A stretch of 64,000 bases of DNA, from contig NC_134474.1 in assembly GCF_964194025.1 (NCBI RefSeq), positions 55,428,001 to 55,492,000 of the forward strand. The letters are read 5' to 3'. The notes under the pieces are model-generated. The model made no database searches. It worked only from the letters and a program-made list of their open reading frames with translations, and was not told where the DNA came from. Shown in pieces: positions 1 to 64,000 of this stretch. The translations under genes were made by a program, and so were the position numbers. Each line of letters begins with the position of its first letter. Positions within the stretch are counted from its first letter, which is position 1. The stretch is from Convolutriloba macropyga (lineage: Eukaryota).

Positions 1-929
1 GCATTCGTGTTACGTTTATCTGTTGGGCCATTCTGCTTGCCCGGGAAAGAGATAATTCGAAAAAATGAAAACAAATCTCTAATATGCTTAAGCACCTGAC
101 TCCCTCAGTTACTTGAAATACTTTGCGAGAAACATATCAAATTGGATATTGGGTTTTCTGCAAAAACGCAAATTGAATTTTTCTATCCGCAAATACAGAC
201 TCCAATATTCATGTAAGAGTCAGGCTGTCATGGATGAATGAATCATTTTGTCAAATAAAAAACTCACCTTTTTAGTCCTCAATTTGAATGCTTTAAACAC
301 ATTGAATGAAAATTTTAAAACCTGACTGAGCTATAACTGAACTCAAAACACTAAAGTTTTGGTCAACTTGCTCTCAACAAAGAAATTTATTTTTTCTACG
401 GTGACACAATGACATTGTGTATATCCTCCATGTTTGCTCCTTCTTTTTTAAAATTTCGGAGGATCGAGTTCTTGCGGTCAAAGCATAGAGTAACCGATGC
501 GAAACAGAAGAACAGAGGAGAAAACTCAATTTCCTTTAACGTTGTTTTCCACTTTTCTGATGAACTTTTGGGAGCAGATCCATAGAGGTTATCCAAAAAA
601 CAACGTTCGAAGCATAATTAAAATTTTCGGTTTAATTCAATTTTTTTCCGCAAATGTTTAGTTAAATCTGTTTGATGGAAAGCAGTAAGCAATCGTCATC
701 TTGATAAACGAATCAAACTGATTAGGGCTCTAGATTTAGCAAAAGTTTACTGTTTCCTAAATTAATTCAGAAAACTTATGCTAGTTTCATTATCACAGGA
801 AAAAACCCTTATATAAGCGTGGAAAGACACTAACAAATTAATGGAATGAATAAATACAATAAGTCTTTTTGCAAACTCTCGAGTTTTGAAATTAGGGAAA
901 AAAATCTAAAAAGTATATAATCTTTTTTT

Positions 930-2750
930 GAGAAAACATCAGAATTCCATGTTTTTGGTTCCCTATTTGGAATAATACTGCAAAACATTCTAGAGGACTG
1001 GATTCACGGATTCAAGGAAAGGAACGAAAGAGAAAATTGTGCACATTCTTACAGGATCTTTTCTTGCACCATTTAACTAGGTCCTTCTGTTAGCGTAAAC
1101 TTTACTGGATCCACTCAAAACTTACCATCAACGTTACCAGTAACACAATTTTTATAAAATGTTTTCTGTTTCTTGGAGCTGTTCTCAATGAGTTTACCAG
1201 CTGATCTCATTATAAAACTCTGCGTCGGAAGTTTTACATTGTTTTATTGCCAGATATTCAGAATAATAATAACATCAAAAGCAAAAAAAATCAAACGCCA
1301 AAAAAATCTAGCAACTATTGTAGACAATCAATTTTAACACATCAATGAATTCAAAACGTTTTTCGGGAGAGTTTTTCAAGAATCTCTGGACTGTGTAATT
1401 GCTACAGCCAAACAAATTGTGAACCAGAGTTCCCGGAGAAATGTTTGCATGCACATTTAGTCCTCTAAATATTTAACTAGCGTAACTTTCACGTACAAAA
1501 ATGTCCAATTCCATTATTAGAAAAACTTTCTGGGGAGACAGAAAATATTGTGAAACAGATAGTGAAACAGTGTTTAGTGAGATAGAAACTCAATTTAGAG
1601 AGAGAAGTTCATGTAGTGAGATCACATTCTTTTGGATCACTGAATAATTTTGAGCTAAATTTGAGCTCAAATTGTTCACAAACAATACTCCACCAGAGCA
1701 GTTTACTTCACTCTCTGACTACTTCATAACCATTGGCCCCAATGCAACGATATCATTGGTCCCATCTCTAACAGACACATTGGCTGCTATTTCAGGATGT
1801 TCCTTTTTAATAGTTGAATGTGCGACTTTTTACTGTTTTGATAAACTGATAACTTCTGAAGAAAAACCTTAAGATCAAGATAGAAAACTAATTTTTAATT
1901 AATGGAGAACAACAATTTTTAGCTTTTGAAACAAATGGTTGTTTCACCCACATCTAAAAATTGTTCCCCATCAGAGAGCCTAAAACAAATCCAAAACGTT
2001 GTAGAGTTCTAGAATTAGAAACATTTCTAGAAAAATATATCATCTTTATTGAGAACAGAGAGCAACATCCCATTTTTGTTCACTGTTTATTGGATCTTTT
2101 AGATATAGACCTCATTTTTTAACTTCCACAGGTCAATACGGATGGCCTTCACAGGACAGACAAAAATATTGCCCACCCTCTTTCAGGATTCATCTCTGCG
2201 ACATTGAGCTGGGTTCTTCTGTTTTCTTTGACAGTGAACAAGATTTTATAGAATGTTTTTCTGATTTTTTGCAGCTGTTTTTAATGAGTTTACAAGTTGA
2301 TCTGTTTTTATTGGCGCACTGTGTAACTTTGCATCCAAACGAGAACAATTTCTCTTTCTGAAAAAAAACATTTGATGTCTCCTTCACGCGTGAAAAACAA
2401 TAATTTTCACAAAAATTTTTTTAATTTAATTAAAATGAAAATTGTTTGCCTTTTCAAAAGGTTAAAAAACAAAATTATTAGGTTTCCTGTTAAATTGCAA
2501 TAAATTGAAATAAGTATTGAACCAAAAGGCTACTGAGACCTCAAAAAAGAAAAAAAAAACTACAATTTAATGCAAAGAAATCCATGATCTTTTTTTGTGT
2601 TTTGTTAGTTATTTAAGAAATTCAGCGATTGAGAACTGTCGAAAAAAAGAATGTAACTGTTAAAATCAAACAATATGGCAAGAGCCAAAACCAGGACTCC
2701 TGGAGGAAACCTTCTTGCATGCACAGATAGTCATCAAAACATTTAACAAG
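930..2750. repeat. Old diverged direct duplication (~930-1480 vs ~2050-2750)
   Basis: Collinear matching blocks, e.g. gctgttctcaatgagtttaccagctgatct (~1178) vs gctgtttttaatgagtttacaagttgatct (~2273), and ttgcatgcacatttagtcctctaaatatttaac (~1445) vs ttgcatgcacagatagtcatcaaaacatttaac (~2715). Boundaries approximate. Confidence 0.45.
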
Positions 2751-3745
2751 TTCTTCTATCACAGAAAATTTTGTCCGGAATATCATAAAAAGATAGGCAG
2801 AAAGCTTGGGAAACAATTTGCTTGCAGAGAAGATAAAAATTTAATTCAGAACAAGAAATTTTTGCAGGCAGATTTAAAAAATTTGTATTTGTGATTTATT
2901 TTGAGCTGGTATTTTCAAAGTCTGAAAACACATAAAGCTACATGCTCTATAAGCTTCAGCAAGTAATCTTTACTAATGTAAACCTCAAAAACCATCGGCC
3001 CCATTAAAATGATAACATTGGTCTCATCTCTTCTAGAAAGTTTAGCATCTGTTAGCAGCTTGTTCATTTTGCACTATGTGAATGAGCAGGAACGTAGGTT
3101 ACTCCACACAAGAAGTTTTTTTGCGGAAAAAAGCAAATCTGCAACTTACGAAAACCGCAAAATGTTGTGCGAATTGAGATTTTTTATTTGAAAACTTCAT
3201 TTTAAATACTTTTTGAGGATCACTGAGGAAAAAATGGGCTTTAACACAGAATATTGAAGAAAGTAACCTTTGAACCCTTTTTAATTTATCTAATTTCGGC
3301 TGCAGTACCTTTGAAATAAAAAAAACGCGCGGTTGAAAAAAACTCAGATACAAACAAAAATTGTCGCAAATCAGCGAAAGAAGAATGGTAGAAAAACACA
3401 AAACTAAACAATTTGATTGCCATCTGATGGAACCAATAACCTGAATTACATACATTTATTATTATTGACATGATTTACATGATTAGCCGACCCATCGTCT
3501 CATGAAAACATACACGACTCGTCCACACCGTATACAATATCTATCAACATCCGACACAGGAAAATTTTTTACTCGATTTCCACCCTTGATGAACCTAATT
3601 GGAAAATCAAAAAACGCACTCCGTTATTTCAGAATTTTAAAATTAAGCATTTCCTTTGGAAGGAAAATTATTGTCCAATTATTACAGATCCATTTTTGTC
3701 TCACCCCTGTCAATATAGAAAATGACAATGAGACAAAAAAATATA

Positions 3746-3910
3746 GGATCTATTCTGTTTCGCCCCCCCCCCCCCCACCAGCTTAGTGAGCATAAATCAT
3801 TTATGACCCTCATGCGCACGTGCTATGATCTTACATAGTAACGTGCTATATAACAACATATAATTTGTAACTGAAGGTATAGTAGAAACAGGGCGAAACA
3901 GAATAGATCC
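3746..3910. mobile_element. 165-bp MITE with 20-bp perfect terminal inverted repeats (GG-ended; Merlin-like)
   Basis: ggatctattctgtttcgccc ... gggcgaaacagaatagatcc. Internal sequence (ccagcttagtg, gcacgtgc) is shared with the element at 23708-23869. No clean TSD on this copy. Confidence 0.8.
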
Positions 3911-6649
3911 AATAATTACTACAGAAAAAAAATAAAAGTTAAAAAAAACAACGAAAACCCCTTCTTAATTTTAGTTAAGAAATAACAACCACCCCCCCCC
4001 CCCCCCCCAGGAAAGATACCCCCACTAAAATAAACCTCCACATAAATGTTTAAGAGCTGTGTATTTAGCGAGTTTGGCCTTGTTTCGCGCCATGCCTTAG
4101 CGGCCCGTGGGACTTCGCTGTCAAAATTGCTTCCGAACACTTATTTGTAGTGATTTAATGAATAGGGTTTGGCTCTGGTCGGTTGTAAATGACCTGATGC
4201 AACACAGCACAATAACGAGCCTGTCTGTTTTTGCCTGATTTAGTTGTCTTATGCTATTGTATCTACTAATAACAAAATATTAATAGTATACTTGTTTATC
4301 AATTTTTGAGTTTGCTAGCAAGAAAAATGATGAGTGGGGGAAATTTCCATTTGAGTTACTCTTAAACTCACTTCCCGTTTCTGATAGTCTGTTCATGGCT
4401 ACAATTAGTGCTTTATATTCATCCAAAAGTAGAAATTAGAGCAATAAAATATCCCCAAAAGGGGTGTTACGGTGAACAAAAGGCTAACACAGGATAGATG
4501 ATAAAGATATTATTGCTTTAATAGTAGTTTAGCAAAAAACACAGTATTGCATCAAATGCAAAGCAACAAAACAATTACAAAATAGTCCACAAGCTGAGAT
4601 TTTTTTTTAGTTCTGGAGATAAAATTGAAAATAGGTTTAGTATTTAATCAGCATTTTATTAGACCGAGAAAGCAATCGAACTAGAATTATACTAAAAAGG
4701 CAGTATCATGCTGGTTTCAGCAGATAATCTGCATCGCGTGATTGCGAAGCTGATGATATTGCGAGCGAAAAAAAAGAGAATCGATGTATGATAGTCCACG
4801 CAGGTACAAACGCAATTTTTTGCCACCAAACCATTGATAAAGAAAATCGGTAATGTGCCTTTGCGCATAGCATAATCTTCCAACCCGTCATATGCTAAAC
4901 AAGACGGCTCGTGCTAAACTTCTCTTGTCTTTCACAGAATGTTCCAACATACGTCTCAAATTTTGTGTAACACTTTTTTTTGTTGTGGAAGGAAAAACTC
5001 TCTTGCCAATCATTTCTGCAAAACTCAAATTGAATTAATTCTTTGGATCAAGCTTAATTATAAACATAATTAATCACAAATTCTTTCGACATAATTTTTA
5101 CAGATGTAAAATCACATATATCGTCTTTTTTGGCAAAAGAGCAAGGAAAAAAGCATATTAAACAAACACAGACAGTATTGTGCAAAAAAATGTGAATCTA
5201 TAGTTTACACTTAGAAGTAGCAAACAAAACAATGATTGATTTTTATCTCATCTAATTTTTATCTCACTGAAAACATAGACCGTTGATGAAATAACGAAAA
5301 AGATGGACTCAAGATCCAGTTGAATTTCTTTTCAAAAAATATCGCCAAATATCAAGCAATCATCAAATTTTTTATTACGTTTTGTCTTTTTGTTACGAAC
5401 CCTGTCCAGTGTTATTTTCCAATCCTTCGTCCTAGATTCGACGGCTAAAATTCTACTTTAATTTCTTCTACAATGACTTTTAATTTCTGCTACTCGTGTT
5501 ACGAATTCCTCGTTATATACTCAATGCGGCGTCATAGTTGTACAGAACCCTTAAAAACGGACGAACCTGTTTTTTATGTATGCTGCAACAATTTAGAAAA
5601 AAAATGATTTCTAACTCAAAATGTTGCCTGATTTGATTCGTTGAATTGAAAGTACAAAAGGGCTTCCTGTACAAAACCAATTCAATCATTCTATTGAAAA
5701 AAACAAAACCACTTAAGCAACGCAAACATCAAAGCCAGTTTAAGTCTCAAATAAGGAGATTGAATAAAGGAAAAACTTTTTTTCGATCTTCCCTCATTTG
5801 GTTTCCTTTCCTGATGTCCTTTTTGAACGCACCATACGTACCAATTCGTTTACTTTATGCAATATTAAATTGTGAAATAAGCAAAGGTACAAAGCGGATG
5901 GTTTAAAAAGCATAGCATCATTTTGCGCAAACAATAACAAAAAAAATATCTGAATTTTTTTTTATTATCTGAGTTACAATGGCGAAATTTTTAAGGTTTT
6001 CGTAGAAGCACAAAAAAATTTTCTTAAAATTAGTTTAAAAAACGTTTACTTTCTAAAGTTTAAAATAATTGTAATGTACCCATATCTGCCGTTGAGTAGT
6101 ATCTGATATAAAAGCTTTAGCTTTCACACAAAACTTTTTGTTCGAGTTGCCAGAGAAACCACCAAAGAGATAAACAATCTTTTTCTCTTTTTCTCTAGAA
6201 AAAAACTTGTTTCCTGTAATTTTTTTGCACATAAAGATTATCAGTCGTTTCTTGTGGTGCGGCTGCTAGCAACTAGAATCACAGAAATCAATTATAGGAG
6301 ATTAAAAGGTTCTAAAAAAAGGAATTCAAATAGTCTCTTCAAGTTCTTCTTTATCAAAAGATTTGCCGTCTGTTTAGCTGTTCAATTCCCATGTCTTAAT
6401 TTTTTTTCCTGTGTTGGCTAAATTTTAAGTCTATGGAGATTCTCAACAATGAAAGCTCAAAATGTGTACTAGAAAAAAATCACAAAAAACCGTTGGTTTT
6501 TCCAGTTTTTGCCTTTTGAACTTATTTTTTGATAGGGATATCTTTTCTTTGTTTTTTTTCTAAAGAATTTGTGTAATCGGAAGTGATTATGTTTTAATAT
6601 ATATTTTCTTGATGGTTTTCCAGCAATTATTTTTAATATATTTTAATAA

Positions 6650-6866
6650 TTTGGTGCTCTCAACCCTCCCCCAACCCAACTAAACTTTTCTTTTTCTTGT
6701 TTTCCTTCAATTTCTGAACAGTCCTCATTTCCAACGTGCAATAAATTTAGTATTTTTAAAACAAAACTCAAAGTTATCCCCTAAGAGCTATAAATTGACG
6801 TTTCTCTTTTTTCTAAATGATGCGTACATAAAAAATGAAAAACTGACTGAAGAAAAAAGCCGGTCT

Positions 6867-6929
<63 letters not shown>

Positions 6930-8180
6930 CCCATTTTGAAAAGGTTGGAACAATACTTATCAGGTTATCAAGATGTTTTAAATCTAGATGAGTATCATAT
7001 GCAGGTATTATTTGAATAATGTTCCTGCTATTTCAATTGAGGGTTGCTCAGTTTCTGTAGAAAACTTTCAGTCTGCTAGCTGTCCAAAAGAATGTCACAT
7101 CTTTTGTTAAAACTAAAATAAAAAAAATCAAGCTGCTTATAATTAAAAGTTTAAGCTTGAAGTATTTGGGTTTAGGCTAAACGCTAATATGTCTTTCAGT
7201 ATGTCATTCCTTGGAATTAACGTCAGCTTAACAAAAAAGGATCCCTCTAAAGGATCAAAAGGGCAGAAAAATAGGGTTGTTTCTTGTAATGAACAGGGTT
7301 GGCTGTTAAATTTCTGTGGGAAAATTTCTAATCCTATTCTCACTAATAATCAATTGGTTTTAAGAAACTAAGGACGCGTTATTAATTCAACGCAAACATA
7401 TCCCTCATACGACAGGTCATCAATAGTCTTCTAGGAAGTCTGGTCAAGTGCTGCTTTGTAGCATTTGAAAAATACTTGGGCAAAATTCCTTCTTTTGCTA
7501 GATAATTCATACTTATTTTTCTTTGCTAGATAATTTATACTTACAAACAATATTTTTACTACAGGGAAAATTATCAATTCTGAGGAAACACAACTAATAT
7601 GTCGAAGAAAACAAAAACTAGTTGTACTTTGATAGTAAACGAGCACTACTTTGAATGTAACATCGAGTAAACATAAAAATCTGTTTCCACTTTTTTCTGC
7701 CTATTTCTTTGATCGGTTATGCATTGTCAAGTTTCTACTTGGGCATCATAGAGAAGAATTTCCTTATCCTTTCGTCAACACTTTCAGAACTACAGCCGGT
7801 TTAGTTAATAGATAGGTTGAATGGATCAACAAATTATTCTCAATTGTGACGACTTCGCAAGTTCAACAAAAAACTATAGTTAAATATCTGCAGAGGGCTT
7901 TCTTCTAAAACATGTGGCTAATAAACTCAAAATTTCTCTAGAACGAAGTTCATTTACAATTAAATTATTATTGTATTCTCTGACCGCAAATTTAATCGTT
8001 CTTTCTGAGTCCTACATAATTCTAATGAAAAGATTCAATTTAGATTTCAAGGGCTCCAGCGTTGTTTGCCACGCCGTACCATGCAAGAAACGCATATTGG
8101 TCTATAGGCTGTACATCCACTCGTACGCACTATAAGCTGTACATACACCTTATAAAAACGACGAAACGAACCTATGACTT
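6650..8180 (+). repeat. Uninterrupted copy of a ~1.6-kb local repeat (paralogous to 9707-10611 + 19574-20272)
   Basis: Collinear similarity from ctcaaccctcccccaacccaactaaactttt to gtacatacaccttataaaaac. It contains the empty site (caat-agtct-tctagg, 7425-7429) equivalent to the BEL insertion point. Confidence 0.85.
6870..6927. repeat. (AT)29 microsatellite
   Basis: Perfect AT dinucleotide run of 58 bp. Confidence 0.97.
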
Positions 8181-9319
8181 TGCTCTTTTCCCGTTAAAAG
8201 TGAATATGCTTGGCAAAACTCAAATATTTATCAATGAACAGGATAAGGTATTTTTTTGCTCAATAGTACGCTTTTTCGCTTTTAGTCTTTTCGCTCAATA
8301 GTTTTCTATTGTTCCTTTTGTCCCAATTTTTTCTTCCAATTGAACGAATAGTAGCTTCATGGTCCTTGTTCTCAATATTAAAAATAACCTAAATAGTTTT
8401 CTTAAAGTTCACAGTCGCGGCTTTATCATTGAACAATTAAGTGGCAGAAAAATTTGTCAACAATTAGTATCAAATAAAGGCCATTAAAAACTTTTTTAAC
8501 CACAAAGAAGGTCCTGTGACACACCATTCTGAATACTTTATCATGATAACTGACCATCAGTTCTATAGCTCTGACTTCATTATGATGAATAGCAAGACCT
8601 GAGTTGCTAAACTGGCCTTCTCATGCACAAATGTAAAAGTACGTCAAGTTTTTTAACATTTACTGTACCGAAAGTTTTCTGTAGATCCGAAAACTGCTCC
8701 GTTGCAAAAATTTAGTCAATATAAAATATTGCGAATTGATGGTTAATTTTTGTCAGCGATTGCATCATTTGGGACCAACAAATTTTCCTGTGAGCTATTG
8801 CGAGAATTTGAAATTGATTAAGTACCAGTCAGAACAAAAAAAAACAAACTCTTTTTTGTCTGCAATATTGAGCACATGACAATAACGGCTTCGAATTGGG
8901 ATAGGACGGAATATGAGGCGTAAGCACAAATTAAATAGCCGTTCTTGAGCAATGAATTAATAATAGGATTTCTTTAAGCTACTTCTATTCTCAAAGATTT
9001 TTTGAAAAGCTGCAACCCTTTTCGATACAATTTTACCGAATAAGAACATCTAAAACTTTATCATGTGTGAAGGGTAATAATTTTTATTTGAATTTGAGGT
9101 ATATTTACAAGGTTAAAAACTAATTCCGTAACAAAATATTCTTCGTATGAAAATTGCTTTTAACACCGAATGAACTTTTAACAAAACCTGCAGAATATTT
9201 ACAACAAACGCAGCAATGAGCATATGAACGAGTCAAGTGCACACCGATATAATGACCTCATTATAAATAACCCCACTAACCAGTATTTACTAAACTACGT
9301 TCAAAATATACTTATTAAT

Positions 9320-9685
9320 TTATTCAACACTTGCCGAGTTTACGCGCTGTCGCCTTGGGCAAAAACACAGCCTCGTTACATTGATCAAAAAGACAACAAA
9401 CTCCAAAGCTGTCAATGCACTCCACCCAACCCACAGTCCAATATTACCCCCAAAATCAGCCATCAGTGACTGGAAACTGTACGCTTCAAGTTCCGAAATC
9501 CTCTCGAAGTTGAAGTGCTTGAAGTACACCTCGATTCTTACAAAGTTGTTTTTCATGTGTTGTTGAAGTTCGTCCATACTGCTCTGGGTAGCTTTGCTGT
9601 ACTGGGTGAAAATGCTGTTGAACCACCAATGTAAACGATCAGAATCGGACTCTTTGCGTAGGATGTTGATGAGATAGGGTGTGTA
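9320..9685 (-). CDS. DEG/ENaC gene terminal exon (knuckle, beta12, TM2, short C-tail)
   Basis: Acceptor ctatag|TAC, phase 0. Encodes YTPYLINILRK...NFVRIEVYFKHFNFERISELEAYSFQSLMADFGGNIGLWVGWSALTALEF...SASVE*, the typical pre-TM2/TM2 DxGGxxGLWxGxS signature. Confidence 0.93.
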   Translation of the reverse strand, partial: YTPYLINILRKESDSDRLHWWFNSIFTQYSKATQSSMDELQQHMKNNFVRIEVYFKHFNFERISELEAYSFQSLMADFGGNIGLWVGWSALTALEFVVFLINVTRLCFCPRRQRVNSASVE

Positions 9686-10611
9686 CTATAGAGTATACTC
9701 CAATTAATACAGGGATTTGTTTTTTATAATTTTCATAAATTAGTCTAGTAGTGCTAATCAGAATGAAGAAATTTATGCTACTGTATAGCGCTAATCTACT
9801 AATACTATTAACACTATTAGTTTAAATAGTGTTTCATAAATTTCAGTTCAAGTAAGTTTGGTAGAGGAAAACGGGCTCTTTTCCGCTAGCAATTGTCTAA
9901 AAATAAATCAATAAATTGGTATCCTCAACCCTCCCCCACCCAACTAAACTTTACCTTTTCTTGTTTTCAATTTTGGAACAGTCCTTCTTTCCAACCTGCA
10001 ATATATTTAGTACTTAAAGATAAAAATCAAAATTATTCTCCAAGAGCTACAAATTGACGTTTCTTTTTTTCTCAACGATGCGTAAATAAAAAATGAAAAA
10101 ATGACGGAAGAAAAAAACCGTCCCGAATATAAATCCCCACTTCGAAAAATGTTGAAACAAAACCCTATCAAGTCTAGAAAAGATATTTCAAATTTAGATG
10201 AATATCATATATGCAGGTATCATTTGAATTTATTTTTCCTGCTGTTTCAATCGAGGATTGCTCCAAAAAGAAATCACATCTTTTGTTAATAAAGCTAATA
10301 TACTAAAAATAAGCGGCTTACAATTTTAAAATTTTATCTTGAAGTATTTTGGTTTAAACTAAACGCCAATATGTCATTCAATATGTCTTTTCTTAGCATT
10401 AACGTCAAATTAACAAAAAGATCCCTCGGAAGGATCAACAGCGCAAAAAATAGGGTTCGTTCTTTAGATAAATAGGATTGACTGTTTGAATTTCTGTAAT
10501 GAAAATCTTAACCCTATTCTTAATAATAGTCAATTGGTTTTCAGAACCTAAGGACATGTTTCTTGTTCCACACAAACGCACCCCTCATATCTGGCAGGTA
10601 ATCAATAGGCC

Positions 10612-10773
10612 TGTTGACCAACTTGCTTATAAGATCGATTTGACAATAGTAAATTCACAAACTTTGGTTTCAGCGGTAAATTAGCATGGAAACATATGGG
10701 CTAAAGTTAGAAATCAAATCATGCAAAAGTCAAATTAAGAAACTTGCGAAATATTGAAGCTTGAGCTTCAACA
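10612..10773 (-). repeat. 3' LTR of the BEL element
   Basis: tgttgaccaac...gagcttcaaca; matches 19407-19568 at 160/162. Confidence 0.97.
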
Positions 10774-11187
10774 CTCCGCGAGGAGAGGAGGGCGCGCTTT
10801 AAAATTAGGGCTAGACCTGAATACTCTGGTACTAATTTAAAACTAATATAAAACATATTGAGTTTGTGACTTGTAATCTCTTTCGAAGTTGTTGATCTTC
10901 TCTTTGCATTGTAAGCTGCATTGTATGATAGGCAATCTTGTGAGCTGCTGGTTACTTGATTTGGAATGAACCGGTTTGATCTATTTGGCTTCTGATGTTC
11001 TTCTGAGTTGCAATTCGCTATCTCGCGGTGGCTTGACATCTAAAAGCTAATTGGAATTTTTGACAAAATTCACAATCCTCCCACACAACGAGAGAAAAGG
11101 GTTAATAATATTATTGAATGTTGAATGACTGGTTTCCAGGAGATGAGTAAGTAAACAATTTGGTGATAATTTTATTATAGTTTTAAA

Positions 11188-14100
11188 TCAAGTTGGGTTT
11201 GTTGCTGCGCTCTTTGTGATGTCCGCTTCTTCTTCATCTATGACTCGTGACAATTTTACTGCAGGGCGCGTTAGTGTACCTGTTGCTGTGTGAACGTCAA
11301 ATGATCTTGGTATTTCGTCGGCTCCATAATGACATTTGGTTATCCGTACAAGGGGCCAAATACCTCTTGGGGTAAATTCGTTCAGAACCCAGACTAAATC
11401 GACCACTCTGAGTTGTTTTGACTGCTCTCCCCATTTTCGCTGCTTATTAGGCCTGAAGTATACTCTCTTTGAAGTGTTTTCCAGAAGTGGTCCAAAAGCG
11501 TTTGTGTATAGTTGAAATCCCTCTTCCTGAAAGTTTTCAGTTTTGATGTTAGAGGAGCTAGGGCTAGATGTGGTCGTCGAAGAATGAAGTGGTTGGGTGT
11601 CAGGGCTTCTTCGTCGTTGTTATCAGAAGAAACGTAAGTTATGGGGCGGGAGTTTAGGATGCCTTCCGTTTCTGTCAAAATTGTTTTGAAAGTCTCTGCT
11701 TTCAGTTGCTGACTTCCTAAGATTATGAGAAGAGTTCTCTTCGCTGCTTGAATTATTCTTTCCCATATACCTCCGAAGTGTGGAGCAAGTGGTGGATTCA
11801 TTTTCCAAACTATGTTCTGCTGCGATAATTGTTGAGCAATATAGGAGTTGTCAATGCTGATATTATCCAAATTCATAACCTTTTTCGATGCTGTAAAATT
11901 TGTTCCGTTGTCGGAGATTATTATCTCTAGGTATCCTCTCCTTGAAATAAAACGTCTAATTGCAAGTAAACAACTGTCGGTGTCTAGACTATGGCAAACT
12001 TCCAAGTGCACTGCACGGATTACTAAACACGTGAAAATGCAGATGTACTGTTTTTCAAGCTTGCGAGTATTATCCTCAAAGTAGAAAGGTCCAAAGTAAT
12101 CTAATCCTACATTTATGAATGGGTATTGTTTTTCGGCATCAGCAAAGCGAAAGTGCGGAAGATCAGACATCATTGTAATATTCTGAGCTTTCCATCGGCG
12201 GCATATGAAACATGTCCGGCTGAGTCTTCCTAGGAACCTTCGAAGTCCAATGATTAAAAATGTCTGTTGTAGGTGCGCTCTGACAAACTCCGTTCCCATG
12301 TGTTGACAGCTGTTAGTGTGAGCGTCTTGAACAATTAACTGAGTGACATGGTCTTTGATGTCTAGTATTATGGGTTGTTTTTGATTCCAAGGTATTGGCG
12401 CATGTCTCAGCCTTCCTTTGGCACGCAAAACTCCATTTCCGTCCAAAAATGGATTGAATTGAAGAACTGCATCCCTTCGTTACAGTTGTTGTCCAGTTTG
12501 CATTCTAATAATTGCTTTTCTAAAAGTGTTTTGATGTGAAATCGTTATCAGGTAATTTTGGGCTTCATTCTGACTGTTTAGTGTATCACTTTTCCGCAAA
12601 ATGTTTGTTGCTTTGTACACGGTTGTTGTCCTTCTGAGCAATCGTTTCCAAATTGAAAATTTTGATGGTTCTATGACAGGGTCCATACATTTAGGTAATA
12701 CTAAATTTGTCGTTGTTAAAAATTTTGTTTGATCAAAGTTCCAGTTTTCAGGGTCTTGAAGAAGAAATTTTGGTCCATGTAGCCACTTCTCTTCAAACTC
12801 TGATGGTTTCAAACCTCTGGTACCATGGTCGGCAGGGTTGAGCTTTCCGGGTATTTGTTTCCATTCCTCTGCTTTAGAATGTTCCAATATTTTGTTGATA
12901 CGGTTAGCTACGAAAACTTTTTGCCGTTTGTCTGAGTTTATCCATCCTAATGTTGCAGTACTATCCGTCCAGAAGTGAACTGAGGAAAAACTTAATGTCA
13001 TTTCTGTGACTACAAAACTAGCTAGTTCGGCTCCCATTGTGGCTGCCTCTAATTCAAGTTTAGGTATACTTGTGGGCTTTATGGGGGCTACTCGGGATTT
13101 GCTAATGACATAGTTCACAATGACATTCCCTTCAGTAGTTGTAGATCTCATATAAATAACCGCTGAAGTTGCTATATTTGATGCATCTGTGAAGACATGA
13201 AGTTCTGGACTGGTCGTTGGTCCTGTTACAAGGCATCTTTTTGTTGTAATATCTGGCATGCTGTTGAATTCGTTAATCCATTTCTTCAGGTCAATATGAA
13301 ATTCGGCTGGTACTTGTTCGTCCCATTTCTTGCCTTGTTTTATGACTGCTTGAAGAAGGCTTCGAATTCGTATCGCAAATGGCGTTATCGTCCCCAGGGG
13401 GTCGAAAAGCGAAGCTGCTATTGACAAGAGTTCTCTTTGTTGTAAACGTTCAATTTTGATGTCTAAATTGGGTTTCCTAAATATGAAGGTGTCGTTTTTG
13501 ACATCCCACGTCTGTCCCAGAACTCGTTGCGTTAATGCTGTATCTCCTTCAGTGTCGTCAATTAAAGGAAAACTCGAATCGTTGCTGAAGAATTTCGTCA
13601 AGTCCAATCCTCCTTTTTTAAGTATTTCTTTGATGCATGTTGTCTGTTCAATTGCTTCGTTTGTTGTCTCGAAACTCTGTAAAAAGTCGTCCATGTAAAA
13701 CTTATTCGTTATTGATTGACTGGCTTCAGGTGATAAGTGGTGATTATCAATGGCACATTTTCGAAGTACATAGATAGCACAAGAGGGCGAACAGGTTGCA
13801 CCAAATATGAGTCGCTTGTATTTGTATATTGTTTCGGTGTTGTTTTTGTACCATAGAAACCTTAATGCGTCTTGATCTTCTTTCCTTACTGCTATCTGCA
13901 TAAACATGGCTTCTATATCTCCGGCAACTGCTATGGAAAACTGTCGAAAGCGTAGTAGGAGTCCAACTAAACTGCAGAGAAGATCTGGTCCAGTTAGAAG
14001 CGCTTTATTCAGTGAAAGTCCTTTATAAATAGATGCTGCGTTTGTTACACGACGAATCTTTTTCTTCTGTTTGTGCTGTACTGGATGATGAGGAAGATAC

Positions 14101-17100
14101 CATAATTGGCTGCAAGTTGGTGAAGGTTCGCGGTCCGTCTCCTCAATGTAACCTTTTACAATATCGTTCTGAATTAAGCTGCTGTAGGTGTCGGCTAACT
14201 GTTTGTCTTCATTGAGGCGCTTTTCCAATGATCGTAATTGGGCTTTTGCTAGAAAGTAATTGTTAGAAAATTGTATGTTTTGTTTCCAGGGTAGTCCAAT
14301 CTCATACCTCTCTCCGTTATGTTTTACTGTATCCTCGAAAATTTGTAGGGCTTTCTTGTCTTCTTGGTTTACTGTATTAGGTGAAGCCTTTGTTGTTCTT
14401 GTTCCTTCACAGGTCCGAAATAATTGTAGCATGTCTTCGTCCAAAATTGTCTCTTCTGACTTAACCCTATTGAACAAGGTTATATTACGATTGCATTGGT
14501 TCTTCTCTGTAATTTGTCTATACTTCTTTGGGACTGGTCCTGTTATTGTCCATTCTAATTGTGTGAGAACTCCGTACGGTGTTCCCGGTGGTCCGATTGT
14601 GTACTTGAGTGGAACTGTTGCTGTAAAAGCATCGGCTCCTATCAGAATACCTATTTTGTTGTCTCTGATTTGAGAAAAATTGATATCGCTTAAATGACCG
14701 AAGTCCTTACAAACGCTGTTGAGCATCTGAATTGGCACCGTCGGCATTAAGTCTGTGGTAGCAGTCGCAAAGACTGGTAAGTTAATGATAGGTCTACTGC
14801 TGTCGATGGCTCCAATCCCAAGAAAAATTTCTGTTGTTTCAATCGTGTGTTCTTGGTATAGTGATGCTACGGGTATTGTAACACATTTCCTATCACGAAT
14901 TCCTAAAGCATCTGCTATTGTCTTGGTAATTTGCGTATTGTCACTTCCACTGTCAAGGAGAGCGTAAGTTTCAATGGAGACCGTCTCCGAAAACACTGTT
15001 ACCGGTATTGCTTGGAGCTGAAAATGTGGTCGGATCCAACTGCTCAGCTGGTTATTACTGCAAGTGCAGTTCTGGTGTCGGTTATTGCTGCCTGAGAAGC
15101 TTTGCGAATTTTGGTCTGTTGAGTGCTGATATTGTTGATTAAAGTTTCCTGATGTTGGCTGCTGTTGTTGAACATTGGGCGTATTGGGCACTTGATGTGA
15201 TTGCCCGTAATAGAAGTTCCGGTTATGTCTGTTGTAGCTGTTACTATTGTTGTAGTTACCATTTGTGCTATTGTTGCTGTTGCTGTTGATGCTGCTGTTG
15301 CTGTTGTAGTTGTTGTTGTTGCTGCTGTTGTATCGGCTTCTGCTGCGTTGCCGGTTGTAACCACTGTTACCATTTTGTCTAGTTTGGTGATTGCAGTTGG
15401 GGTTACTGCTGCTCAAATTTTTGTTCCACGAAGAACTGTTGTTTGTGAAATTGAACTGGTTTCTGTACAAGTTATCTGCATTGTGTCGATATTCAGATGT
15501 TGATTGGTTTTGTCCTTGATTACTAGGCTGTGTTGTGTTGAAATTGTTACGGTGTATTGTTGAGTGATGAAAACCGTTACAATTGTCTACCTGGCATCTG
15601 TATTTGCTGTTGCATTGTCCTTTTGGATGTTCAGTAAGACAATTTGGGCATAAGTGCAGTTGTCGCACTGTCTGCTGTCTGTCGTACACGTTTTCACTCA
15701 AAAATTTTTGACATTTTCCTAAATTGTGGCTTTGTGAACAAAGCGGGCAATTCTTTCTGGCGTTGATCCTTTGTTCAGATTTTCCACGTTGGTGTGTTCT
15801 CTCATAGAATGAATTTCTGTTGTGAGTGCGTGGCATATCTTCGCACGCTTCGGCATACTTGTCTATCCAATCTTTGAAAGGAATCAAATTTGGGTTAACA
15901 AGTTCTTTGCGGATGACATTTTCGTTCCACTTTATTATCATTGCAGGAGGTAGTTTTTCTTTGGCTACTCTGAGAACGGCGGATGATTGCAGGTCCGGCG
16001 TAAACTCGTGAAGAAGAAAAGTTTGTACTAATTGTCTGAGAAACGCTGCAAATGAAATGAAGCTGTCTGGGTTGTCTGTCGAAGGCTTGGGCCAGCGTTC
16101 CAGTTTTTCAAGATATGCTGCAATAACAGTTTGTGGTCTTCCAAATCTTCTCTTGAGTTCAGTTATTACATCGTGGTAAAATTCTCCATTATATGAGTAT
16201 CCAAAAACGCTTTCCTTTGCGCGATCTGTGAGAGCGTTTTGGAGATAGGTGATTTTCCGTGCGTCCGAAAGAGACACGTTATCATGTATTGTTGATTTGA
16301 AATAACAATACCACTCGTGCCATTTGAGGGGGTCTCCGTTGTATGTCTTCAGTTGTGTCTTTGGCAAATTGATATTATGTACGGGTTTCTCTGATTTGGT
16401 GTAAATTGCAGATTGCGAAAATGTTCGTTGGTTGAATTGGTTGTGTGATATTCATGTAGTTGTGTAGCAGATTCGCAGTGAACTGTGGGTTGTCTGACAT
16501 TGGAGCTGTCCTCGTATCTCTCCATACTGTTCTCTCTGATTTCGTGTATTGCATGAGACTCGCTGCGGCAAGACCTTGTCTGTATTTCCGTGTCAGATGT
16601 GTCTGCTGATACTGTTGGACGGCTGTAGGTTGTCTGTGTTAACATGGTATTCTCATTGCAACGAGGTTGATTCCGATTCTCGGGTGAGAAAATGTTTCTA
16701 TCCCTTGTTTGTTTTTGTTTATTCGAAGCAAGAGTTCGTGAATTTGTTAGGCAACTTTCCTGTTGTGTTGATTGTTGGTGAGTTGTGCTTCCCACAATAA
16801 ATTGTAGTTTGGATGCTTGGTTCTTTGAGGAAACTTTTGCACGCGAATCGTTTCGTTGGTTTGTCTCTTCATCGCTGTCACTGTCACTGTCGTCACAGCT
16901 GTCCTCTGAGGGACAATTGCTAATACCTTTTTGTGCTATGAGCAGTTTTGAATTTCTGAGTTGTTTATCTGGAAGCTGATGGCTTTTAAATATTGCTGAG
17001 TGATTTACTATTGATGTTGTTTGGGGGTCCTGATTGTTTTTGTTGGGTTTCACAAACTGAAATGGTTCGGCAAATTGATTATGCCAATTTGTTCCAATGC

Positions 17101-18003
17101 ACTCGTTATGTTGATTGCTCTGGGTTCCCTTGGAAAGTTCAGGTTGTCGTTCGTTTCCTTCGTTTGAATCTTTAGGTTCACTATTGGAGGTCTGTTCAAC
17201 AAATGTTTGAGAAGACCCCTGTTGTAAACTGTTCCGCTCCCAATCTATTCGTTGATTACTAATTCCTATGCTGTTGTTTGCTGTGTTTTCTACAGTTTCT
17301 CCAATGATACGTTTGCAGGATTTATTCGACACAACTGTATCTCTGCCGTTTTTTCGATGACTGTCAGGCGAAGAATTGTCAGTGTCATTTCGAAAATTCA
17401 GTGATTGATATCTATCAATGCTGAGTGCGATTTCATTTGAGACAGAACAACTGGTATTGTTTCTTTCGGTCAGTGTCGGGCATGAGTCTTGTGGCTGTGA
17501 TATAGAGATGCGCAGACTTCTATCTGATGATGATTCTCTCGAGTTGTTAGATGAATTATGTCTTTTCGTAAGTTGTACCTCTGTGTGATTTTGGGCTGCA
17601 TTTTCTTTGTGCCTGGTGTATCTGTTTGATATAATTTCGATGAAGGCGCATACATTGTTGTTTTTGTAATAGGATTGCCTCCTGAAGCACCAACTGTGTT
17701 CATCTTTGATCTAGACAAACCATTTATAATTTTCTTCCATTTCAGCAATGTTGTTGTGCGTTCACCTGAGCGTTCGGCAACTGTGATGTTCTCGTTAGTT
17801 GTAAGGGTAAACTCGGAGATATTATCCAATAGCTTGTCCAAGCATGCCTTATGTTCCAGCAGTGTGTCATACGTGAGTTGAAGAACGTCAACGTCATCGG
17901 TCTGATACTGTTCCTCAAGAAAGTTAACTGCTGAGCCCCACTCAACTTCACGTCTCATTTGTTGGATCAACGTCTCTTTCCTTTTATTTGTTTTTGGTGC
18001 CAT
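11188..18003 (-). pseudogene. BEL/Pao gag-pol polyprotein, disrupted (about 3 frameshifts and 1 in-frame stop)
   Basis: DUF1759-like PKTQLKTYNGDPLKWHEW; triple knuckle CPLCSQSHNLGKC / CPNCLTEHPKGQC / CQVDNCNGFHHSTIH; protease ALLDSGSD; RT YMDD; RNase H LHVFTDAS...PKLELEA; integrase H-H-C-C, GLDYFGP, SDNGTNF, GGIWER. In-frame TAA at 12480-12482 and frame changes near ~17500, ~16370 and ~11440. Confidence 0.95.
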
Positions 18004-19393
18004 TTGTTTCGGTCTAATTGCTGTTTGGAATTGTTCGGGTTATTCTTGCTTAGTGCTTAATTAGTTTGCAGTTTTGAACAATTTCAGTTTCTATGCAAAT
18101 TTAAACAGCACTATCAATGAGAAACCCTGTATTGTTGCGCGCAAGAGTATTCAGTGTTACTTGAGGTTGGTAAAGAAGCTGCTCTTTCTACTTCCGTTGT
18201 CTGTTTTTTAACTAGTATTCTCCAATCTGTATGCAGTCTAATGGTTGTGAGTTCTTTTAATTGTCAGCCTATTTGCTGATAAACGATTATTTTTACTTTT
18301 TTCGAAAGAAAATTCCTTTGTTATGGTGATATGTTAAAAGAGCAAAATTTATCTCAGAGCCGAGTGTGCTTTTATATTGTTGTGATATTAGTGAAGGTAT
18401 GGTCTGAGTTTCTTTTATCCTAAACTTGGTTGGGTCTGTTGGACTTTGCAGATGGTCAGAGAACGTCAATTTTTTTAAGGAAAATTATTGTCAAAAGAAA
18501 TTATTTTTTGCCGACTTTTGATACGTGGGGTTACTACTTGACGTTTAAATCTTCTCTGCAACGAACAACCTAAATCCGAAGCTTTGTCTACTGTTTAACG
18601 TGCCCTCTGAAGTAGAAAGTGTTTGACTGTAATTGCCGTGTTCTTTCTTGCTTTACATTTTGAAGAGATTGAAAATTCCAAAACTTCGATATCTATCTAC
18701 GATAAAAAACAAATTTTATTGTGTTGTTATTTTCTTTATGTGTGTGTATATGATTGAACACTATCTACTTCAAAGCAAAGAACGATGTACACGCATCTAC
18801 AGCTATTAAACTGCTTTCTAAAAAAAGGAGGTGGTTTTTTTTGCAATAAGTTGTGATGCTGTTTAGGCCTTTTTGCACAATAAAACTTTTTCAATGATAA
18901 CAAAGACGCGTGGACAAAGTCTTTTTGTTTATAAATATGATATTAGGTATATAAATATATATATAGGTAAAATAGGCTTATATAGATATAGGTTACTTCT
19001 GATTGAGACCCTTTTACTTTTGTTACTTAGTTCTTTGTTAGAAAGATAGAACTATAAAAAATTAGTTGCTGGCAAACAATGCTTTACTTTCATATTCCGA
19101 AACTATTTTCCTTCTCTTTTGGAATTTGTATTTGATTATGCTATTTCTGTATTTTTTCTGTTCTCCTTCTTTTTTGTAAGTTTTGAATTTTTCCTCTCTC
19201 TTTTTTCGTATTCGTTGGCGGGCTGTAGTTGCAGTTCTAAATTGTTCTAAAATAAAGAAAACATTGAGTTATGTGAATACAGATATTCGGTATTGAAAAG
19301 AATTCAAAGGTACTCCCTGTCTTTACGTCAATTTTTTTTTAAGGTCTACAATTTTAATTTTATCTCAGATGTTTTTAATTGCAGTTCGTTGTT

Positions 19394-19405
19394 TCGGGGT
19401 CCCCA
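19394..19405 (-). other. Primer-binding site, tRNA-Trp-like
   Basis: TGGGGACCCCGA lies 1 nt inside the 5' LTR and matches TGGTGACCCCGA (complement of the tRNA-Trp 3' end) at 11/12. Confidence 0.7.
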
Positions 19406-19406
19406 A

Positions 19407-19568
19407 TGTTGACCAACTTGCTTATAAGATCGATTTGACAATAGTAAATTCACAAACTTTGGTTTCAGCGGTAAATTAGCATGGAAACATAAGCGCTAAA
19501 GTTAGAAATCAAATCATGCAAAAGTCAAATTAAGAAACTTGCGAAATATTGAAGCTTGAGCTTCAACA
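19407..19568 (-). repeat. 5' LTR of the BEL element
   Basis: Matches 10612-10773; adjacent to the PBS internally and the TSD externally. Confidence 0.97.
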
Positions 19569-20846
19569 AGGCCTCTAGAAAGCCTAGTTCAGTGCTGCAA
19601 TCTAGATTTTCAAAAACACTTGGGCAGAATTCCATCTTTTCACAAATATTTCACTAGTCAATTTTTTTTTACTACAGGGAAAAAATAAAATCAATTATGA
19701 GGAAACACACCTAATTGAAATAAAAACAAAAACTAGTGATATTTTGATAATAAGGAAGCACTACTGTGAATGTAACATCGAGTATAGATAAAAAAACTGT
19801 TTCCATTTCTTCTGTCTTTTTCCTTCACGCGGACTGCATAGTCAGGTTTGCTCTTGGGCATAATACAGAAGAACTTTCCATTTCAACTATTTAAGACTTA
19901 CAGCCCGTTCAGTTAATAGAACGATTAGATGGATGCACAGATTACTCTTGTTTGTGACTATTTCTCTAGTCGAACAAAAAAATTGTTGAGTTAACCACCT
20001 ACTGTGGGCTTTCTTCTCAAACCTATGCTAATAAGCTCAAAATTTCTCTAAAACGAAGTTATTTATAGTTAAAATTTTTTGTTTTCTCTGACCAGGACAA
20101 TTTAATCGTTCTTTCTGAGTCCCATAAAATTCTAATGAAATGATTCAAATTATACTTCAAGGGCTCCAACGTTGTTTACCACGCCGCATCATAAAAGAAA
20201 CGCATATTTGACTATAGGCAGTACATACACCTCATAAAAACAATGAAATGAACATATGACTTAAAGACTATTGATACAGGGATTTGTTTTTATCTTTTTC
20301 ATAAATTAGTCTAGTAGTGCCAATCAGAATGAAGAAATTTATCCTACTGTACAGCGCTAATCTACCAATACTATTAGCACTATTATTTTAAATAGTGTTT
20401 CATAAATTTCAGCTCAAGTAGGTTTGGTAGAAGAAAATGGGCTCTTTTCTGCTAGCAATTGTTTTAAAACAAATCAATAATTTGGTATCCTCAACCCTCC
20501 CCCACCCAACAAAACTTTTCCTGTTCTTGTTTTCATTTTTTGAACAGTTTTCCTTCCAACCTGCAATAAATTTAGTACTCAAAACTAAAAATCAAAATTA
20601 TTCTCTAAGAGCTAAAAATTGACGTTTCTTTTTTCTCAACGATGCGTAAATAAAGAATGAAAAAATCAGAGAATAAAAAAGCCGGTACCGAATAAATATC
20701 CTCATTTTGAAAATTTTTGAAACAAAAACATATCAAGTCTAGAAAACATGTAATAAATCTAAATTAATATCATATATGCAGGTATTTTTTAAGTTTATTT
20801 TTCTGCTATTCCAATCGAGGGTTGATTAGTCCTGTAGACAACTTTC

Positions 20847-20916
20847 GCATATAATGTAACTCACTGCATACAATGTAAGTCACTGCATACAATGTAAGTC
20901 ACTGCATATAATGTAA
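20847..20916. repeat. 19-bp minisatellite (gcatacaatgtaagtcact) x ~3.7
   Basis: Directly visible tandem units. Confidence 0.85.
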
Positions 20917-22916
20917 ACATCAACCAAAAATATGTTCTTATTGCATTTTTTAGTAATTACGACCTTTGTAAAGGTATCTACTACTATAATTTTCTTGAAA
21001 AGTGTTACATATATGGTTGTTGATGTATTATACCAGGAACGCTTTTTTTAGGAAAATAAATAACCGTTTCAGAAGAGATCACAATATTAATTTTTGGGGG
21101 GTGCCTAAACTCTTGTTTGTGACTATTTCGCTAGTCGAACAAAAAAATTGTTGAGTTAACTACCTACTGTGGGCTTTCTTCTCAAACCTGTGCTAATAAG
21201 CTCAAAATGTCTCTTAGACGAAGTTATTTATAGTTAAAATTTTTTGTTTTCTCTGACCAGGACAATTTTGACTATATATGACTGGGGGCGCTAGCCGAAA
21301 ATATCCGGAAAATGGTTTTGTCATTCTAGGTAGCTTATTGATAGATTAACGGTTAGAAGCCAACAGAAACTGCTTATGGCTCTACTTGAAACTAATTGAC
21401 CACTCAAAAACCAAAAAAAATACGCTTAGGGAAAAAACTAAATTCGCAGTACCTTTTTCAAATCTTTTTATTGCAAATCTTTTTATAAGAAAATGTGAAA
21501 ATTCACATAAAATCATAGTGCTTATATTAGGTGAACTATATCGAACGTCAATTAGTTGAAGTTTTTAATTCACTTTTTTGAACTGTTTTAGCTTTTAACT
21601 TGCTTTTTAACTGTTTTAATTGCTTTGCGTGAGTTAACACAGAAGTCATGAGTCTTGATGAGTAGGGCTGGGGGGGGGGGGGGTACTACGCGAAAGGAAA
21701 GGGGGCTATTTTTAATTGGTATTCTCCTGATGTCCAACAAAACCCGCCTACTGGCTAGCTACAAAAATCTTTTTTGACTAATATCGAGCTCTCGCATAGT
21801 ATTCCATCCCCCCGGCTAGTCAAAAGGGATCAAAAACAAATATACAAGACTGACACACCATGGAATTGTCTCCTCAAAACAATTTTGGTTTATCGCACGC
21901 TCAGAGACTAGTAAGGCGTAAGGCTCTAAGAGAACTGCCCAGTCACTTTATCCCCCCTCCCAGTGCTTTACCTGTTTCTCCCGTTTTTGAGGACGATAAG
22001 TTAAAAGGGTCAGGCGAGAAATCCGTCAAGCGAAAACTGGCATTAAAAAGACCACAGGACTATAATAGCTACTTGGTTCGAGAGAAATTAATTACTCCTA
22101 ATTGGCGTCTAAAAATTGATTCAAAGCCAGTACTTGGCCTGGTTACAAAAAAATCCCGTAAAATAATACTCGACATGAGGAAAAATAGCTGTGGTCAAAA
22201 GAGATTGCGCATTAACCTCCTTTTTCAGCTGAATGAAAGAAGATATGATAACTATTTTTGTTAGGCCACATAGAACTTCGTCATTTTTTGTGCTTTTTTT
22301 CAAGTCTTACTGCACTCTTAAACCAATTCAAAAGGTAACGCCCTATTGCAAAGTTACCCGCCAAAAGATCAATTAACAGTTAAACTCTTGGTCAAAAAAT
22401 TAATCTAAATTTTGAGCATTAAAATTTTGCAGGTATTGTAAATACGTAGTTACAGATACCAGAAAATCTCTTTACCAGCAAAAAATTAGACACACTTTTC
22501 TAATCTACATAGCCAGTATTTAAACGATTCTTGATAACTGACTCCATACTAATACCTCAAGGAAACGCAATTAGCTTTATGGCCCATGAGCTAGAAACAG
22601 CCTTCAGAAATCTTCCAAAGCAGTGGTGGCAGACCCAACAGACCTATTATCGATTCATTTCGGTCACCCAAGATGAAGTAAACGGCCCAAAACTGGTATA
22701 GCCCAGACTGACAATAAAATTATAAAAATTTCTCGGGTTTCTATATCTTCGGGTTTCTATATTTAAAATATCGGGTTTCCTTGAATTTCCCTGTAAAGGA
22801 TTCTCATGAAAAAACAGACAAGACAGAAACGGTCGATCAGTCAAAGAAGTGTTTCTGTATTGGTTCGATTTGCGCTGTCCAAACAATTTAGAATACTTTT
22901 TCAATTAATCAGATCC

Positions 22917-23113
22917 CTGAATAGTGGGCCATCCAGACTCGGACACTGAAGTCTGGTAATCTTCACTGCGACACTCGGGCGCACATGGACACTCGACAGA
23001 TGGGTCTCCCGCATTGACCAGTTTGTGAACTTCACTCACACACTCCCTCTCCTCCCTGTCCCACCCCTGACAGATCTTGTTAGTAGTCGTGTCGTTGCCA
23101 TCGTAAAAGTCAC
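22917..23113 (-). CDS. DEG/ENaC gene exon (Cys-rich thumb to WP motif); absent from the ORF track
   Basis: Acceptor ttatcag|GT, phase 1. Hand translation gives (G)DFYDGNDTTTNKICQGWDREERECVSEVHKLVNAGDPSVECPCAPECRSEDYQTSVSESGWPTIQ, the CxCxxxC...Y...S...WP thumb signature. Followed by ggatct (non-GT donor). Confidence 0.92.
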
Positions 23114-23707
23114 CTGATAAAACACTATTGTAGAACTATTGCCGTATTGCCGTCCTCCCAAAAGTTTTTTTTACAAACAGTCAGCTGCTCACATAAAGTA
23201 TACCCACATTATAAGTGCTTTTTACAATCTAGAGGTGAATCAAAACTTTATATTTTCAAGAATTTATGAAGACGATTCCTTGTTAAAAATTCAATGAGAT
23301 TGCCCAAACAAAATATTCACTACGTTTTCAGAAGTCACTTAGATTTGAACACGTTTTCATAATCGTAAACACAAAACCTTCTTAATGATTCCTCTTGCTA
23401 CATTTTGAAGCCAAAAAATCTCTGACATAACCTCTGATATAATTTCTGAAAACTCTGATATAATTTCAGAATAATATGACAAATTCTGATCCATTAGTTC
23501 CAAAACTTAAAAAAATTTTGAAACATAGACGGTAGATTGCCGGAAAATAGCCGCCATAGACGCTTGGGGCCTTCCATGAATTGAAACAACTAAAGAGATT
23601 AGATAGACAGATCGACCACCAGCCCTTTAGGTTAGCTTTGGACTGTCATTTTTATGAGACACGTAAGCTCTAGAAGGAGAAAGCCCTAATACGGTATTTC
23701 AAAATTA

Positions 23708-23869
23708 GGATCTTTTCCGTTTGTGCCCCCCCAGCTTAGTGGGCGCATATTATTTGCACCCCTCAGATGCACGTGCAATATTTTTTACATAATGACTTAA
23801 TATGTAATGGCACGTGCTCTGTAACTGGGGGGCGCATAACGTACTGGGGGGCACAAACGAAGAACATCC
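23708..23869. mobile_element. 162-bp MITE with GG termini and 8-bp TSD (Merlin-like)
   Basis: TIRs ggatcttttccgtttgtgccccc / gggggcacaaacgaagaacatcc; TSD caaaatta at 23700-23707 and 23870-23877. Confidence 0.85.
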
Positions 23870-24104
23870 CAAAATTAATATTCGAAATCAAAAACTCAAG
23901 ACTCTAATAATCAAGAATTAGAGCATATATGTTTGGCACTACTTAGATGCACACTATTGACCTTTAATAAGTAAATGTTCATAAAATTTAAAGTTCCATA
24001 AGTGAGTTCAGAAGTCATTTTTTTGAGTGAGGTAAGTCATTGAAAAAGTCAATTCCAAGAAGTCAGGGTAAGACGAAACAAAAATCTGTTAGAAGAAGTA
24101 AAAA

Positions 24105-25865
24105 AACATAGCAGGACAAGTCCTGAAATACAATTCAAAGAATTGAATGAAAAACTCAAAAGTACTCTTCCTGACAAGCAGATCAATTGAACAACAATGC
24201 CAGCCAAAACACAAAACCATCTCGAAAAATTGAGAAACAAAAACAATCAAACAAACTAAACAAAAATATACTCATTGCTAAAACTCTTGAAGCTTTTAAA
24301 CTTAAGGCAAAAAATTTTTTTCCTTTAAAAACACTTATTTCAAAAATATGTTCAAAACAAATTTTTGTTTCTGAAATTGGTCCAATATTATATCTGCAAG
24401 ACCTGAAAAAAATTCATTGGCCCTTGAAGATCGATTAACTCGAAAATGACCAAAAAAAATTTTTAAAAAAGGAATGAAATGCAAATTATGAAATGTTGCT
24501 GAAAATCGTGATATCAATATCTTCAAAATCATTTCTGTGTCTCTAGAAGCTGTGCACTAACCCAATTCAAAGCCTTAAACAATTCATTGGCTCAAAGATC
24601 GGGCAAAAATAGAAATTCGGTCTATAAAAATGTTGAAAGCCGTTCAATTGCCCCCTAGCAACTATTTAATAACATACTATCAAACCCTGGATGAGGTTAC
24701 CTGGCTACTGAGGCAAGAAAAACTAAATAAAACAAATGTTGAAAAAACTTGAAAAAAGCCAATTTTTCAAAAAGCTTCTGAAAACCTAAAAGTTAAATTG
24801 TTGAAAACAAATCTATTGAAACTAGCAACCATGCAGTTACTTTTTTATCAGAACGTGGAATAGGCCTTCTCGCACTTGAGAATGGACAAATATCAAAAAT
24901 TGACAAACACTTTAGGAAACCTGAAAAAATTGCAGCTTTTATTTAAAAAAATGCTAAAATTCGAGGCATTGAAACGTTGGAAAGCAATCCATTGTTACTA
25001 GAAGAAATTCAGTGTCCTATTATTAAATTTTCGAGGAGATTGCTTGGTCCTTGAAGCTGGAAAAACTCAAAAAATGACGAAAATTTTCAAACCTGAAAAA
25101 AATGCGAGTTTTGTCAAAAAATTGCTATAATTTGTGATATTCAAAATTTGAAACCTATTCCATTGCAACTAAAAAATTTTCAGTAACTTATTACCCAACC
25201 CCTGATTAGGTTTTCTGGACCCTGGGACTCTAGCAACCTGAATAATGACAATAAATATTAAAAAGGAAAAATAATTGCAAGTTTTGTCAAAAAATGCAAA
25301 AATACGTGATGGCAAAAAGTTGAAAACCATTCGATTACCACTATAAACTATGCCAAAATCTATTATCTAAAACCCTAGAGGAGGCTTCTTGACACCTAGG
25401 GCTGAAAAAACTTAAAAAAACTCAACAAATTTTCAAAAAACCTGAAAAAAATTGCAAAAATCAGTATCATTTTGCGTGTTTGTGTTTGTAGTACCAAAAC
25501 ATATAGCTCATAAAATGGTCATAGCAAGTAATTTTGTCTCGCAAAAAGCCTTCATCAACTTTTAAAAACTTCAACCTAACACTAATAAAAAAACTCAAAA
25601 AAATCACAAAAAACATGAAAAATTGCTCCATATTGAGCCCAAAAACTCCTAAAAATGAACTTTTAACCGTAAATTAAGGCCATTCCAGCAGCTGCAGCAC
25701 TATAAGCACTTGAAGTACTACTAAAGCCCACTTGGCCCATTGGGCCTCTAATGAAACTTAATGCCCGCTGGGTTTTACCTGTTTATCCCGTCATTGAAAA
25801 ATGTGTGAACACACCTAAAAAAAACACACAGCGCACCAATACAATTCAAATTCTTTGAATTGTAA
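24105..25865 (-). mobile_element. Helentron/DINE-1-like non-autonomous element, family 2
   Basis: One end is aacatag-CAGGAC-aa-GTCCTG (hairpin)-aaaTACAATTCAAA; the other is acaattcaaattcTTTGAATTGTA. The body is shared with 31398-34490. Confidence 0.6.
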
Positions 25866-27934
25866 AAAATTAGGAGCGCTATAATCACCGCCTGGAATTG
25901 AGGACGCGGCTATTAAAAAGCATTACAATATTTAGTAATAACAATAAAAACAAGGCTTCACAAATATTTTGCAGCTCAAAATTGGGTAAAAAAAAAACCT
26001 GATATACCAATGTCATCTGAGATGCTCTGCATGATCTACATATTTTCAGAAAAAACCTCAGAAACCAGTCATCATTTTGATAAGCCTTTAAAAGTTGTAA
26101 AATCTTAACCAATTTTCCTATTCCAAGATCTGAGTGTTTTACTCCAACAACAATAAAAAAAATCAACTATAAGCAACAAAGCCACATGAAAGCCATCCAT
26201 AATCACCCATTTTGTTGAAGATCCGTTTCAAGTGTTTTTATAGCAATGTCCCACTCATTTGATGTATAATCATTGGAAGATGAAACAAAAACAAATAATT
26301 CGAGGTTGAAAAACTTTGAACCCTAAGAAATCGTTAACACTGAATGGTTGCCGATTGCTTTGAAGTCTTCTAAGAACATCTTTTGTCTTAAAAAAAATCT
26401 GACCATACCCAAATATTTGCAAATAACGTTGAAAACGTATCATCAAGCATGATGACTGTTGAAAATTGAAGCGTGCTGAAATTAAGCGGTTGCGACCTCG
26501 AAAAAAACCTCTAGAACGAATTAAAACCAGATATTAGGCATTTAAGTAAAGAAAATGATAGGTGAAATTAAATTGAGTTAAATTCTGAATTTAGGCTGCA
26601 TCAGTAACTGACGCAGCCAGATAAAATCTGACTCAACAATTTCAGATGAAGAAATACTATTAAAAATTATTAACTAAAAATGAGAGAAACTAAATTTCGA
26701 AACTTTTTAAAAGGATAAAAAAAAATGTTTTCAGCAATCATTCAGCATCTTCAAAAATCACTTAAACAAACAAATTCTCTAAAAGTGACTCTGGAAGATT
26801 CAGTTGCCTTTTTAAAATTATCTTTTTGAAGAATGAAAATTAAAATTAAAAAGGTTCTGAATTTTTCACAAAAAAAATCGAGAAATAGGCAAACTTTTTA
26901 TCTAAGAGATTGACTCGCACAACAATCTTTTTATATCCTTGTCACCTGAATTTCAACTATGTAAGAACTGATGGTCAAATTTTTTTTTGATCATCGCAAC
27001 CAGGAAGCATTTTTATGACCCGCCGCATCCTGATTGCAATAGAAGTACTATGAAAGAGATTTTAACCAAAAATAACTTTGTTTTTGATTAACTTCTCACT
27101 TTTGATCTCAGGAATTTTGTATATGAAAGTCTTCTGAAATGTGCAGACGCCCTCTCAGATTTGTTGAGTATTTATTTGAGCACGTAACTCTGCTGCTAAG
27201 TAAAAACCTATGTATCCCCTTTTTCTCCTAAATTCACTAAATTTTTTTCCCGATGAAAAATTAGTCTAAGTAGAAGTTTGATAATTTCGCTTATTCCACT
27301 AATTGGTGGGATTGTCCCTGACCCGTATACAGAAACATCGTATTGAACTATTGGCTCTATTAAGTTTTAAAACCTTTAATTTTATGTGATCTTGCCTCAA
27401 GACATCTTTAAGATTAAAATTGGTGCACAGAACAGTTTGGATTTTATCAATCAATTATTAAGAGACAGAATTATTAAAACTTATCTCAACTTTGACTGTT
27501 CTTGAGCAAAAAAGTCTAGCAAAAAGTGAGTCATCGACTGAAAATGAACAAATCAACAGCAAAATCTAATAATGAAATTGACCAAAAATAGAAAACGCAA
27601 ATCCTAATTCTCAAATTCTTTTTGGAGTAGCGCACAGAATTCGGATGATATATTCATTACTCAAAATCGGATGACTAACTTACAACGAGCATATATAATT
27701 CCTCATCCGCGTAAAAATGGTAGCATCAATTAAGAAAACTGAAAACAATTTTATAAGAAAAATAATCCTTGACCTCAGTTACTGTTCAAATTCTTTTAGC
27801 AACAACGTGCAGCATGCCTTCATAAAATCTTTTGGTTCTGGCTTGACAATCAGGATGAGCAGAAGTGTTCAACTCCTTCAAAAATTTGGAAACAGATTGG
27901 CTTGAGTTTCAAAAGTAGCAGGATCGATACTTAC

Positions 27935-28202
27935 CAATGAAATTATCCACACAGTGACATCGATCCCACAACAGCGTCTGTAGACAAAACAGATCACACA
28001 CTCTTGAACTGTAAGGCCATTGCTGTCTGATCTCATCCGGAATGTCCAGCTCATCTGGGAATTCGTTCACGCAAGGTCCAAATCTTCCCCCAAGCCGTTC
28101 AACAATTTCTTTCCGGATGGCAATTTTGGCAACAGTTCCTGATGATACAGTTATACCATAGGCTTCTGGGATTGGGTACTGGTCCATTGGGTCTATGACA
28201 AC
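27935..28202 (-). CDS. DEG/ENaC gene exon (palm/beta-ball to start of thumb)
   Basis: ttctag|GTT ... ATT G|gtaagt, phase 0 to 1. VVIDPMDQYPIPEAYGITVSSG...ERLGGRFGPC...YSSRVCDLFCLQTLLWDRCHC. Confidence 0.93.
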
Positions 28203-28720
28203 CTAGAATTCAAATGATTACTGAAATCAACTAATATGACTCAAAAATTTCTCAATTTAATAATAGAAATGAACATAACCCAGGTTAATTTTACCCAAGT
28301 GATCTAGATTGTAAAACAATTTTGCCCAAGAATTGAGTAATTCAGGTATGGCGTTAACTTTATTGCAATAAAATTGTGAGACTAATCACGGGTTCGCATC
28401 GGAATTTGAGTCCGAACCTGTTGTCAAATGAACCGTTTCGTTACCCATTAGCTGAAATCAAAGAAGCATCTTTTTCAATTGAAAAATTACTTTATCAACA
28501 ACAACAGAGGTGCATTTTGATGCGTTCATTTAGCTTGGAATACCCTGGAGACAAAAATCATTGAGATTATTAAATTAAACAGCAAACAAAACGTCCAATG
28601 CGTCCCAGAATTCTTCACAGCGGCACAAAATAACCCTCTTCTAGCTATAGTTTCCATCTGCTAGTCCTGATAGTTTCACAAATTAATTTTCATTTTGATA
28701 CCACTCTGATTAATTCAAAC

Positions 28721-28978
28721 CTGTGCCCCTCCATCATGAGCGAGAGACCCCACATAGTTATCGAAGTCTAGAAACAGAGTCACTTTCAACCCATACTGCT
28801 GGCCAGTCCTGGACGATGTCCGGATCCTCTCGAAATCTCCAGTGATATTGTCTCTATCTTTGTTCAAGATGGAGTTGAACGTGAAACAATTGCCGTACTT
28901 TGGGTTCTGGAACTTCTCAAAGTCTCCCGACTTACAGAGGCGACCATCGAACGTACATTGGACCACGAAGTCTTCGTA
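28721..28978 (-). CDS. DEG/ENaC gene exon (GNCFTFN region)
   Basis: tttcag|TAC ... CAG|gtttga, phase 0 to 0. YEDFVVQCTFDGRLC...YGNCFTFNS...GQQYGLKVTL, the ASC-family signature. Confidence 0.95.
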
Positions 28979-29374
28979 CTGAAATGAAAAGATGCAATTT
29001 ATTGAAAACCCTTATAAGAGAAACTCATCTAGTAGTGTAGAAATCGGGAATTCTTTTAAAAAAAGCTACACTGAACATTAGGGGCAAAATTCTGGGAATA
29101 ATCTAGGGGCGATATCTCGAGACAGATATGTGTATTCTCTGCTCCTCACGAGCAATTTAGTACATAAGGCAACCCCTTATGTTTTTTAAATTTTACACTA
29201 CGGGAAAAAGATGGTCACAGAGAGCAAGTAATTAATAATTCAAAATTGAGATAAATTTACTTTATTGATTGACAACACTACAAGTCAATGGGTACCAAAA
29301 ACTTCCTCTGCTATAATAAAAAAATTGCTTTAAGCAATAAGCAATTGTTAAACAATAAGCTCAATAATGCTTAC

Positions 29375-29561
29375 CTGCGTTCCAAAATGGTTCAGCTCAA
29401 ACTCATTGAAGGTTGCAAATCGTTCAAAGTCACTGTAGTCTGGCATTCTGGCTAGTTCATACACAGCTACCCAGTCATAGGGTTCAATGGGTACGTTAAA
29501 TGACTTGAAGGGATCCCAGTTCCAATAGTAAACATCGTAATTGTTCCAATACCACTCCTCA
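29375..29561 (-). CDS. DEG/ENaC gene exon (finger domain)
   Basis: attag|T GAG ... ACG CAG|gtaagc, phase 2 to 0. EEWYWNNYDVYYWNWDPF...PDYSDFERFATFNEFELNHFGTQ leads into the conserved G-x-Q...F-x-x-x-C-x-F-x-G motif. Confidence 0.85.
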
Positions 29562-30664
29562 CTAATATTAATAATAGAACGCAAATATCAATCAAGAATA
29601 TTGCTAAATGTTGGAAGTTTGAACTAAAATTTCTTTACAAGAGCCTGCATGGGTAAAAGAATGAACAGAGCAGCAAAGCCGGACTCACTAGAACATTTGA
29701 TTTAATCATCGAAAATCGAATTACTCGATCAGAATTTATACAAAATTAAGTTTTTGCAAAGTTTTACAACTTCAACTTCAATATCTAACAGAGAATGGGA
29801 AGTCTCAGGTATTACAAAAATCGATTTCAATGGATTGTAATTGCTTAAAATCTATTTGAGCTCATAGTTTTTTTTACATATGAAACTGTCAACTTTACGC
29901 GTTCAATGGTTTGAAAATTTGCCCGAACTAACGCTTTATTTAGAGATGAAACAATAATTTTTTTCAATGTTTCATTTCGAAGACTTTATTCCTGTTCAAT
30001 GCCTAAGGAAATCCCTAATTGGCTATGTTGAACTTTAAGACTTTTTCTGCCACATTCAGAAGAGAATCGGTTTTCTTGCAGAGCCACAACTCTGCAGTCT
30101 TAGCCATCCATTTCATTCTACTTTATTCAACTTTTTCCAACTATCTAGATAAAGAATTAGAGACTCCCCTTCATCGATCACAACTGCTACCATTTATTGA
30201 ATGAGAATCTGCTATAATAGAAGGCTTATATATAACAATGTAACGTGCGGGTACCCGAGTTGAGGTGGTCGAAATATGATTCGACAATTTTTTGTCTGGG
30301 GGTACCCCTCCCAGACGATAAATACACGGTCTGGACCAAACTTTTTGGTCGCACTATTTCTACTCATAGTCTGGCATCAACGAGCCATAGTCGCAAAAAG
30401 TCTGATATGCACGCTTCAATTCGAATCCTAATTGGACACAACCGAATCATAGTCCCACAAAATCTTCCTCATTCGCCCTATTTCGGTTCATAAAATCGAG
30501 GAAAATCGAATCATCTATAGACAGCATTATAAAGTCCGCCAACTTTTTTAACCATTTGGACAGTTTGCTTCTTGCAAAGCTAACACTTACGAACTAGCAT
30601 TTGAATGTAAAACTTAAAAGTCTCATTACTTTAAACATAACCATTATTAGACCTTGTTACTTAC

Positions 30665-30688
30665 AAGTACTCGGTGGGCCAGTAATCA
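30665..30688 (-). CDS. 24-nt microexon of the channel gene
   Basis: tgtttcag|TGATTACTGGCCCACCGAGTACTT|gtaagt, phase 2 to 2; reads (Y)DYWPTEY(F). Confidence 0.7.
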
Positions 30689-30763
30689 CTGAAACACAGA
30701 AATTAATAATTTGACAAAGTTAAAAAGTTCAAATTATTACTAATGCAGCAAAAGTATACTCAC

Positions 30764-30788
30764 TATCCTTTTGACCTCCAGGACGGCT
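30764..30788 (-). CDS. 25-nt microexon of the channel gene
   Basis: tctttttag|AGCCGTCCTGGAGGTCAAAAGGATA|gtgagt, phase 1 to 2; reads (E)PSWRSKG(Y). Confidence 0.7.
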
Positions 30789-30905
30789 CTAAAAAGAAAC
30801 TAAGTAGTAACTAAGAGGAAGGACGTAAAACTTATATTTTCTATTCAGAAATAAATCATGATAAAATTTCCACCATAGTTTCAACAAATTCTGCAGCTAA
30901 TCAAA

Positions 30906-33900
30906 TAACATACCCGGTAGATTAGATTGCCGGAAAATAGCCACCATTGATTCCCATAACCAGAATTGGGGAATTATATAACACAAAACAATGGAAAAAA
31001 ATAATTTTTGTACAAAACTATTTTTGAAGAGCAAACTTTTTTGATATCATTTCGTAGTTGAACATATTAATGTTTCTCAGTTAGAGGATACAGGGCCTAG
31101 TATCAATACGAATAAGCATTAGGGGCGGTAACTTCAGCTTATGAGAACAAAACGGGCATCTAAAAATGGGCTTCATGGGTTTAACTTTTCTATTTCTGAT
31201 TTCGTTTTTTGATACTGACTGTTCATTTTGAATAATGGCTTTGCTGAGCAACTACTGTCTAAAAACACTTTTAACTTTTAACGGAATGAGAAAAGAGTAA
31301 AACTAGTCTAGTGACGTCAAAAAATGTCTCGTAAAATGTCGAAACAGCGGCAAAACGAGGTAAAGCGAAACAAATTTTTGTCCGACGAAATGAAAAAAAC
31401 ATAGCAGGTCAAGTCCTGACATACAATTCAAAGGATTTTCATTGATTGAACAAAAAACTAGACCTAGAACGGACTATGAGTGAAATGGGAAAACCGTTTT
31501 TGAAAAATCAGATCAAAAAATTAAAAAAAAAACAAAATCAATGTCAAAATGCCACATGAGAACAAAAAAACCACTAGTGAGGTATGGAAATTTGGTTCAA
31601 ACAAAAAACTAGGATGAGCTATGAAAGGATTGGGAAAACCGTTTAGAAAACCGATCCAAAAAGTCGACAAAACCGTAAAAATCAAAGTGAAATGGCCGCA
31701 TGTGAACAAAAAAAACCACTAGCGAGAACGCGAATTTTTGTTCAAACACTGTTTTCTCAACCTACTTGAAAATTAGAGCAAAAAATTTCAGGCCTCAAAA
31801 ACCGCTTGCTTTTTAGCTCCACTTCCTGTTTAGGCATGGTCATAAACACTACTCCAATTTGACTTCAAAAATCATGAAAATATGTGAACAGATCTTTAAA
31901 AAAAGACAGCGACCCAATACAAATCACATTATTTGAATTGTAAAAACATAGCAGGACAAGTCCTGACATACGGTTCAAAGAATTTCTATTGACTAAATTG
32001 AAAAACTAGATTCAGAAAATGCAATGTTTGGGCTCGGAAAACCATTTAGAAAAAACAATCAGATCCAAAAAAAAATCGAAAAAACAATAAAAATCAATGC
32101 TAAAAGAGCGCATGTGAACAAAAAAAACAAGCGAGAAAAAACAAAAAAAATGCCTATTTTTGTAACATGAAAATGTTGAAGACCAGTCTATTGACACTAA
32201 AATCTTTGCAGAAGACTAATATCAAACCCTAGAGGAGGTTTATGGCCCTTGAGGTAAAAAAAAGTTCGACAAAACTTGCAAAAATTAGCATCATGTTTCC
32301 CGTTTCTGTTTGCAGTACCAAAACATATAGCTCATAAAATGACCGAAAAAAAACTATGTCTTGCAAAAGTCCTCTATCAACTTTGACGGACATTAATTCG
32401 AAACTGATCAAACAAAAAACTCGAAAAATGACAAAAAAAACGTGCGAAATTACACCATTTGTGCTCGAAAAATTCAAAAAATAACATTTTAATCTTGAAT
32501 TAACCCATTCCTAGTATCTGCGCCACCCTAAGCACTTCAGGGACTACACAGGCCGGCTTTGTGCCTCTAACGAAATTTAATGACCACAGGGCCTTACCTG
32601 TTTATCCCGGTTTGAAAGATCAAGTCATGAAGAATATGTTAAAACATCTTACAAAAAATACGTTGCACCAATACAATGCAACTCTTGTATTGAAGAAAGA
32701 CAGAGCACCTGAAAATCATGAAAATATAAGAACAGATGTTAAAAAAAGACAGCGCCCCAATACAACTCAAATTCTTTGAATTAAAAACATAGCGGGCCAA
32801 GACCTGACATACGGTTCAAAGAAATTTTATTGACTCACTTGAAAAATTATACTCAGAATATGCAATGATTGGGCTCGGAAAACAATTTAGAAAAAAATCA
32901 GATACAAAAAATTGAAAAAAAAACAAAACAATCAAGGCCAAAATTGCGCATGTGAACAAAAAACAGCGAGAAAACAAATTTTTGTCCAAATACCATTTTC
33001 TCACTCTATAATAAAGTCAGAGCAAAAGATTTTTACACCTTTTTATACCAATCGCTATTTCGCTCGACTTCCTATCGGCGTGATCAAATCATCACTCCAA
33101 TATGACTTCACATTCAAAAAAACGTGTGAACGGATCTTGAAAATAGCAGGACGAGTCCTGAAATACCACACAGAGACTTGAATGGAAAACTTAGAAACAA
33201 TTTACCTGATCAGCAGACCAATTGAAAATTCCAGCCAAAAAGAAAGACAATCTCAGAAGATGAGAAGCTAAAATAAGCAAACAAACTAAGCAATAATATA
33301 ATCAATGTTGAAACTTTTGCAGCATTTAAACTGAAGGCCAATGTTGATCCATTCAAATATACCCATTATCCTGAGTCTTGAAACAGATTTATTGACCAAA
33401 ATAGATAGAAAAAAAATGAGAAAGATGACAAGCACATAAAAATGAGAAATGCAATTAAAATTTTGCGAAAAAAAGCTAAAAACTACTTTTTTGTCCCCAG
33501 AATCTGTACAATGACCCATCCGCAAGCGTAAAAAAAATTCATTGTGCGGTAAAGATTGATAACTTTAGTAGAAAAAGCCAAAGAAACTTGAAGACAACTG
33601 CCGAATTTAATGAAATGTTGCTTAAAGTGTAATATTTTCATCTTCAGAACCACTTCATTGTCTCAAAAGACTATCCAGTGAAACAGGAAAATTCAGAAGT
33701 ATTGAAAAAAATAAAAGTTATCAAGGGTATTGCAAAAATTCGTGATACTGAATGATCAAAACCAATCCGATGCCCCTAGCAACTATCCTGTTTGCACTAC
33801 CAAAACATAAAGCTCATAAAATAACCGGAAAAAATTGTCTTGCAAAAGTCTTCTATCAATTTTGACGGACATTAATTCGAAACTTATCAAACAAAAAACT

Positions 33901-34490
33901 CAAAAAATGACCAAAAAACGTGCGAAATTACACCATTTTGTGCTCAAAAACTTCCGAAAATTACTTTTTAACCTTGAATTAACCCATTCCTAGTATCTTC
34001 GCCACCCTAAGCACTTCAAGGACTATTAAGGCCGGCTTTGTGCCTCTAACGAAACTTATTGACCACAGGGCCTTACCTGTTTATCCCGGTTTGAAAGATC
34101 AAGTCATGAAATATGTGTTAAAACATCTTACAACAAAATAAAATTTAAGATGTTTTAACCATTTAGAAAAACCATTTAAAAAAACCATTTAGAAAAACCA
34201 TTTAGAAAAACCATTTAGAAAAAAAATCAGATAAAAAATTCTCGGAAAACCATTTTGAAAAAAAATCAGATAAAAATTCAGAAAAAACAAAAAATCAATA
34301 CAAAAATTGCGCATGTGAAAAAAACCACCAGCGAGAAAGCAAATTTTTGTCCAAACACCATTTTCTCACTCTACTATAAAATCAGAGCAAAAATTTTTAC
34401 ACCACTTTAAACCGCTCGCTATTTCGCTCCACTTCCTATCTAGGCGTGGTCAAATCATCACTCCAAATTGACTTCACATTCAAAGGTCTC
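30906..34490 (-). mobile_element. Family-1 end followed by a head-to-tail array of four family-2 Helentron-like units
   Basis: The hairpin end (a)atagcaggac-aa-gtcctga recurs at ~31398, 31945, 32785 and 33140. At 31942 and 32782 it directly abuts the opposite end (tttgaatt(gt)a). Confidence 0.65.
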
Positions 34491-34540
34491 ATTGGCGCAA
34501 AAACAAATTAAGCTCTTAACTTCTATTGTTAGCTCAATTA

Positions 34541-35542
34541 CCGTAGTCGAACTCCGACGCTTATCTTGCAAGATCTTGCACGATTCTAGCAAATGACGCC
34601 TATCTTGCAAGATCTTGCGAGATTCTCGCAAATGACGCTTATCTTGCAAGATGCAAGATCCTGACGGCCATCTTGCAAGAACCTTGCAAGATAGACGTCG
34701 AAAAATGTTTAACAAAAAAGAGAAATTTTAAAGTCCTATTAACTCAAAGATCATTTTTTCTTATGAGTTCAGACCGTCTAAGGGAGATCTCTGTTCGAAA
34801 GAGAAACGCTCATATCACTTCTGCCTACAATAACTTATTTGCAAAAACTCATTTCCATAAAAAAAATTCCAATGACCGTTTAAATGCTTTGTTCTATCCA
34901 CAAAAAACTTGAACTGTTAAGTAGGCAAGGAACAAGTAGACAAAAAGGCCCCCAGTACCTCCCAGCTAATGACAGAAAACGTTTCAGTCAACAATTTGTT
35001 TATTAAATTAGACGTTTCTGTCACTCTAATCTTTTTGAATCCCTATTAGGTAACAAGTACCACAAAAACCAAATTTTAGTACACAGCTGAGAGTGAGAGA
35101 GCACATATTTTCTGCTAAATTGTCAATTACATATTTTTTGTTGCGATAACATAACGTTTTTCACTAATTAAAGATGCACCGGGCGAAAATCGTAAATGGC
35201 CGCATTTCGCAACCTTCCAATCTGTTCTAAACTCATCCTACAACAGAACGGCACTCCTGCTGAGGTTTACACAAAGTTTCATGATTAAATTGTGGTCGAT
35301 TTTTTTGCCTGATAATGATTTTTTTCTCGGGTCTTAACGAAAAGTTTTATATCAACTTTACCGTCGACAAAGTATTTGAAATACTAATTACAAGATCGGC
35401 GCTTATCTTGAAAGATTCTTGCATATCCGACGGCTATCTTGCAAGATCTTGCAAGAATCTTGCAAGATGATGCGTAATCTTACAAGACTCTTGCAAGACT
35501 CTTGCAATATCTTGCAAGATAGCCGTCGGTATTAGGCTAGGC
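34541..35542. mobile_element. ~1-kb non-autonomous foldback/TIR element with palindromic subterminal repeats
   Basis: Imperfect ~34-bp TIRs (ccgtagtcgaactccgacgcttatcttgcaagat vs the reverse complement of atcttgcaagatagccgtcggtattaggctaggc). Many TCTTGCAAGA palindromes in 34560-34695 and 35400-35520. Confidence 0.75.
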
Positions 35543-35589
35543 GAATTATTCCAACCTTAATGTGATAGGAGAATAAGAAAACACGCTAA

Positions 35590-37050
35590 CCAGTCTTTCC
35601 AGTTGTTCCAACCCTCCATGAAATAGGGGTTACGAACATTATTCCAGCCTGGCTTTGTTTTTCTGTTCAGTCAATTTTAACCGTTCTATATCTTTTGCGG
35701 AGCGAGACAAAAATGGAACAATTGAGGAGCCCCTGAAAAAATGAGTCAATCCTTGAAGAGATCATTCAACTTTTATGATTTATCAAAGAAAAATTGAAGT
35801 AAAAGTTTTCAAAAGAAATTGCCTTCTTCTCGCCCTATTACGTTAGCGTAAATATAGAAGAATGTTAAAAAGAAAAAAGACATTAAACTGCTAATGAAAC
35901 AGTGTAGTGGCAAACAGTGTAGACGCAAACAGCGTGAGCAAATTAGAATAATATTAAAAGAGTCTGAGAAATATTGAATAGAAAAAAGAACCACTCTCTT
36001 TAATTTAACTCAAGAAAAAAAACTATTTTTCGGTCATGTCCTTAAGGTCAGCCAGAAATATATATGATTTTACAAAGTTTTAAGGCAGTAATTTGTTTTT
36101 ATTTAAGTGCTTTCCAGTTAATGTTTCAAGTAGAAATTTTCGAATTCATTTTTGAATCCTCGGATACCAGACCTACAGCAATTTATTTCAGGTGAAGTCA
36201 ATATAATTGCAAAATACGTGCAAATATCTCCAAAACAATTTTCAAAAATTCCAGTTATAATTTATAATTTCTCCTCTGCTGCATCTTTTCAATTTAAAGT
36301 TTTAAAATTATTTTCCTATTTTTAGGTTGAATACTTGTAGGCTGTAGTTCTGTATCAGAAAGATTGTAAAAACAGGCAAAAAATTTGGAGTGTTTAATTG
36401 AGGCAAAACTACAGGTAGCCATTTTGTGAGTCATATTCTAAAAGTTCACTAGCCAACTGTAGAGAAAGTCACTATAACAGGTTTTGATTTGATGTACAAA
36501 TCAATGTAGAAGAGCAATTTATGTAAGTCTTGACATTACAAACCGACAATCAAACCTAAATTGAGTTTTTTCGAATTGTTTGAGGTAATTTTGAATTTCT
36601 TTTAGACGATGAAAACCTGCATGTCTCGATAAATAACAAAGAAGAACCGTTTTTCGTAGGAAAGTGGACTGTTAAGAACTTTTTTGAAGTCCACTGAAAC
36701 GAAGTCTACCATTATTTTTGACATAATTAGCTTTTTTTCGTCACCAAAGTTCTTCCAAAAAATGCTAATTTTTAAAGCTATGAGGACCAATTTGTTCAAA
36801 GTCCCGCAAACTTTACTCCCTTTAAAAGTTTCCTAATTCCCGCCAAATTTCCTGCGATTTTTATTTCCCCGCAAGTCATTTACAAGTCGGTTCTCAACAA
36901 GTATCTCAAAATCCAAGGGCCAGCGGTCCCAAGGTTCCTTCTCAGTGAAATTATATTTTGAAAACGTTTTTTAGGCCGACAAAATTAGGAGTCAGTCCAC
37001 AGTCCTCGTCTGAGAGGAAATCGAGCGGACCGGGAATTATAACAAACTCT
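35590..37050 (-). pseudogene. Possible decayed exons of an unidentified gene
   Basis: Segments with splice-like borders (atgcag| near 37050, tttcag| near 35733) and protein-like reading broken by frameshifts or stops (FVIIPGPLDFLSDEDCGLTPNFVG / YNFTEKEPWDRWPLDFEILVENRL / PGWNNVRNPYFMEGWEQLERL). No family recognised. Confidence 0.25.
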
Positions 37051-37809
37051 GCATTCCGAAGATTAGTTTGATTTGTTTTGAAAAGAGGAGCCAGCTAACC
37101 ACACTAGCAACTAAATCAAACAACTCCGCTCATAAAACATTCCATAATTTTCTAAATTCCCTCTAAAAAATTTCAAAGAATCACAAATTTCGCACAAAGA
37201 ACAACTCCAAAGCCAGGATGACAATTTTTATGACAAACGTTTGCGCAATGATTCTCACATTCTTCTTAGTTCACTTTAAACCGTCTTTTAACCAGTTTTT
37301 AAATAATTTCAACGGTCTTAAACATGTAAAATGCCTTCAAAAAACAAATAGATCTGAAGAAATTAATGGCCATCGTACTGGTATGAATATAAGCGACAAA
37401 CCAAAAATCATACCAAGAAATTTACAAGGAATTAAATTTCAAGATACAAGAAACTTTGGAAACAATCAATGAAACTTTGTGATCTATTTTAGGTTAAGTA
37501 AACTTTTGCGTGTAATAATGAAACAGCACTATCCAATACGCCACTAAATCGCCTGATCTTTTCTATGTTAACACTTTCCTAAATGTAACCATTATATATT
37601 ATGTTTTTTTTCGGACCATCTCTACGGACATTTTTCGCTGAAACTTATATTTTTGATTTTCCAAAAAATTAATTTATCTCAGTCTCTCGGAATTCTTTGA
37701 GTTTAAACAGCTTCACCCAAAAACATGCCATAACCCCCCTATTGGCATTGTTGCGCTACGGTGCCCAATTATTATGGTCCAAGCCTTCAAACCGTTCATA
37801 CGCTAATAG

Positions 37810-40800
37810 AGTTATGATTGAGATTGTTGTGTTTGTCGACAGTTTTTGCTCGGTCAGATTGACAAGGGAACTGAGACCTAACAAACCTTTCGCCAAAAAT
37901 TTTATATCAAAATCAAAAGTAGCATCCCAAAGTTCAAAATAGAGTCATCCAACAACAGTTTGAACAAGATAACATTCAGTGGGCTAACAGAGGACAATCC
38001 CTCCATTCTAAGTCTTTGCTCAGACTGAGAGTTTATTTGAAACAGCACGGCCCATAGCACTAGCAGAGTACGCCAATCGTAAACACAGAAGACAAAGTGA
38101 GGCAGAGACACAAGCTAGAGCAGCAGAGGTGAAAGATATTGTAAAGAGCAAAAACTATATATGGCGCTATCAGGCTATGACAATTGACACCAGCAACCTA
38201 ATGATCAATAGGCAGTATTGTGTGATCAGCAAGGGTCTCAGTGATGGATGATCACAAAGATTGTGCAACTTCTGCCGCAACACTTTAAAAGTGATGATAC
38301 AACTACGGTGATAAACTTTACGCCACAGTTAGCCAACTAAAACTCCGCGAAGATGATGCCATCCACCAGATCTTCATCAGAGGAGAAGAGTTGGTCACTC
38401 GGTTGCATATTGCTGGGAAGAGCTCTCTGATACGCTCTTCAATGCCATGGTTCAAAATGCGCTTCCACAAAGCCGCGAGCATTTCGTGGTGCCCGAGAGC
38501 TTCCATCATGCTCAACCTTTAGTGAAACAGAACACGTCTCACAAACTTTGAGCAGAGCGCCAGACAACAAAATGATCTGGTGGAAGATCAGCAAGTCGCC
38601 CAGCCATCAAAAAAATTCTAATCAGACTGACATACACTCCTCAATCAGATAACATCTTAGAAAAACTTTTCTATGACTGGTAGTTTTAAAGAGCCTAAAT
38701 TATGTATTTTATGTAACCAAATTGGACACACAGCTGTTGAGTCTTACAAAAACATCACTATATGTTTACAAAAACATCACTATAAAAAGCCATTTAGGCT
38801 AATGCATGTAAACAAAAACAAAAGGGAGCTCAAAGGTTTGCATCTCGGAGTGAGTTTGAGGTTTCCAACACTTTAGACTCAGGTAGCACTGACCATATGA
38901 TGATAGATGGAAAGTGGATCAAAACCAATCAGAAACAAGATACTACATTTAGAAGTCCAAATGAGAAAAAATATAAGTAGAAGAAATATGAAAAGAAGAT
39001 ATTGAGACACTACAGCTGCACAACAAAAAACGGATGTATCTGAGATCAAAAGATACTCTCATTATCAATTTAAATCAATAAACAATGAACTGTTTCGCAC
39101 TAACGTTGAGTCGGTACTTAAATTAGGAAGCAAAAAAAAGCTTCATAATAACACGAGGAAAAATTTCCTACATAACAGAAGAGAAGGTAAACTCCATCTC
39201 ACAAACTTGACTGGAAGCTCTACGCCGCGAACATTTGGCAAAAAAGACCTCTATGCTAAACGTTGTTGTTGGACAGTTAAAAAGAACAGCAGTACAGGCT
39301 GAATAACGCCTTTCGACAGACTAAAACGTTGCCAAAAAAGGGGGTCAGCAGACACGGCGTGCTACGCTATAAACCTAATCGGAAGACATAAAAATAAAAA
39401 TCAGCCTTCGGAATGACCATTGGCAGAAAACTGAGAGCCCGTTATCGAGAAGTGGTTGGTTGTGTAGCGAATTAAAAAAACGTAATGCTATTCAAAACAA
39501 AATTTGATTCAGAACCATCAGTGCTCATTTATTTGTTATATAAGAACACAACAGCCTAGTTGATTCAAAGCATAGAGACAAACAAACTTGCTTCTTAGCG
39601 AAACACAAGTTATTATGAGCACAGCCCACCAGCCTATCAGGCTACCAGTGACCTTAGTGTGTTATCTGCAGAAGTAGGTTTAACTGAAATGGAAAAGGCC
39701 GAGGGATGCCCATGAATATCAGAAACTGTAGTTGAAAAAGAATTAGAACAAAAACAAAATTAACGAATAGTATAAAATTCAATTCCAAAGTTTCAGTAAA
39801 ACAGATAGAACTAAAACTCTCAAAAATACGAGTACCTATCAAAAAGTATAAAGCTATCAAGTTTTTAATTGTTAGGAAAGGTATGTCAAATTCTAACTAC
39901 CGCAGTAGGCGAATAGACAACGCAGATTTGATCAGATTACGAGATGAAAAATTTACGAAGAGAATCCTCTGCAAAAAAAGAACCTAAAACTGAAGACAGG
40001 TCTCCAGACCTCAGGAGAGGTATAACAAAAGCTACTCTAACATTGTAAAAAACTCAAAAACGGTTAAATGTTTTGAATCTAAAATTTTCGAGGATGCAAT
40101 TGCTTCGAAGCAAAAAAGAAAAATGGTGTGAAGCAACAAAAACAGAAATGAATAGATTGGAGGAAACCCAATCTGGAACTTATTTAGAGGTTAAGTGCAA
40201 AACGTCATTCCAGGACGTTGAGTAGACAAAATCCAACAAAATTTTTAAGGAAAGGATGATCAATTTAAAGCTCGATAGGTCGCAAAACAGGTTAAAAGGA
40301 ACCGAATATTCAGAACCTTTCGCTCCAAATAGCAGAGTAGTAACTTTTAAATATTTTGAGCTTTAGTAGCAAGGAACAAATTCTTGTTAAATAAAATGGA
40401 TGTAAACCAATTTACATCCGACAGCAGAGGAATTAATTTTCTTAGTGTAACCAAAAGGCATCCAGCAAAAAAAATCGATAAAAAAATAGTGTGTAAACTT
40501 AAAAATCAATTTATAGACTAAAGCAAGCAGCCGAAAATTGCAACCAATAAATAAACCTTAAATTTACTACGAGAGGGAAGGTTTGACAGAAACAAGCATG
40601 ATAGCAGTTTTTTCCCGAAAGCAGAAGAAAAATGAGTCATTTCAAATTAAGTTGACGGTTTAGTTACAGACGGAACTTTGAAATACAAATTAAGGAACTG
40701 AGAAAAAACTCGAAGTTCAAAATGGACGAAAGTGGAAATCTTGAAAGGTTTCTAGGTATGGGAAAATTACCAGCAAAAGAAGAATTATAAAATGTACACA

Positions 40801-41832
40801 AGAAATATTTTCAAAAAGTTTAGAATGCAATAATGTACCCCGGTAGGACACCGGCCGAAAAATAACTTGAACTTTAGGGGACACATGGAGACTCAGTAAA
40901 CGTACATGCACATCAATTTAAATAATTGGTAGGATCTCTGATTTCTGTTGTGAAGCAAACCAGACCAGACGGAATGTGGATCAAAGTTTATCTCACGTCT
41001 TGAAAAATCCAACTTTTAAGCACTGCAGGGCTGGCAAAACCATGCTGAGATATCTTCAGCGTGCTAACTTTCTACCCATCAACCAGCAACGTTGCTATAG
41101 TAGAAGAAACAGATGCAGAGTGTAGTGACGATGGCAATGTTAGACGTTCGACGGCAGGCTGCATTTTCATGATGCGAAACAGAGGAGGATCGGTCAGTTG
41201 GTATGTAAGAAACAACAGACCTTGTCACTCTCATGCAATTCCGAGTACCAAAAGATAGAAGCCTAAGCTCCAGAAGCATTTTTCATGCGAGGCCTTCTCA
41301 AGTTTGGGGCATGAATATCGTGAGCTTACAACTATCGGATAGGACAATTAAAGTTGAAAACCGGCAGATTTTTCAGTCCTTCACAACAGACCGAAGCATA
41401 AAGATGCAAAGTACCCCTTCATCATAGAAAACGCAGACTACAACACAATTTCGGTGATCTACACAACAGCAGATGTGATGGCGGGTGACCATTAGACGAA
41501 GGCGCTATCACAAGTGAAAGTGTAGCGCCTTACGAAGGCGGCTGACCTTAAGACGAAGGCGCTTTCACAAGTGAAAGTGCAACAATATCAAGCAAAATTG
41601 TTGAGCGAAGCCATATTCAGACCTAGCAGCAACCACTTGAGTGGGGTATTGAAGCAAAGAGGAGAACTAAGAAAATAACTCAGAGCTAAAAAACTTGCAA
41701 GTATTTTTATGTAATCACAAAGAAAACAAGCTTACCAGTTCATAACCATAATTGTAGCTGACAGTTTAGGAAAGGAATATAAATCAGGCTGACGCTTTAT
41801 ATCTGTCAATTCCTGATATTTATCTTCTAATA
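37810..41832 (+). mobile_element. Heavily decayed Ty1/copia retrotransposon
   Basis: Fragments in copia order: Gag LFNAMVQNALPQSREHFVVPESF (~38435), knuckle remnant CILCNQIGH (~38703), protease LDSGSTDHM (~38873), RT remnants TFAP, MDV and YRLKQAAENC (40315-40540), RNase H TDAECSDDGNVRRSTAGCIF...VSW (~41109). PPT-like ttgagtgggg (41637-41646) precedes a candidate 3' LTR at 41647-41832. Confidence 0.85.
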
Positions 41833-42849
41833 TTGAATGATCAATAGAACTTTGTGGACTTTTTTCAAGTGACGTAAATTTTTGCATGGAAATGTCCAAA
41901 AGCAATACCTGATACGCCCCTAATTCGCCTCACTTTTCTATGTGAGTTTTTTCTCAAATGTAAACTGTATATTTTAAATTTTATACTTCAAATTATATAT
42001 ACGACTATTTTTGTCAAATTTTCTCTCTTTTTGAACCTCAAATTAATAAATCTTTCTGAATACATTATTTTTTCTGATTCCATTAAGCTTAAACAGCGTC
42101 AATCTTTAAGGCGCCATATTTCGTACCGTCTCATTGGTGTTGCTGCGCTACCGTGTTCTGAATATCCTGCTGACAAATTGGTTCCACTGAAGCATATGTT
42201 CCACATGACTGCTCCAATGGTCCCCATCGTTCAATTTTCTTCAAGTATGAAAGCTGAAGCTTGAACAAACGAAAAACATGAACAAACATTCAACAATAAA
42301 TGTGACAGCATGTAGACCTTGGAATAATTGCCTAGTTACTGATCAACCCGCTCTTGTAGTTCAAGGTACAGTACAGATTAGGTATAAATATTTAGATGTG
42401 CATCTTATTCAGACAGATTTTTGTTTTTGAAGTTCTGAAAAACAGCGGGGACTCGAAGGGCTTGAAATAATATGTTAAAGCGCATATTACCAATTCTCCT
42501 TGCGCAATCACTTTAGAGACAAACATTCTCAATTCTCAACTGCGGCCGATCTATAATAAAAAATGCAATAAAACATGATTGATCCACAAAAACTGAAAAG
42601 ATGATTGGAACAGTGTATTCGTTGGCTTCAGAGGGGTTGAAGAATTTATCAGCGACACTTTGTCAGCTCTCAAACAACAATCGTCCCCTTAGTCTCTTGT
42701 AAGTCCTCTTATGATCCTCTAAACTTCTTTATCTTTTTTTCAACAACAAAACATTTGACTCAATAAATCATTGAGGTTTTTCTGTTCTGCATTGCGATTC
42801 CGCGGTAGCAGGAAACTGAATAGAGAAAAGGCAGCAAAAACAGAAAAAA

Positions 42850-45517
42850 ATGGGTTTATGGCTGCAATTTTGTCAGAATACTTCGTTAACATATATGACT
42901 TTTAGGATCTTACTTCATATTTTAAGATCAATTCATATAAACTTTAATGAGCTAGACCAATTTATAAATCAAGAGAAGTCAAAACCTGATGTGATTGCAT
43001 TAACAGAAACCTGGAGCAATCAGTATACTCTCCAAAATGCTTACCAGGTGAATGGATATGGCCAGTTGTTGAGGAGTGACAGAGAAAGAAGAGGTGGAGG
43101 TGTAGGATTTTTTATTAGGAAAGGCATCAAAGTTCAAATTAAACAAAAACAAACAATGAACACCTACAACTTTTGAGAGTGGCGTTCTTAGGATATCAAA
43201 AGGAAATAGTGATAACTGTTGGTTATAAAACTTTGAAATATCGTATAGATGAGTACATAAACGTTTGTCAAGAAGACATTAATAAGTTCACTATCAAACC
43301 GGAGATTTTGCAAATTTATTGTTGAGATTTCAATTTAAATGTGATTGAACAAACGAACAAAATTGACAGGGTTTTGGATTTTTTTCTCATGGATCAGAAC
43401 CGATAAAAGTCACTTCTTGAACGGCAACCTGCATTGACGTTTTTTTTGCGAATTTTGAAGCCTCCGTAAATGTGAAAGATACAATGATCTCTGACCAAAA
43501 AGGAGTAGAATTGAGCAGCAAGGAAACAAGACTTGATCTTGAACACCCAGACAAAAAATTTCATTTTAGGCCCCTAAAAACTTCAAAATAAGGAACTTAG
43601 GTTCGATTAAATTTACAGTATTGTAACAAAACTGGGAACGAGAAATAAGCTTTATTTATCTTCCGATTGAGATTTCTGTTTTACAGATTTAACGAGAGTG
43701 ATAAAATAGGAATTGCATCGTCATGTACCCTTGCAACAGTTCAAAAAGCACACTAACAACAATCTAAACAGGTTCAAAAACCATGGTTGGATAACCAGAT
43801 CAAAAATCTGTCTTAAAAAACTAAAAGCCTATCAAAGATTGAGGAACGAACAGTCTGCCGAAAATAGAGAATATAATAAGCTGCGTTACCGTTAAAAAAA
43901 CCTAAAAACCTAACAAAAAAGGAAATAGAATTTAATGAACAAAAAATTGAAAATGCAAACAAAAATAAGAACTTATTTTTAATAATAGACGATATTAAGG
44001 GAACAAAAATGAAAAAGAAAAATGACAACCTGAAAGCTGATGAAATCAATAAGTATTTTGTTGAAAGAGGAAAGAAACTATCTCAAAGTTGTTATCAGTC
44101 GTCACACCTCAGGCGGGTCTGAAGGTTAGAGAAATCCATGTTCTTATTTAACGTCACAACAAAAGTTTTCGAAATTATTCAGCAAATGCTAAAAAAATGC
44201 TTCGGATCTGATTAACATTTCAAATAAACTGATTAAGTTCATCAATCCAAGCTTGTGTGAAGCATTGGCAAAATAATTAATCTTTAATTTGATGAGGGGC
44301 CTTTCCCTGGAACTCTGAAAATTGCCAATGTTATACCTCTGTACAGAAATGGTAACGAAAATGCATTTAGTAATTATAGACCAATATCACTGCTCACAGT
44401 TATTTCAAAAATTGTTATAAACAAAGCACAGTTTGGAAAGCACATTGTGATAAGAAAAGCACAATTGATGCTGTGTCGGAGGTTGTTGAAACAAAAATTA
44501 TTTGGGCTCGACAGAAAGTTACTATGGGGTTTTCATTGATTCATCGAAAGCTTTTGGTACTGTGAGTCATGATATTTTGCTCCAAAAATGTTTTGCGTAT
44601 GGTTTGAGGGGGAAATTTTATGACATTCTTAATTCACATATTTGACCAACAGACAACAATGTTTTTGTTTCAGTTAGCAAGCAGCAATCATCCTTTGAAA
44701 GCAATTTTGCAGTGTACCGTAGGGTTCTGTTTTAGGGCCACTTCTGTTTTTGATTTATGTAAACCATTTGCCTGATTTCGGTACAAACTGTAATGTAAAT
44801 ATGTTTACTGATGATACAAATATTTACGGAAAGGTGGATGACGGAATTAATTATACAATAGAAAAATGTCAGTTCGGATGGAATCAAATAAGTTCGCAAA
44901 AAATAGAAATAAAAGCAAGGCTATAAGTTTTGGTGGTACTAATGAGACACCTGAAACTCATGATTACAACATCGAATTTGTCTACCACAATAAATATTTG
45001 GGTGTACACATAGATAGTCAACTGAGCTTCAAATAACATCGAGAAAATAGTTAGTCGGATGAATTCGTTAACAGCGGTCATCTATCAATATAAAAACTTT
45101 CTCAATAGACACAAACTAGTCCGATTATACAAAGATTACGTTTAACCAAAATCACAGTACAGGGTTTTGTTGTATGGAGTGGCCAATAAAAGGAATCTAA
45201 AAAATAAGAGTGGTGGCAAAACAGAATTTTTCGTTTGTTTTTTTTTCAACTAAGAGATTGCAAAGCACTGACGAACTGCGATGAAAATAGTCGGATGAAT
45301 TCGTTAACAGCGGTCATCCATCAATATAAAAACTTTCTCAATAGACACAAACTAGTCCGATTATACAAAGATTACGTTTAATCAAAATCACAGTACAGGG
45401 TTTTGTTGTATGGAGTGGCCAATAAAAGCAATCTCAAAAATAAGAGTGGTGGCAAAACAGAATTTTTCGTTTGATTTTTTTTCAACTAAGATTGCAAAGC
45501 ATTGACGAACTGCGATG
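42850..45517 (+). mobile_element. Decayed non-LTR retrotransposon (APE + RT; CR1/L2-type)
   Basis: APE motifs PDVIALTETW, RSDRERRGGGVGFFI and DFN. RT motifs LKIANVIPLY...NYRPISLL, FIDSSKAFGTVSHDILL, VP*GSVLGPLLFLIYVN and FTDDT. Many stops and frameshifts. Confidence 0.9.
45054..45517 (+). repeat. Near-identical 236-bp tandem duplication at the LINE 3' end
   Basis: gtcggatgaattcgttaacagcggtcatc starts at 45054 and 45290; both copies end ...gacgaactgcgatg. Confidence 0.9.
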
Positions 45518-46186
45518 TAAACACAAAAAACCAAGAGAAGGCCAATAATAGCCCCAGCTATCGCTGTACGGCTATTAATAAAAGGACTAATCTGGTCAAA
45601 ACAAAAATTTTGCAAACGAAGCAAAGAAACCAGTCGCTCATAAATAGATTAAGAAGAATATATAATGTTTAAACTAAACTGGATGAAAGTATTGTTCAAA
45701 AAATTGGCTCATTTAATGCACAGGATTTAACAAACTTTTTACATTGTTTTAGGGAGTCATTTATTATGGATAACAGATTTTTGTTAACCTTTTTGTGGTA
45801 AGGAACAAGGTTCTAGGGCTAGTGCTTTTACTTGAATGTTTATCGAGCTGCATTTTTTTTGTAAAATTGGTCTTCTTATTAGACATTTTCTAAAGGTTAA
45901 TTAGAAAAGGGTTTTACCAGGGTAAAATATGATTTGAGCGGGTTTGAATTACCAAAATAAGTAGACTTTGAGAAGAAGTAATAGGCATCACTTGACAGGT
46001 CTAGTGACCTATTGATGTCCTTTCGAGTTTTGTTTTGTTGTTTGTAAATTTATAAATGCAAGCAATGGAATAAACTCGAGAACTAATTTATTATTATTGC
46101 AGTGGTTTGAGCTGAAAGATTAACTTAGAGCTGAAATTTACTTAATTGACACTTTATGATAAATTAGAGCAAAATCTTATTCTAAC

Positions 46187-49100
46187 CGGTTGTTGTTGTC
46201 GGAGTGCTAGTAGTGACATCACCAGTTCTACGAACTCTTCTACTGTACATTTTTCTATTTTGCATAACGCGTTCTCGGTCAACCTGCCTTTTCATTTTCC
46301 TCCTTTCGGCTCTTCTTTCAGATTCCTTCAAGTAGTTATGATACAAAACTTCTAACTTCTGATCAGCTGTGAGTGTATTTGAATGTCGTTTCAACCTAGG
46401 GACCACATCTCCTACCAGAGGCTGGGTTATCCTAGAAGTGGTTGCAGAAGTCTCGGTTTCCTCATCAATTGGTATTGAAATCGGCATCAAAAGTGGCGAT
46501 TCGGAACTCGTACTCTCAGAAGTTGAGACCCCATTAGAAGTCGTATTCGCCAACAACGTAGAAGTGGTAACCGATGAATTGGTACGTGAGGCAGTATTCC
46601 CTGGGACTGTCAAAGTAGCGTTCAATGTAGTAGTAGGTCCTGTTGATGTTGTACTAAATGTATTAGACAGCACTGTCGAAGTTGTGTTAAATGTAGTAGT
46701 TGGTAGTGTCGACGTTGTATTAAATGTGGTAGTAGGTACTGTCGAAGTTGTATTAAATAGAGTATTAGGTACTGTCGAAGTTGTATTAAATAGAGTATTA
46801 GGTACTGTCGAAGTTGTATTAAATGCAGCAGTCGGCACATTCGATGTCGTACTAAAGGTAGTAAGGACTGTCGAAGTTGTGTTAAATGTTGTAGAAGTAG
46901 GCACTGTCGATGTTGTATTAAATGTGGTATTAGGTACAGTCCAAGTTGTATTAAATAAAGTAGAGAGTACTGTCGATGTATTTGATGTAGAGGTGGGCAC
47001 TGTCGATGTTGTAGTAAATGTAGTAGACACTGTGGAAGTTGTGTTAAATGTAGTAGTAGGAACAGTCGAGGTTGTATTAAATATAGTAGAAAGTACCGTC
47101 GACGTTGTATTAAAAGTAGAAAAGGGTACTGTCGATGTTGTATTAGACGAAGTAGTTGGTCCTGTCGAAGAAGTCTGAAATGAAGTAGGTACAGTGGAAG
47201 CTGTGCTAAATGTGGTAGTAGGTACTGTCGATGTTGTACTAAATGTAGTAGTTGGTACAATCGATGTTATATTAAATGCAGTAGTGGGTCTTTTCGATGT
47301 TGTATTAGTTATAGTAGAGAATGTCGAAGTTGTGTTAAATGTTGTAGTACTAGTAGGTAGTGTCGATGTTGTATTAAAATTGGTAGTAGGTACCGTCGAG
47401 GATGTATTAAATTTAGTAGTAGGTACTGTCGAAGTTGTATTAATTGTAGTAGTAGTAGTAGTAGTAGGTACTTTCGATGTTGTATTAAATGCAGTAGCAG
47501 GTACTGTCGAAGTTGTATTAAATGTAGTAGTAGGTACTGTCGAAGTTGTATTAAATGTAGTAGTAGGTACTGTCGAAGTTGTATTAAATGTAGTAGAAGG
47601 TAAAGTCAAAGTTGTATTAAATGTAGTAGTAGGTACTGTCGAAGTTGTATTAAATGTAGTAGTAGGTACTGTCGAAATTGTACTAAATGTAGTAGTAGGT
47701 ACTGTCGAAGTTGTATTAAATGTAGTAGTAGGTACTGTCGAAGTTGTATTAAATGTAGTAGTAGGTACTGTCGATGTTGTATTAAATGCAGTAGTAGGTA
47801 CTGTCGAAGTTGTATTAAATTTAGTAGTAGGTACTGTCGAAGTTGTGTTAATTGTAGTAGTAGTCGCTGTCGAAGTTGTATTAAATGTAGTAGTAGGTAC
47901 TGTCGAAGTATTAAATAGAAAAGTAGGTTCTGTCGAAATTGTGTTAATTGTAGTAGAAGGTACTGTCGAAGTTGTGTTAACTGTAGTAGTAGGCGCTGTC
48001 GAAGTTGTATTAATTGCAGTAGTAGGTACTGTCGAAGTTGTATTAAATTTAGTAGTAGGTACTGTCGATGTTGTATTAAATGCAGTAGTAGGTACTGTCG
48101 AAGTTGTATTAAATTTAGTAGTAGGTACTGTCGAAGTTGTGTTAATTGTAGTAGTAGTCGCTGTCGAAGTTGTATTAAATGTAGTAGTAGGTACTGTCGA
48201 AGTATTAAATAGAAAAGTAGGTTCTGTCGAAATTGTGTTAATTGTAGTAGAAGGTACTGTCGAACTTGTGTTAATTGTAGTAGTAGGTACTGTCGAAGTT
48301 GTGTTAACTGTAGTAGTAGGCGCTGTCGAAGTTGTATTAATTGCAGTAGTAGGTACTGTCGAAGTTGTATTATATGTAGTAGTAGGTACTGTCGAAGTTG
48401 TATTAAATGTAATAGTAGGTACTGTCGAAGTTGTATTAATTGTAGTAGTAGGTACTGTCAAAGTTGTGTCAATTGTTGTAGTAGTAGGTGCTGTCGAAGT
48501 TGTGTTTATTGTAGTATTAGGCAGTGTCGCAGTTGTGTTTATTGTTGTAGTAGTAGGTGCTGTCGAAGTTGTGTTTTTTGTAGTAGTAGGTACTGTCGAA
48601 GTTGTGTTTATTGTAGTGGTAGGAGGTGCTGTCGAAGTTGTGTTAATTGTAGTTGCAGGATCTGTCGAAGTTGTATTAATGGCAGTTGTAAGAACCGTTG
48701 TAGTCGCATCCGTTGTTGAGAAAGCGCTAAAATTTGTCGCTGTGCCTGAAATGGATGAGCTTGAGCTCGAGGGCTGTGGATATGATGTTGAAACAGATGT
48801 TAGAACAGTGGACGTGGTAGTCGAACTTGATGAGCTCGAGGTTGAGATTGAAGTTGTTCTGGTGGTTGAAGTAGTCGTTGGTTGCGCCTCAGTAGGAACC
48901 CAAGTTCCGGAACCCTGTAGAGGGTACTGCAAATACGAAATGTTAAAGCCGAGCTTGCGGACTGAGAAATCAGTTACAAATTGGACTGTCAACATATTGG
49001 AAGGTGACCGAACGATCAACGATCGGTCGGATGAACCAACAAGTGATGTTGTTATTATTCCACACACTCGATCTTCGCCCTCGAACTGAAGAACAGAATC

Positions 49101-49213
49101 GTCCGTTCCGTCAAGAAAAAGCAAATAATCGATGCAATCTTTCCGTTCACCAACTGTATTTGCGAATTGAATATCCAAAAGTGGATTGATAATTATTGCA
49201 ACGCCTTTGCTGT
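46187..49213 (-). CDS. 3027-nt exon: CUB C-terminal half, Thr/Ser mucin stalk and polybasic furin-site segment
   Basis: Acceptor tttttag|AC (phase 1) and donor ACC G|gttaga (phase 1), so the ORF-track stop at 46182 lies in the intron. CUB motifs C-x-DYL...DG...CG...S-x-SNMLTVQFVTDFSVRKLGFNISY. Confidence 0.88.
46600..48680 (-). repeat. Coding 33-bp VNTR (11-aa unit NTTSTVPTTTF), roughly 60 units
   Basis: Plus-strand unit aatgtagtagtaggtactgtcgaagttgtatta, with frame-preserving variants only. Confidence 0.95.
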
Positions 49214-49762
49214 CTAAAAAAGAAAAAACCAGCCGGAAACTTCAGGAAAAATGAGAGAACAAATGCTGAAAAGGCCCGATATAGTTCCAATAGGGGACAA
49301 TAGAATAGCAGGATTTAAATAGTTGAAAAAGAATAATTCCAGAAAATTGAACCTTGGGGGGGGGGGGGGTCAAATTTTTTAAATTAATTTTGCGTTTGAT
49401 TTATAATTTGTCATCATGTAACTTTAACCGCTCGGTCAATTAACATGTTTCAGATTTTTTAAAAAATTGTGACATCAACAAAAGCTGGTGGCAATTCATC
49501 AAACGGCTCTACTATCCTTGACACTTCAGATATGTAGAAATTCAACCACTAATATTACCAAGTCTCCGTCCAATAGGTTTCCAGTAAAAAGTACGGCGAA
49601 TCAACGGTGAACCAAAATTCTGCTGGCAATAGCTGTTTATCATAGCTACAGCAGCAGCAAAATATCGTACCGCATTCCTTTTCCGGTTGGAAAAGTCTTA
49701 CAACTTAAAAAAAATCCATTTCTGGTATGTTCAAATTCACATTTAAGAAGAAAAAGCCCAAC

Positions 49763-49898
49763 CATTTTGAGACTGAATATTCCATTCGCAATCGAGTCCA
49801 TTCTCATACAGTGTTCTGTTCTCATATCCAACTGAGGTGAAGAACTGCTCCCCATCTAAGGCTGTCAACGTCCATGAACAATTTTTAACACAGTTGAA
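49763..49898 (-). CDS. Exon: last LDLa Cys and CUB N-terminal half
   Basis: gttttag|TTC ... AAT G|gttggg, phase 0 to 1. FNCVKNCSWTLTALDGEQFFTSVGYENRTLYENGLDCEWNIQSQN matches the CUB F-x-S-x-x-Y...Y-x-N-x-x-x-C-x-W-x-I pattern. Confidence 0.9.
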
Positions 49899-51370
49899 CT
49901 AAAACAGAAATGTTTTACTGCACCAAATGACTTGACTTTTCAGATCTTAACTTCTCTATACGTTAATTAAGTTAAAACTTTTTTGCTTCAAAACATGGGC
50001 TGAAAAAGGTTTCACTTTCAGACGAAACTTTTCGTCGCAACGCACACTTAGGCACACACTATTCTTTGCGGCCATGAAAACTAAGCATCCGGTAAACATA
50101 TCAAACTTTCAAAGATGACATCAAAGCACGAAATGCCTTTCATACAAAACCTCCAGAATACTACTTTTTTAAAACACCACGTCATCATTGAGACCAAGCA
50201 AAAACTGACAAAGTGCTCGGGTAAAAAAATGGGGATACCTCTTTCCTAAATTATGTCGTCTATCAATTTTGCTTTTGTTTCACGACAAAAGACGAACAAG
50301 GCTGATCGGTAATGTGCGTTCGCATATAATGCTCCGACCCGGCTCACCCACGTCTTCGAATTACTTCTCTACCAAATTAAGAAGAGATCGAAAACTTATA
50401 AAAAGATCGAACATAATTGGTGTATCCATGTAAAAAAAACTTTAAGCTCAAACCACAACAAACTGATGGTGCCTCGTTCGCGGGCCATAAAACCAGCCAT
50501 TAAGCAGACTAAGAGAAAAGACAAAATCAAATAAAACAACAAGCATTAATTACGACCAAAACTCATTATCTATCTATTTGAAAAAGAAATTGATAAACAG
50601 TCAAAATAGCCAGATATAATCTAAACGAAGCAAACAAACTTGCATCTCAATAGAAACATTACTGATCCTGTCTATATTGAAAACAACCATGAAAAAGACA
50701 AAAAATTATACCTTCTGAAAACATTTAATTTCATAGTAACGAAAACCATTAGCTAAAAGTTGAAATCATTGTAAAGTTTCGTCTAAACTTCCGTATGACG
50801 CCATTAAGACTTTTCACTATCCAAAGCGTCATACAACAACAAAATTATCAAATACAGGCAAAAATCAAGAAGTCCATTAAATTTTGCGAGAAAACGGTGT
50901 CGATGCCGTTAAAATCATAGTCTATCGAATAAAAATATTAAAAAGAATCAATTGCGCCTTCTTCCAACGTCACTATAATGTGAATTGTGACTTGTCACTA
51001 ATGTGTCACATATGAGATAATGGGACAAGACAGCAAAGATAAAAAGGGATCTGTTCTGTTTCGGCACCCCCGTGTTTTTTATGACCCTCAGTTACAAATT
51101 ATAAGTTGTTATACAGCACGTTACTATGTAAGAAAATACGCAGCACGCCTGAGGGCCAAAAAAAGTTTGTGTACACTAAGCTGGGTGGGCTACAACAGAA
51201 TAGATCTTAAAAAAATTACGGAAACTCGTAGTATCAGAGCCAAAACAAATATTTGAAAGATTTAACAGCAAGGAAGACTATATTATAAGTCAGCCAAAAG
51301 ACGAAGCGACCTCTTTTTTGCTGAGCCATGCTACAAGTGGCAAAAAATGAAAAGTTACAAATCTAAGAAA

Positions 51371-51869
51371 AACATAGCTGGCAGATTGCCAGAAAATAGC
51401 CGCAATAGATTCGTAGATCGGCAGTCTAAAAACAACATTAAAAAAGACAGACCAAAAAAATTCGTCTTTTCATTGAAGGCTGATCTGTTATATTTTGATT
51501 AAAAATCTGTATAAGTTATTGCTGCCTCTATTAGCTGATCTCAAATAACCTTCATTTAGAGTGACACACACCCATTTGACCTTATCTCTTTGAATTAAAG
51601 TAAATAAAAGTCAATTTTAAAGTGAGGAAGTCATTTTTGAGAGTGAGGTAAGTCAAGTGTGACCAAAAATTTAATCACGCGCATGAACAAAAAAACTCGC
51701 TCCACTAAGAGCGAAAAATGACGTCACACATGCAATTCAGTTGAAATTGCATGAACGAATGAAAAAAAAGTGGCTGTGACGTCATATGGTCGTAACAAAA
51801 ATCATGACGACGAAATAAAAAAACCAAGAGAAGGCCAATAATAGCCCCAGCTATCGCTGTGCGGCTATT
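51371..51869 (-). mobile_element. Helentron/DINE-1-like element, family 1 (~500 bp)
   Basis: aacatagct-GGCAgatTGCC-agaaAATAGCCGC ... GCGGCTATT. The last ~50 bp also occur alone at ~45529-45576. Confidence 0.65.
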
Positions 51870-53906
51870 AATAACAAAAATTTCAAACAATTTTTTAAAA
51901 CCTTCAGTCACATCAACAATAAGCTTTCCACAAACAAATAGTGAAGAGATTAATTTTATGATTACGACGCCAATGAGAGATGTCATTAGTGAGACAAGGC
52001 TTTAAAAAAATTAACGAAAACAGGCACAGCTGAACTTTTGATCTTTTAAGAATTAGGTTTTGATTAGAAGTCAATCTGGTCCGTAATTAACACGCAAAAA
52101 AGGCAAATTATATTTTTAAAAAAGACGACACCTCCCATTAAAATCTGTCTTATTTTTTAAAACAAATTTAAAATCCACAGGTAGAACAAAGTTGTTTGTC
52201 CATTGAAATAAATTGTCCATTTATTGCCGAAATAGATAACTTAAGGAAATATCAAAATTAAAAGATAGATTAGCAAAAAACAAGTAAGTTTTCTCTGCAA
52301 ATAATAGATAGTTTAACTAACAACTCCTTAAAGCGAAATCATCCTGTCATCAACTAAACGCGGTCATAAAACTACAAAAAAGAACAACGAATACTGGAAA
52401 AACTCAAGAGTTCGTTAAAAAATTTAAGAAAACACTTTCTCGAAGCCATAAAAACCATGCACATTACTCAAAAGGCAAAACATCTATTCGATGGTTCTCA
52501 ATCGAACAAAAACGTGACCTCCCATTAATTGAACTCCTAAACGAAAACAGACTCGTCTGTTAATGCGGTGGTAAAAATGCAGAAAAAAAATTTAATAAAG
52601 ACATACCCAAAGCACAATCCGGAAGGCCGCAAGAATTTGAGTTTCAGAACACTTTCTTAGGAGCCGGAGGTAAAAATAGCCCTCATATAAGTAATCACAG
52701 ATTGTTTCAGCAGTTTTCAGGTCTGCACTACCGGACCACTTTGACAAAGTGGGCTAAATAAGCGTATTTGGTGCCACTTTTCATGGAAAAAAGAGGAAAA
52801 ATTTTTGAACTTTAACAAAAAAAAGACGGTTCAAACAATTTAAAAACTTACTTTGGATCAGTACAAAGAAAAATAAAGAGACTATCAATAACAATTTTAG
52901 CATTTTTTGTGCAAAATTGGTCAGAATCTCGGCAAAAATCACGAATAAAACAACAAAAGTGAGGCTAACAATCACAAATCTTCAATCCTTCGTAGCTCCT
53001 CGGAAAAGCAAAAATCAGTACCAATCTTTTGGATTTCATATTCTACGCTTGACGAGCTTTCTAATGATGCCACTCACAACTCTGTACGATGAATATATCG
53101 ATCGGTTAGCATGTAGTTCCCCCACTAAAGTGAATCGGAACACAAACAGCATTCATAGCTTTGATGAAAACCACAAACTACAAATTCAAGGGCATCGAAT
53201 AAGCTGGAATGCTTGAAAATGCAACGCAACTAATTGTTCAAATAACATCTAGAAGGCCAGCAGTGTATGTCGATTTCGCGACCCCGTGCAAATGTCACCC
53301 CCCCCCCCCCCACCCTCCAATCGTTTTCTTGATCACTCATTCTTTATTTTCTGCACCCTGGCACAATAAGTTCAGTCAGAATCCAGCCAGCTCCAAGTCA
53401 TAAATCCGAAAGGATTGAGAACTCTTAACCGCCACGTATAGTCTCTTAACCGCCACTGTTCTAACAGCTAGACATGTATGGCGCATGCTAGATGTATCCT
53501 GGACGACCTAACATCGTGCGTTGAACGTAAAAACGCCCTGCTGCATAATCATATTTCCGGTTTCCGCCCTCGCACGCTTTTTGTTAGACTAGTCCCATTT
53601 TTGCTTTTTGGAACTGTTTTCAGAGTAACATGCGTTACCACCAACATAAATGACCTCATACTGGAGCCACTAGTTTTGCACATCATTCTCCCCTGCAGTT
53701 GTTATGGATACAGCTTGCAACTGTGAAGTGAAAGTAGGGAATTCTTCCTTTACTCTGTCCAAAATAGAACTACAAACGACCGACGTAATCAAATAATGAG
53801 AATTTAAATTGCGACAGCTTTGTCTAGGAGACTTGCATTACAAGTTCAATGGGTGAAGACAAAATGCAAGAATGCCTTTTATTAAATTGTCTAACTAGTC
53901 ACTCAC

Positions 53907-54082
53907 TGGAGGACCCTTTGACTCGTCAATCCCGTCTAGACACTCTACAACCCCATCACAAGGCAGAGCACAAATGGGGTCAGCGTCCCCACACTCTATA
54001 TACCCATCCAGACAGTCCCCTGCAAACTCGACCCACTCATCCGGCTCCTGATCAGTCCAGTATGTGGAACAGTTGATTGCAG
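53907..54082 (-). CDS. Exon encoding an LDL-receptor class A-like repeat
   Basis: cggcag|CT ... CCA|gtgagt, phase 1 to 0. (T)AINCSTYWTDQEPDEWVEFAGDCLDGYIECGDADPICALPCDGVVECLDGIDESKGPP (CDGxxxCxDGxDE). Confidence 0.9.
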
Positions 54083-54649
54083 CTGCCGAAACGCATCACC
54101 ACGTATATTCAAAATGAACCTTAAGCGTGAATGAAACATGAAACAGCTTTAATGATGAAATAAATATTGGACAAAATTTTATTAGTATATTTGACCACTG
54201 AGAAAATTATTAGTCAAATTATTATATCAGTCAAAAGGATGAGAAAAATTTGTATCAATTCGATATTCGCATCACGCTCACTCCAAACCCATGATAAAAA
54301 CTAAATAGTTAATTGTAGTACAAAAATCTGGGGTGGACAAAACCATTCTAGAAAAATAAACCCTCATCATTGCTTCTGGCTTCATTGTGCACTGTGGTTG
54401 GATTCCGACATTCGGAAACAGTTAAAAAGTACTCCATGACATTTTACGTTATGAATCAGATCTATTACATTAAATGTAAGTCGCACTTGAGCGTAATGAG
54501 TAGCATTGCTCCTATCTTCACATGTTTTAACAATCCTTAAACGTCAGCCTACACCAACATGGTTAAGCTCCTGATCTGCACATGTTCTTGTGCTCATTAA
54601 GCATGCAGCAAAAACCAGCGAGACAAAAAAAGCCATTGATCAAAAATTT

Positions 54650-56075
54650 GCGTATGTAGTCAGTTCAAAACAGTCAGAAGCAACAGGCGTCGGTAGCGTA
54701 CGGCATTAGACATATACAACTATTTTGAATCCTTTCAACTTTTTTCAGACCATATATAACACTAACTAAACCTGCATTATGCTATTCGGTTTTTAACGTC
54801 ACTTCCGTCTCGTACGTCGTCACTTGAAATCTGATTTTTTGTTCGTTTATTCATGCAATTTAGACTCAACTGCATGTCTGACGTTATTTTTCACTCCTCC
54901 CGTCGAAGAGGGGTTTTGTTCTCTTGTATTTATTTCTGCTTAATTTAATAGAAGCAGATAAGTTCAACAACGCATTCCACCCTCTTTAAAGATTATTCAA
55001 TTAAAATGTTAATTTCTGTCAATCTGCCAACTATTTCATGTTTTTGTTTCCCTAATTTTGCTGTCGATTCCCTTTATCTCTAAACTACTCGCTTGGAAAC
55101 AAAACGAGCAAATAGCTCTTAAAAATTGTTAAATGATTAATCCATCAATATGTCAACAGCATTTTTTACTGTCCTTTCTCTTTAAAAATTGGTTCTTTGT
55201 AATGTGTCAAATTTAAATCTACCTATAAAAGACAGATCAGGCCAACTTCTCTGCCCCTGTCCTGCGAGTCTGACTACCCATAGTACAAATTAGTTAAACC
55301 AAAAGCAGTCTTGAATTATGAAAAATGAAATGGACATTATATGCTCAAAATGATCAATGTTAATAATAAAGCATTGCGACCACATTAAAATAACGAAATT
55401 GTTCTTTTTAGAAACAACTGTTTAACTTGAAAACGTTTTAGTCATTAAAAATGTTGGCAACTGCATCATTTTGATTTTGTATCTGTTGCTATCTATAGTA
55501 TGAATCACGTAAGTCTGTTTCGCAAGCAGCTATTTAGGTAAAATTCGTGCGTATGTGGTCAGTTCAATAGGCACAGGGAACAGGCGTCGGTAGCGTAAGG
55601 GATTAGACCTATACAATTTCAACCTTTTCAACTATTTTCAGACCATGTATAATACTGACTAAATCTGCATTATGCTATTTGGTTTTTAACGTCACTTCCG
55701 TCTCGTACGTCGTCACTTCAAATCTGACTTTTTGTTCTTCTATTCAAGCAATTTAGACTGAACTGCATGTCTGACGTTATTTTTCACTCTCATTAGAGCG
55801 AGTTTATTATGGTTGAATTGTATGGCTCATTTAATGGTCACTATGACTCATCTCACGCTCAACAGGGCTTTTGATCTCTCGTATCGATTCTTGCTCAATT
55901 TAATTGACAGAGAGATGTTCAACTACGCATTCCACCCTTTTTGAAGATTATTCACCTACAATGTTAATTTGTGGCGATCTGCCAGCTGTTTCATATTTTT
56001 GCTTCCCTATTTTTGTTGTCGATTCCCTTCATCTCCAAACTACTCGTTTGGAAACAATACGAGCAACCAGGTCTG
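54650..56075 (+). repeat. Direct duplication (~54650-55120 vs ~55550-56075) made of family-1 element remnants
   Basis: caggcgtcggtagcgta and aacgtcacttccgtctcgtacgtcgtcactt occur in both copies. Each carries the (g)gcaatctgccagct-type hairpin end on the plus strand. Confidence 0.8.
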
Positions 56076-56665
56076 CAAAACTGTTATAATCCATTATGTT
56101 TACTGTCTTTTGATCGAAAAAACGGTGTATGGGCAAAAAATTGCTTTCTCGCTAGTGTTTTTTATATTCAGATGCGATGTTTTCGTTTTGATTTGTATTG
56201 TTTTTCCGAATTCTTTTTTGCTGGAATTTTTTCTAAACGGTTTTGCCCAATCAAGAAATAGTATATTCTATGTCTCGTCAATGTTAAATATACAATTGGT
56301 TAAAGATCAGTTTGATGTTAACAGCTTAAGTTAACACACATTAACGTAATCACTGTCTAGCATATTTTCCGAAATAAAATTAAAACCCAGTGATTAGAGG
56401 ATTCGAATATTTGCACGAATCCTTCATTGTGTTTAAAAATTCAAAAATCATGCAAAATCTTTCCAGTTGATTCAAAATTTAGCAAAAAGCAGGCATTCTA
56501 TTAAAAGTTTGTTTGCAAGCTTCTCGTAAGATTTCCATTATTCTATTGGATTACTGATGGTTCCTACAACATTCCGTCGAGAGTTCGATCTTATGCTAAG
56601 CGAAAAAACCATCAATAATATGCGAGCATTTATAATTAACAAGATCAAGTTGACTATATTCTTAC

Positions 56666-56759
56666 TGAAGTTATCATACTCCGATGGTAGTCCTCCCTCA
56701 TCCCAACAGTCTTCACACTCGCATGTCCCATCACACAACCACAACTCCGAAACACACTC
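56666..56759 (-). CDS. Exon encoding an LDLa-like repeat (C-terminal half)
   Basis: gtctag|GAG ... TTC A|gtaaga, phase 0 to 1. ECVSELWLCDGTCECEDCWDEGGLPSEYDNF. Confidence 0.85.
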
Positions 56760-58479
56760 CTAGACATTTACAGCAGAAAACTCACAAAACTGCAGAATAC
56801 AAAATACGCAACACTACATCATTAATCGTTCCATAAATATTATATGAAACGAAACAAGTTCAGCTGGCAATTGTTGAGTTTAATTTTTGTTTTTCAGTCG
56901 TGAAAAAACTCGAATTTTTTGATCTGCACCGATTTCACACAAATTTGTGTTCACTAATATAAAACTGAAAAACAAATCTCAGCGTATAGAAGCAATTGAT
57001 TATTGGAGAAAAGGCTGAGGAGTTATCAAAATATCGTTAACAGTGTCGCCAATAATAACACTATCAGGGAGAGATTTGCACAGCTAAAATTCTGTTGGTG
57101 AATTCCAATAAAATTTTGGGAGGCGCTGCAGAGTTTTCTTTTGTAGGAATTGACTCTCAAGTACATTACCTGAAAAACAACTGTTTATACCGAGTATAAA
57201 AATTCGAAGATGTAATTTTCTCGTTAACATGTTTAAAGATTAGAGTTGTAAGCATTGAAGTAAAGTAGCTAAAGTTTGCTTAGTTACCTCAAAATTGAAC
57301 TAATCCCTAAATGTTCCAAAATTTTTTCAGAAATCGGGGAATAAATATGCGAGTCCGGCTTCTCTCTTGTCAATTTCACTTTTTGTTTATGCATCGTAGA
57401 GAAAAAAAAACCATTTTAGCCCTCGCGATCTAGGTTTCTTTTTCAAAAAAAATTATTAGAAATTCGAAAAAAAAAATGAAATTTTCGAAAAAAATGAGAA
57501 GGAAAAAGAACGATTGCTTGGAGGCGAGGCAAGTGGGGGAGGGGCAGATCGCACTGAAGAGAGAAAGAGATCGCAATTTAAGGAAGAAACGAAAAAAACA
57601 TTGCAGTAAATTTAGTTAGCTTAAATTGAGATTTTTAAATAATGCTCAGGCCTAAAAATAAAAAAAATGAACTATATAACTGAAAATTTCCAGAAAAAAT
57701 AATTGTATTTTTCTCTCAAAACTCTGTCTAAAAGACATTTTTATCCGTCTCTCTGTTTTTCGCTTGTTAAAAACTAATGTACGAACATTTTTATTCTCTG
57801 TATCAAAAAATGTGAAATTGAAGACTTCAGGCAGAGTAGAGCTCTCAAAATCGCATAAATCAACATTGAAAAGGTAAAACAAAAAGAAAGATGTATTCTT
57901 TTCTCAATTCTAGAGTTGTTTTTGCGAAAAAAAAATCTCATTTAGTCAGAACAAACCATTTGTGTTTTTTGAACCTTGAAACGTTGCCAAACACATATCA
58001 TGAAATCAGCATCAAATAAACCAAATTAATAATCAAAAATAGAAAACTTTTACATCTTACTTTTATGTTTTCTTCATAATGTCAGAGCAGATGTTTCGAA
58101 AGAATCTTCTCTAGCAAAATGAAAGACAGATCAAGTTGAAAATTAGCGAGTTTATGGATTGTCAGGTTAAGAAATGTAAAAGTTATTTACATTTTTTGAA
58201 AATGAGAAAATTATTCTTCTTATATCTGTATTGTGAAATTGCTCTTCGAACTGATTCTTTCGAGTCTTTGGGCGTTTAGGCAAAAAATAGATTCTTCAAA
58301 GATTGCGAAACTCTTCATATGACCTTCTTTTGAAAGAAAAAAGAAATTTCTTATTTCAGTTATCAAAGAATTAGTTAAATTTACCTATTTCTTTAAAAAT
58401 ACTCTTACTTAAAAAAGGGAAAACCCACAACATCAAATTTATAACCAATGTTCCCAAAAGCTGCAAAATAATTTAAAAA

Positions 58480-59960
58480 TTACATGTTAGAAACAACTAA
58501 GAGGCAGAGTGCAAAAACTGCCAGAAGTATTAAAAGTTAGGAAATTACTGGACTTAGAAAAGTTTGCTAATAACTGCGGTTTTAAAAATGCTCAGAAACA
58601 TAACTGTAAAAAATAATTCTATCTAAATGTCTCGCTATCCAATCTAAACGAATGTTCAGGAAACACCAAAAATGGCAAAACAATTCGAATAAAGTTAAAA
58701 AGCTCATTTTGAATTTTATTGTCAGTTTTCGGATTACCGATACAAATGCCTCAAGAAGTTCACTTCTAGTTTTCCACAACAAAACAACCAAGACGCAAAT
58801 GAGAGGTGACAAACATTGAGTTAAGATCAGATGGCAAGAAGAAAAATTTAATAGTAATTTTTAAGGTGAGATTTGTATTTGTTTTCGTGTGTGTGCGCGC
58901 CTGTGTGGGCGGATGTGTGCTCTTTCATATTTTCAATATGCGTGGATTTTGTTAAGAGAGAGCGAGAGAGATAGAGAGAGAGAGATTAAGTGTGAGATAA
59001 ATATTTAAAATATTAGACACAAATAGAGGGAGAGAGCAGAAACTGGCAGAAGTCGTGAAATGAGAAAAATTTATATAAATTTTGCTGAAAGATGCGGATT
59101 TTAATAAGTACAATGCCAAATCTGTGTTTTTAAGCGTGCTGATAACATGTTTTTGAGATTTCAAAGCATAATTGTCCCGTTATACTCATGAAACATCAAA
59201 TATGACAAACGAATTCGAAAACCTTCAAAAAGTTCATTTCAGATTTTACTGCCCATTTTGCAGTTACCGATACAATTGCCTCAAGCAGTCCACGCCTAAT
59301 TTTTCGAAAAAAAATAAGACAAGCTACATATAAAGGGTGATGTGGTTTGAGTAATGATCAGCAAATTTTTTTGGTGGTGAGATTTGTTTATTTTTGTGTG
59401 CACGCACCCTGCTGTTGGTGCATATAAGTGCGTGCGATTGTTTATATGTGTGGTATACGTGGATGAGAGAGGGAGAAAAAAAATTTAGTGTGAGACAGAT
59501 AGATCATTCAAATGTTAGACACAAATAGAGGCGGAGTGCAAAAACTGCCAGAAAAAAAAGAAAATTAGAAAAACTAAATAATATTTGCTAGAAACTGGGG
59601 CCCTATATGTGTCCAATACTGAAATCCTAAAATCTGCATTTAAATTTTGCTGGTGGCAGCTCTGCCAGAGATTAAAATTTCATTTACCCCTTGTGGTCAT
59701 GAAACATCAAAATTGAAAATTTTTTCGAAAAATTTGAAAAAGTTACGTTTCATAGTTTAGTTTCAAAACTTCAGTTACCAAAACAATTTCCTCAAAAAGA
59801 CACACATATTTTTTATAAAAAACAACTAAAAAGTTCCAAAAGAACAGTGACGAACCTTGAGAGGTTATAAATTGACAAAAACAAAAACCAAAAAACGGTT
59901 TTTTGTTGGGCTTGAAATTTGTGTATTGGTTGTATTGGTGTTTGTTTGTTTAATGTGTGC
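58480..59960. repeat. Diverged ~510-bp tandem repeat, 3 units
   Basis: A ttagacacaaatagagg..gagtgcaaaaactgccagaa-type start at ~58487, ~59013 and ~59515; collinear ttaccgatacaa..gcctcaa and gagatttgt blocks. Confidence 0.7.
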
Positions 59961-60184
59961 TCTGTGTGTTCCTAGGGTTTTTATGTCCTTCGGATTATAC
60001 TACACTTATCTTTCTATTATTTGTTCTTATGAAAAAAGACGTCATATTATTTGGTTGAAAGATTACAAGATAATTTCTCCAATGAATACAATTCACTTTC
60101 GGATACTCCCAACGATTTCTGACAGAATTTGAAAGTTGATTTTGAGATGCATGTTAGAATATTCTGTGCTACGCACAGACTCAC

Positions 60185-60235
60185 GCGTCCGTCATGTTAC
60201 TATCATTGCAGAGATATTTTGCAACGGCGCACAAA
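60185..60235 (-). CDS. Candidate 51-nt upstream exon of the LDLa region
   Basis: cactag|T TTG TGC ... GAC GC|gtgagt reads LCAVAKYLCNDSNMTD and could supply the missing first two LDLa cysteines. Its phase-2 end does not join the phase-0 exon at 56759 directly. Confidence 0.3.
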
Positions 60236-63227
60236 CTAGTGACAAGATTTTGTCATTATAATCCAAAATTTGTCCAAAAGCTTTTATTTAAGCTTATGAC
60301 CACTAAATTCCTCCAGCATCAAAAAAAATAATTTTTGAGGATTGTTTTTCCTAAAAAAACTCAATTGTCCTATGTGATTTAACAAGTATTGCTACAAGTT
60401 ACATCAGACATACTTTAGATACCTAAGAGCTTTTGGGATATAAGTTTGTACTAATCTTCAATTTGCCTTTTTAACCGCGACTATTAAGAATTTAGAAACC
60501 GCTCAATCTTGTCCCGTTTTGCACTGTTTGTAGTGCACAGTCCGCAAAATTTTTTTTTATTTATTTCACATGAAGCTTAAGTGCTAAGATAGGTACTAAC
60601 AAACAACATAAGAGCGCTTCTTTTTAACCAGTCTATAAAAATTCCGTAGTCGCTCTTCACTTTCTCCAAATCGCATGCTTTCACAACCCTTAAATTAGTG
60701 AACTTATTTGGGAGAAAATGTTAACAAACATTCCGTAAACATTATCCGTTCTGAACGTGACTAGTTTTCGAATTAAAAAATTAAGACAACAAAGGAAACG
60801 TAGGGATGAAAAAATGGCAAAATGGGCTTAAAATCTCAAAAACGGCTATTTCAAAACTAATCTTCCGATGAAAATGATACCATCTGGGTGTTCTATTTAA
60901 ATACACAGACTCTAATATTATCGAGATGAGGAGCTTACCAGTTACGTTAAATGTACAATAATTAATCTTCTGACCACACTTTGCGGGAGGGGAGGACTGC
61001 ACAATAAGGTACTTTACCTCAGTGAACTTTGGTTCACTGGTATATTCAGGAAAAAAAGATACGAGTGGTATTATTATAATAGCTTTTATCGTTTTTCGAA
61101 AGTCGTCATGTTTGAGTTTCGAAAATCGTCAAGAATTATCTATCTTAAATTTCACTTACTTTTCCTTCAAATTATACCCAAAAAAGTTCAATTAAGTAAA
61201 GTTGTAGTTACGCGAGTAACCTGATATTCAAGACTCCATCGATATCAATTAACTGTGTGAAACTGTCATATTTTTGTTATTTTAGGTGTTGCAGTTTCTT
61301 TAGCATCATCGGATTAATTGGCCCCAAATCAATTGTTTCAGAAAAAATGTGTCAATAACAACAGGTGTTTATTCTAATTTTATCAATTTTAGCATTTTTA
61401 CATCTCTTTTATCCTTCATATCAATTTCCAAGCCAATATCAGCACTCTATAAACTTTTGCTTATGTTTCTAGCTCTGCAAAGTTCTATCTGGTTTCCAGA
61501 TGTTTCATTGAAAAATATTGTATCCAAAAATAAGACTTGTTTCCACAATATAGTCACACAATGAATAATTTACAACTAAAAACTGGCTACGAATGGACTG
61601 TAATTAACTTTTTGGGATCAAACAGCAAAACATTTGAAATTTCGCTTTAGTTTCTCAGCCATTTATTGGGAACTTTTGAATATTTATACTTCAACAGTTT
61701 GCTTCTCTTTCAAAGGAAAATGAGTAAACTTGCTTCTTGACCCTTTTGATATCAGGCGGATATTTACAGTTTTAGGAAAAGGGAACTAATATACTACATC
61801 TTTGCTTCAATATCTAACCATTGTTTCAAAAATACTCATGCTTGAGCAGAAATATTTCTTTAAGGAAAAAAACTACTCGATTAAAACCAACCGCCACGTT
61901 TTAAATGTTTTTTTTTTCAGTTTTGCTCAACTATAATTAAAATACCTTTAGCTTGGTTCAACTAAAGTGCTGAAAGGTTCGTTTTGGATGCAACTTTAAA
62001 TTGATGAAGCAGATGCCCCTTTTAACAAAAGTTAAAATTGTGCGTTTTAATTTAACTTCCTTCTTTTTTCCAGGAAAAAGTTATTCCAATTTTAAATACT
62101 TTTTGCTGAGTTTGTAGAACCCGTACTTACCGCTCAGGCAAATTCAGTACCGAAACAGAATAATATCATTCTGCAAAACTTAATGAAAATTATTATGATC
62201 ATTTCGCTTTTAAAATTACAGAGCTTTTCTTCAGAGCTATACGAAATGACTCACGCGAGCATCAAATTGCACTTTCTGATTTTGATCTACGATTTAGGTA
62301 CTTACGACTGTGTGTCCTCTGGGCATTTATTTTTACATCATATCTGCTCTCTGAACAACCTCAATTCCCGCCATATTTGTTTCTTAGCAGCATCAACTAC
62401 AGCATAATCATGCGATAATTACCCACGCTTTTATCGCTTTCGTTTGTACAGCAACCACTTATATTCCGCGCTACAAATGCCACTTATACTCCGCGCTACT
62501 TATACTCCGCTATTTAATACCTCAAATTAATGCCTCAAAAAGCATGCTCATGAAGCAAAACCAATATTTTTTGGATTACTAATGAATTGGAATAAAGAAT
62601 TGGTACAGTTTGGTAGAGGACAAATTGGTCGAGGGTACAGTTTCAGTTAGGTACAGTTTGTGCAGTTAGATATACAGTTTGATGTGCAGTTTGATCGTAG
62701 GAAGTTTGACCGTAGGCTATTTGATGTTAGAAAGTTTGATCGTAGATTTAATCGTAGGAAGTTTGAATACTCGATCGTAGGAAGTTTGAATACACGCAGG
62801 AAGTTCACTCGTATTCCCTGCAGTCTTTTCCTTTGACTTCTCAGACCAGTCCACTGGATTGCCATCCAGAGGATTGTTCACAATTGACTCGGAAGAGGTA
62901 GCACGTGTAAAATTAATTACTGTGAATGACTCCGAAATACAATACGTGCATTTTGGATTGGATCGCCCTTGGTGAAATTCATTAAAGATTAATTTTAAAA
63001 CATGATACATCTGAAATACAGAAAAAGGCAGAAATCAAGTTCGGATTTAATTAATGTAAACAAATAAAAAGCTAAAGAGGATAACATACAAGGTAAACGC
63101 ATACAGGATGACAGACATAAAGGATGAGTGAAATAGGATGAGTGAAATCGTGACCCAAATCAAACTTTCGGATCTAAACAGGATGTAAACAATGAAGACT
63201 GAATGAATGATTATGAACTCAATGAAT

Positions 63228-63524
63228 TTACGAAGACTCCGACTTGATGTTGATGTTGTTGTGTTCTCTTTCATGATGGCGCTTGAGATTTGATCTGTAT
63301 ATGGTTTGGAACTCGCAGAGGTCGCATTTTGTCGGTTGAATGCGCCGCTGATGAATCCGTGATACGCGACGCGCAGTGATGTATTGCGCACGTGACTTGT
63401 AGTCACAGTACGCGCACTCGTACCTTGCGCTCAGCCACCACCACAGTCTGACTCGAGCCCGTCTTTTTCTCATGTTTACAATCAGCTCGCCCCTTTCATC
63501 ATAAAGTTCTACGACCTTTCTCAA
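63228..63524 (-). CDS. C2H2 zinc-finger fragment (one intact and one degenerate finger)
   Basis: YECAYCDYKSRAQYITARRVSRIH (first His replaced) and KCDLCEFQTIYRSNLKRHHEREH. Start and gene structure unclear. Confidence 0.6.
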   Translation of the reverse strand: MRKVVELYDERGELIVNMRKRRARVRLWWWLSARYECAYCDYKSRAQYITARRVSRIHQRRIQPTKCDLCEFQTIYRSNLKRHHEREHNNINIKSESS

Positions 63525-64000
63525 CGTAACTATGCCATGGCATGTCTTTGTATCCAGATGAGTAACAAGAAGAACTAATTATGTATCCTTGCACGCAATG
63601 ATCGACTGATCAAATTTGAATATCACCTGTATATTTTCCATGATTAAAATACAAACAAGAATTCAATCAAACAGTCAACAAAGTTCAACCGACATAAAGT
63701 ATCAATCAAATCTGAAATACACAACATATTGAGACCATTGAGGCTACTATTTAGACCAAGGAAAAAAATAAACTGAAATAGACTGATTAACACTGGGATT
63801 GACGACCCACGGACAAAAGCCCGAAGCCTGCAGTACTTGTATACTTCTATTACTACTCAACAACTAATTCTGACTCCACCGACCTCCGCCACCGACCTCC
63901 GCCGACATCCACCGTTTCCACCTGAAAGATGTGATTGCACCAATATATGGTATAGTTAGAGCTAGAATAGCTCTTGAGGGTGTCGCCATCTTAAAAAAAT

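What the first reader, a model, noticed from the sequence alone, without database searches (positions are those of the whole stretch)
9320..56759. Giant chimeric DEG/ENaC channel carrying LDLa-LDLa-CUB and a mucin stalk inside its extracellular finger region
Seen: the LDLa/CUB/mucin exons and the ENaC exons lie on the same strand in a splicable order. The mucin ORF ends at a phase-1 GT donor (ACC G|gttaga, 46187), and the first ENaC microexon starts in phase 1 (ag|AG, 30788). The 11 exons total 4758 nt with no internal stop; the junction reads ...TPTTTT-E-PSWRSKGYDYWPTEYFEEW.... I found no HG-motif/TM1/FPAVTxCN exon in 30790-46186, which is almost all transposon DNA. Known: DEG/ENaC subunits are typically ~500-800 aa with a variable finger domain; CUB+LDLa proteins (Neto1/2, SOL-2, LEV-10) are separate auxiliary or clustering partners of ligand-gated channels; C. 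elegans EGAS proteins are a precedent for adhesion modules (EGF) fused to ASC domains. Inference: a >1585-aa channel subunit with a built-in binding head on a glycosylated tether, possibly a tethered mechano- or mucus/chemo-sensor.
Basis: partly seen in the sequence, partly recalled or inferred. Interest (0 to 1): 0.92.

Follow-up and report, generated by a model that had tools for sequence, protein, structure and literature searches.

The report
Sodium channel gene with built-in mucin
This stretch holds most of one gene for a sodium-channel subunit whose outer part carries two LDL-receptor modules, a CUB module and an 810-residue sugar-bearing mucin tract; relatives in other animals share the modules but not the mucin, and nobody has shown yet that this copy is expressed.

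Summary
Eleven minus-strand exons (56759 to 9320) join with matching phases into 4758 nt (1585 codons) without an internal stop. The reading as one gene is supported. The model is collinear, from the middle of LDLa1 to the C-terminus, with six public relatives built ASC(N)-LDLa-LDLa-like-CUB-dibasic site-ASC(C). Three of the four I looked up are single uninterrupted ORFs in genomic contigs, so the architecture needs no splicing assumption. One cluster includes Symsagittifera roscoffensis XP_063722317.1.

New here is an 813-aa Thr/Ser-rich tract (62 copies of a 33-nt repeat). It lies in the same exon as the CUB end, upstream of the family's conserved furin-type site.

Caveats:
- The roughly 160 N-terminal residues (TM1) are not in the window.
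- Intron 10 starts with GG, confirmed in DNA contigs.
- No RNA run was listed.
- The "head on a tether" picture is topologically wrong, because the mucin follows the head.

Mapped on human gamma-ENaC, the cassette sits where the protease-regulated finger/GRIP region lies. The scan had already noted mucin-less paralogs on other pieces of this genome. I found no paper describing the family.

The parts
56666..56759 (-). Exon with the second half of LDLa module 1 (ECVSELWLCDG...WDEGG). It starts mid-domain, so further 5' exons must exist.
   Evidence: Pfam Ldl_recept_a positions 14-34. tblastn with P0005 residues 161-187. Splice sites read.
53907..54082 (-). Exon with the last Cys of LDLa1 and a second, LDLa-like six-Cys module.
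   Evidence: tblastn with P0005 residues 187-235, E 8e-7. The Pfam LDLa match is weak. Aligned with the family.
49763..49898 (-). CUB domain, first part.
   Evidence: Pfam CUB positions 6-36. Phases checked.
46187..49213 (-). One 3027-nt exon holding the CUB second part (to about 48921), the Thr/Ser-rich mucin tract (about 48935-46497) and a basic linker with two furin-type sites.
   Evidence: Pfam CUB positions 54-110. ORF listing. Gene model.
46606..48680 (-). Tandem array of 62 copies of a 33-nt (11-aa) unit, roughly TTSTVPTTTFN. Over the whole tract: T 44%, S 14%, 58 N-X-S/T sequons.
   Evidence: Tandem Repeats Finder. Composition count.
46386..46397 (-). RLKR, the first R-X-K/R-R site. 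It aligns with the dibasic site that follows the CUB domain in all six relatives.
46227..46238 (-). RVRR, the second R-X-K/R-R site, which closes a 53-aa tract.
30764..30788 (-). Microexon 1 (25 nt, ..EPSWRSKG.), with strong acceptor and donor sites.
30665..30688 (-). Microexon 2 (24 nt, .DYWPTEY.). The GYDY motif resembles P0005 NGYDYGYDY.
29375..29561 (-). Finger-end exon (EEWYWNNYD...DYSDF...).
   Evidence: tblastn with P0005 residues 447-496, 55% identity. 63% identity to paralog locus L002.
28721..28978 (-). ASC exon with GNCFTFN.
   Evidence: Pfam ASC positions 146-216. 62% identity to P0005.
27935..28202 (-). ASC exon (palm/thumb).
   Evidence: Pfam ASC positions 231-321.
22917..23113 (-). 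ASC exon ending ...SESGWPTIQ, followed by the non-canonical donor GG at 22916-22915.
   Evidence: Pfam ASC positions 331-381. Sequence read. The GG is present in DNA contigs of runs X2 and X4 with no differing letters.
9320..9685 (-). Last exon: pre-TM2, TM2 (9448-9377, with G-W-S at 9427-9419), a short tail and the stop codon.
   Evidence: Pfam ASC positions 390-455, E 3e-17..
10612..19568 (-). BEL/Pao LTR retrotransposon inside intron 10, not part of the gene product. Its terminal repeats are 99% identical.
   Evidence: the repeat finder family D2. Pfam Peptidase_A17, RVT_1 and rve.

Best explanation
The window holds the 3' nine-tenths of one DEG/ENaC channel-subunit gene. It belongs to an undescribed subfamily in which the variable finger region carries LDLa, an LDLa-like module, CUB, a furin-type cleavage site and a disordered linker.

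In this copy a 33-nt repeat has expanded, inside the CUB-containing exon, into an 813-residue Thr/Ser/Asn-rich mucin tract. The tract lies between the CUB domain and the conserved cleavage site. The exons for the N-terminus, TM1 and the first LDLa half lie upstream of the window.

Inferred mechanism. The subunit folds like other DEG/ENaC subunits. Its finger displays a calcium-type binding cassette (LDLa/CUB). Furin-type proteases cut after RLKR and RVRR, as they do in the ENaC GRIP domain. That would release a 53-residue tract and split the subunit into two chains that stay associated. The heavily glycosylated mucin would then be a free C-terminal brush on the N-terminal chain. The cuts, and/or ligand binding to the cassette, would set channel activity.

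Shown here: the gene structure, its homology to the relatives, the domain order and the presence of the sites. Inferred only: cleavage, glycosylation, ligand binding, channel function and expression.
For: - The 11 exons have matching phases and form a 4758-nt open frame.
- The model is collinear with six relatives. All 26 conserved extracellular Cys are kept. Identity to P0005 is 50% in the ASC C-part, 44% in the LDLa region and 26% in CUB.
- The relatives have the same architecture by Pfam. P0021, P0118 and P0041 are uninterrupted genomic ORFs. P0005 is an uninterrupted ORF on a 3048-nt contig.
- All six relatives have a dibasic site directly after CUB, and ours aligns there with RLKR. A second site, RVRR, lies 53 aa downstream.
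- The P0005 cassette maps between gamma-ENaC residues 113 and 253, which is the finger/GRIP region.
- In the AlphaFold model of P0005 the ASC core and CUB are confident and the linker 379-439 is disordered. The fold matches FaNaC, ASIC and ENaC.
- The mucin array was measured.
- TM2 keeps the G-x-S motif.
- Evidence that the GG-AG intron is used: relative to paralog L002, 17 nt coding WPT(I/L)Q now sit at the end of exon 10 and stay intact. The ancestral copy in front of the TM2 exon has decayed (TGG CCT became GAG TAT, CAA became TAG). The reading frame therefore appears to have been kept across this intron.
Against: - No RNA run was listed, and the four runs laid are DNA. No junction is confirmed, including 46187 to 30788.
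- The intron 10 donor is GG, and a sense-strand LTR retrotransposon lies in that intron.
- The donor after the mucin exon is weak (GTTAGA). An in-frame TAG follows immediately, and an AATAAA lies 90 nt downstream.
- TM1 and the HG motif were not seen, because they lie outside the window.
- The linker homology to P0005 is not significant on its own (BLASTP E 0.79).
- The cassette has no detectable sequence similarity to the ENaC GRIP domain.
Confidence: 0.7

Rival explanations
1. The locus is a decaying copy (pseudogene) of such a channel gene. The GG donor and the retrotransposon in intron 10 prevent joining of the TM2 exon, so no functional channel is made.
For: - The donor is CAG|GG, and it is real in DNA contigs.
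- Read-through reaches a TAA after three codons.
- A young, same-strand BEL/Pao element lies in that intron.
- Introns are very large and no expression data exist.
- Paralog L002 uses only canonical sites.
Against: - All 11 exons are open.
- All 26 conserved extracellular Cys and the TM2 motif are kept.
- The relocated WPTIQ codons are intact while the old copy has decayed, which argues for selection across this intron.
- Other first-stage notes report GG, GA and GC donors in otherwise clean genes of this genome. Those notes are unchecked leads.
Confidence: 0.2
2. There are two independent genes: a secreted or membrane LDLa-LDLa-CUB mucin ending at the TAG at 46182-46184, and a separate ENaC gene downstream.
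For: An in-frame stop lies right after the weak donor, and an AATAAA sits at 46092. No junction reads are available.
Against: - No TM1 or N-terminal ASC exon lies between the two parts, or anywhere in the window, so the ENaC part alone would lack its first 160 or so residues.
- Relatives carry both parts in one ORF in the same order.
- The microexons supply the required phase.
Confidence: 0.05
3. The same gene mainly gives a short isoform by polyadenylation in intron 4. That product would be a TM1-anchored LDLa-LDLa-CUB mucin without the pore half, with the full channel a minor product. This does not exclude the best explanation.
For: The GTTAGA donor is weak, a stop follows immediately, an AATAAA lies 90 nt downstream and the intron is 15.4 kb long.
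Against: GTT-type donors also occur at two other introns of this gene whose exons are clearly joined by homology. AATAAA is common in DNA of this base composition, which is 35% G+C.
Confidence: 0.1

Closest known systems
Uncharacterised DEG/ENaC proteins with an LDLa-CUB cassette: P0005 (JGI sample 3300035580), P0021, P0041, P0136, P0141, and P0118, whose cluster holds Symsagittifera roscoffensis XP_063722317.1
   Same: Same order of parts: TM1, finger helix, LDLa, LDLa-like module, CUB, dibasic site, linker, DYSDF motif, ASC core, TM2. Identity in the ASC C-part is 29-50% and the Cys pattern is the same.
   Different: Their linker between CUB and the core is at most about 110 residues with no mucin; here 813 Thr/Ser-rich residues are inserted. 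The relatives I looked up are intronless ORFs; this gene has at least 10 introns.
Vertebrate ENaC alpha and gamma subunits (finger/GRIP domain, activated by furin and other proteases)
   Same: Same fold family. The cassette and the tract flanked by two R-X-K/R-R sites lie at the same place in the chain as ENaC's finger/GRIP region.
   Different: No sequence similarity to the GRIP domain itself. ENaC has no LDLa, CUB or mucin modules. Cleavage is not shown here.
Ptychodera flava uncharacterised protein P0157 (1312 aa), and P0109, P0091, P0062 and P0120
   Same: These are DEG/ENaC proteins with extra extracellular modules inserted before the ASC C-part: 7 LDLa plus 3 CUB in P0157, and LDLa arrays, Kringle, PAN or F5/8-C modules in the others.
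   Different: They differ in the number and kind of modules and have no mucin array. Identity to P0005 is 24% (P0157).
Neto1/2, SOL-2 and LEV-10 (CUB/LDLa auxiliary subunits of ligand-gated channels)
   Same: CUB and LDLa modules positioned beside an ion channel's ectodomain. The P0005 CUB matches Neto2 at E 1e-14.
   Different: Those are separate single-pass proteins that partner glutamate or acetylcholine receptors. Here the modules are part of the channel chain. The CUB is closer to PCPE-1, cubilin and neuropilin (E 1e-27 to 1e-17).
C. elegans EGAS proteins (EGF modules fused to an ASC domain)
   Same: A precedent for adhesion-type modules fused to a DEG/ENaC core.
   Different: They carry a different module type.

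Membership tests
DEG/ENaC (Pfam ASC, PF00858) | Sequence match to the ASC profile across the ectodomain and TM2 | tested here: met
   Four exons match profile positions 146-455, with E-values from 1e-4 to 3e-17. Identity to P0005 over 390 columns is 50%.
DEG/ENaC (Pfam ASC, PF00858) | N-terminal HG motif, TM1 and the post-TM1 FPAVTxCN strand | tested here: inconclusive
   Not found anywhere in the window by tblastn or family HMMs. Because the LDLa1 exon starts mid-domain, 5' exons are expected beyond 64000.
DEG/ENaC (Pfam ASC, PF00858) | Conserved ectodomain cysteines and the G/S-x-S motif in TM2 | tested here: met
   All 26 conserved extracellular Cys columns are kept. G-W-S lies at 9427-9419.
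DEG/ENaC (Pfam ASC, PF00858) | Forms an amiloride-sensitive cation channel | not testable with these tools
   Needs expression and electrophysiology.
LDLa-CUB finger-cassette subfamily (P0005, P0021, XP_063722317.1 and similar) | Order ASC(N)-LDLa-LDLa-like-CUB-dibasic site-linker-ASC(C) | tested here: met
   Alignment from LDLa1 to the C-terminus and Pfam on the relatives. The ASC(N) part was not seen in the window.
ENaC-type proteolytic regulation (GRIP domain) | Two furin-type sites flanking a tract in the finger | tested here: met
   RLKR at model residues 1075-1078 and RVRR at 1128-1131, 53 residues apart. The position maps to gamma-ENaC 113-253 via P0005.
ENaC-type proteolytic regulation (GRIP domain) | Sequence or fold homology to the GRIP domain | tested here: not met
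   P0005 residues 118-497 do not align to ENaC chains. Only the flanking parts do.
ENaC-type proteolytic regulation (GRIP domain) | Cleavage changes open probability | not testable with these tools
   Needs biochemistry and electrophysiology.
Mucin domain | Long tandem repeats rich in Thr, Ser and Pro | tested here: met
   62 copies of a 33-nt unit. The tract is 813 aa with T 44%, S 14% and P 7.5%.
Mucin domain | Dense O-glycosylation | not testable with these tools
   Needs protein chemistry. 58 N-X-S/T sequons were counted.
Neto/SOL-2/LEV-10 auxiliary subunits | A separate single-pass CUB/LDLa protein that binds a channel | tested here: not met
   The modules lie within the channel's own reading frame.

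The most novel reading that the evidence does not exclude
Acoel-type worms, and possibly other marine invertebrates, have a DEG/ENaC subfamily in which the protease-sensing finger region is replaced by a calcium-type LDLa-LDLa-CUB receptor cassette plus a cleavable tract. In this copy an 810-residue mucin brush is part of the channel subunit itself. If expressed, it would be an ion channel with an intrinsic mucin domain, gated or tuned by ligand capture, by proteolysis, or by coupling to the mucus layer.
Probability: 0.45. Interest if true: 0.75.

Novelty: new variant of a known kind. Interest (0 to 1): 0.6.

Why it matters
DEG/ENaC channels are gated by very different stimuli: protons, peptides, force and proteases. 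The finger is the part that differs most between them and that receives these stimuli. A subfamily with a ready-made binding cassette and furin-type sites at that position would be a natural experiment on how new gating inputs are wired into this fold, and it can be tested directly in oocytes. The mucin-bearing copy would add a channel that is physically part of the glycocalyx. I found no paper describing the family, although predicted proteins are in public databases.

Tried and rejected
- RNA evidence: two run searches listed no RNA run. The four runs I laid are genomic DNA, with even depth over introns, and show no splice joints.
- A protein search with the CUB half of the mucin ORF found nothing.
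- The ESM Atlas look-up of P0005 gave only generic ASC clusters.
- A phage DNA search was irrelevant and found no match.
- A candidate exon for the first LDLa1 half at 60999-60942 (..AKCGQKINYCTFNVTG) is not accepted. Its strong donor is in phase 1 against the phase-0 acceptor at 56759, and the family HMM does not pick it up.
- I tested whether the two ends of the GG intron pair with each other, as other notes on this genome report for such introns. The pairing is not above shuffled controls (dG -8.7, z -0.06).
- I looked for homologues of the microexons upstream in paralog locus L002 and found none within 7.5 kb.
- BLASTP of the basic linker against the P0005 linker is not significant (E 0.79). 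The match rests on position in the family alignment only.
Full report
**What is in the sequence.** On the minus strand, Pfam finds ASC (amiloride-sensitive sodium channel) matches in four exons. Together they cover profile positions 146-455. Upstream there are weaker LDLa matches (56759, 54095) and CUB matches (49898, 49241). The second CUB part runs, within one open frame of 1019 codons, into a Thr-rich tract.

I rebuilt the exon model from the DNA. It has eleven exons, totals 4758 nt and 1585 codons, and has no internal stop. Every junction has matching phases. Nine of the ten introns are GT-AG. Three of these have GTT-type donors (gttggg, gttaga, gtttga). Intron 10 begins with GG (CAG|GGATCT, 22916-22915).

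Between exon 4 and exon 7 there are only five strong donors on this strand. Only two of them have a pyrimidine-tract acceptor 12-60 nt upstream, and these are the two proposed microexons. They lie 75 nt apart, and their summed length of 49 nt gives the phase that exon 7 requires.

**One gene or two.** A full-library HMMER search with the TM2 exon returned several long relatives.
- P0005 (848 aa), P0021 (860), P0041 (857), P0136 (750), P0118 (778) and P0141 (880) all have the Pfam order ASC(N part), LDLa, CUB, ASC(C part).
- tblastn of P0005 on the window is collinear: LDLa1 161-187, LDLa2 187-235, CUB 305-364, ASC 447-836.
- A MAFFT alignment of the model (mucin removed) with the six relatives is collinear from the third Cys of LDLa1 to the C-terminus.
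- All 26 conserved extracellular Cys are kept.
- Identity to P0005 is 44% in the LDLa region, 26% in CUB and 50% in the ASC C-part.

P0021, P0118 and P0041 are single uninterrupted ORFs in genomic contigs (L003 3001-5583, L004 1001-3337, L005 1001-3574). P0005 is an uninterrupted ORF on a 3048-nt contig. The architecture therefore exists elsewhere without any splicing assumption.

The P0118 cluster contains Symsagittifera roscoffensis XP_063722317.1. The same assembly (ERZ25878734) holds L002, a paralog or ortholog with 58-78% amino-acid identity to the exons here. I infer from this that the animal is probably an acoel-type worm. A Ptychodera flava protein carries 7 LDLa and 3 CUB modules in the same place.

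The two-gene reading also fails on another point. No exon for TM1 or FPAVTxCN exists between the two halves, or anywhere in the window. In addition, the exon at 56759 starts in the middle of an LDLa module. The gene's first 160 or so residues must therefore lie upstream of 64000.

**What is special here.** All six relatives have a dibasic or furin-type site directly after the CUB domain (REKR, PKRS, RKRR, VKRS, SKRS, RKRR). In this gene an 813-residue tract lies between CUB and the aligned site RLKR (46397-46386).
- The tract is 44% Thr, 14% Ser, 8% Asn and 7.5% Pro.
- It is built of 62 copies of a 33-nt unit with 78% matches.
- It has 58 N-X-S/T sequons.
- A second R-X-K/R-R site, RVRR (46238-46227), closes a 53-residue tract.
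- Some other DEG/ENaC proteins among the hits have short Thr runs in this region, but none has anything of this size.

**Where the cassette sits.** P0005 residues 45-117 align to human gamma-ENaC 44-113, and residues 498-832 align to 253-553. The cassette and linker therefore occupy the finger/GRIP region. In ENaC, two protease cuts in this region release an inhibitory tract; that is established knowledge, see for example the abstract of PMC13488063 listed.

An AlphaFold model of P0005, built with a 40-sequence alignment, has mean pLDDT 75.8. The ASC core and the CUB domain are confident. Residues 176-243 and the linker 379-439 fall below 50, as expected for an exposed, cleavable stretch. Foldseek matches FaNaC, ASIC and ENaC chains with TM-scores (by target length) of 0.48-0.70.

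**Topology.** The LDLa-LDLa-CUB head is joined directly to the N-terminal, TM1-side half. The mucin comes after the head and before the cleavage site. Uncut, it is a giant loop. Cut at RLKR, it becomes a free C-terminal brush on the N-terminal chain.

**The GG donor.** The GG is present in contigs of DNA runs X2 and X4 with no differing letters, so it is not an assembly slip.

L002 has a canonical intron 17 nt further upstream..GAGTCAG|gtctga ... tttag|TGTGGCCTACTCTACAA TACACA. In the window, the stretch in front of the TM2 exon is still alignable to the L002 intron end and exon start. However, the old acceptor is lost (TTTAG became TTAAT), the WP codons have decayed (TGG CCT became GAG TAT), and CAA has become the TAG that now serves as acceptor. 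An intact GA TGG CCC ACT ATT CAG (WPTIQ) sits at the end of exon 10.

The intron has therefore shifted by 17 nt with the protein sequence preserved. I read this as indirect evidence that the frame has been maintained across this intron, and hence that the GG-AG intron is removed. First-stage notes on other pieces of this genome report GG, GA and GC donors in otherwise clean genes. They are unchecked. The end-pairing they describe is not above chance in this intron.

A young BEL/Pao element (10612-19568, terminal repeats 99% identical) lies in the same intron on the same strand.

**What is missing.** No RNA run was listed, so no junction is confirmed. The donor after the mucin exon is weak. It is followed at once by an in-frame TAG, and an AATAAA lies at 46092. 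A short, channel-less isoform therefore cannot be excluded.

**Literature.** Four full-text searches found no paper that describes DEG/ENaC proteins with LDLa and CUB modules.

**Earlier work in this scan.** The scan had already noted paralogs with an LDLa-LDLa-CUB cassette on other pieces of this genome, and one of them was followed up. Only this window carries the mucin.

**Verdict.** The single-gene chimeric architecture is well supported by homology. The mucin insertion is a new variant within an undescribed subfamily. Expression, splicing at two unusual donors, cleavage and function remain open.

Noticed in passing
window 9686-9715 and 22917-22933; L002 9210-9900: Intron 10 has shifted by 17 nt relative to paralog L002. 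The WPT(I/L)Q codons now lie upstream of the intron, and a decayed copy remains in front of the TM2 exon. The new intron is GG-AG.
   Followed up: partly
window 10612-19568 (minus strand): A BEL/Pao LTR retrotransposon with gag-like, protease, RT and integrase ORFs. Its terminal repeats (10612-10773 and 19407-19568) are 99% identical, so the insertion is young. It lies in sense orientation inside intron 10.
   Followed up: partly
window 23500-26100: A very high-copy repeat in intron 9. Summed contig depth is 10^4-10^6, against about 30-60 in the flanks, in four DNA runs, with many internal joints.
   Followed up: no
window 9721-10238 and 20287-20803: Two direct copies (80-92% identical) of a dispersed element of about 520 nt inside intron 10. 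One copy lies 35 nt from the acceptor.
   Followed up: no
window 27843-27999: DNA runs X2, X3 and X4 each hold a second 386-nt contig with 14 differences over 157 nt. A copy about 91% identical to this exon region (an allele or a close paralog) therefore exists in the same animals.
   Followed up: no
L003, L004, L005 versus the window: Relatives P0021, P0118 and P0041 are intronless ORFs, whereas this gene has at least 10 introns and L002 has several. Three of the donors here are GTT-type. This suggests intron gain in this branch of the family.
   Followed up: partly
window 63231-63578 (minus strand): An ORF with weak C2H2 zinc-finger matches (Pfam zf-H2C2_5, E 2e-4). It lies upstream of the LDLa1 exon, probably inside an intron of the channel gene.
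   Followed up: no
window 46092: An AATAAA lies 90 nt downstream of the in-frame TAG that follows the weak donor of the mucin exon. This is a possible site for a truncated isoform.
   Followed up: no
window 45388-45624 and 51705-51986: The same ORF fragment (..NSRTAIAGAIIGLLLVF..) occurs twice, pointing to a dispersed repeat in introns 4 and 2.
   Followed up: no

What the first reader, a model, noticed from the sequence alone, without database searches (positions are those of the whole stretch)
46225..46400. Paired furin sites flank a 53-aa excisable tract between the mucin stalk and the channel core
Seen: ...PRLKR|HSNTLTADQKLEVLYHNYLKESERRAERRKMKRQVDRERVMQNRKMYSRRVRR|TGD..., with two R-x-(K/R)-R sites and an internal KMKR. 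Known: vertebrate alpha-ENaC is activated when two furin cuts in the finger domain release an inhibitory tract. Inference: a similar proteolytic switch sits here and would also uncouple the stalk from the C-terminal half. It independently supports placing this exon in an ENaC finger domain.
Basis: partly seen in the sequence, partly recalled or inferred. Interest (0 to 1): 0.72.

Follow-up and report, generated by a model that had tools for sequence, protein, structure and literature searches.

The report
Conserved furin-site pair in acoel ENaC-like channel
The two furin-type cutting sites are real and lie in the outer "finger" of a sodium-channel-family protein of an acoel-like worm, and relatives keep such sites at the same place, so the channel is probably cut during maturation much as the vertebrate kidney channel ENaC is, though no cutting has been shown.

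Summary
On the minus strand, RLKR (46386-46397) and RRVRR (46227-46241) bracket a 53-aa basic tract that also holds KMKR.

RNA-like contigs of run X3 show that this exon (49213-46187) is spliced. Upstream it joins the first CUB exon. Downstream it joins two micro-exons (30788-30764, 30688-30665) that lead in frame to the ASC finger exon. The tract is therefore luminal, between helices α1 and α2 of a DEG/ENaC finger, and not a tail of another protein.

Within this one sequence the motif count is not significant, because the tract is so basic (P=0.26). The support comes from comparison:
- Twenty distinct post-CUB linkers of family members hold 24 R-x-[KR]-R motifs, against 0.87 expected from shuffles.
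- 17 of the 20 linkers have at least one motif.
- All five nearest relatives have paired or multiple sites.
- A Symsagittifera relative of one paralogue keeps RKRR|S inside an otherwise unalignable linker.

Cleavage itself, and any ENaC-like relief of inhibition, remain inference. The insertion is not homologous to ENaC's GRIP domain. A word search of the scan's notes found no other finding of this kind.

The parts
46386..46397 (-). Site 1, R-L-K-R (cut predicted after R, before H-S)
   Evidence: Translation. Five nearest relatives carry an R-x-[KR]-R as the first site of a pair, but placed directly after the CUB domain.
46227..46385 (-). 53-aa basic tract between the two predicted cuts (HSNTL...RRVRR); 14 R and 6 K in the 57 aa that include site 1
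   Evidence: Present unchanged (0 other letters) in RNA-like contig X3 record 17.
46287..46298 (-). Internal K-M-K-R (context RRKMKR|Q), a secondary polybasic site
   Evidence: Its quality as a site is judged from general knowledge of furin preferences, not tested.
46227..46241 (-). Site 2, R-R-V-R-R (cut predicted before T-G)
   Evidence: In relatives the last site always directly precedes the aromatic/acidic segment.
46187..49213 (-). Exon holding the second half of CUB, the mucin array, the tract and TGDVTTSTPTTTT. Acceptor AG at 49215-49214; donor G|GTTAGA with GT at 46186-46185.
   Evidence: X3 joint 49213/49763 with CT..AC ends, and a loose end at 46187. CUB Pfam hit at E=0.0054.
46606..48680 (-). 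Thr-rich tandem array: 33-nt period, 62 copies, mucin-like, with 58 N-glycosylation sequons
49763..49898 (-). Exon with the first half of CUB
   Evidence: X3 record 23 joins it to 49213; sequence read.
53907..54086 (-). Second Cys-rich (LDLa-like) module exon, spliced to 49898
   Evidence: The X3 loose end at 49898 matches 53907-53936 exactly; tblastn to paralogues.
56673..56783 (-). LDLa module exon (boundaries approximate)
   Evidence: tblastn.
30764..30788 (-). 25-nt micro-exon spliced to 46187 (AG acceptor, GTGAGT donor)
   Evidence: The 30 letters of the X3 contig beyond 46187 match it.
30665..30688 (-). 24-nt micro-exon (encodes DYWPTEY)
   Evidence: The last 5 letters of the X3 loose end (TGATT) match its start. 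It has canonical AG/GT and fits the reading frame.
29375..29561 (-). Finger exon: aromatic/acidic segment plus the alpha2-alpha3 region with PDYSDF
   Evidence: Frame closes with the micro-exons; 55% identical to P0047.
28721..28978 (-). ASC core exon (profile positions 150-215)
   Evidence: Pfam ASC E=3.9e-10.
27935..28202 (-). ASC core exon (profile positions 231-318)
   Evidence: Pfam ASC E=2.9e-9.
22917..23113 (-). ASC exon (profile positions 331-381). The boundary predicted by homology is followed by GG, not GT.
9320..9685 (-). TM2 exon with G-W-S at the selectivity-filter position, plus the stop codon
   Evidence: Pfam ASC E=2.7e-17; translation.

Best explanation
The tract is a processing cassette for proprotein convertases (furin-type enzymes). 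It lies in a large insertion in the finger domain of a DEG/ENaC channel subunit of an acoel-like animal. The order of parts is: TM1, beta1-2, alpha1, LDLa, a second Cys-rich module, CUB, a mucin array of about 790 aa, RLKR, a 53-aa basic tract ending in RRVRR, an aromatic/acidic segment, alpha2/alpha3 (PDYSDF), the ASC core, and TM2.

Shown here: the gene structure and splicing; the luminal position between alpha1 and alpha2; and strong, position-specific conservation of R-x-[KR]-R in relatives.

Inferred: a convertase cuts after RLKR and RRVRR in the secretory pathway, and possibly after KMKR, releasing the basic peptide. This would open the covalent loop that ties the LDLa-CUB-mucin module to alpha2. 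It would leave a new N-terminus just before the aromatic/acidic segment. The two halves would be expected to stay together through the palm sheet, as they do in cleaved ENaC. Whether excision raises channel activity, as in ENaC, is the least supported step; I put it at roughly 0.3.
For: Gene structure: X3 covers exons only, removes a GT..AG intron (49214-49762), and leaves the genome at the GT donor at 46186 to continue into micro-exons 15.4 kb downstream. The frame stays open through all of these exons. ASC Pfam matches run co-linearly exon by exon, with the tract exon falling between profile positions 76 and 150. Intronless paralogues show the same order of parts in single ORFs.

Conservation: in 28 aligned family proteins there are 28 motifs in 2,527 post-CUB linker residues, against 5 in 17,866 residues elsewhere. 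Composition-preserving shuffles of 20 distinct linkers expect 0.87 motifs; 24 are observed, and 17 of the 20 linkers have at least one. The alignment consensus keeps R-x-x-R-S in the linker. The five nearest relatives (P0047, L043, L044, L045, L046) all have 2 to 4 sites spanning 37-59 aa. L001 and its Symsagittifera relative P0001 share RKRR|S while the rest of the linker is unalignable. Among the listed sites P1' is most often Ser. A hemichordate LDLa-CUB-ASC protein has no such motif, so the sites do not simply come with the domain architecture.

Enzyme and access: P-domain exons of proprotein convertases match at four places on three contigs of the genome. The equivalent tract in P0047 is modelled at pLDDT below 50, which suggests it is exposed.
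Against: No protein-level evidence of cleavage exists. Within this tract alone the motif count is what its basic composition predicts (P=0.26). Site 1 has His at P1', which is unusual among the family sites listed. The inter-site tracts of relatives share no clear sequence motif, unlike ENaC's defined inhibitory peptides. AlphaFold2 gives no confident docking of the tract. In this gene the first site is separated from CUB by the mucin array, unlike in all relatives. The family sequences are related to one another, so the counts are not independent events. The exon before TM2 lacks a GT donor at the boundary predicted by homology, so an intact full-length product is not proven.
Confidence: 0.6

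Rival explanations
1. The tract is an uncut basic linker. It might pair electrostatically with the adjacent aromatic/acidic (possibly Tyr-sulfated) segment, or bind sulfated glycans. On this view the R-x-[KR]-R strings are by-products of basic composition.
For: Shuffles of the window tract give the observed number of motifs. The tract is followed by an acidic or aromatic segment in all relatives.
Against: Single-site relatives have only the four basic residues within otherwise neutral or acidic linkers. One example is L001, with 3 R and 3 K in 111 aa, three of those R and one K forming its RKRR site, shuffle P=0.0014. The motif form R-x-[KR]-R with Ser most often at P1' is kept while the surroundings diverge.
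Confidence: 0.15
2. The sites are cut, but the purpose is to release something rather than to gate the channel. That could be a secreted basic peptide (a built-in propeptide or ligand), or loosening of the LDLa-CUB-mucin module from the finger.
For: Paired sites 31-66 aa apart recur in relatives. Other invertebrate DEG/ENaCs are peptide-gated (general knowledge; FaNaC structures appear among the matches).
Against: Inter-site sequences are not conserved. Many family members have a single site and therefore release nothing. The N-terminal module stays membrane-anchored through TM1, so it cannot be shed by these cuts alone.
Confidence: 0.14
3. The locus is a decaying gene copy and the sites are relics with no present function.
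For: GG instead of GT at the homology-predicted donor before the TM2 exon. Introns hold a BEL/Pao element and LINE fragments. The genome has many ASC copies with internal stops.
Against: All coding exons found are open and in frame. The locus is transcribed and spliced. The X3 contig runs 1,544 nt beyond the tract exon, about the length expected for the remaining coding sequence plus a 3' UTR.
Confidence: 0.08
4. The segment is the cytosolic or C-terminal tail of a separate CUB-mucin protein that ends at the TAG at 46184-46182.
For: The open frame does run into a TAG three bases after the donor.
Against: The RNA-like contig leaves the genome exactly at 46187, before that TAG, and continues into the downstream micro-exons. 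Single-ORF paralogues place the same region between CUB and the ASC core. The TM-like ORF at 45388-45624 is a high-copy repeat.
Confidence: 0.02

Closest known systems
Vertebrate ENaC alpha and gamma subunits: GRIP domain with paired polybasic (furin/prostasin) sites that release an inhibitory tract
   Same: Same superfamily (the best PDB sequence matches of the relative P0047 are human ENaC gamma and alpha, E about 1e-33 to 1e-32). Same insertion point between finger helices alpha1 and alpha2 (PMC6197857). Two R-x-[KR]-R sites tens of residues apart. The human alpha subunit's sites are RSRR and RRAR (PMC8791634).
   Different: There is no sequence or fold homology to GRIP, which is four beta strands with a conserved disulfide. 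Here the insertion is LDLa, a second Cys-rich module, CUB, a mucin array and a disordered linker. The tract is basic and helix-prone rather than a hydrophobic beta strand. No inhibitory core motif is conserved. Cleavage and any effect on gating are untested. The literature treats GRIP polybasic tracts as unique to ENaC and tied to the move onto land (PMC8791634), whereas the named relatives of this gene are marine (Symsagittifera, sea stars, hemichordates).
Uncharacterised LDLa-CUB-ASC proteins of acoels (for example Symsagittifera roscoffensis LOC134848073 and LOC134839620) and the JGI transcript protein P0047
   Same: Same domain order and the same post-CUB R-x-[KR]-R followed by a Tyr/Asp-rich segment. 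P0047 is co-linear with every exon of the window gene at 45-63% identity in most exons (25% in the second CUB exon) and has REKR, then 41 aa, then RRKR.
   Different: None of them has the ~790-aa mucin array between CUB and the first site. P0047 is 848 aa in total. Strict orthology of P0047 is not established, because some exons match other paralogues equally well.
Ambulacrarian DEG/ENaCs with modular finger insertions (Saccoglossus, Ptychodera, Acanthaster, Patiria)
   Same: LDLa, CUB, TSP1 or SRCR modules are inserted before the ASC core. Patiria XP_038073461 has a Ser/Thr-rich insert, then RRKR, 7 aa, RQRR, then an aromatic/acidic segment.
   Different: Most lack polybasic sites at this position, and Ptychodera has none at all. 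Their module sets differ.

Membership tests
DEG/ENaC (Pfam ASC, PF00858) | Sequence match to the ASC profile across the extracellular core and both TM regions, in co-linear order | tested here: met
   Exon-by-exon matches to profile positions 19-76 (TM1 exon, just outside the window in L040), 150-215, 231-318, 331-381 and 390-455. The relative P0047 matches at E=2.6e-76.
DEG/ENaC (Pfam ASC, PF00858) | G/S-x-S selectivity-filter motif in TM2 | tested here: met
   G-W-S in ...IGLWVGWSALT... of the TM2 exon. Paralogues have the same.
DEG/ENaC (Pfam ASC, PF00858) | His-Gly motif before TM1 | tested here: not met
   There is no HG in the pre-TM1 sequence of the L040 exon, P0047, L001 or L005. This is a clade peculiarity and does not overturn the profile match.
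[quoted passage not shown] | Insertion between finger helices alpha1 and alpha2 | tested here: met
   In the AF2 model of P0047, alpha1 is 118-142, the modules and linker are 153-440, and helices resume at 441-494 before beta3. The definition is taken from PMC6197857.
[quoted passage not shown] | P1-P4 beta-strand fold with a conserved disulfide, homologous among ENaC subunits | tested here: not met
   The PDB sequence alignments to ENaC start only after the insertion (P0047 residue 490 onward). The insertion consists of LDLa and CUB domains plus a low-confidence linker.
[quoted passage not shown] | Two polybasic sites flanking a tract | tested here: met
   RLKR and RRVRR are 53 aa apart. The site pair is conserved in the five nearest relatives.
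[quoted passage not shown] | Double cleavage occurs and raises open probability; the tract peptide inhibits | not testable with these tools
   This needs western blots and electrophysiology.
Furin/proprotein-convertase substrate | R-x-[KR]-R in a luminal, exposed segment, with a convertase encoded in the genome | tested here: met
   Motifs. Position in the extracellular loop. pLDDT below 50 in the relative's tract. PF01483 P-domain matches at four places on three contigs.
Mucin-type domain | Tandem Ser/Thr/Pro-rich repeats | tested here: met
   62 copies of a 33-nt unit; 59% Ser/Thr and 59 Pro in 793 aa. Glycosylation itself cannot be tested here.

The most novel reading that the evidence does not exclude
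Gating relief by proteolysis arose independently, outside vertebrates, in a marine acoel (and perhaps echinoderm) DEG/ENaC clade. On this reading a convertase excises a basic peptide that, until cut out, masks or holds the adjacent aromatic, sulfotyrosine-like acidic segment and the alpha2 helix. Double cleavage would arm the channel and mechanically free a CUB-mucin sensor module.
Probability: 0.22. Interest if true: 0.8.

Novelty: new variant of a known kind. Interest (0 to 1): 0.6.

Why it matters
Activation by double cleavage in the finger is regarded as a speciality of vertebrate ENaC. Its GRIP polybasic tracts are described as unique to ENaC and as having co-evolved with the move onto land (PMC6197857, PMC8791634). 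This report describes a different DEG/ENaC clade whose named relatives are marine. It carries a conserved polybasic site, or a pair of sites, at the same alpha1-alpha2 position, inside a non-homologous modular insertion. If the sites are cut, the finger loop would be a recurrent place for protease control in this channel family. Short intronless paralogues such as L001 and L005, and the 848-aa P0047, would make the idea directly testable in oocytes. If the sites are not cut, the conserved motif still marks an unexplained constraint.

Tried and rejected
1. The TM-like ORF at 45388-45624 was considered as a following exon, which would have made a type I CUB-mucin protein. It was rejected. The same sequence recurs at 51705-51986, has enormous depth in the DNA runs, and shows many loose ends, so it is a high-copy repeat.

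2. Direct splicing of the tract exon to the finger exon at 29561 was rejected, because the phases do not fit. The RNA contig revealed two micro-exons that resolve this.

3. A search for the TM1 exon inside the window found nothing. It lies about 2.1-2.3 kb beyond the window end (L040).

4. The look-up of sequencing runs listed no run recorded as RNA. X3 was recognised as RNA-like only from its exon-only coverage and spliced contigs. Only 30 letters of the contig beyond 46187 are visible, so the remaining 1,514 nt are not verified.

5. The search for homologous proteins with P0047 returned only P0047 itself and one Ptychodera protein, because of word-index limits. No named orthologue of the window gene was obtained. 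The reciprocal search shows that P0047 is nearest to the window gene in one exon but not uniquely so in all.

6. The profile search was swamped by cubilin-like multi-CUB proteins. Only about 30 of the 150 listed hits were channels.

7. I looked by eye for a conserved motif in the inter-site tracts. A weak pattern resembling S/T-D-L-x-L appears in some of them. It is not convincing and I make no claim for it.

8. Three literature searches found no paper on DEG/ENaCs that carry LDLa or CUB modules, or on cleavage of DEG/ENaCs outside vertebrates. This covers the held library only.

9. No furin-site predictor such as ProP or PiTou was available.

Full report
**Observation**

The finding lies on the minus strand. 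Translation of 46182-49178, and of the exon as spliced, gives the quoted peptide:
- PRLKR|HS has RLKR at 46386-46397.
- The internal KMKR is at 46287-46298.
- SRRVRR|TGD has RVRR at 46227-46238.
- 53 residues lie between the two predicted cuts.

Upstream there is a tandem array of 62 copies of a 33-nt unit (46606-48680). It encodes a region that is 59% Ser/Thr, with 58 N-x-S/T sequons. Before the array lies the C-terminal half of a CUB domain.

The tract is very basic, with 14 R and 6 K in 57 aa. Shuffling it gives on average one R-x-[KR]-R, and two or more in 26% of trials. The single sequence therefore does not exceed chance.

**Is it part of the channel gene?**

The genome holds many ASC (DEG/ENaC) genes. 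Several are intronless and show a constant order of parts within one ORF: TM1, beta1-2, helix alpha1, LDLa, a second Cys-rich module, CUB, a linker, the PDYSDF finger helices, the ASC core and TM2.

In the window, ASC-matching exons lie on the minus strand at 28978-28721, 28202-27935, 23113-22917 and 9685-9320. They match the Pfam profile in co-linear order. The TM1 and alpha1 exons lie 1.2-2.3 kb beyond the window end.

Four public runs hold the locus. Three cover introns and repeats evenly, which is how DNA behaves. The fourth, X3, covers exons only. In X3:
- One contig removes 49214-49762, an intron with GT..AG ends on the minus strand. It then continues beyond 49898 into 53907-53936.
- Another contig ends its genomic match exactly at 46187, where the genome reads G|GTTAGA, and runs on for 1,544 nt.
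- The first 30 of those letters match a 25-nt micro-exon at 30788-30764 (AG acceptor, GTGAGT donor) and the start of a 24-nt micro-exon at 30688-30665.

With these two micro-exons the frame runs without a stop into the finger exon at 29561-29375, and then into the core exon at phase 0.

The tract is therefore transcribed, retained in the spliced RNA, and located in the extracellular loop. The in-frame TAG three bases beyond the donor is intronic. The idea that this is a tail of a separate protein is contradicted.

**Position within the fold**

An AlphaFold2 model of the closest database relative, P0047, has mean pLDDT 70.9. Its elements run in this order:
- TM1, at 51-81.
- Two palm strands.
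- Helix alpha1, at 118-142.
- The modules and linker, at 153-440.
- Helices at 441-494.
- The beta-ball.

This is the alpha1-alpha2 site at which ENaC carries its GRIP domain (PMC6197857). The tract of P0047 has pLDDT below 50, apart from a low-confidence helix at 399-421. It looks exposed, but the model gives no evidence that it docks anywhere.

**Conservation**

- P0047 is an 848-aa protein from a 3-kb, mRNA-like JGI contig. It is co-linear with every exon of the window gene, at 45-63% identity in most exons and 25% in the second CUB exon. After its CUB domain it has REKR, then 41 basic residues, then RRKR, then a Tyr/Asp-rich segment.
- Four closer paralogues were fetched from the genome. 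L043 has four sites. L044, L045 and L046 each have a pair 37-44 aa apart.
- More distant paralogues and database proteins have either one site directly followed by a Tyr/Asp-rich segment, or a pair flanking 30-66 polar or basic residues.
- In an alignment of 28 family proteins, R-x-[KR]-R occurs 28 times in 2,527 post-CUB linker residues and 5 times in 17,866 other residues.
- Shuffles of 20 distinct linkers that keep composition expect 0.87 motifs. 24 are observed, and 17 of the 20 linkers carry at least one. The sequences are related, so these are not 17 independent events. Outside the motif, however, the linkers cannot be aligned.
- L001 and its Symsagittifera roscoffensis relative (53% identity overall) share RKRR|S, followed by a Gly-Ser repeat in one and a Pro/Thr-rich stretch in the other.
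- Among the listed sites P1' is most often Ser.
- A Ptychodera LDLa-CUB-ASC protein has no such motif, and most other ambulacrarian relatives lack one at this position. One Patiria protein has a Ser/Thr-rich insert, then RRKR, 7 aa and RQRR, then an aromatic/acidic segment.
- P-domain exons of proprotein convertases match at four places on three contigs of the genome.

**What differs in this gene**

The mucin array sits between the CUB domain and the first site, whereas every relative has the first site 5-38 residues after CUB. The array is therefore a lineage-specific insertion into the linker, upstream of the cassette.

**Mechanism**

The best-supported reading is a convertase processing cassette. 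Cutting at both sites would release the 53-aa basic peptide and open the loop that ties the LDLa-CUB-mucin module (anchored by TM1, beta1-2 and alpha1) to helix alpha2. It would also expose an aromatic/acidic N-terminus. By analogy with cleaved ENaC, the two halves should stay associated.

That the sites are under selection is well supported. That they are cut is likely, at about 0.65. That excision relieves inhibition is a hypothesis, at about 0.3. Two things count against that last step: the inter-site sequences are not conserved, and no docking is predicted.

The rival readings are an uncut charged linker, peptide release as the purpose of cutting, a decaying gene copy, and the refuted tail of a separate protein.

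**Comparison with what is known**

[quoted passage not shown] The insertion is not a GRIP domain, because it has no homology to one and different folds. It shares GRIP's location and its paired polybasic layout.

The acoel and ambulacrarian proteins are in databases only as "uncharacterized" or under automatic names. Three literature searches found no description of them or of their sites.

**Verdict**

This is a new variant of a known kind. It is of moderate to good interest because it would be a convergent, testable parallel to ENaC proteolytic control.

**Organism**

The best named hits are from the acoel Symsagittifera roscoffensis at about 53% identity. Unnamed ENA records hold matches about 98% identical or identical. 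The genome is thus probably that of another acoel, but this identification is inferred.

Noticed in passing
window 22911-22935 (-) and 9685-9730 (-): The exon boundary predicted by homology (...GWPTIQ | YTPYLINILRK...) is followed in the genome by GGATCT, not GT. Reading on in frame hits TAA after three codons. The TM2 exon is at 9685-9320, about 13 kb downstream, and not next to 22905 as the other first-reader note (s1-220418) assumed. It could be a non-canonical donor, an assembly error or a defect.
   Followed up: partly
window 11394-18003 (-): A BEL/Pao LTR retrotransposon (DUF1759 gag, RVT_1, Peptidase_A17, integrase) with long open frames sits in the last intron of the channel gene.
   Followed up: yes
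window 42850-43176 and 44502-45036 (+): Fragments of a non-LTR retrotransposon lie in the 15.4-kb intron after the tract exon. One is an APE-type endonuclease, Pfam E=2.3e-5. The others are reverse-transcriptase-like ORFs recognised by eye.
   Followed up: partly
window 45343-45740, also 51705-51986 and about 45250-45300: A very high-copy repeat, with summed contig depth up to about 350,000 in the DNA runs. Its translation mimics a transmembrane segment (AIAGAIIGLLLVF), which is a trap for gene models.
   Followed up: partly
window 29375-29561, 30665-30688; loci L018, L028, L030, L031, L039: In every family member the last polybasic site is followed by a Tyr/Asp-rich or Trp/Tyr-rich acidic segment (DYDYDY runs of up to about 100 aa) just before the finger helices. 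This looks like a tyrosine-sulfation region. Its function is unknown.
   Followed up: no
L040:2053-2310 (-), outside the window; P0047, L001, L005: This clade of DEG/ENaCs lacks the His-Gly motif before TM1 that is conserved in ENaC and ASIC.
   Followed up: no
L013 and L014 (G000:C1, about 67.7-68.0 Mb): A sub-group of paralogues has a second long low-complexity insert between alpha1 and the first LDLa module. It ends in RSKR|G or RARR|S directly before the module, so polybasic sites also mark that other linker-module boundary.
   Followed up: no
window 46166-46217: A second haplotype in runs X1 and X2 differs at four places. Three are silent or intronic. One (46217) changes Val to Leu in TGDV, just after site 2. 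No variant was listed inside the tract 46227-46400.
   Followed up: partly
P0125, P0137, P0153, P0160, P0183 (Saccoglossus, Acanthaster, Patiria, Ptychodera): Ambulacrarian DEG/ENaCs also carry LDLa, CUB, TSP1 or SRCR modules (one record is named as a Kringle-domain protein) before the ASC core. A modular finger insertion shared by acoels and ambulacrarians may bear on their relationship.
   Followed up: partly
window 63228-63524 (-): An ORF with C2H2 zinc-finger-like repeats lies inside an intron of the channel gene. It was not examined.
   Followed up: no
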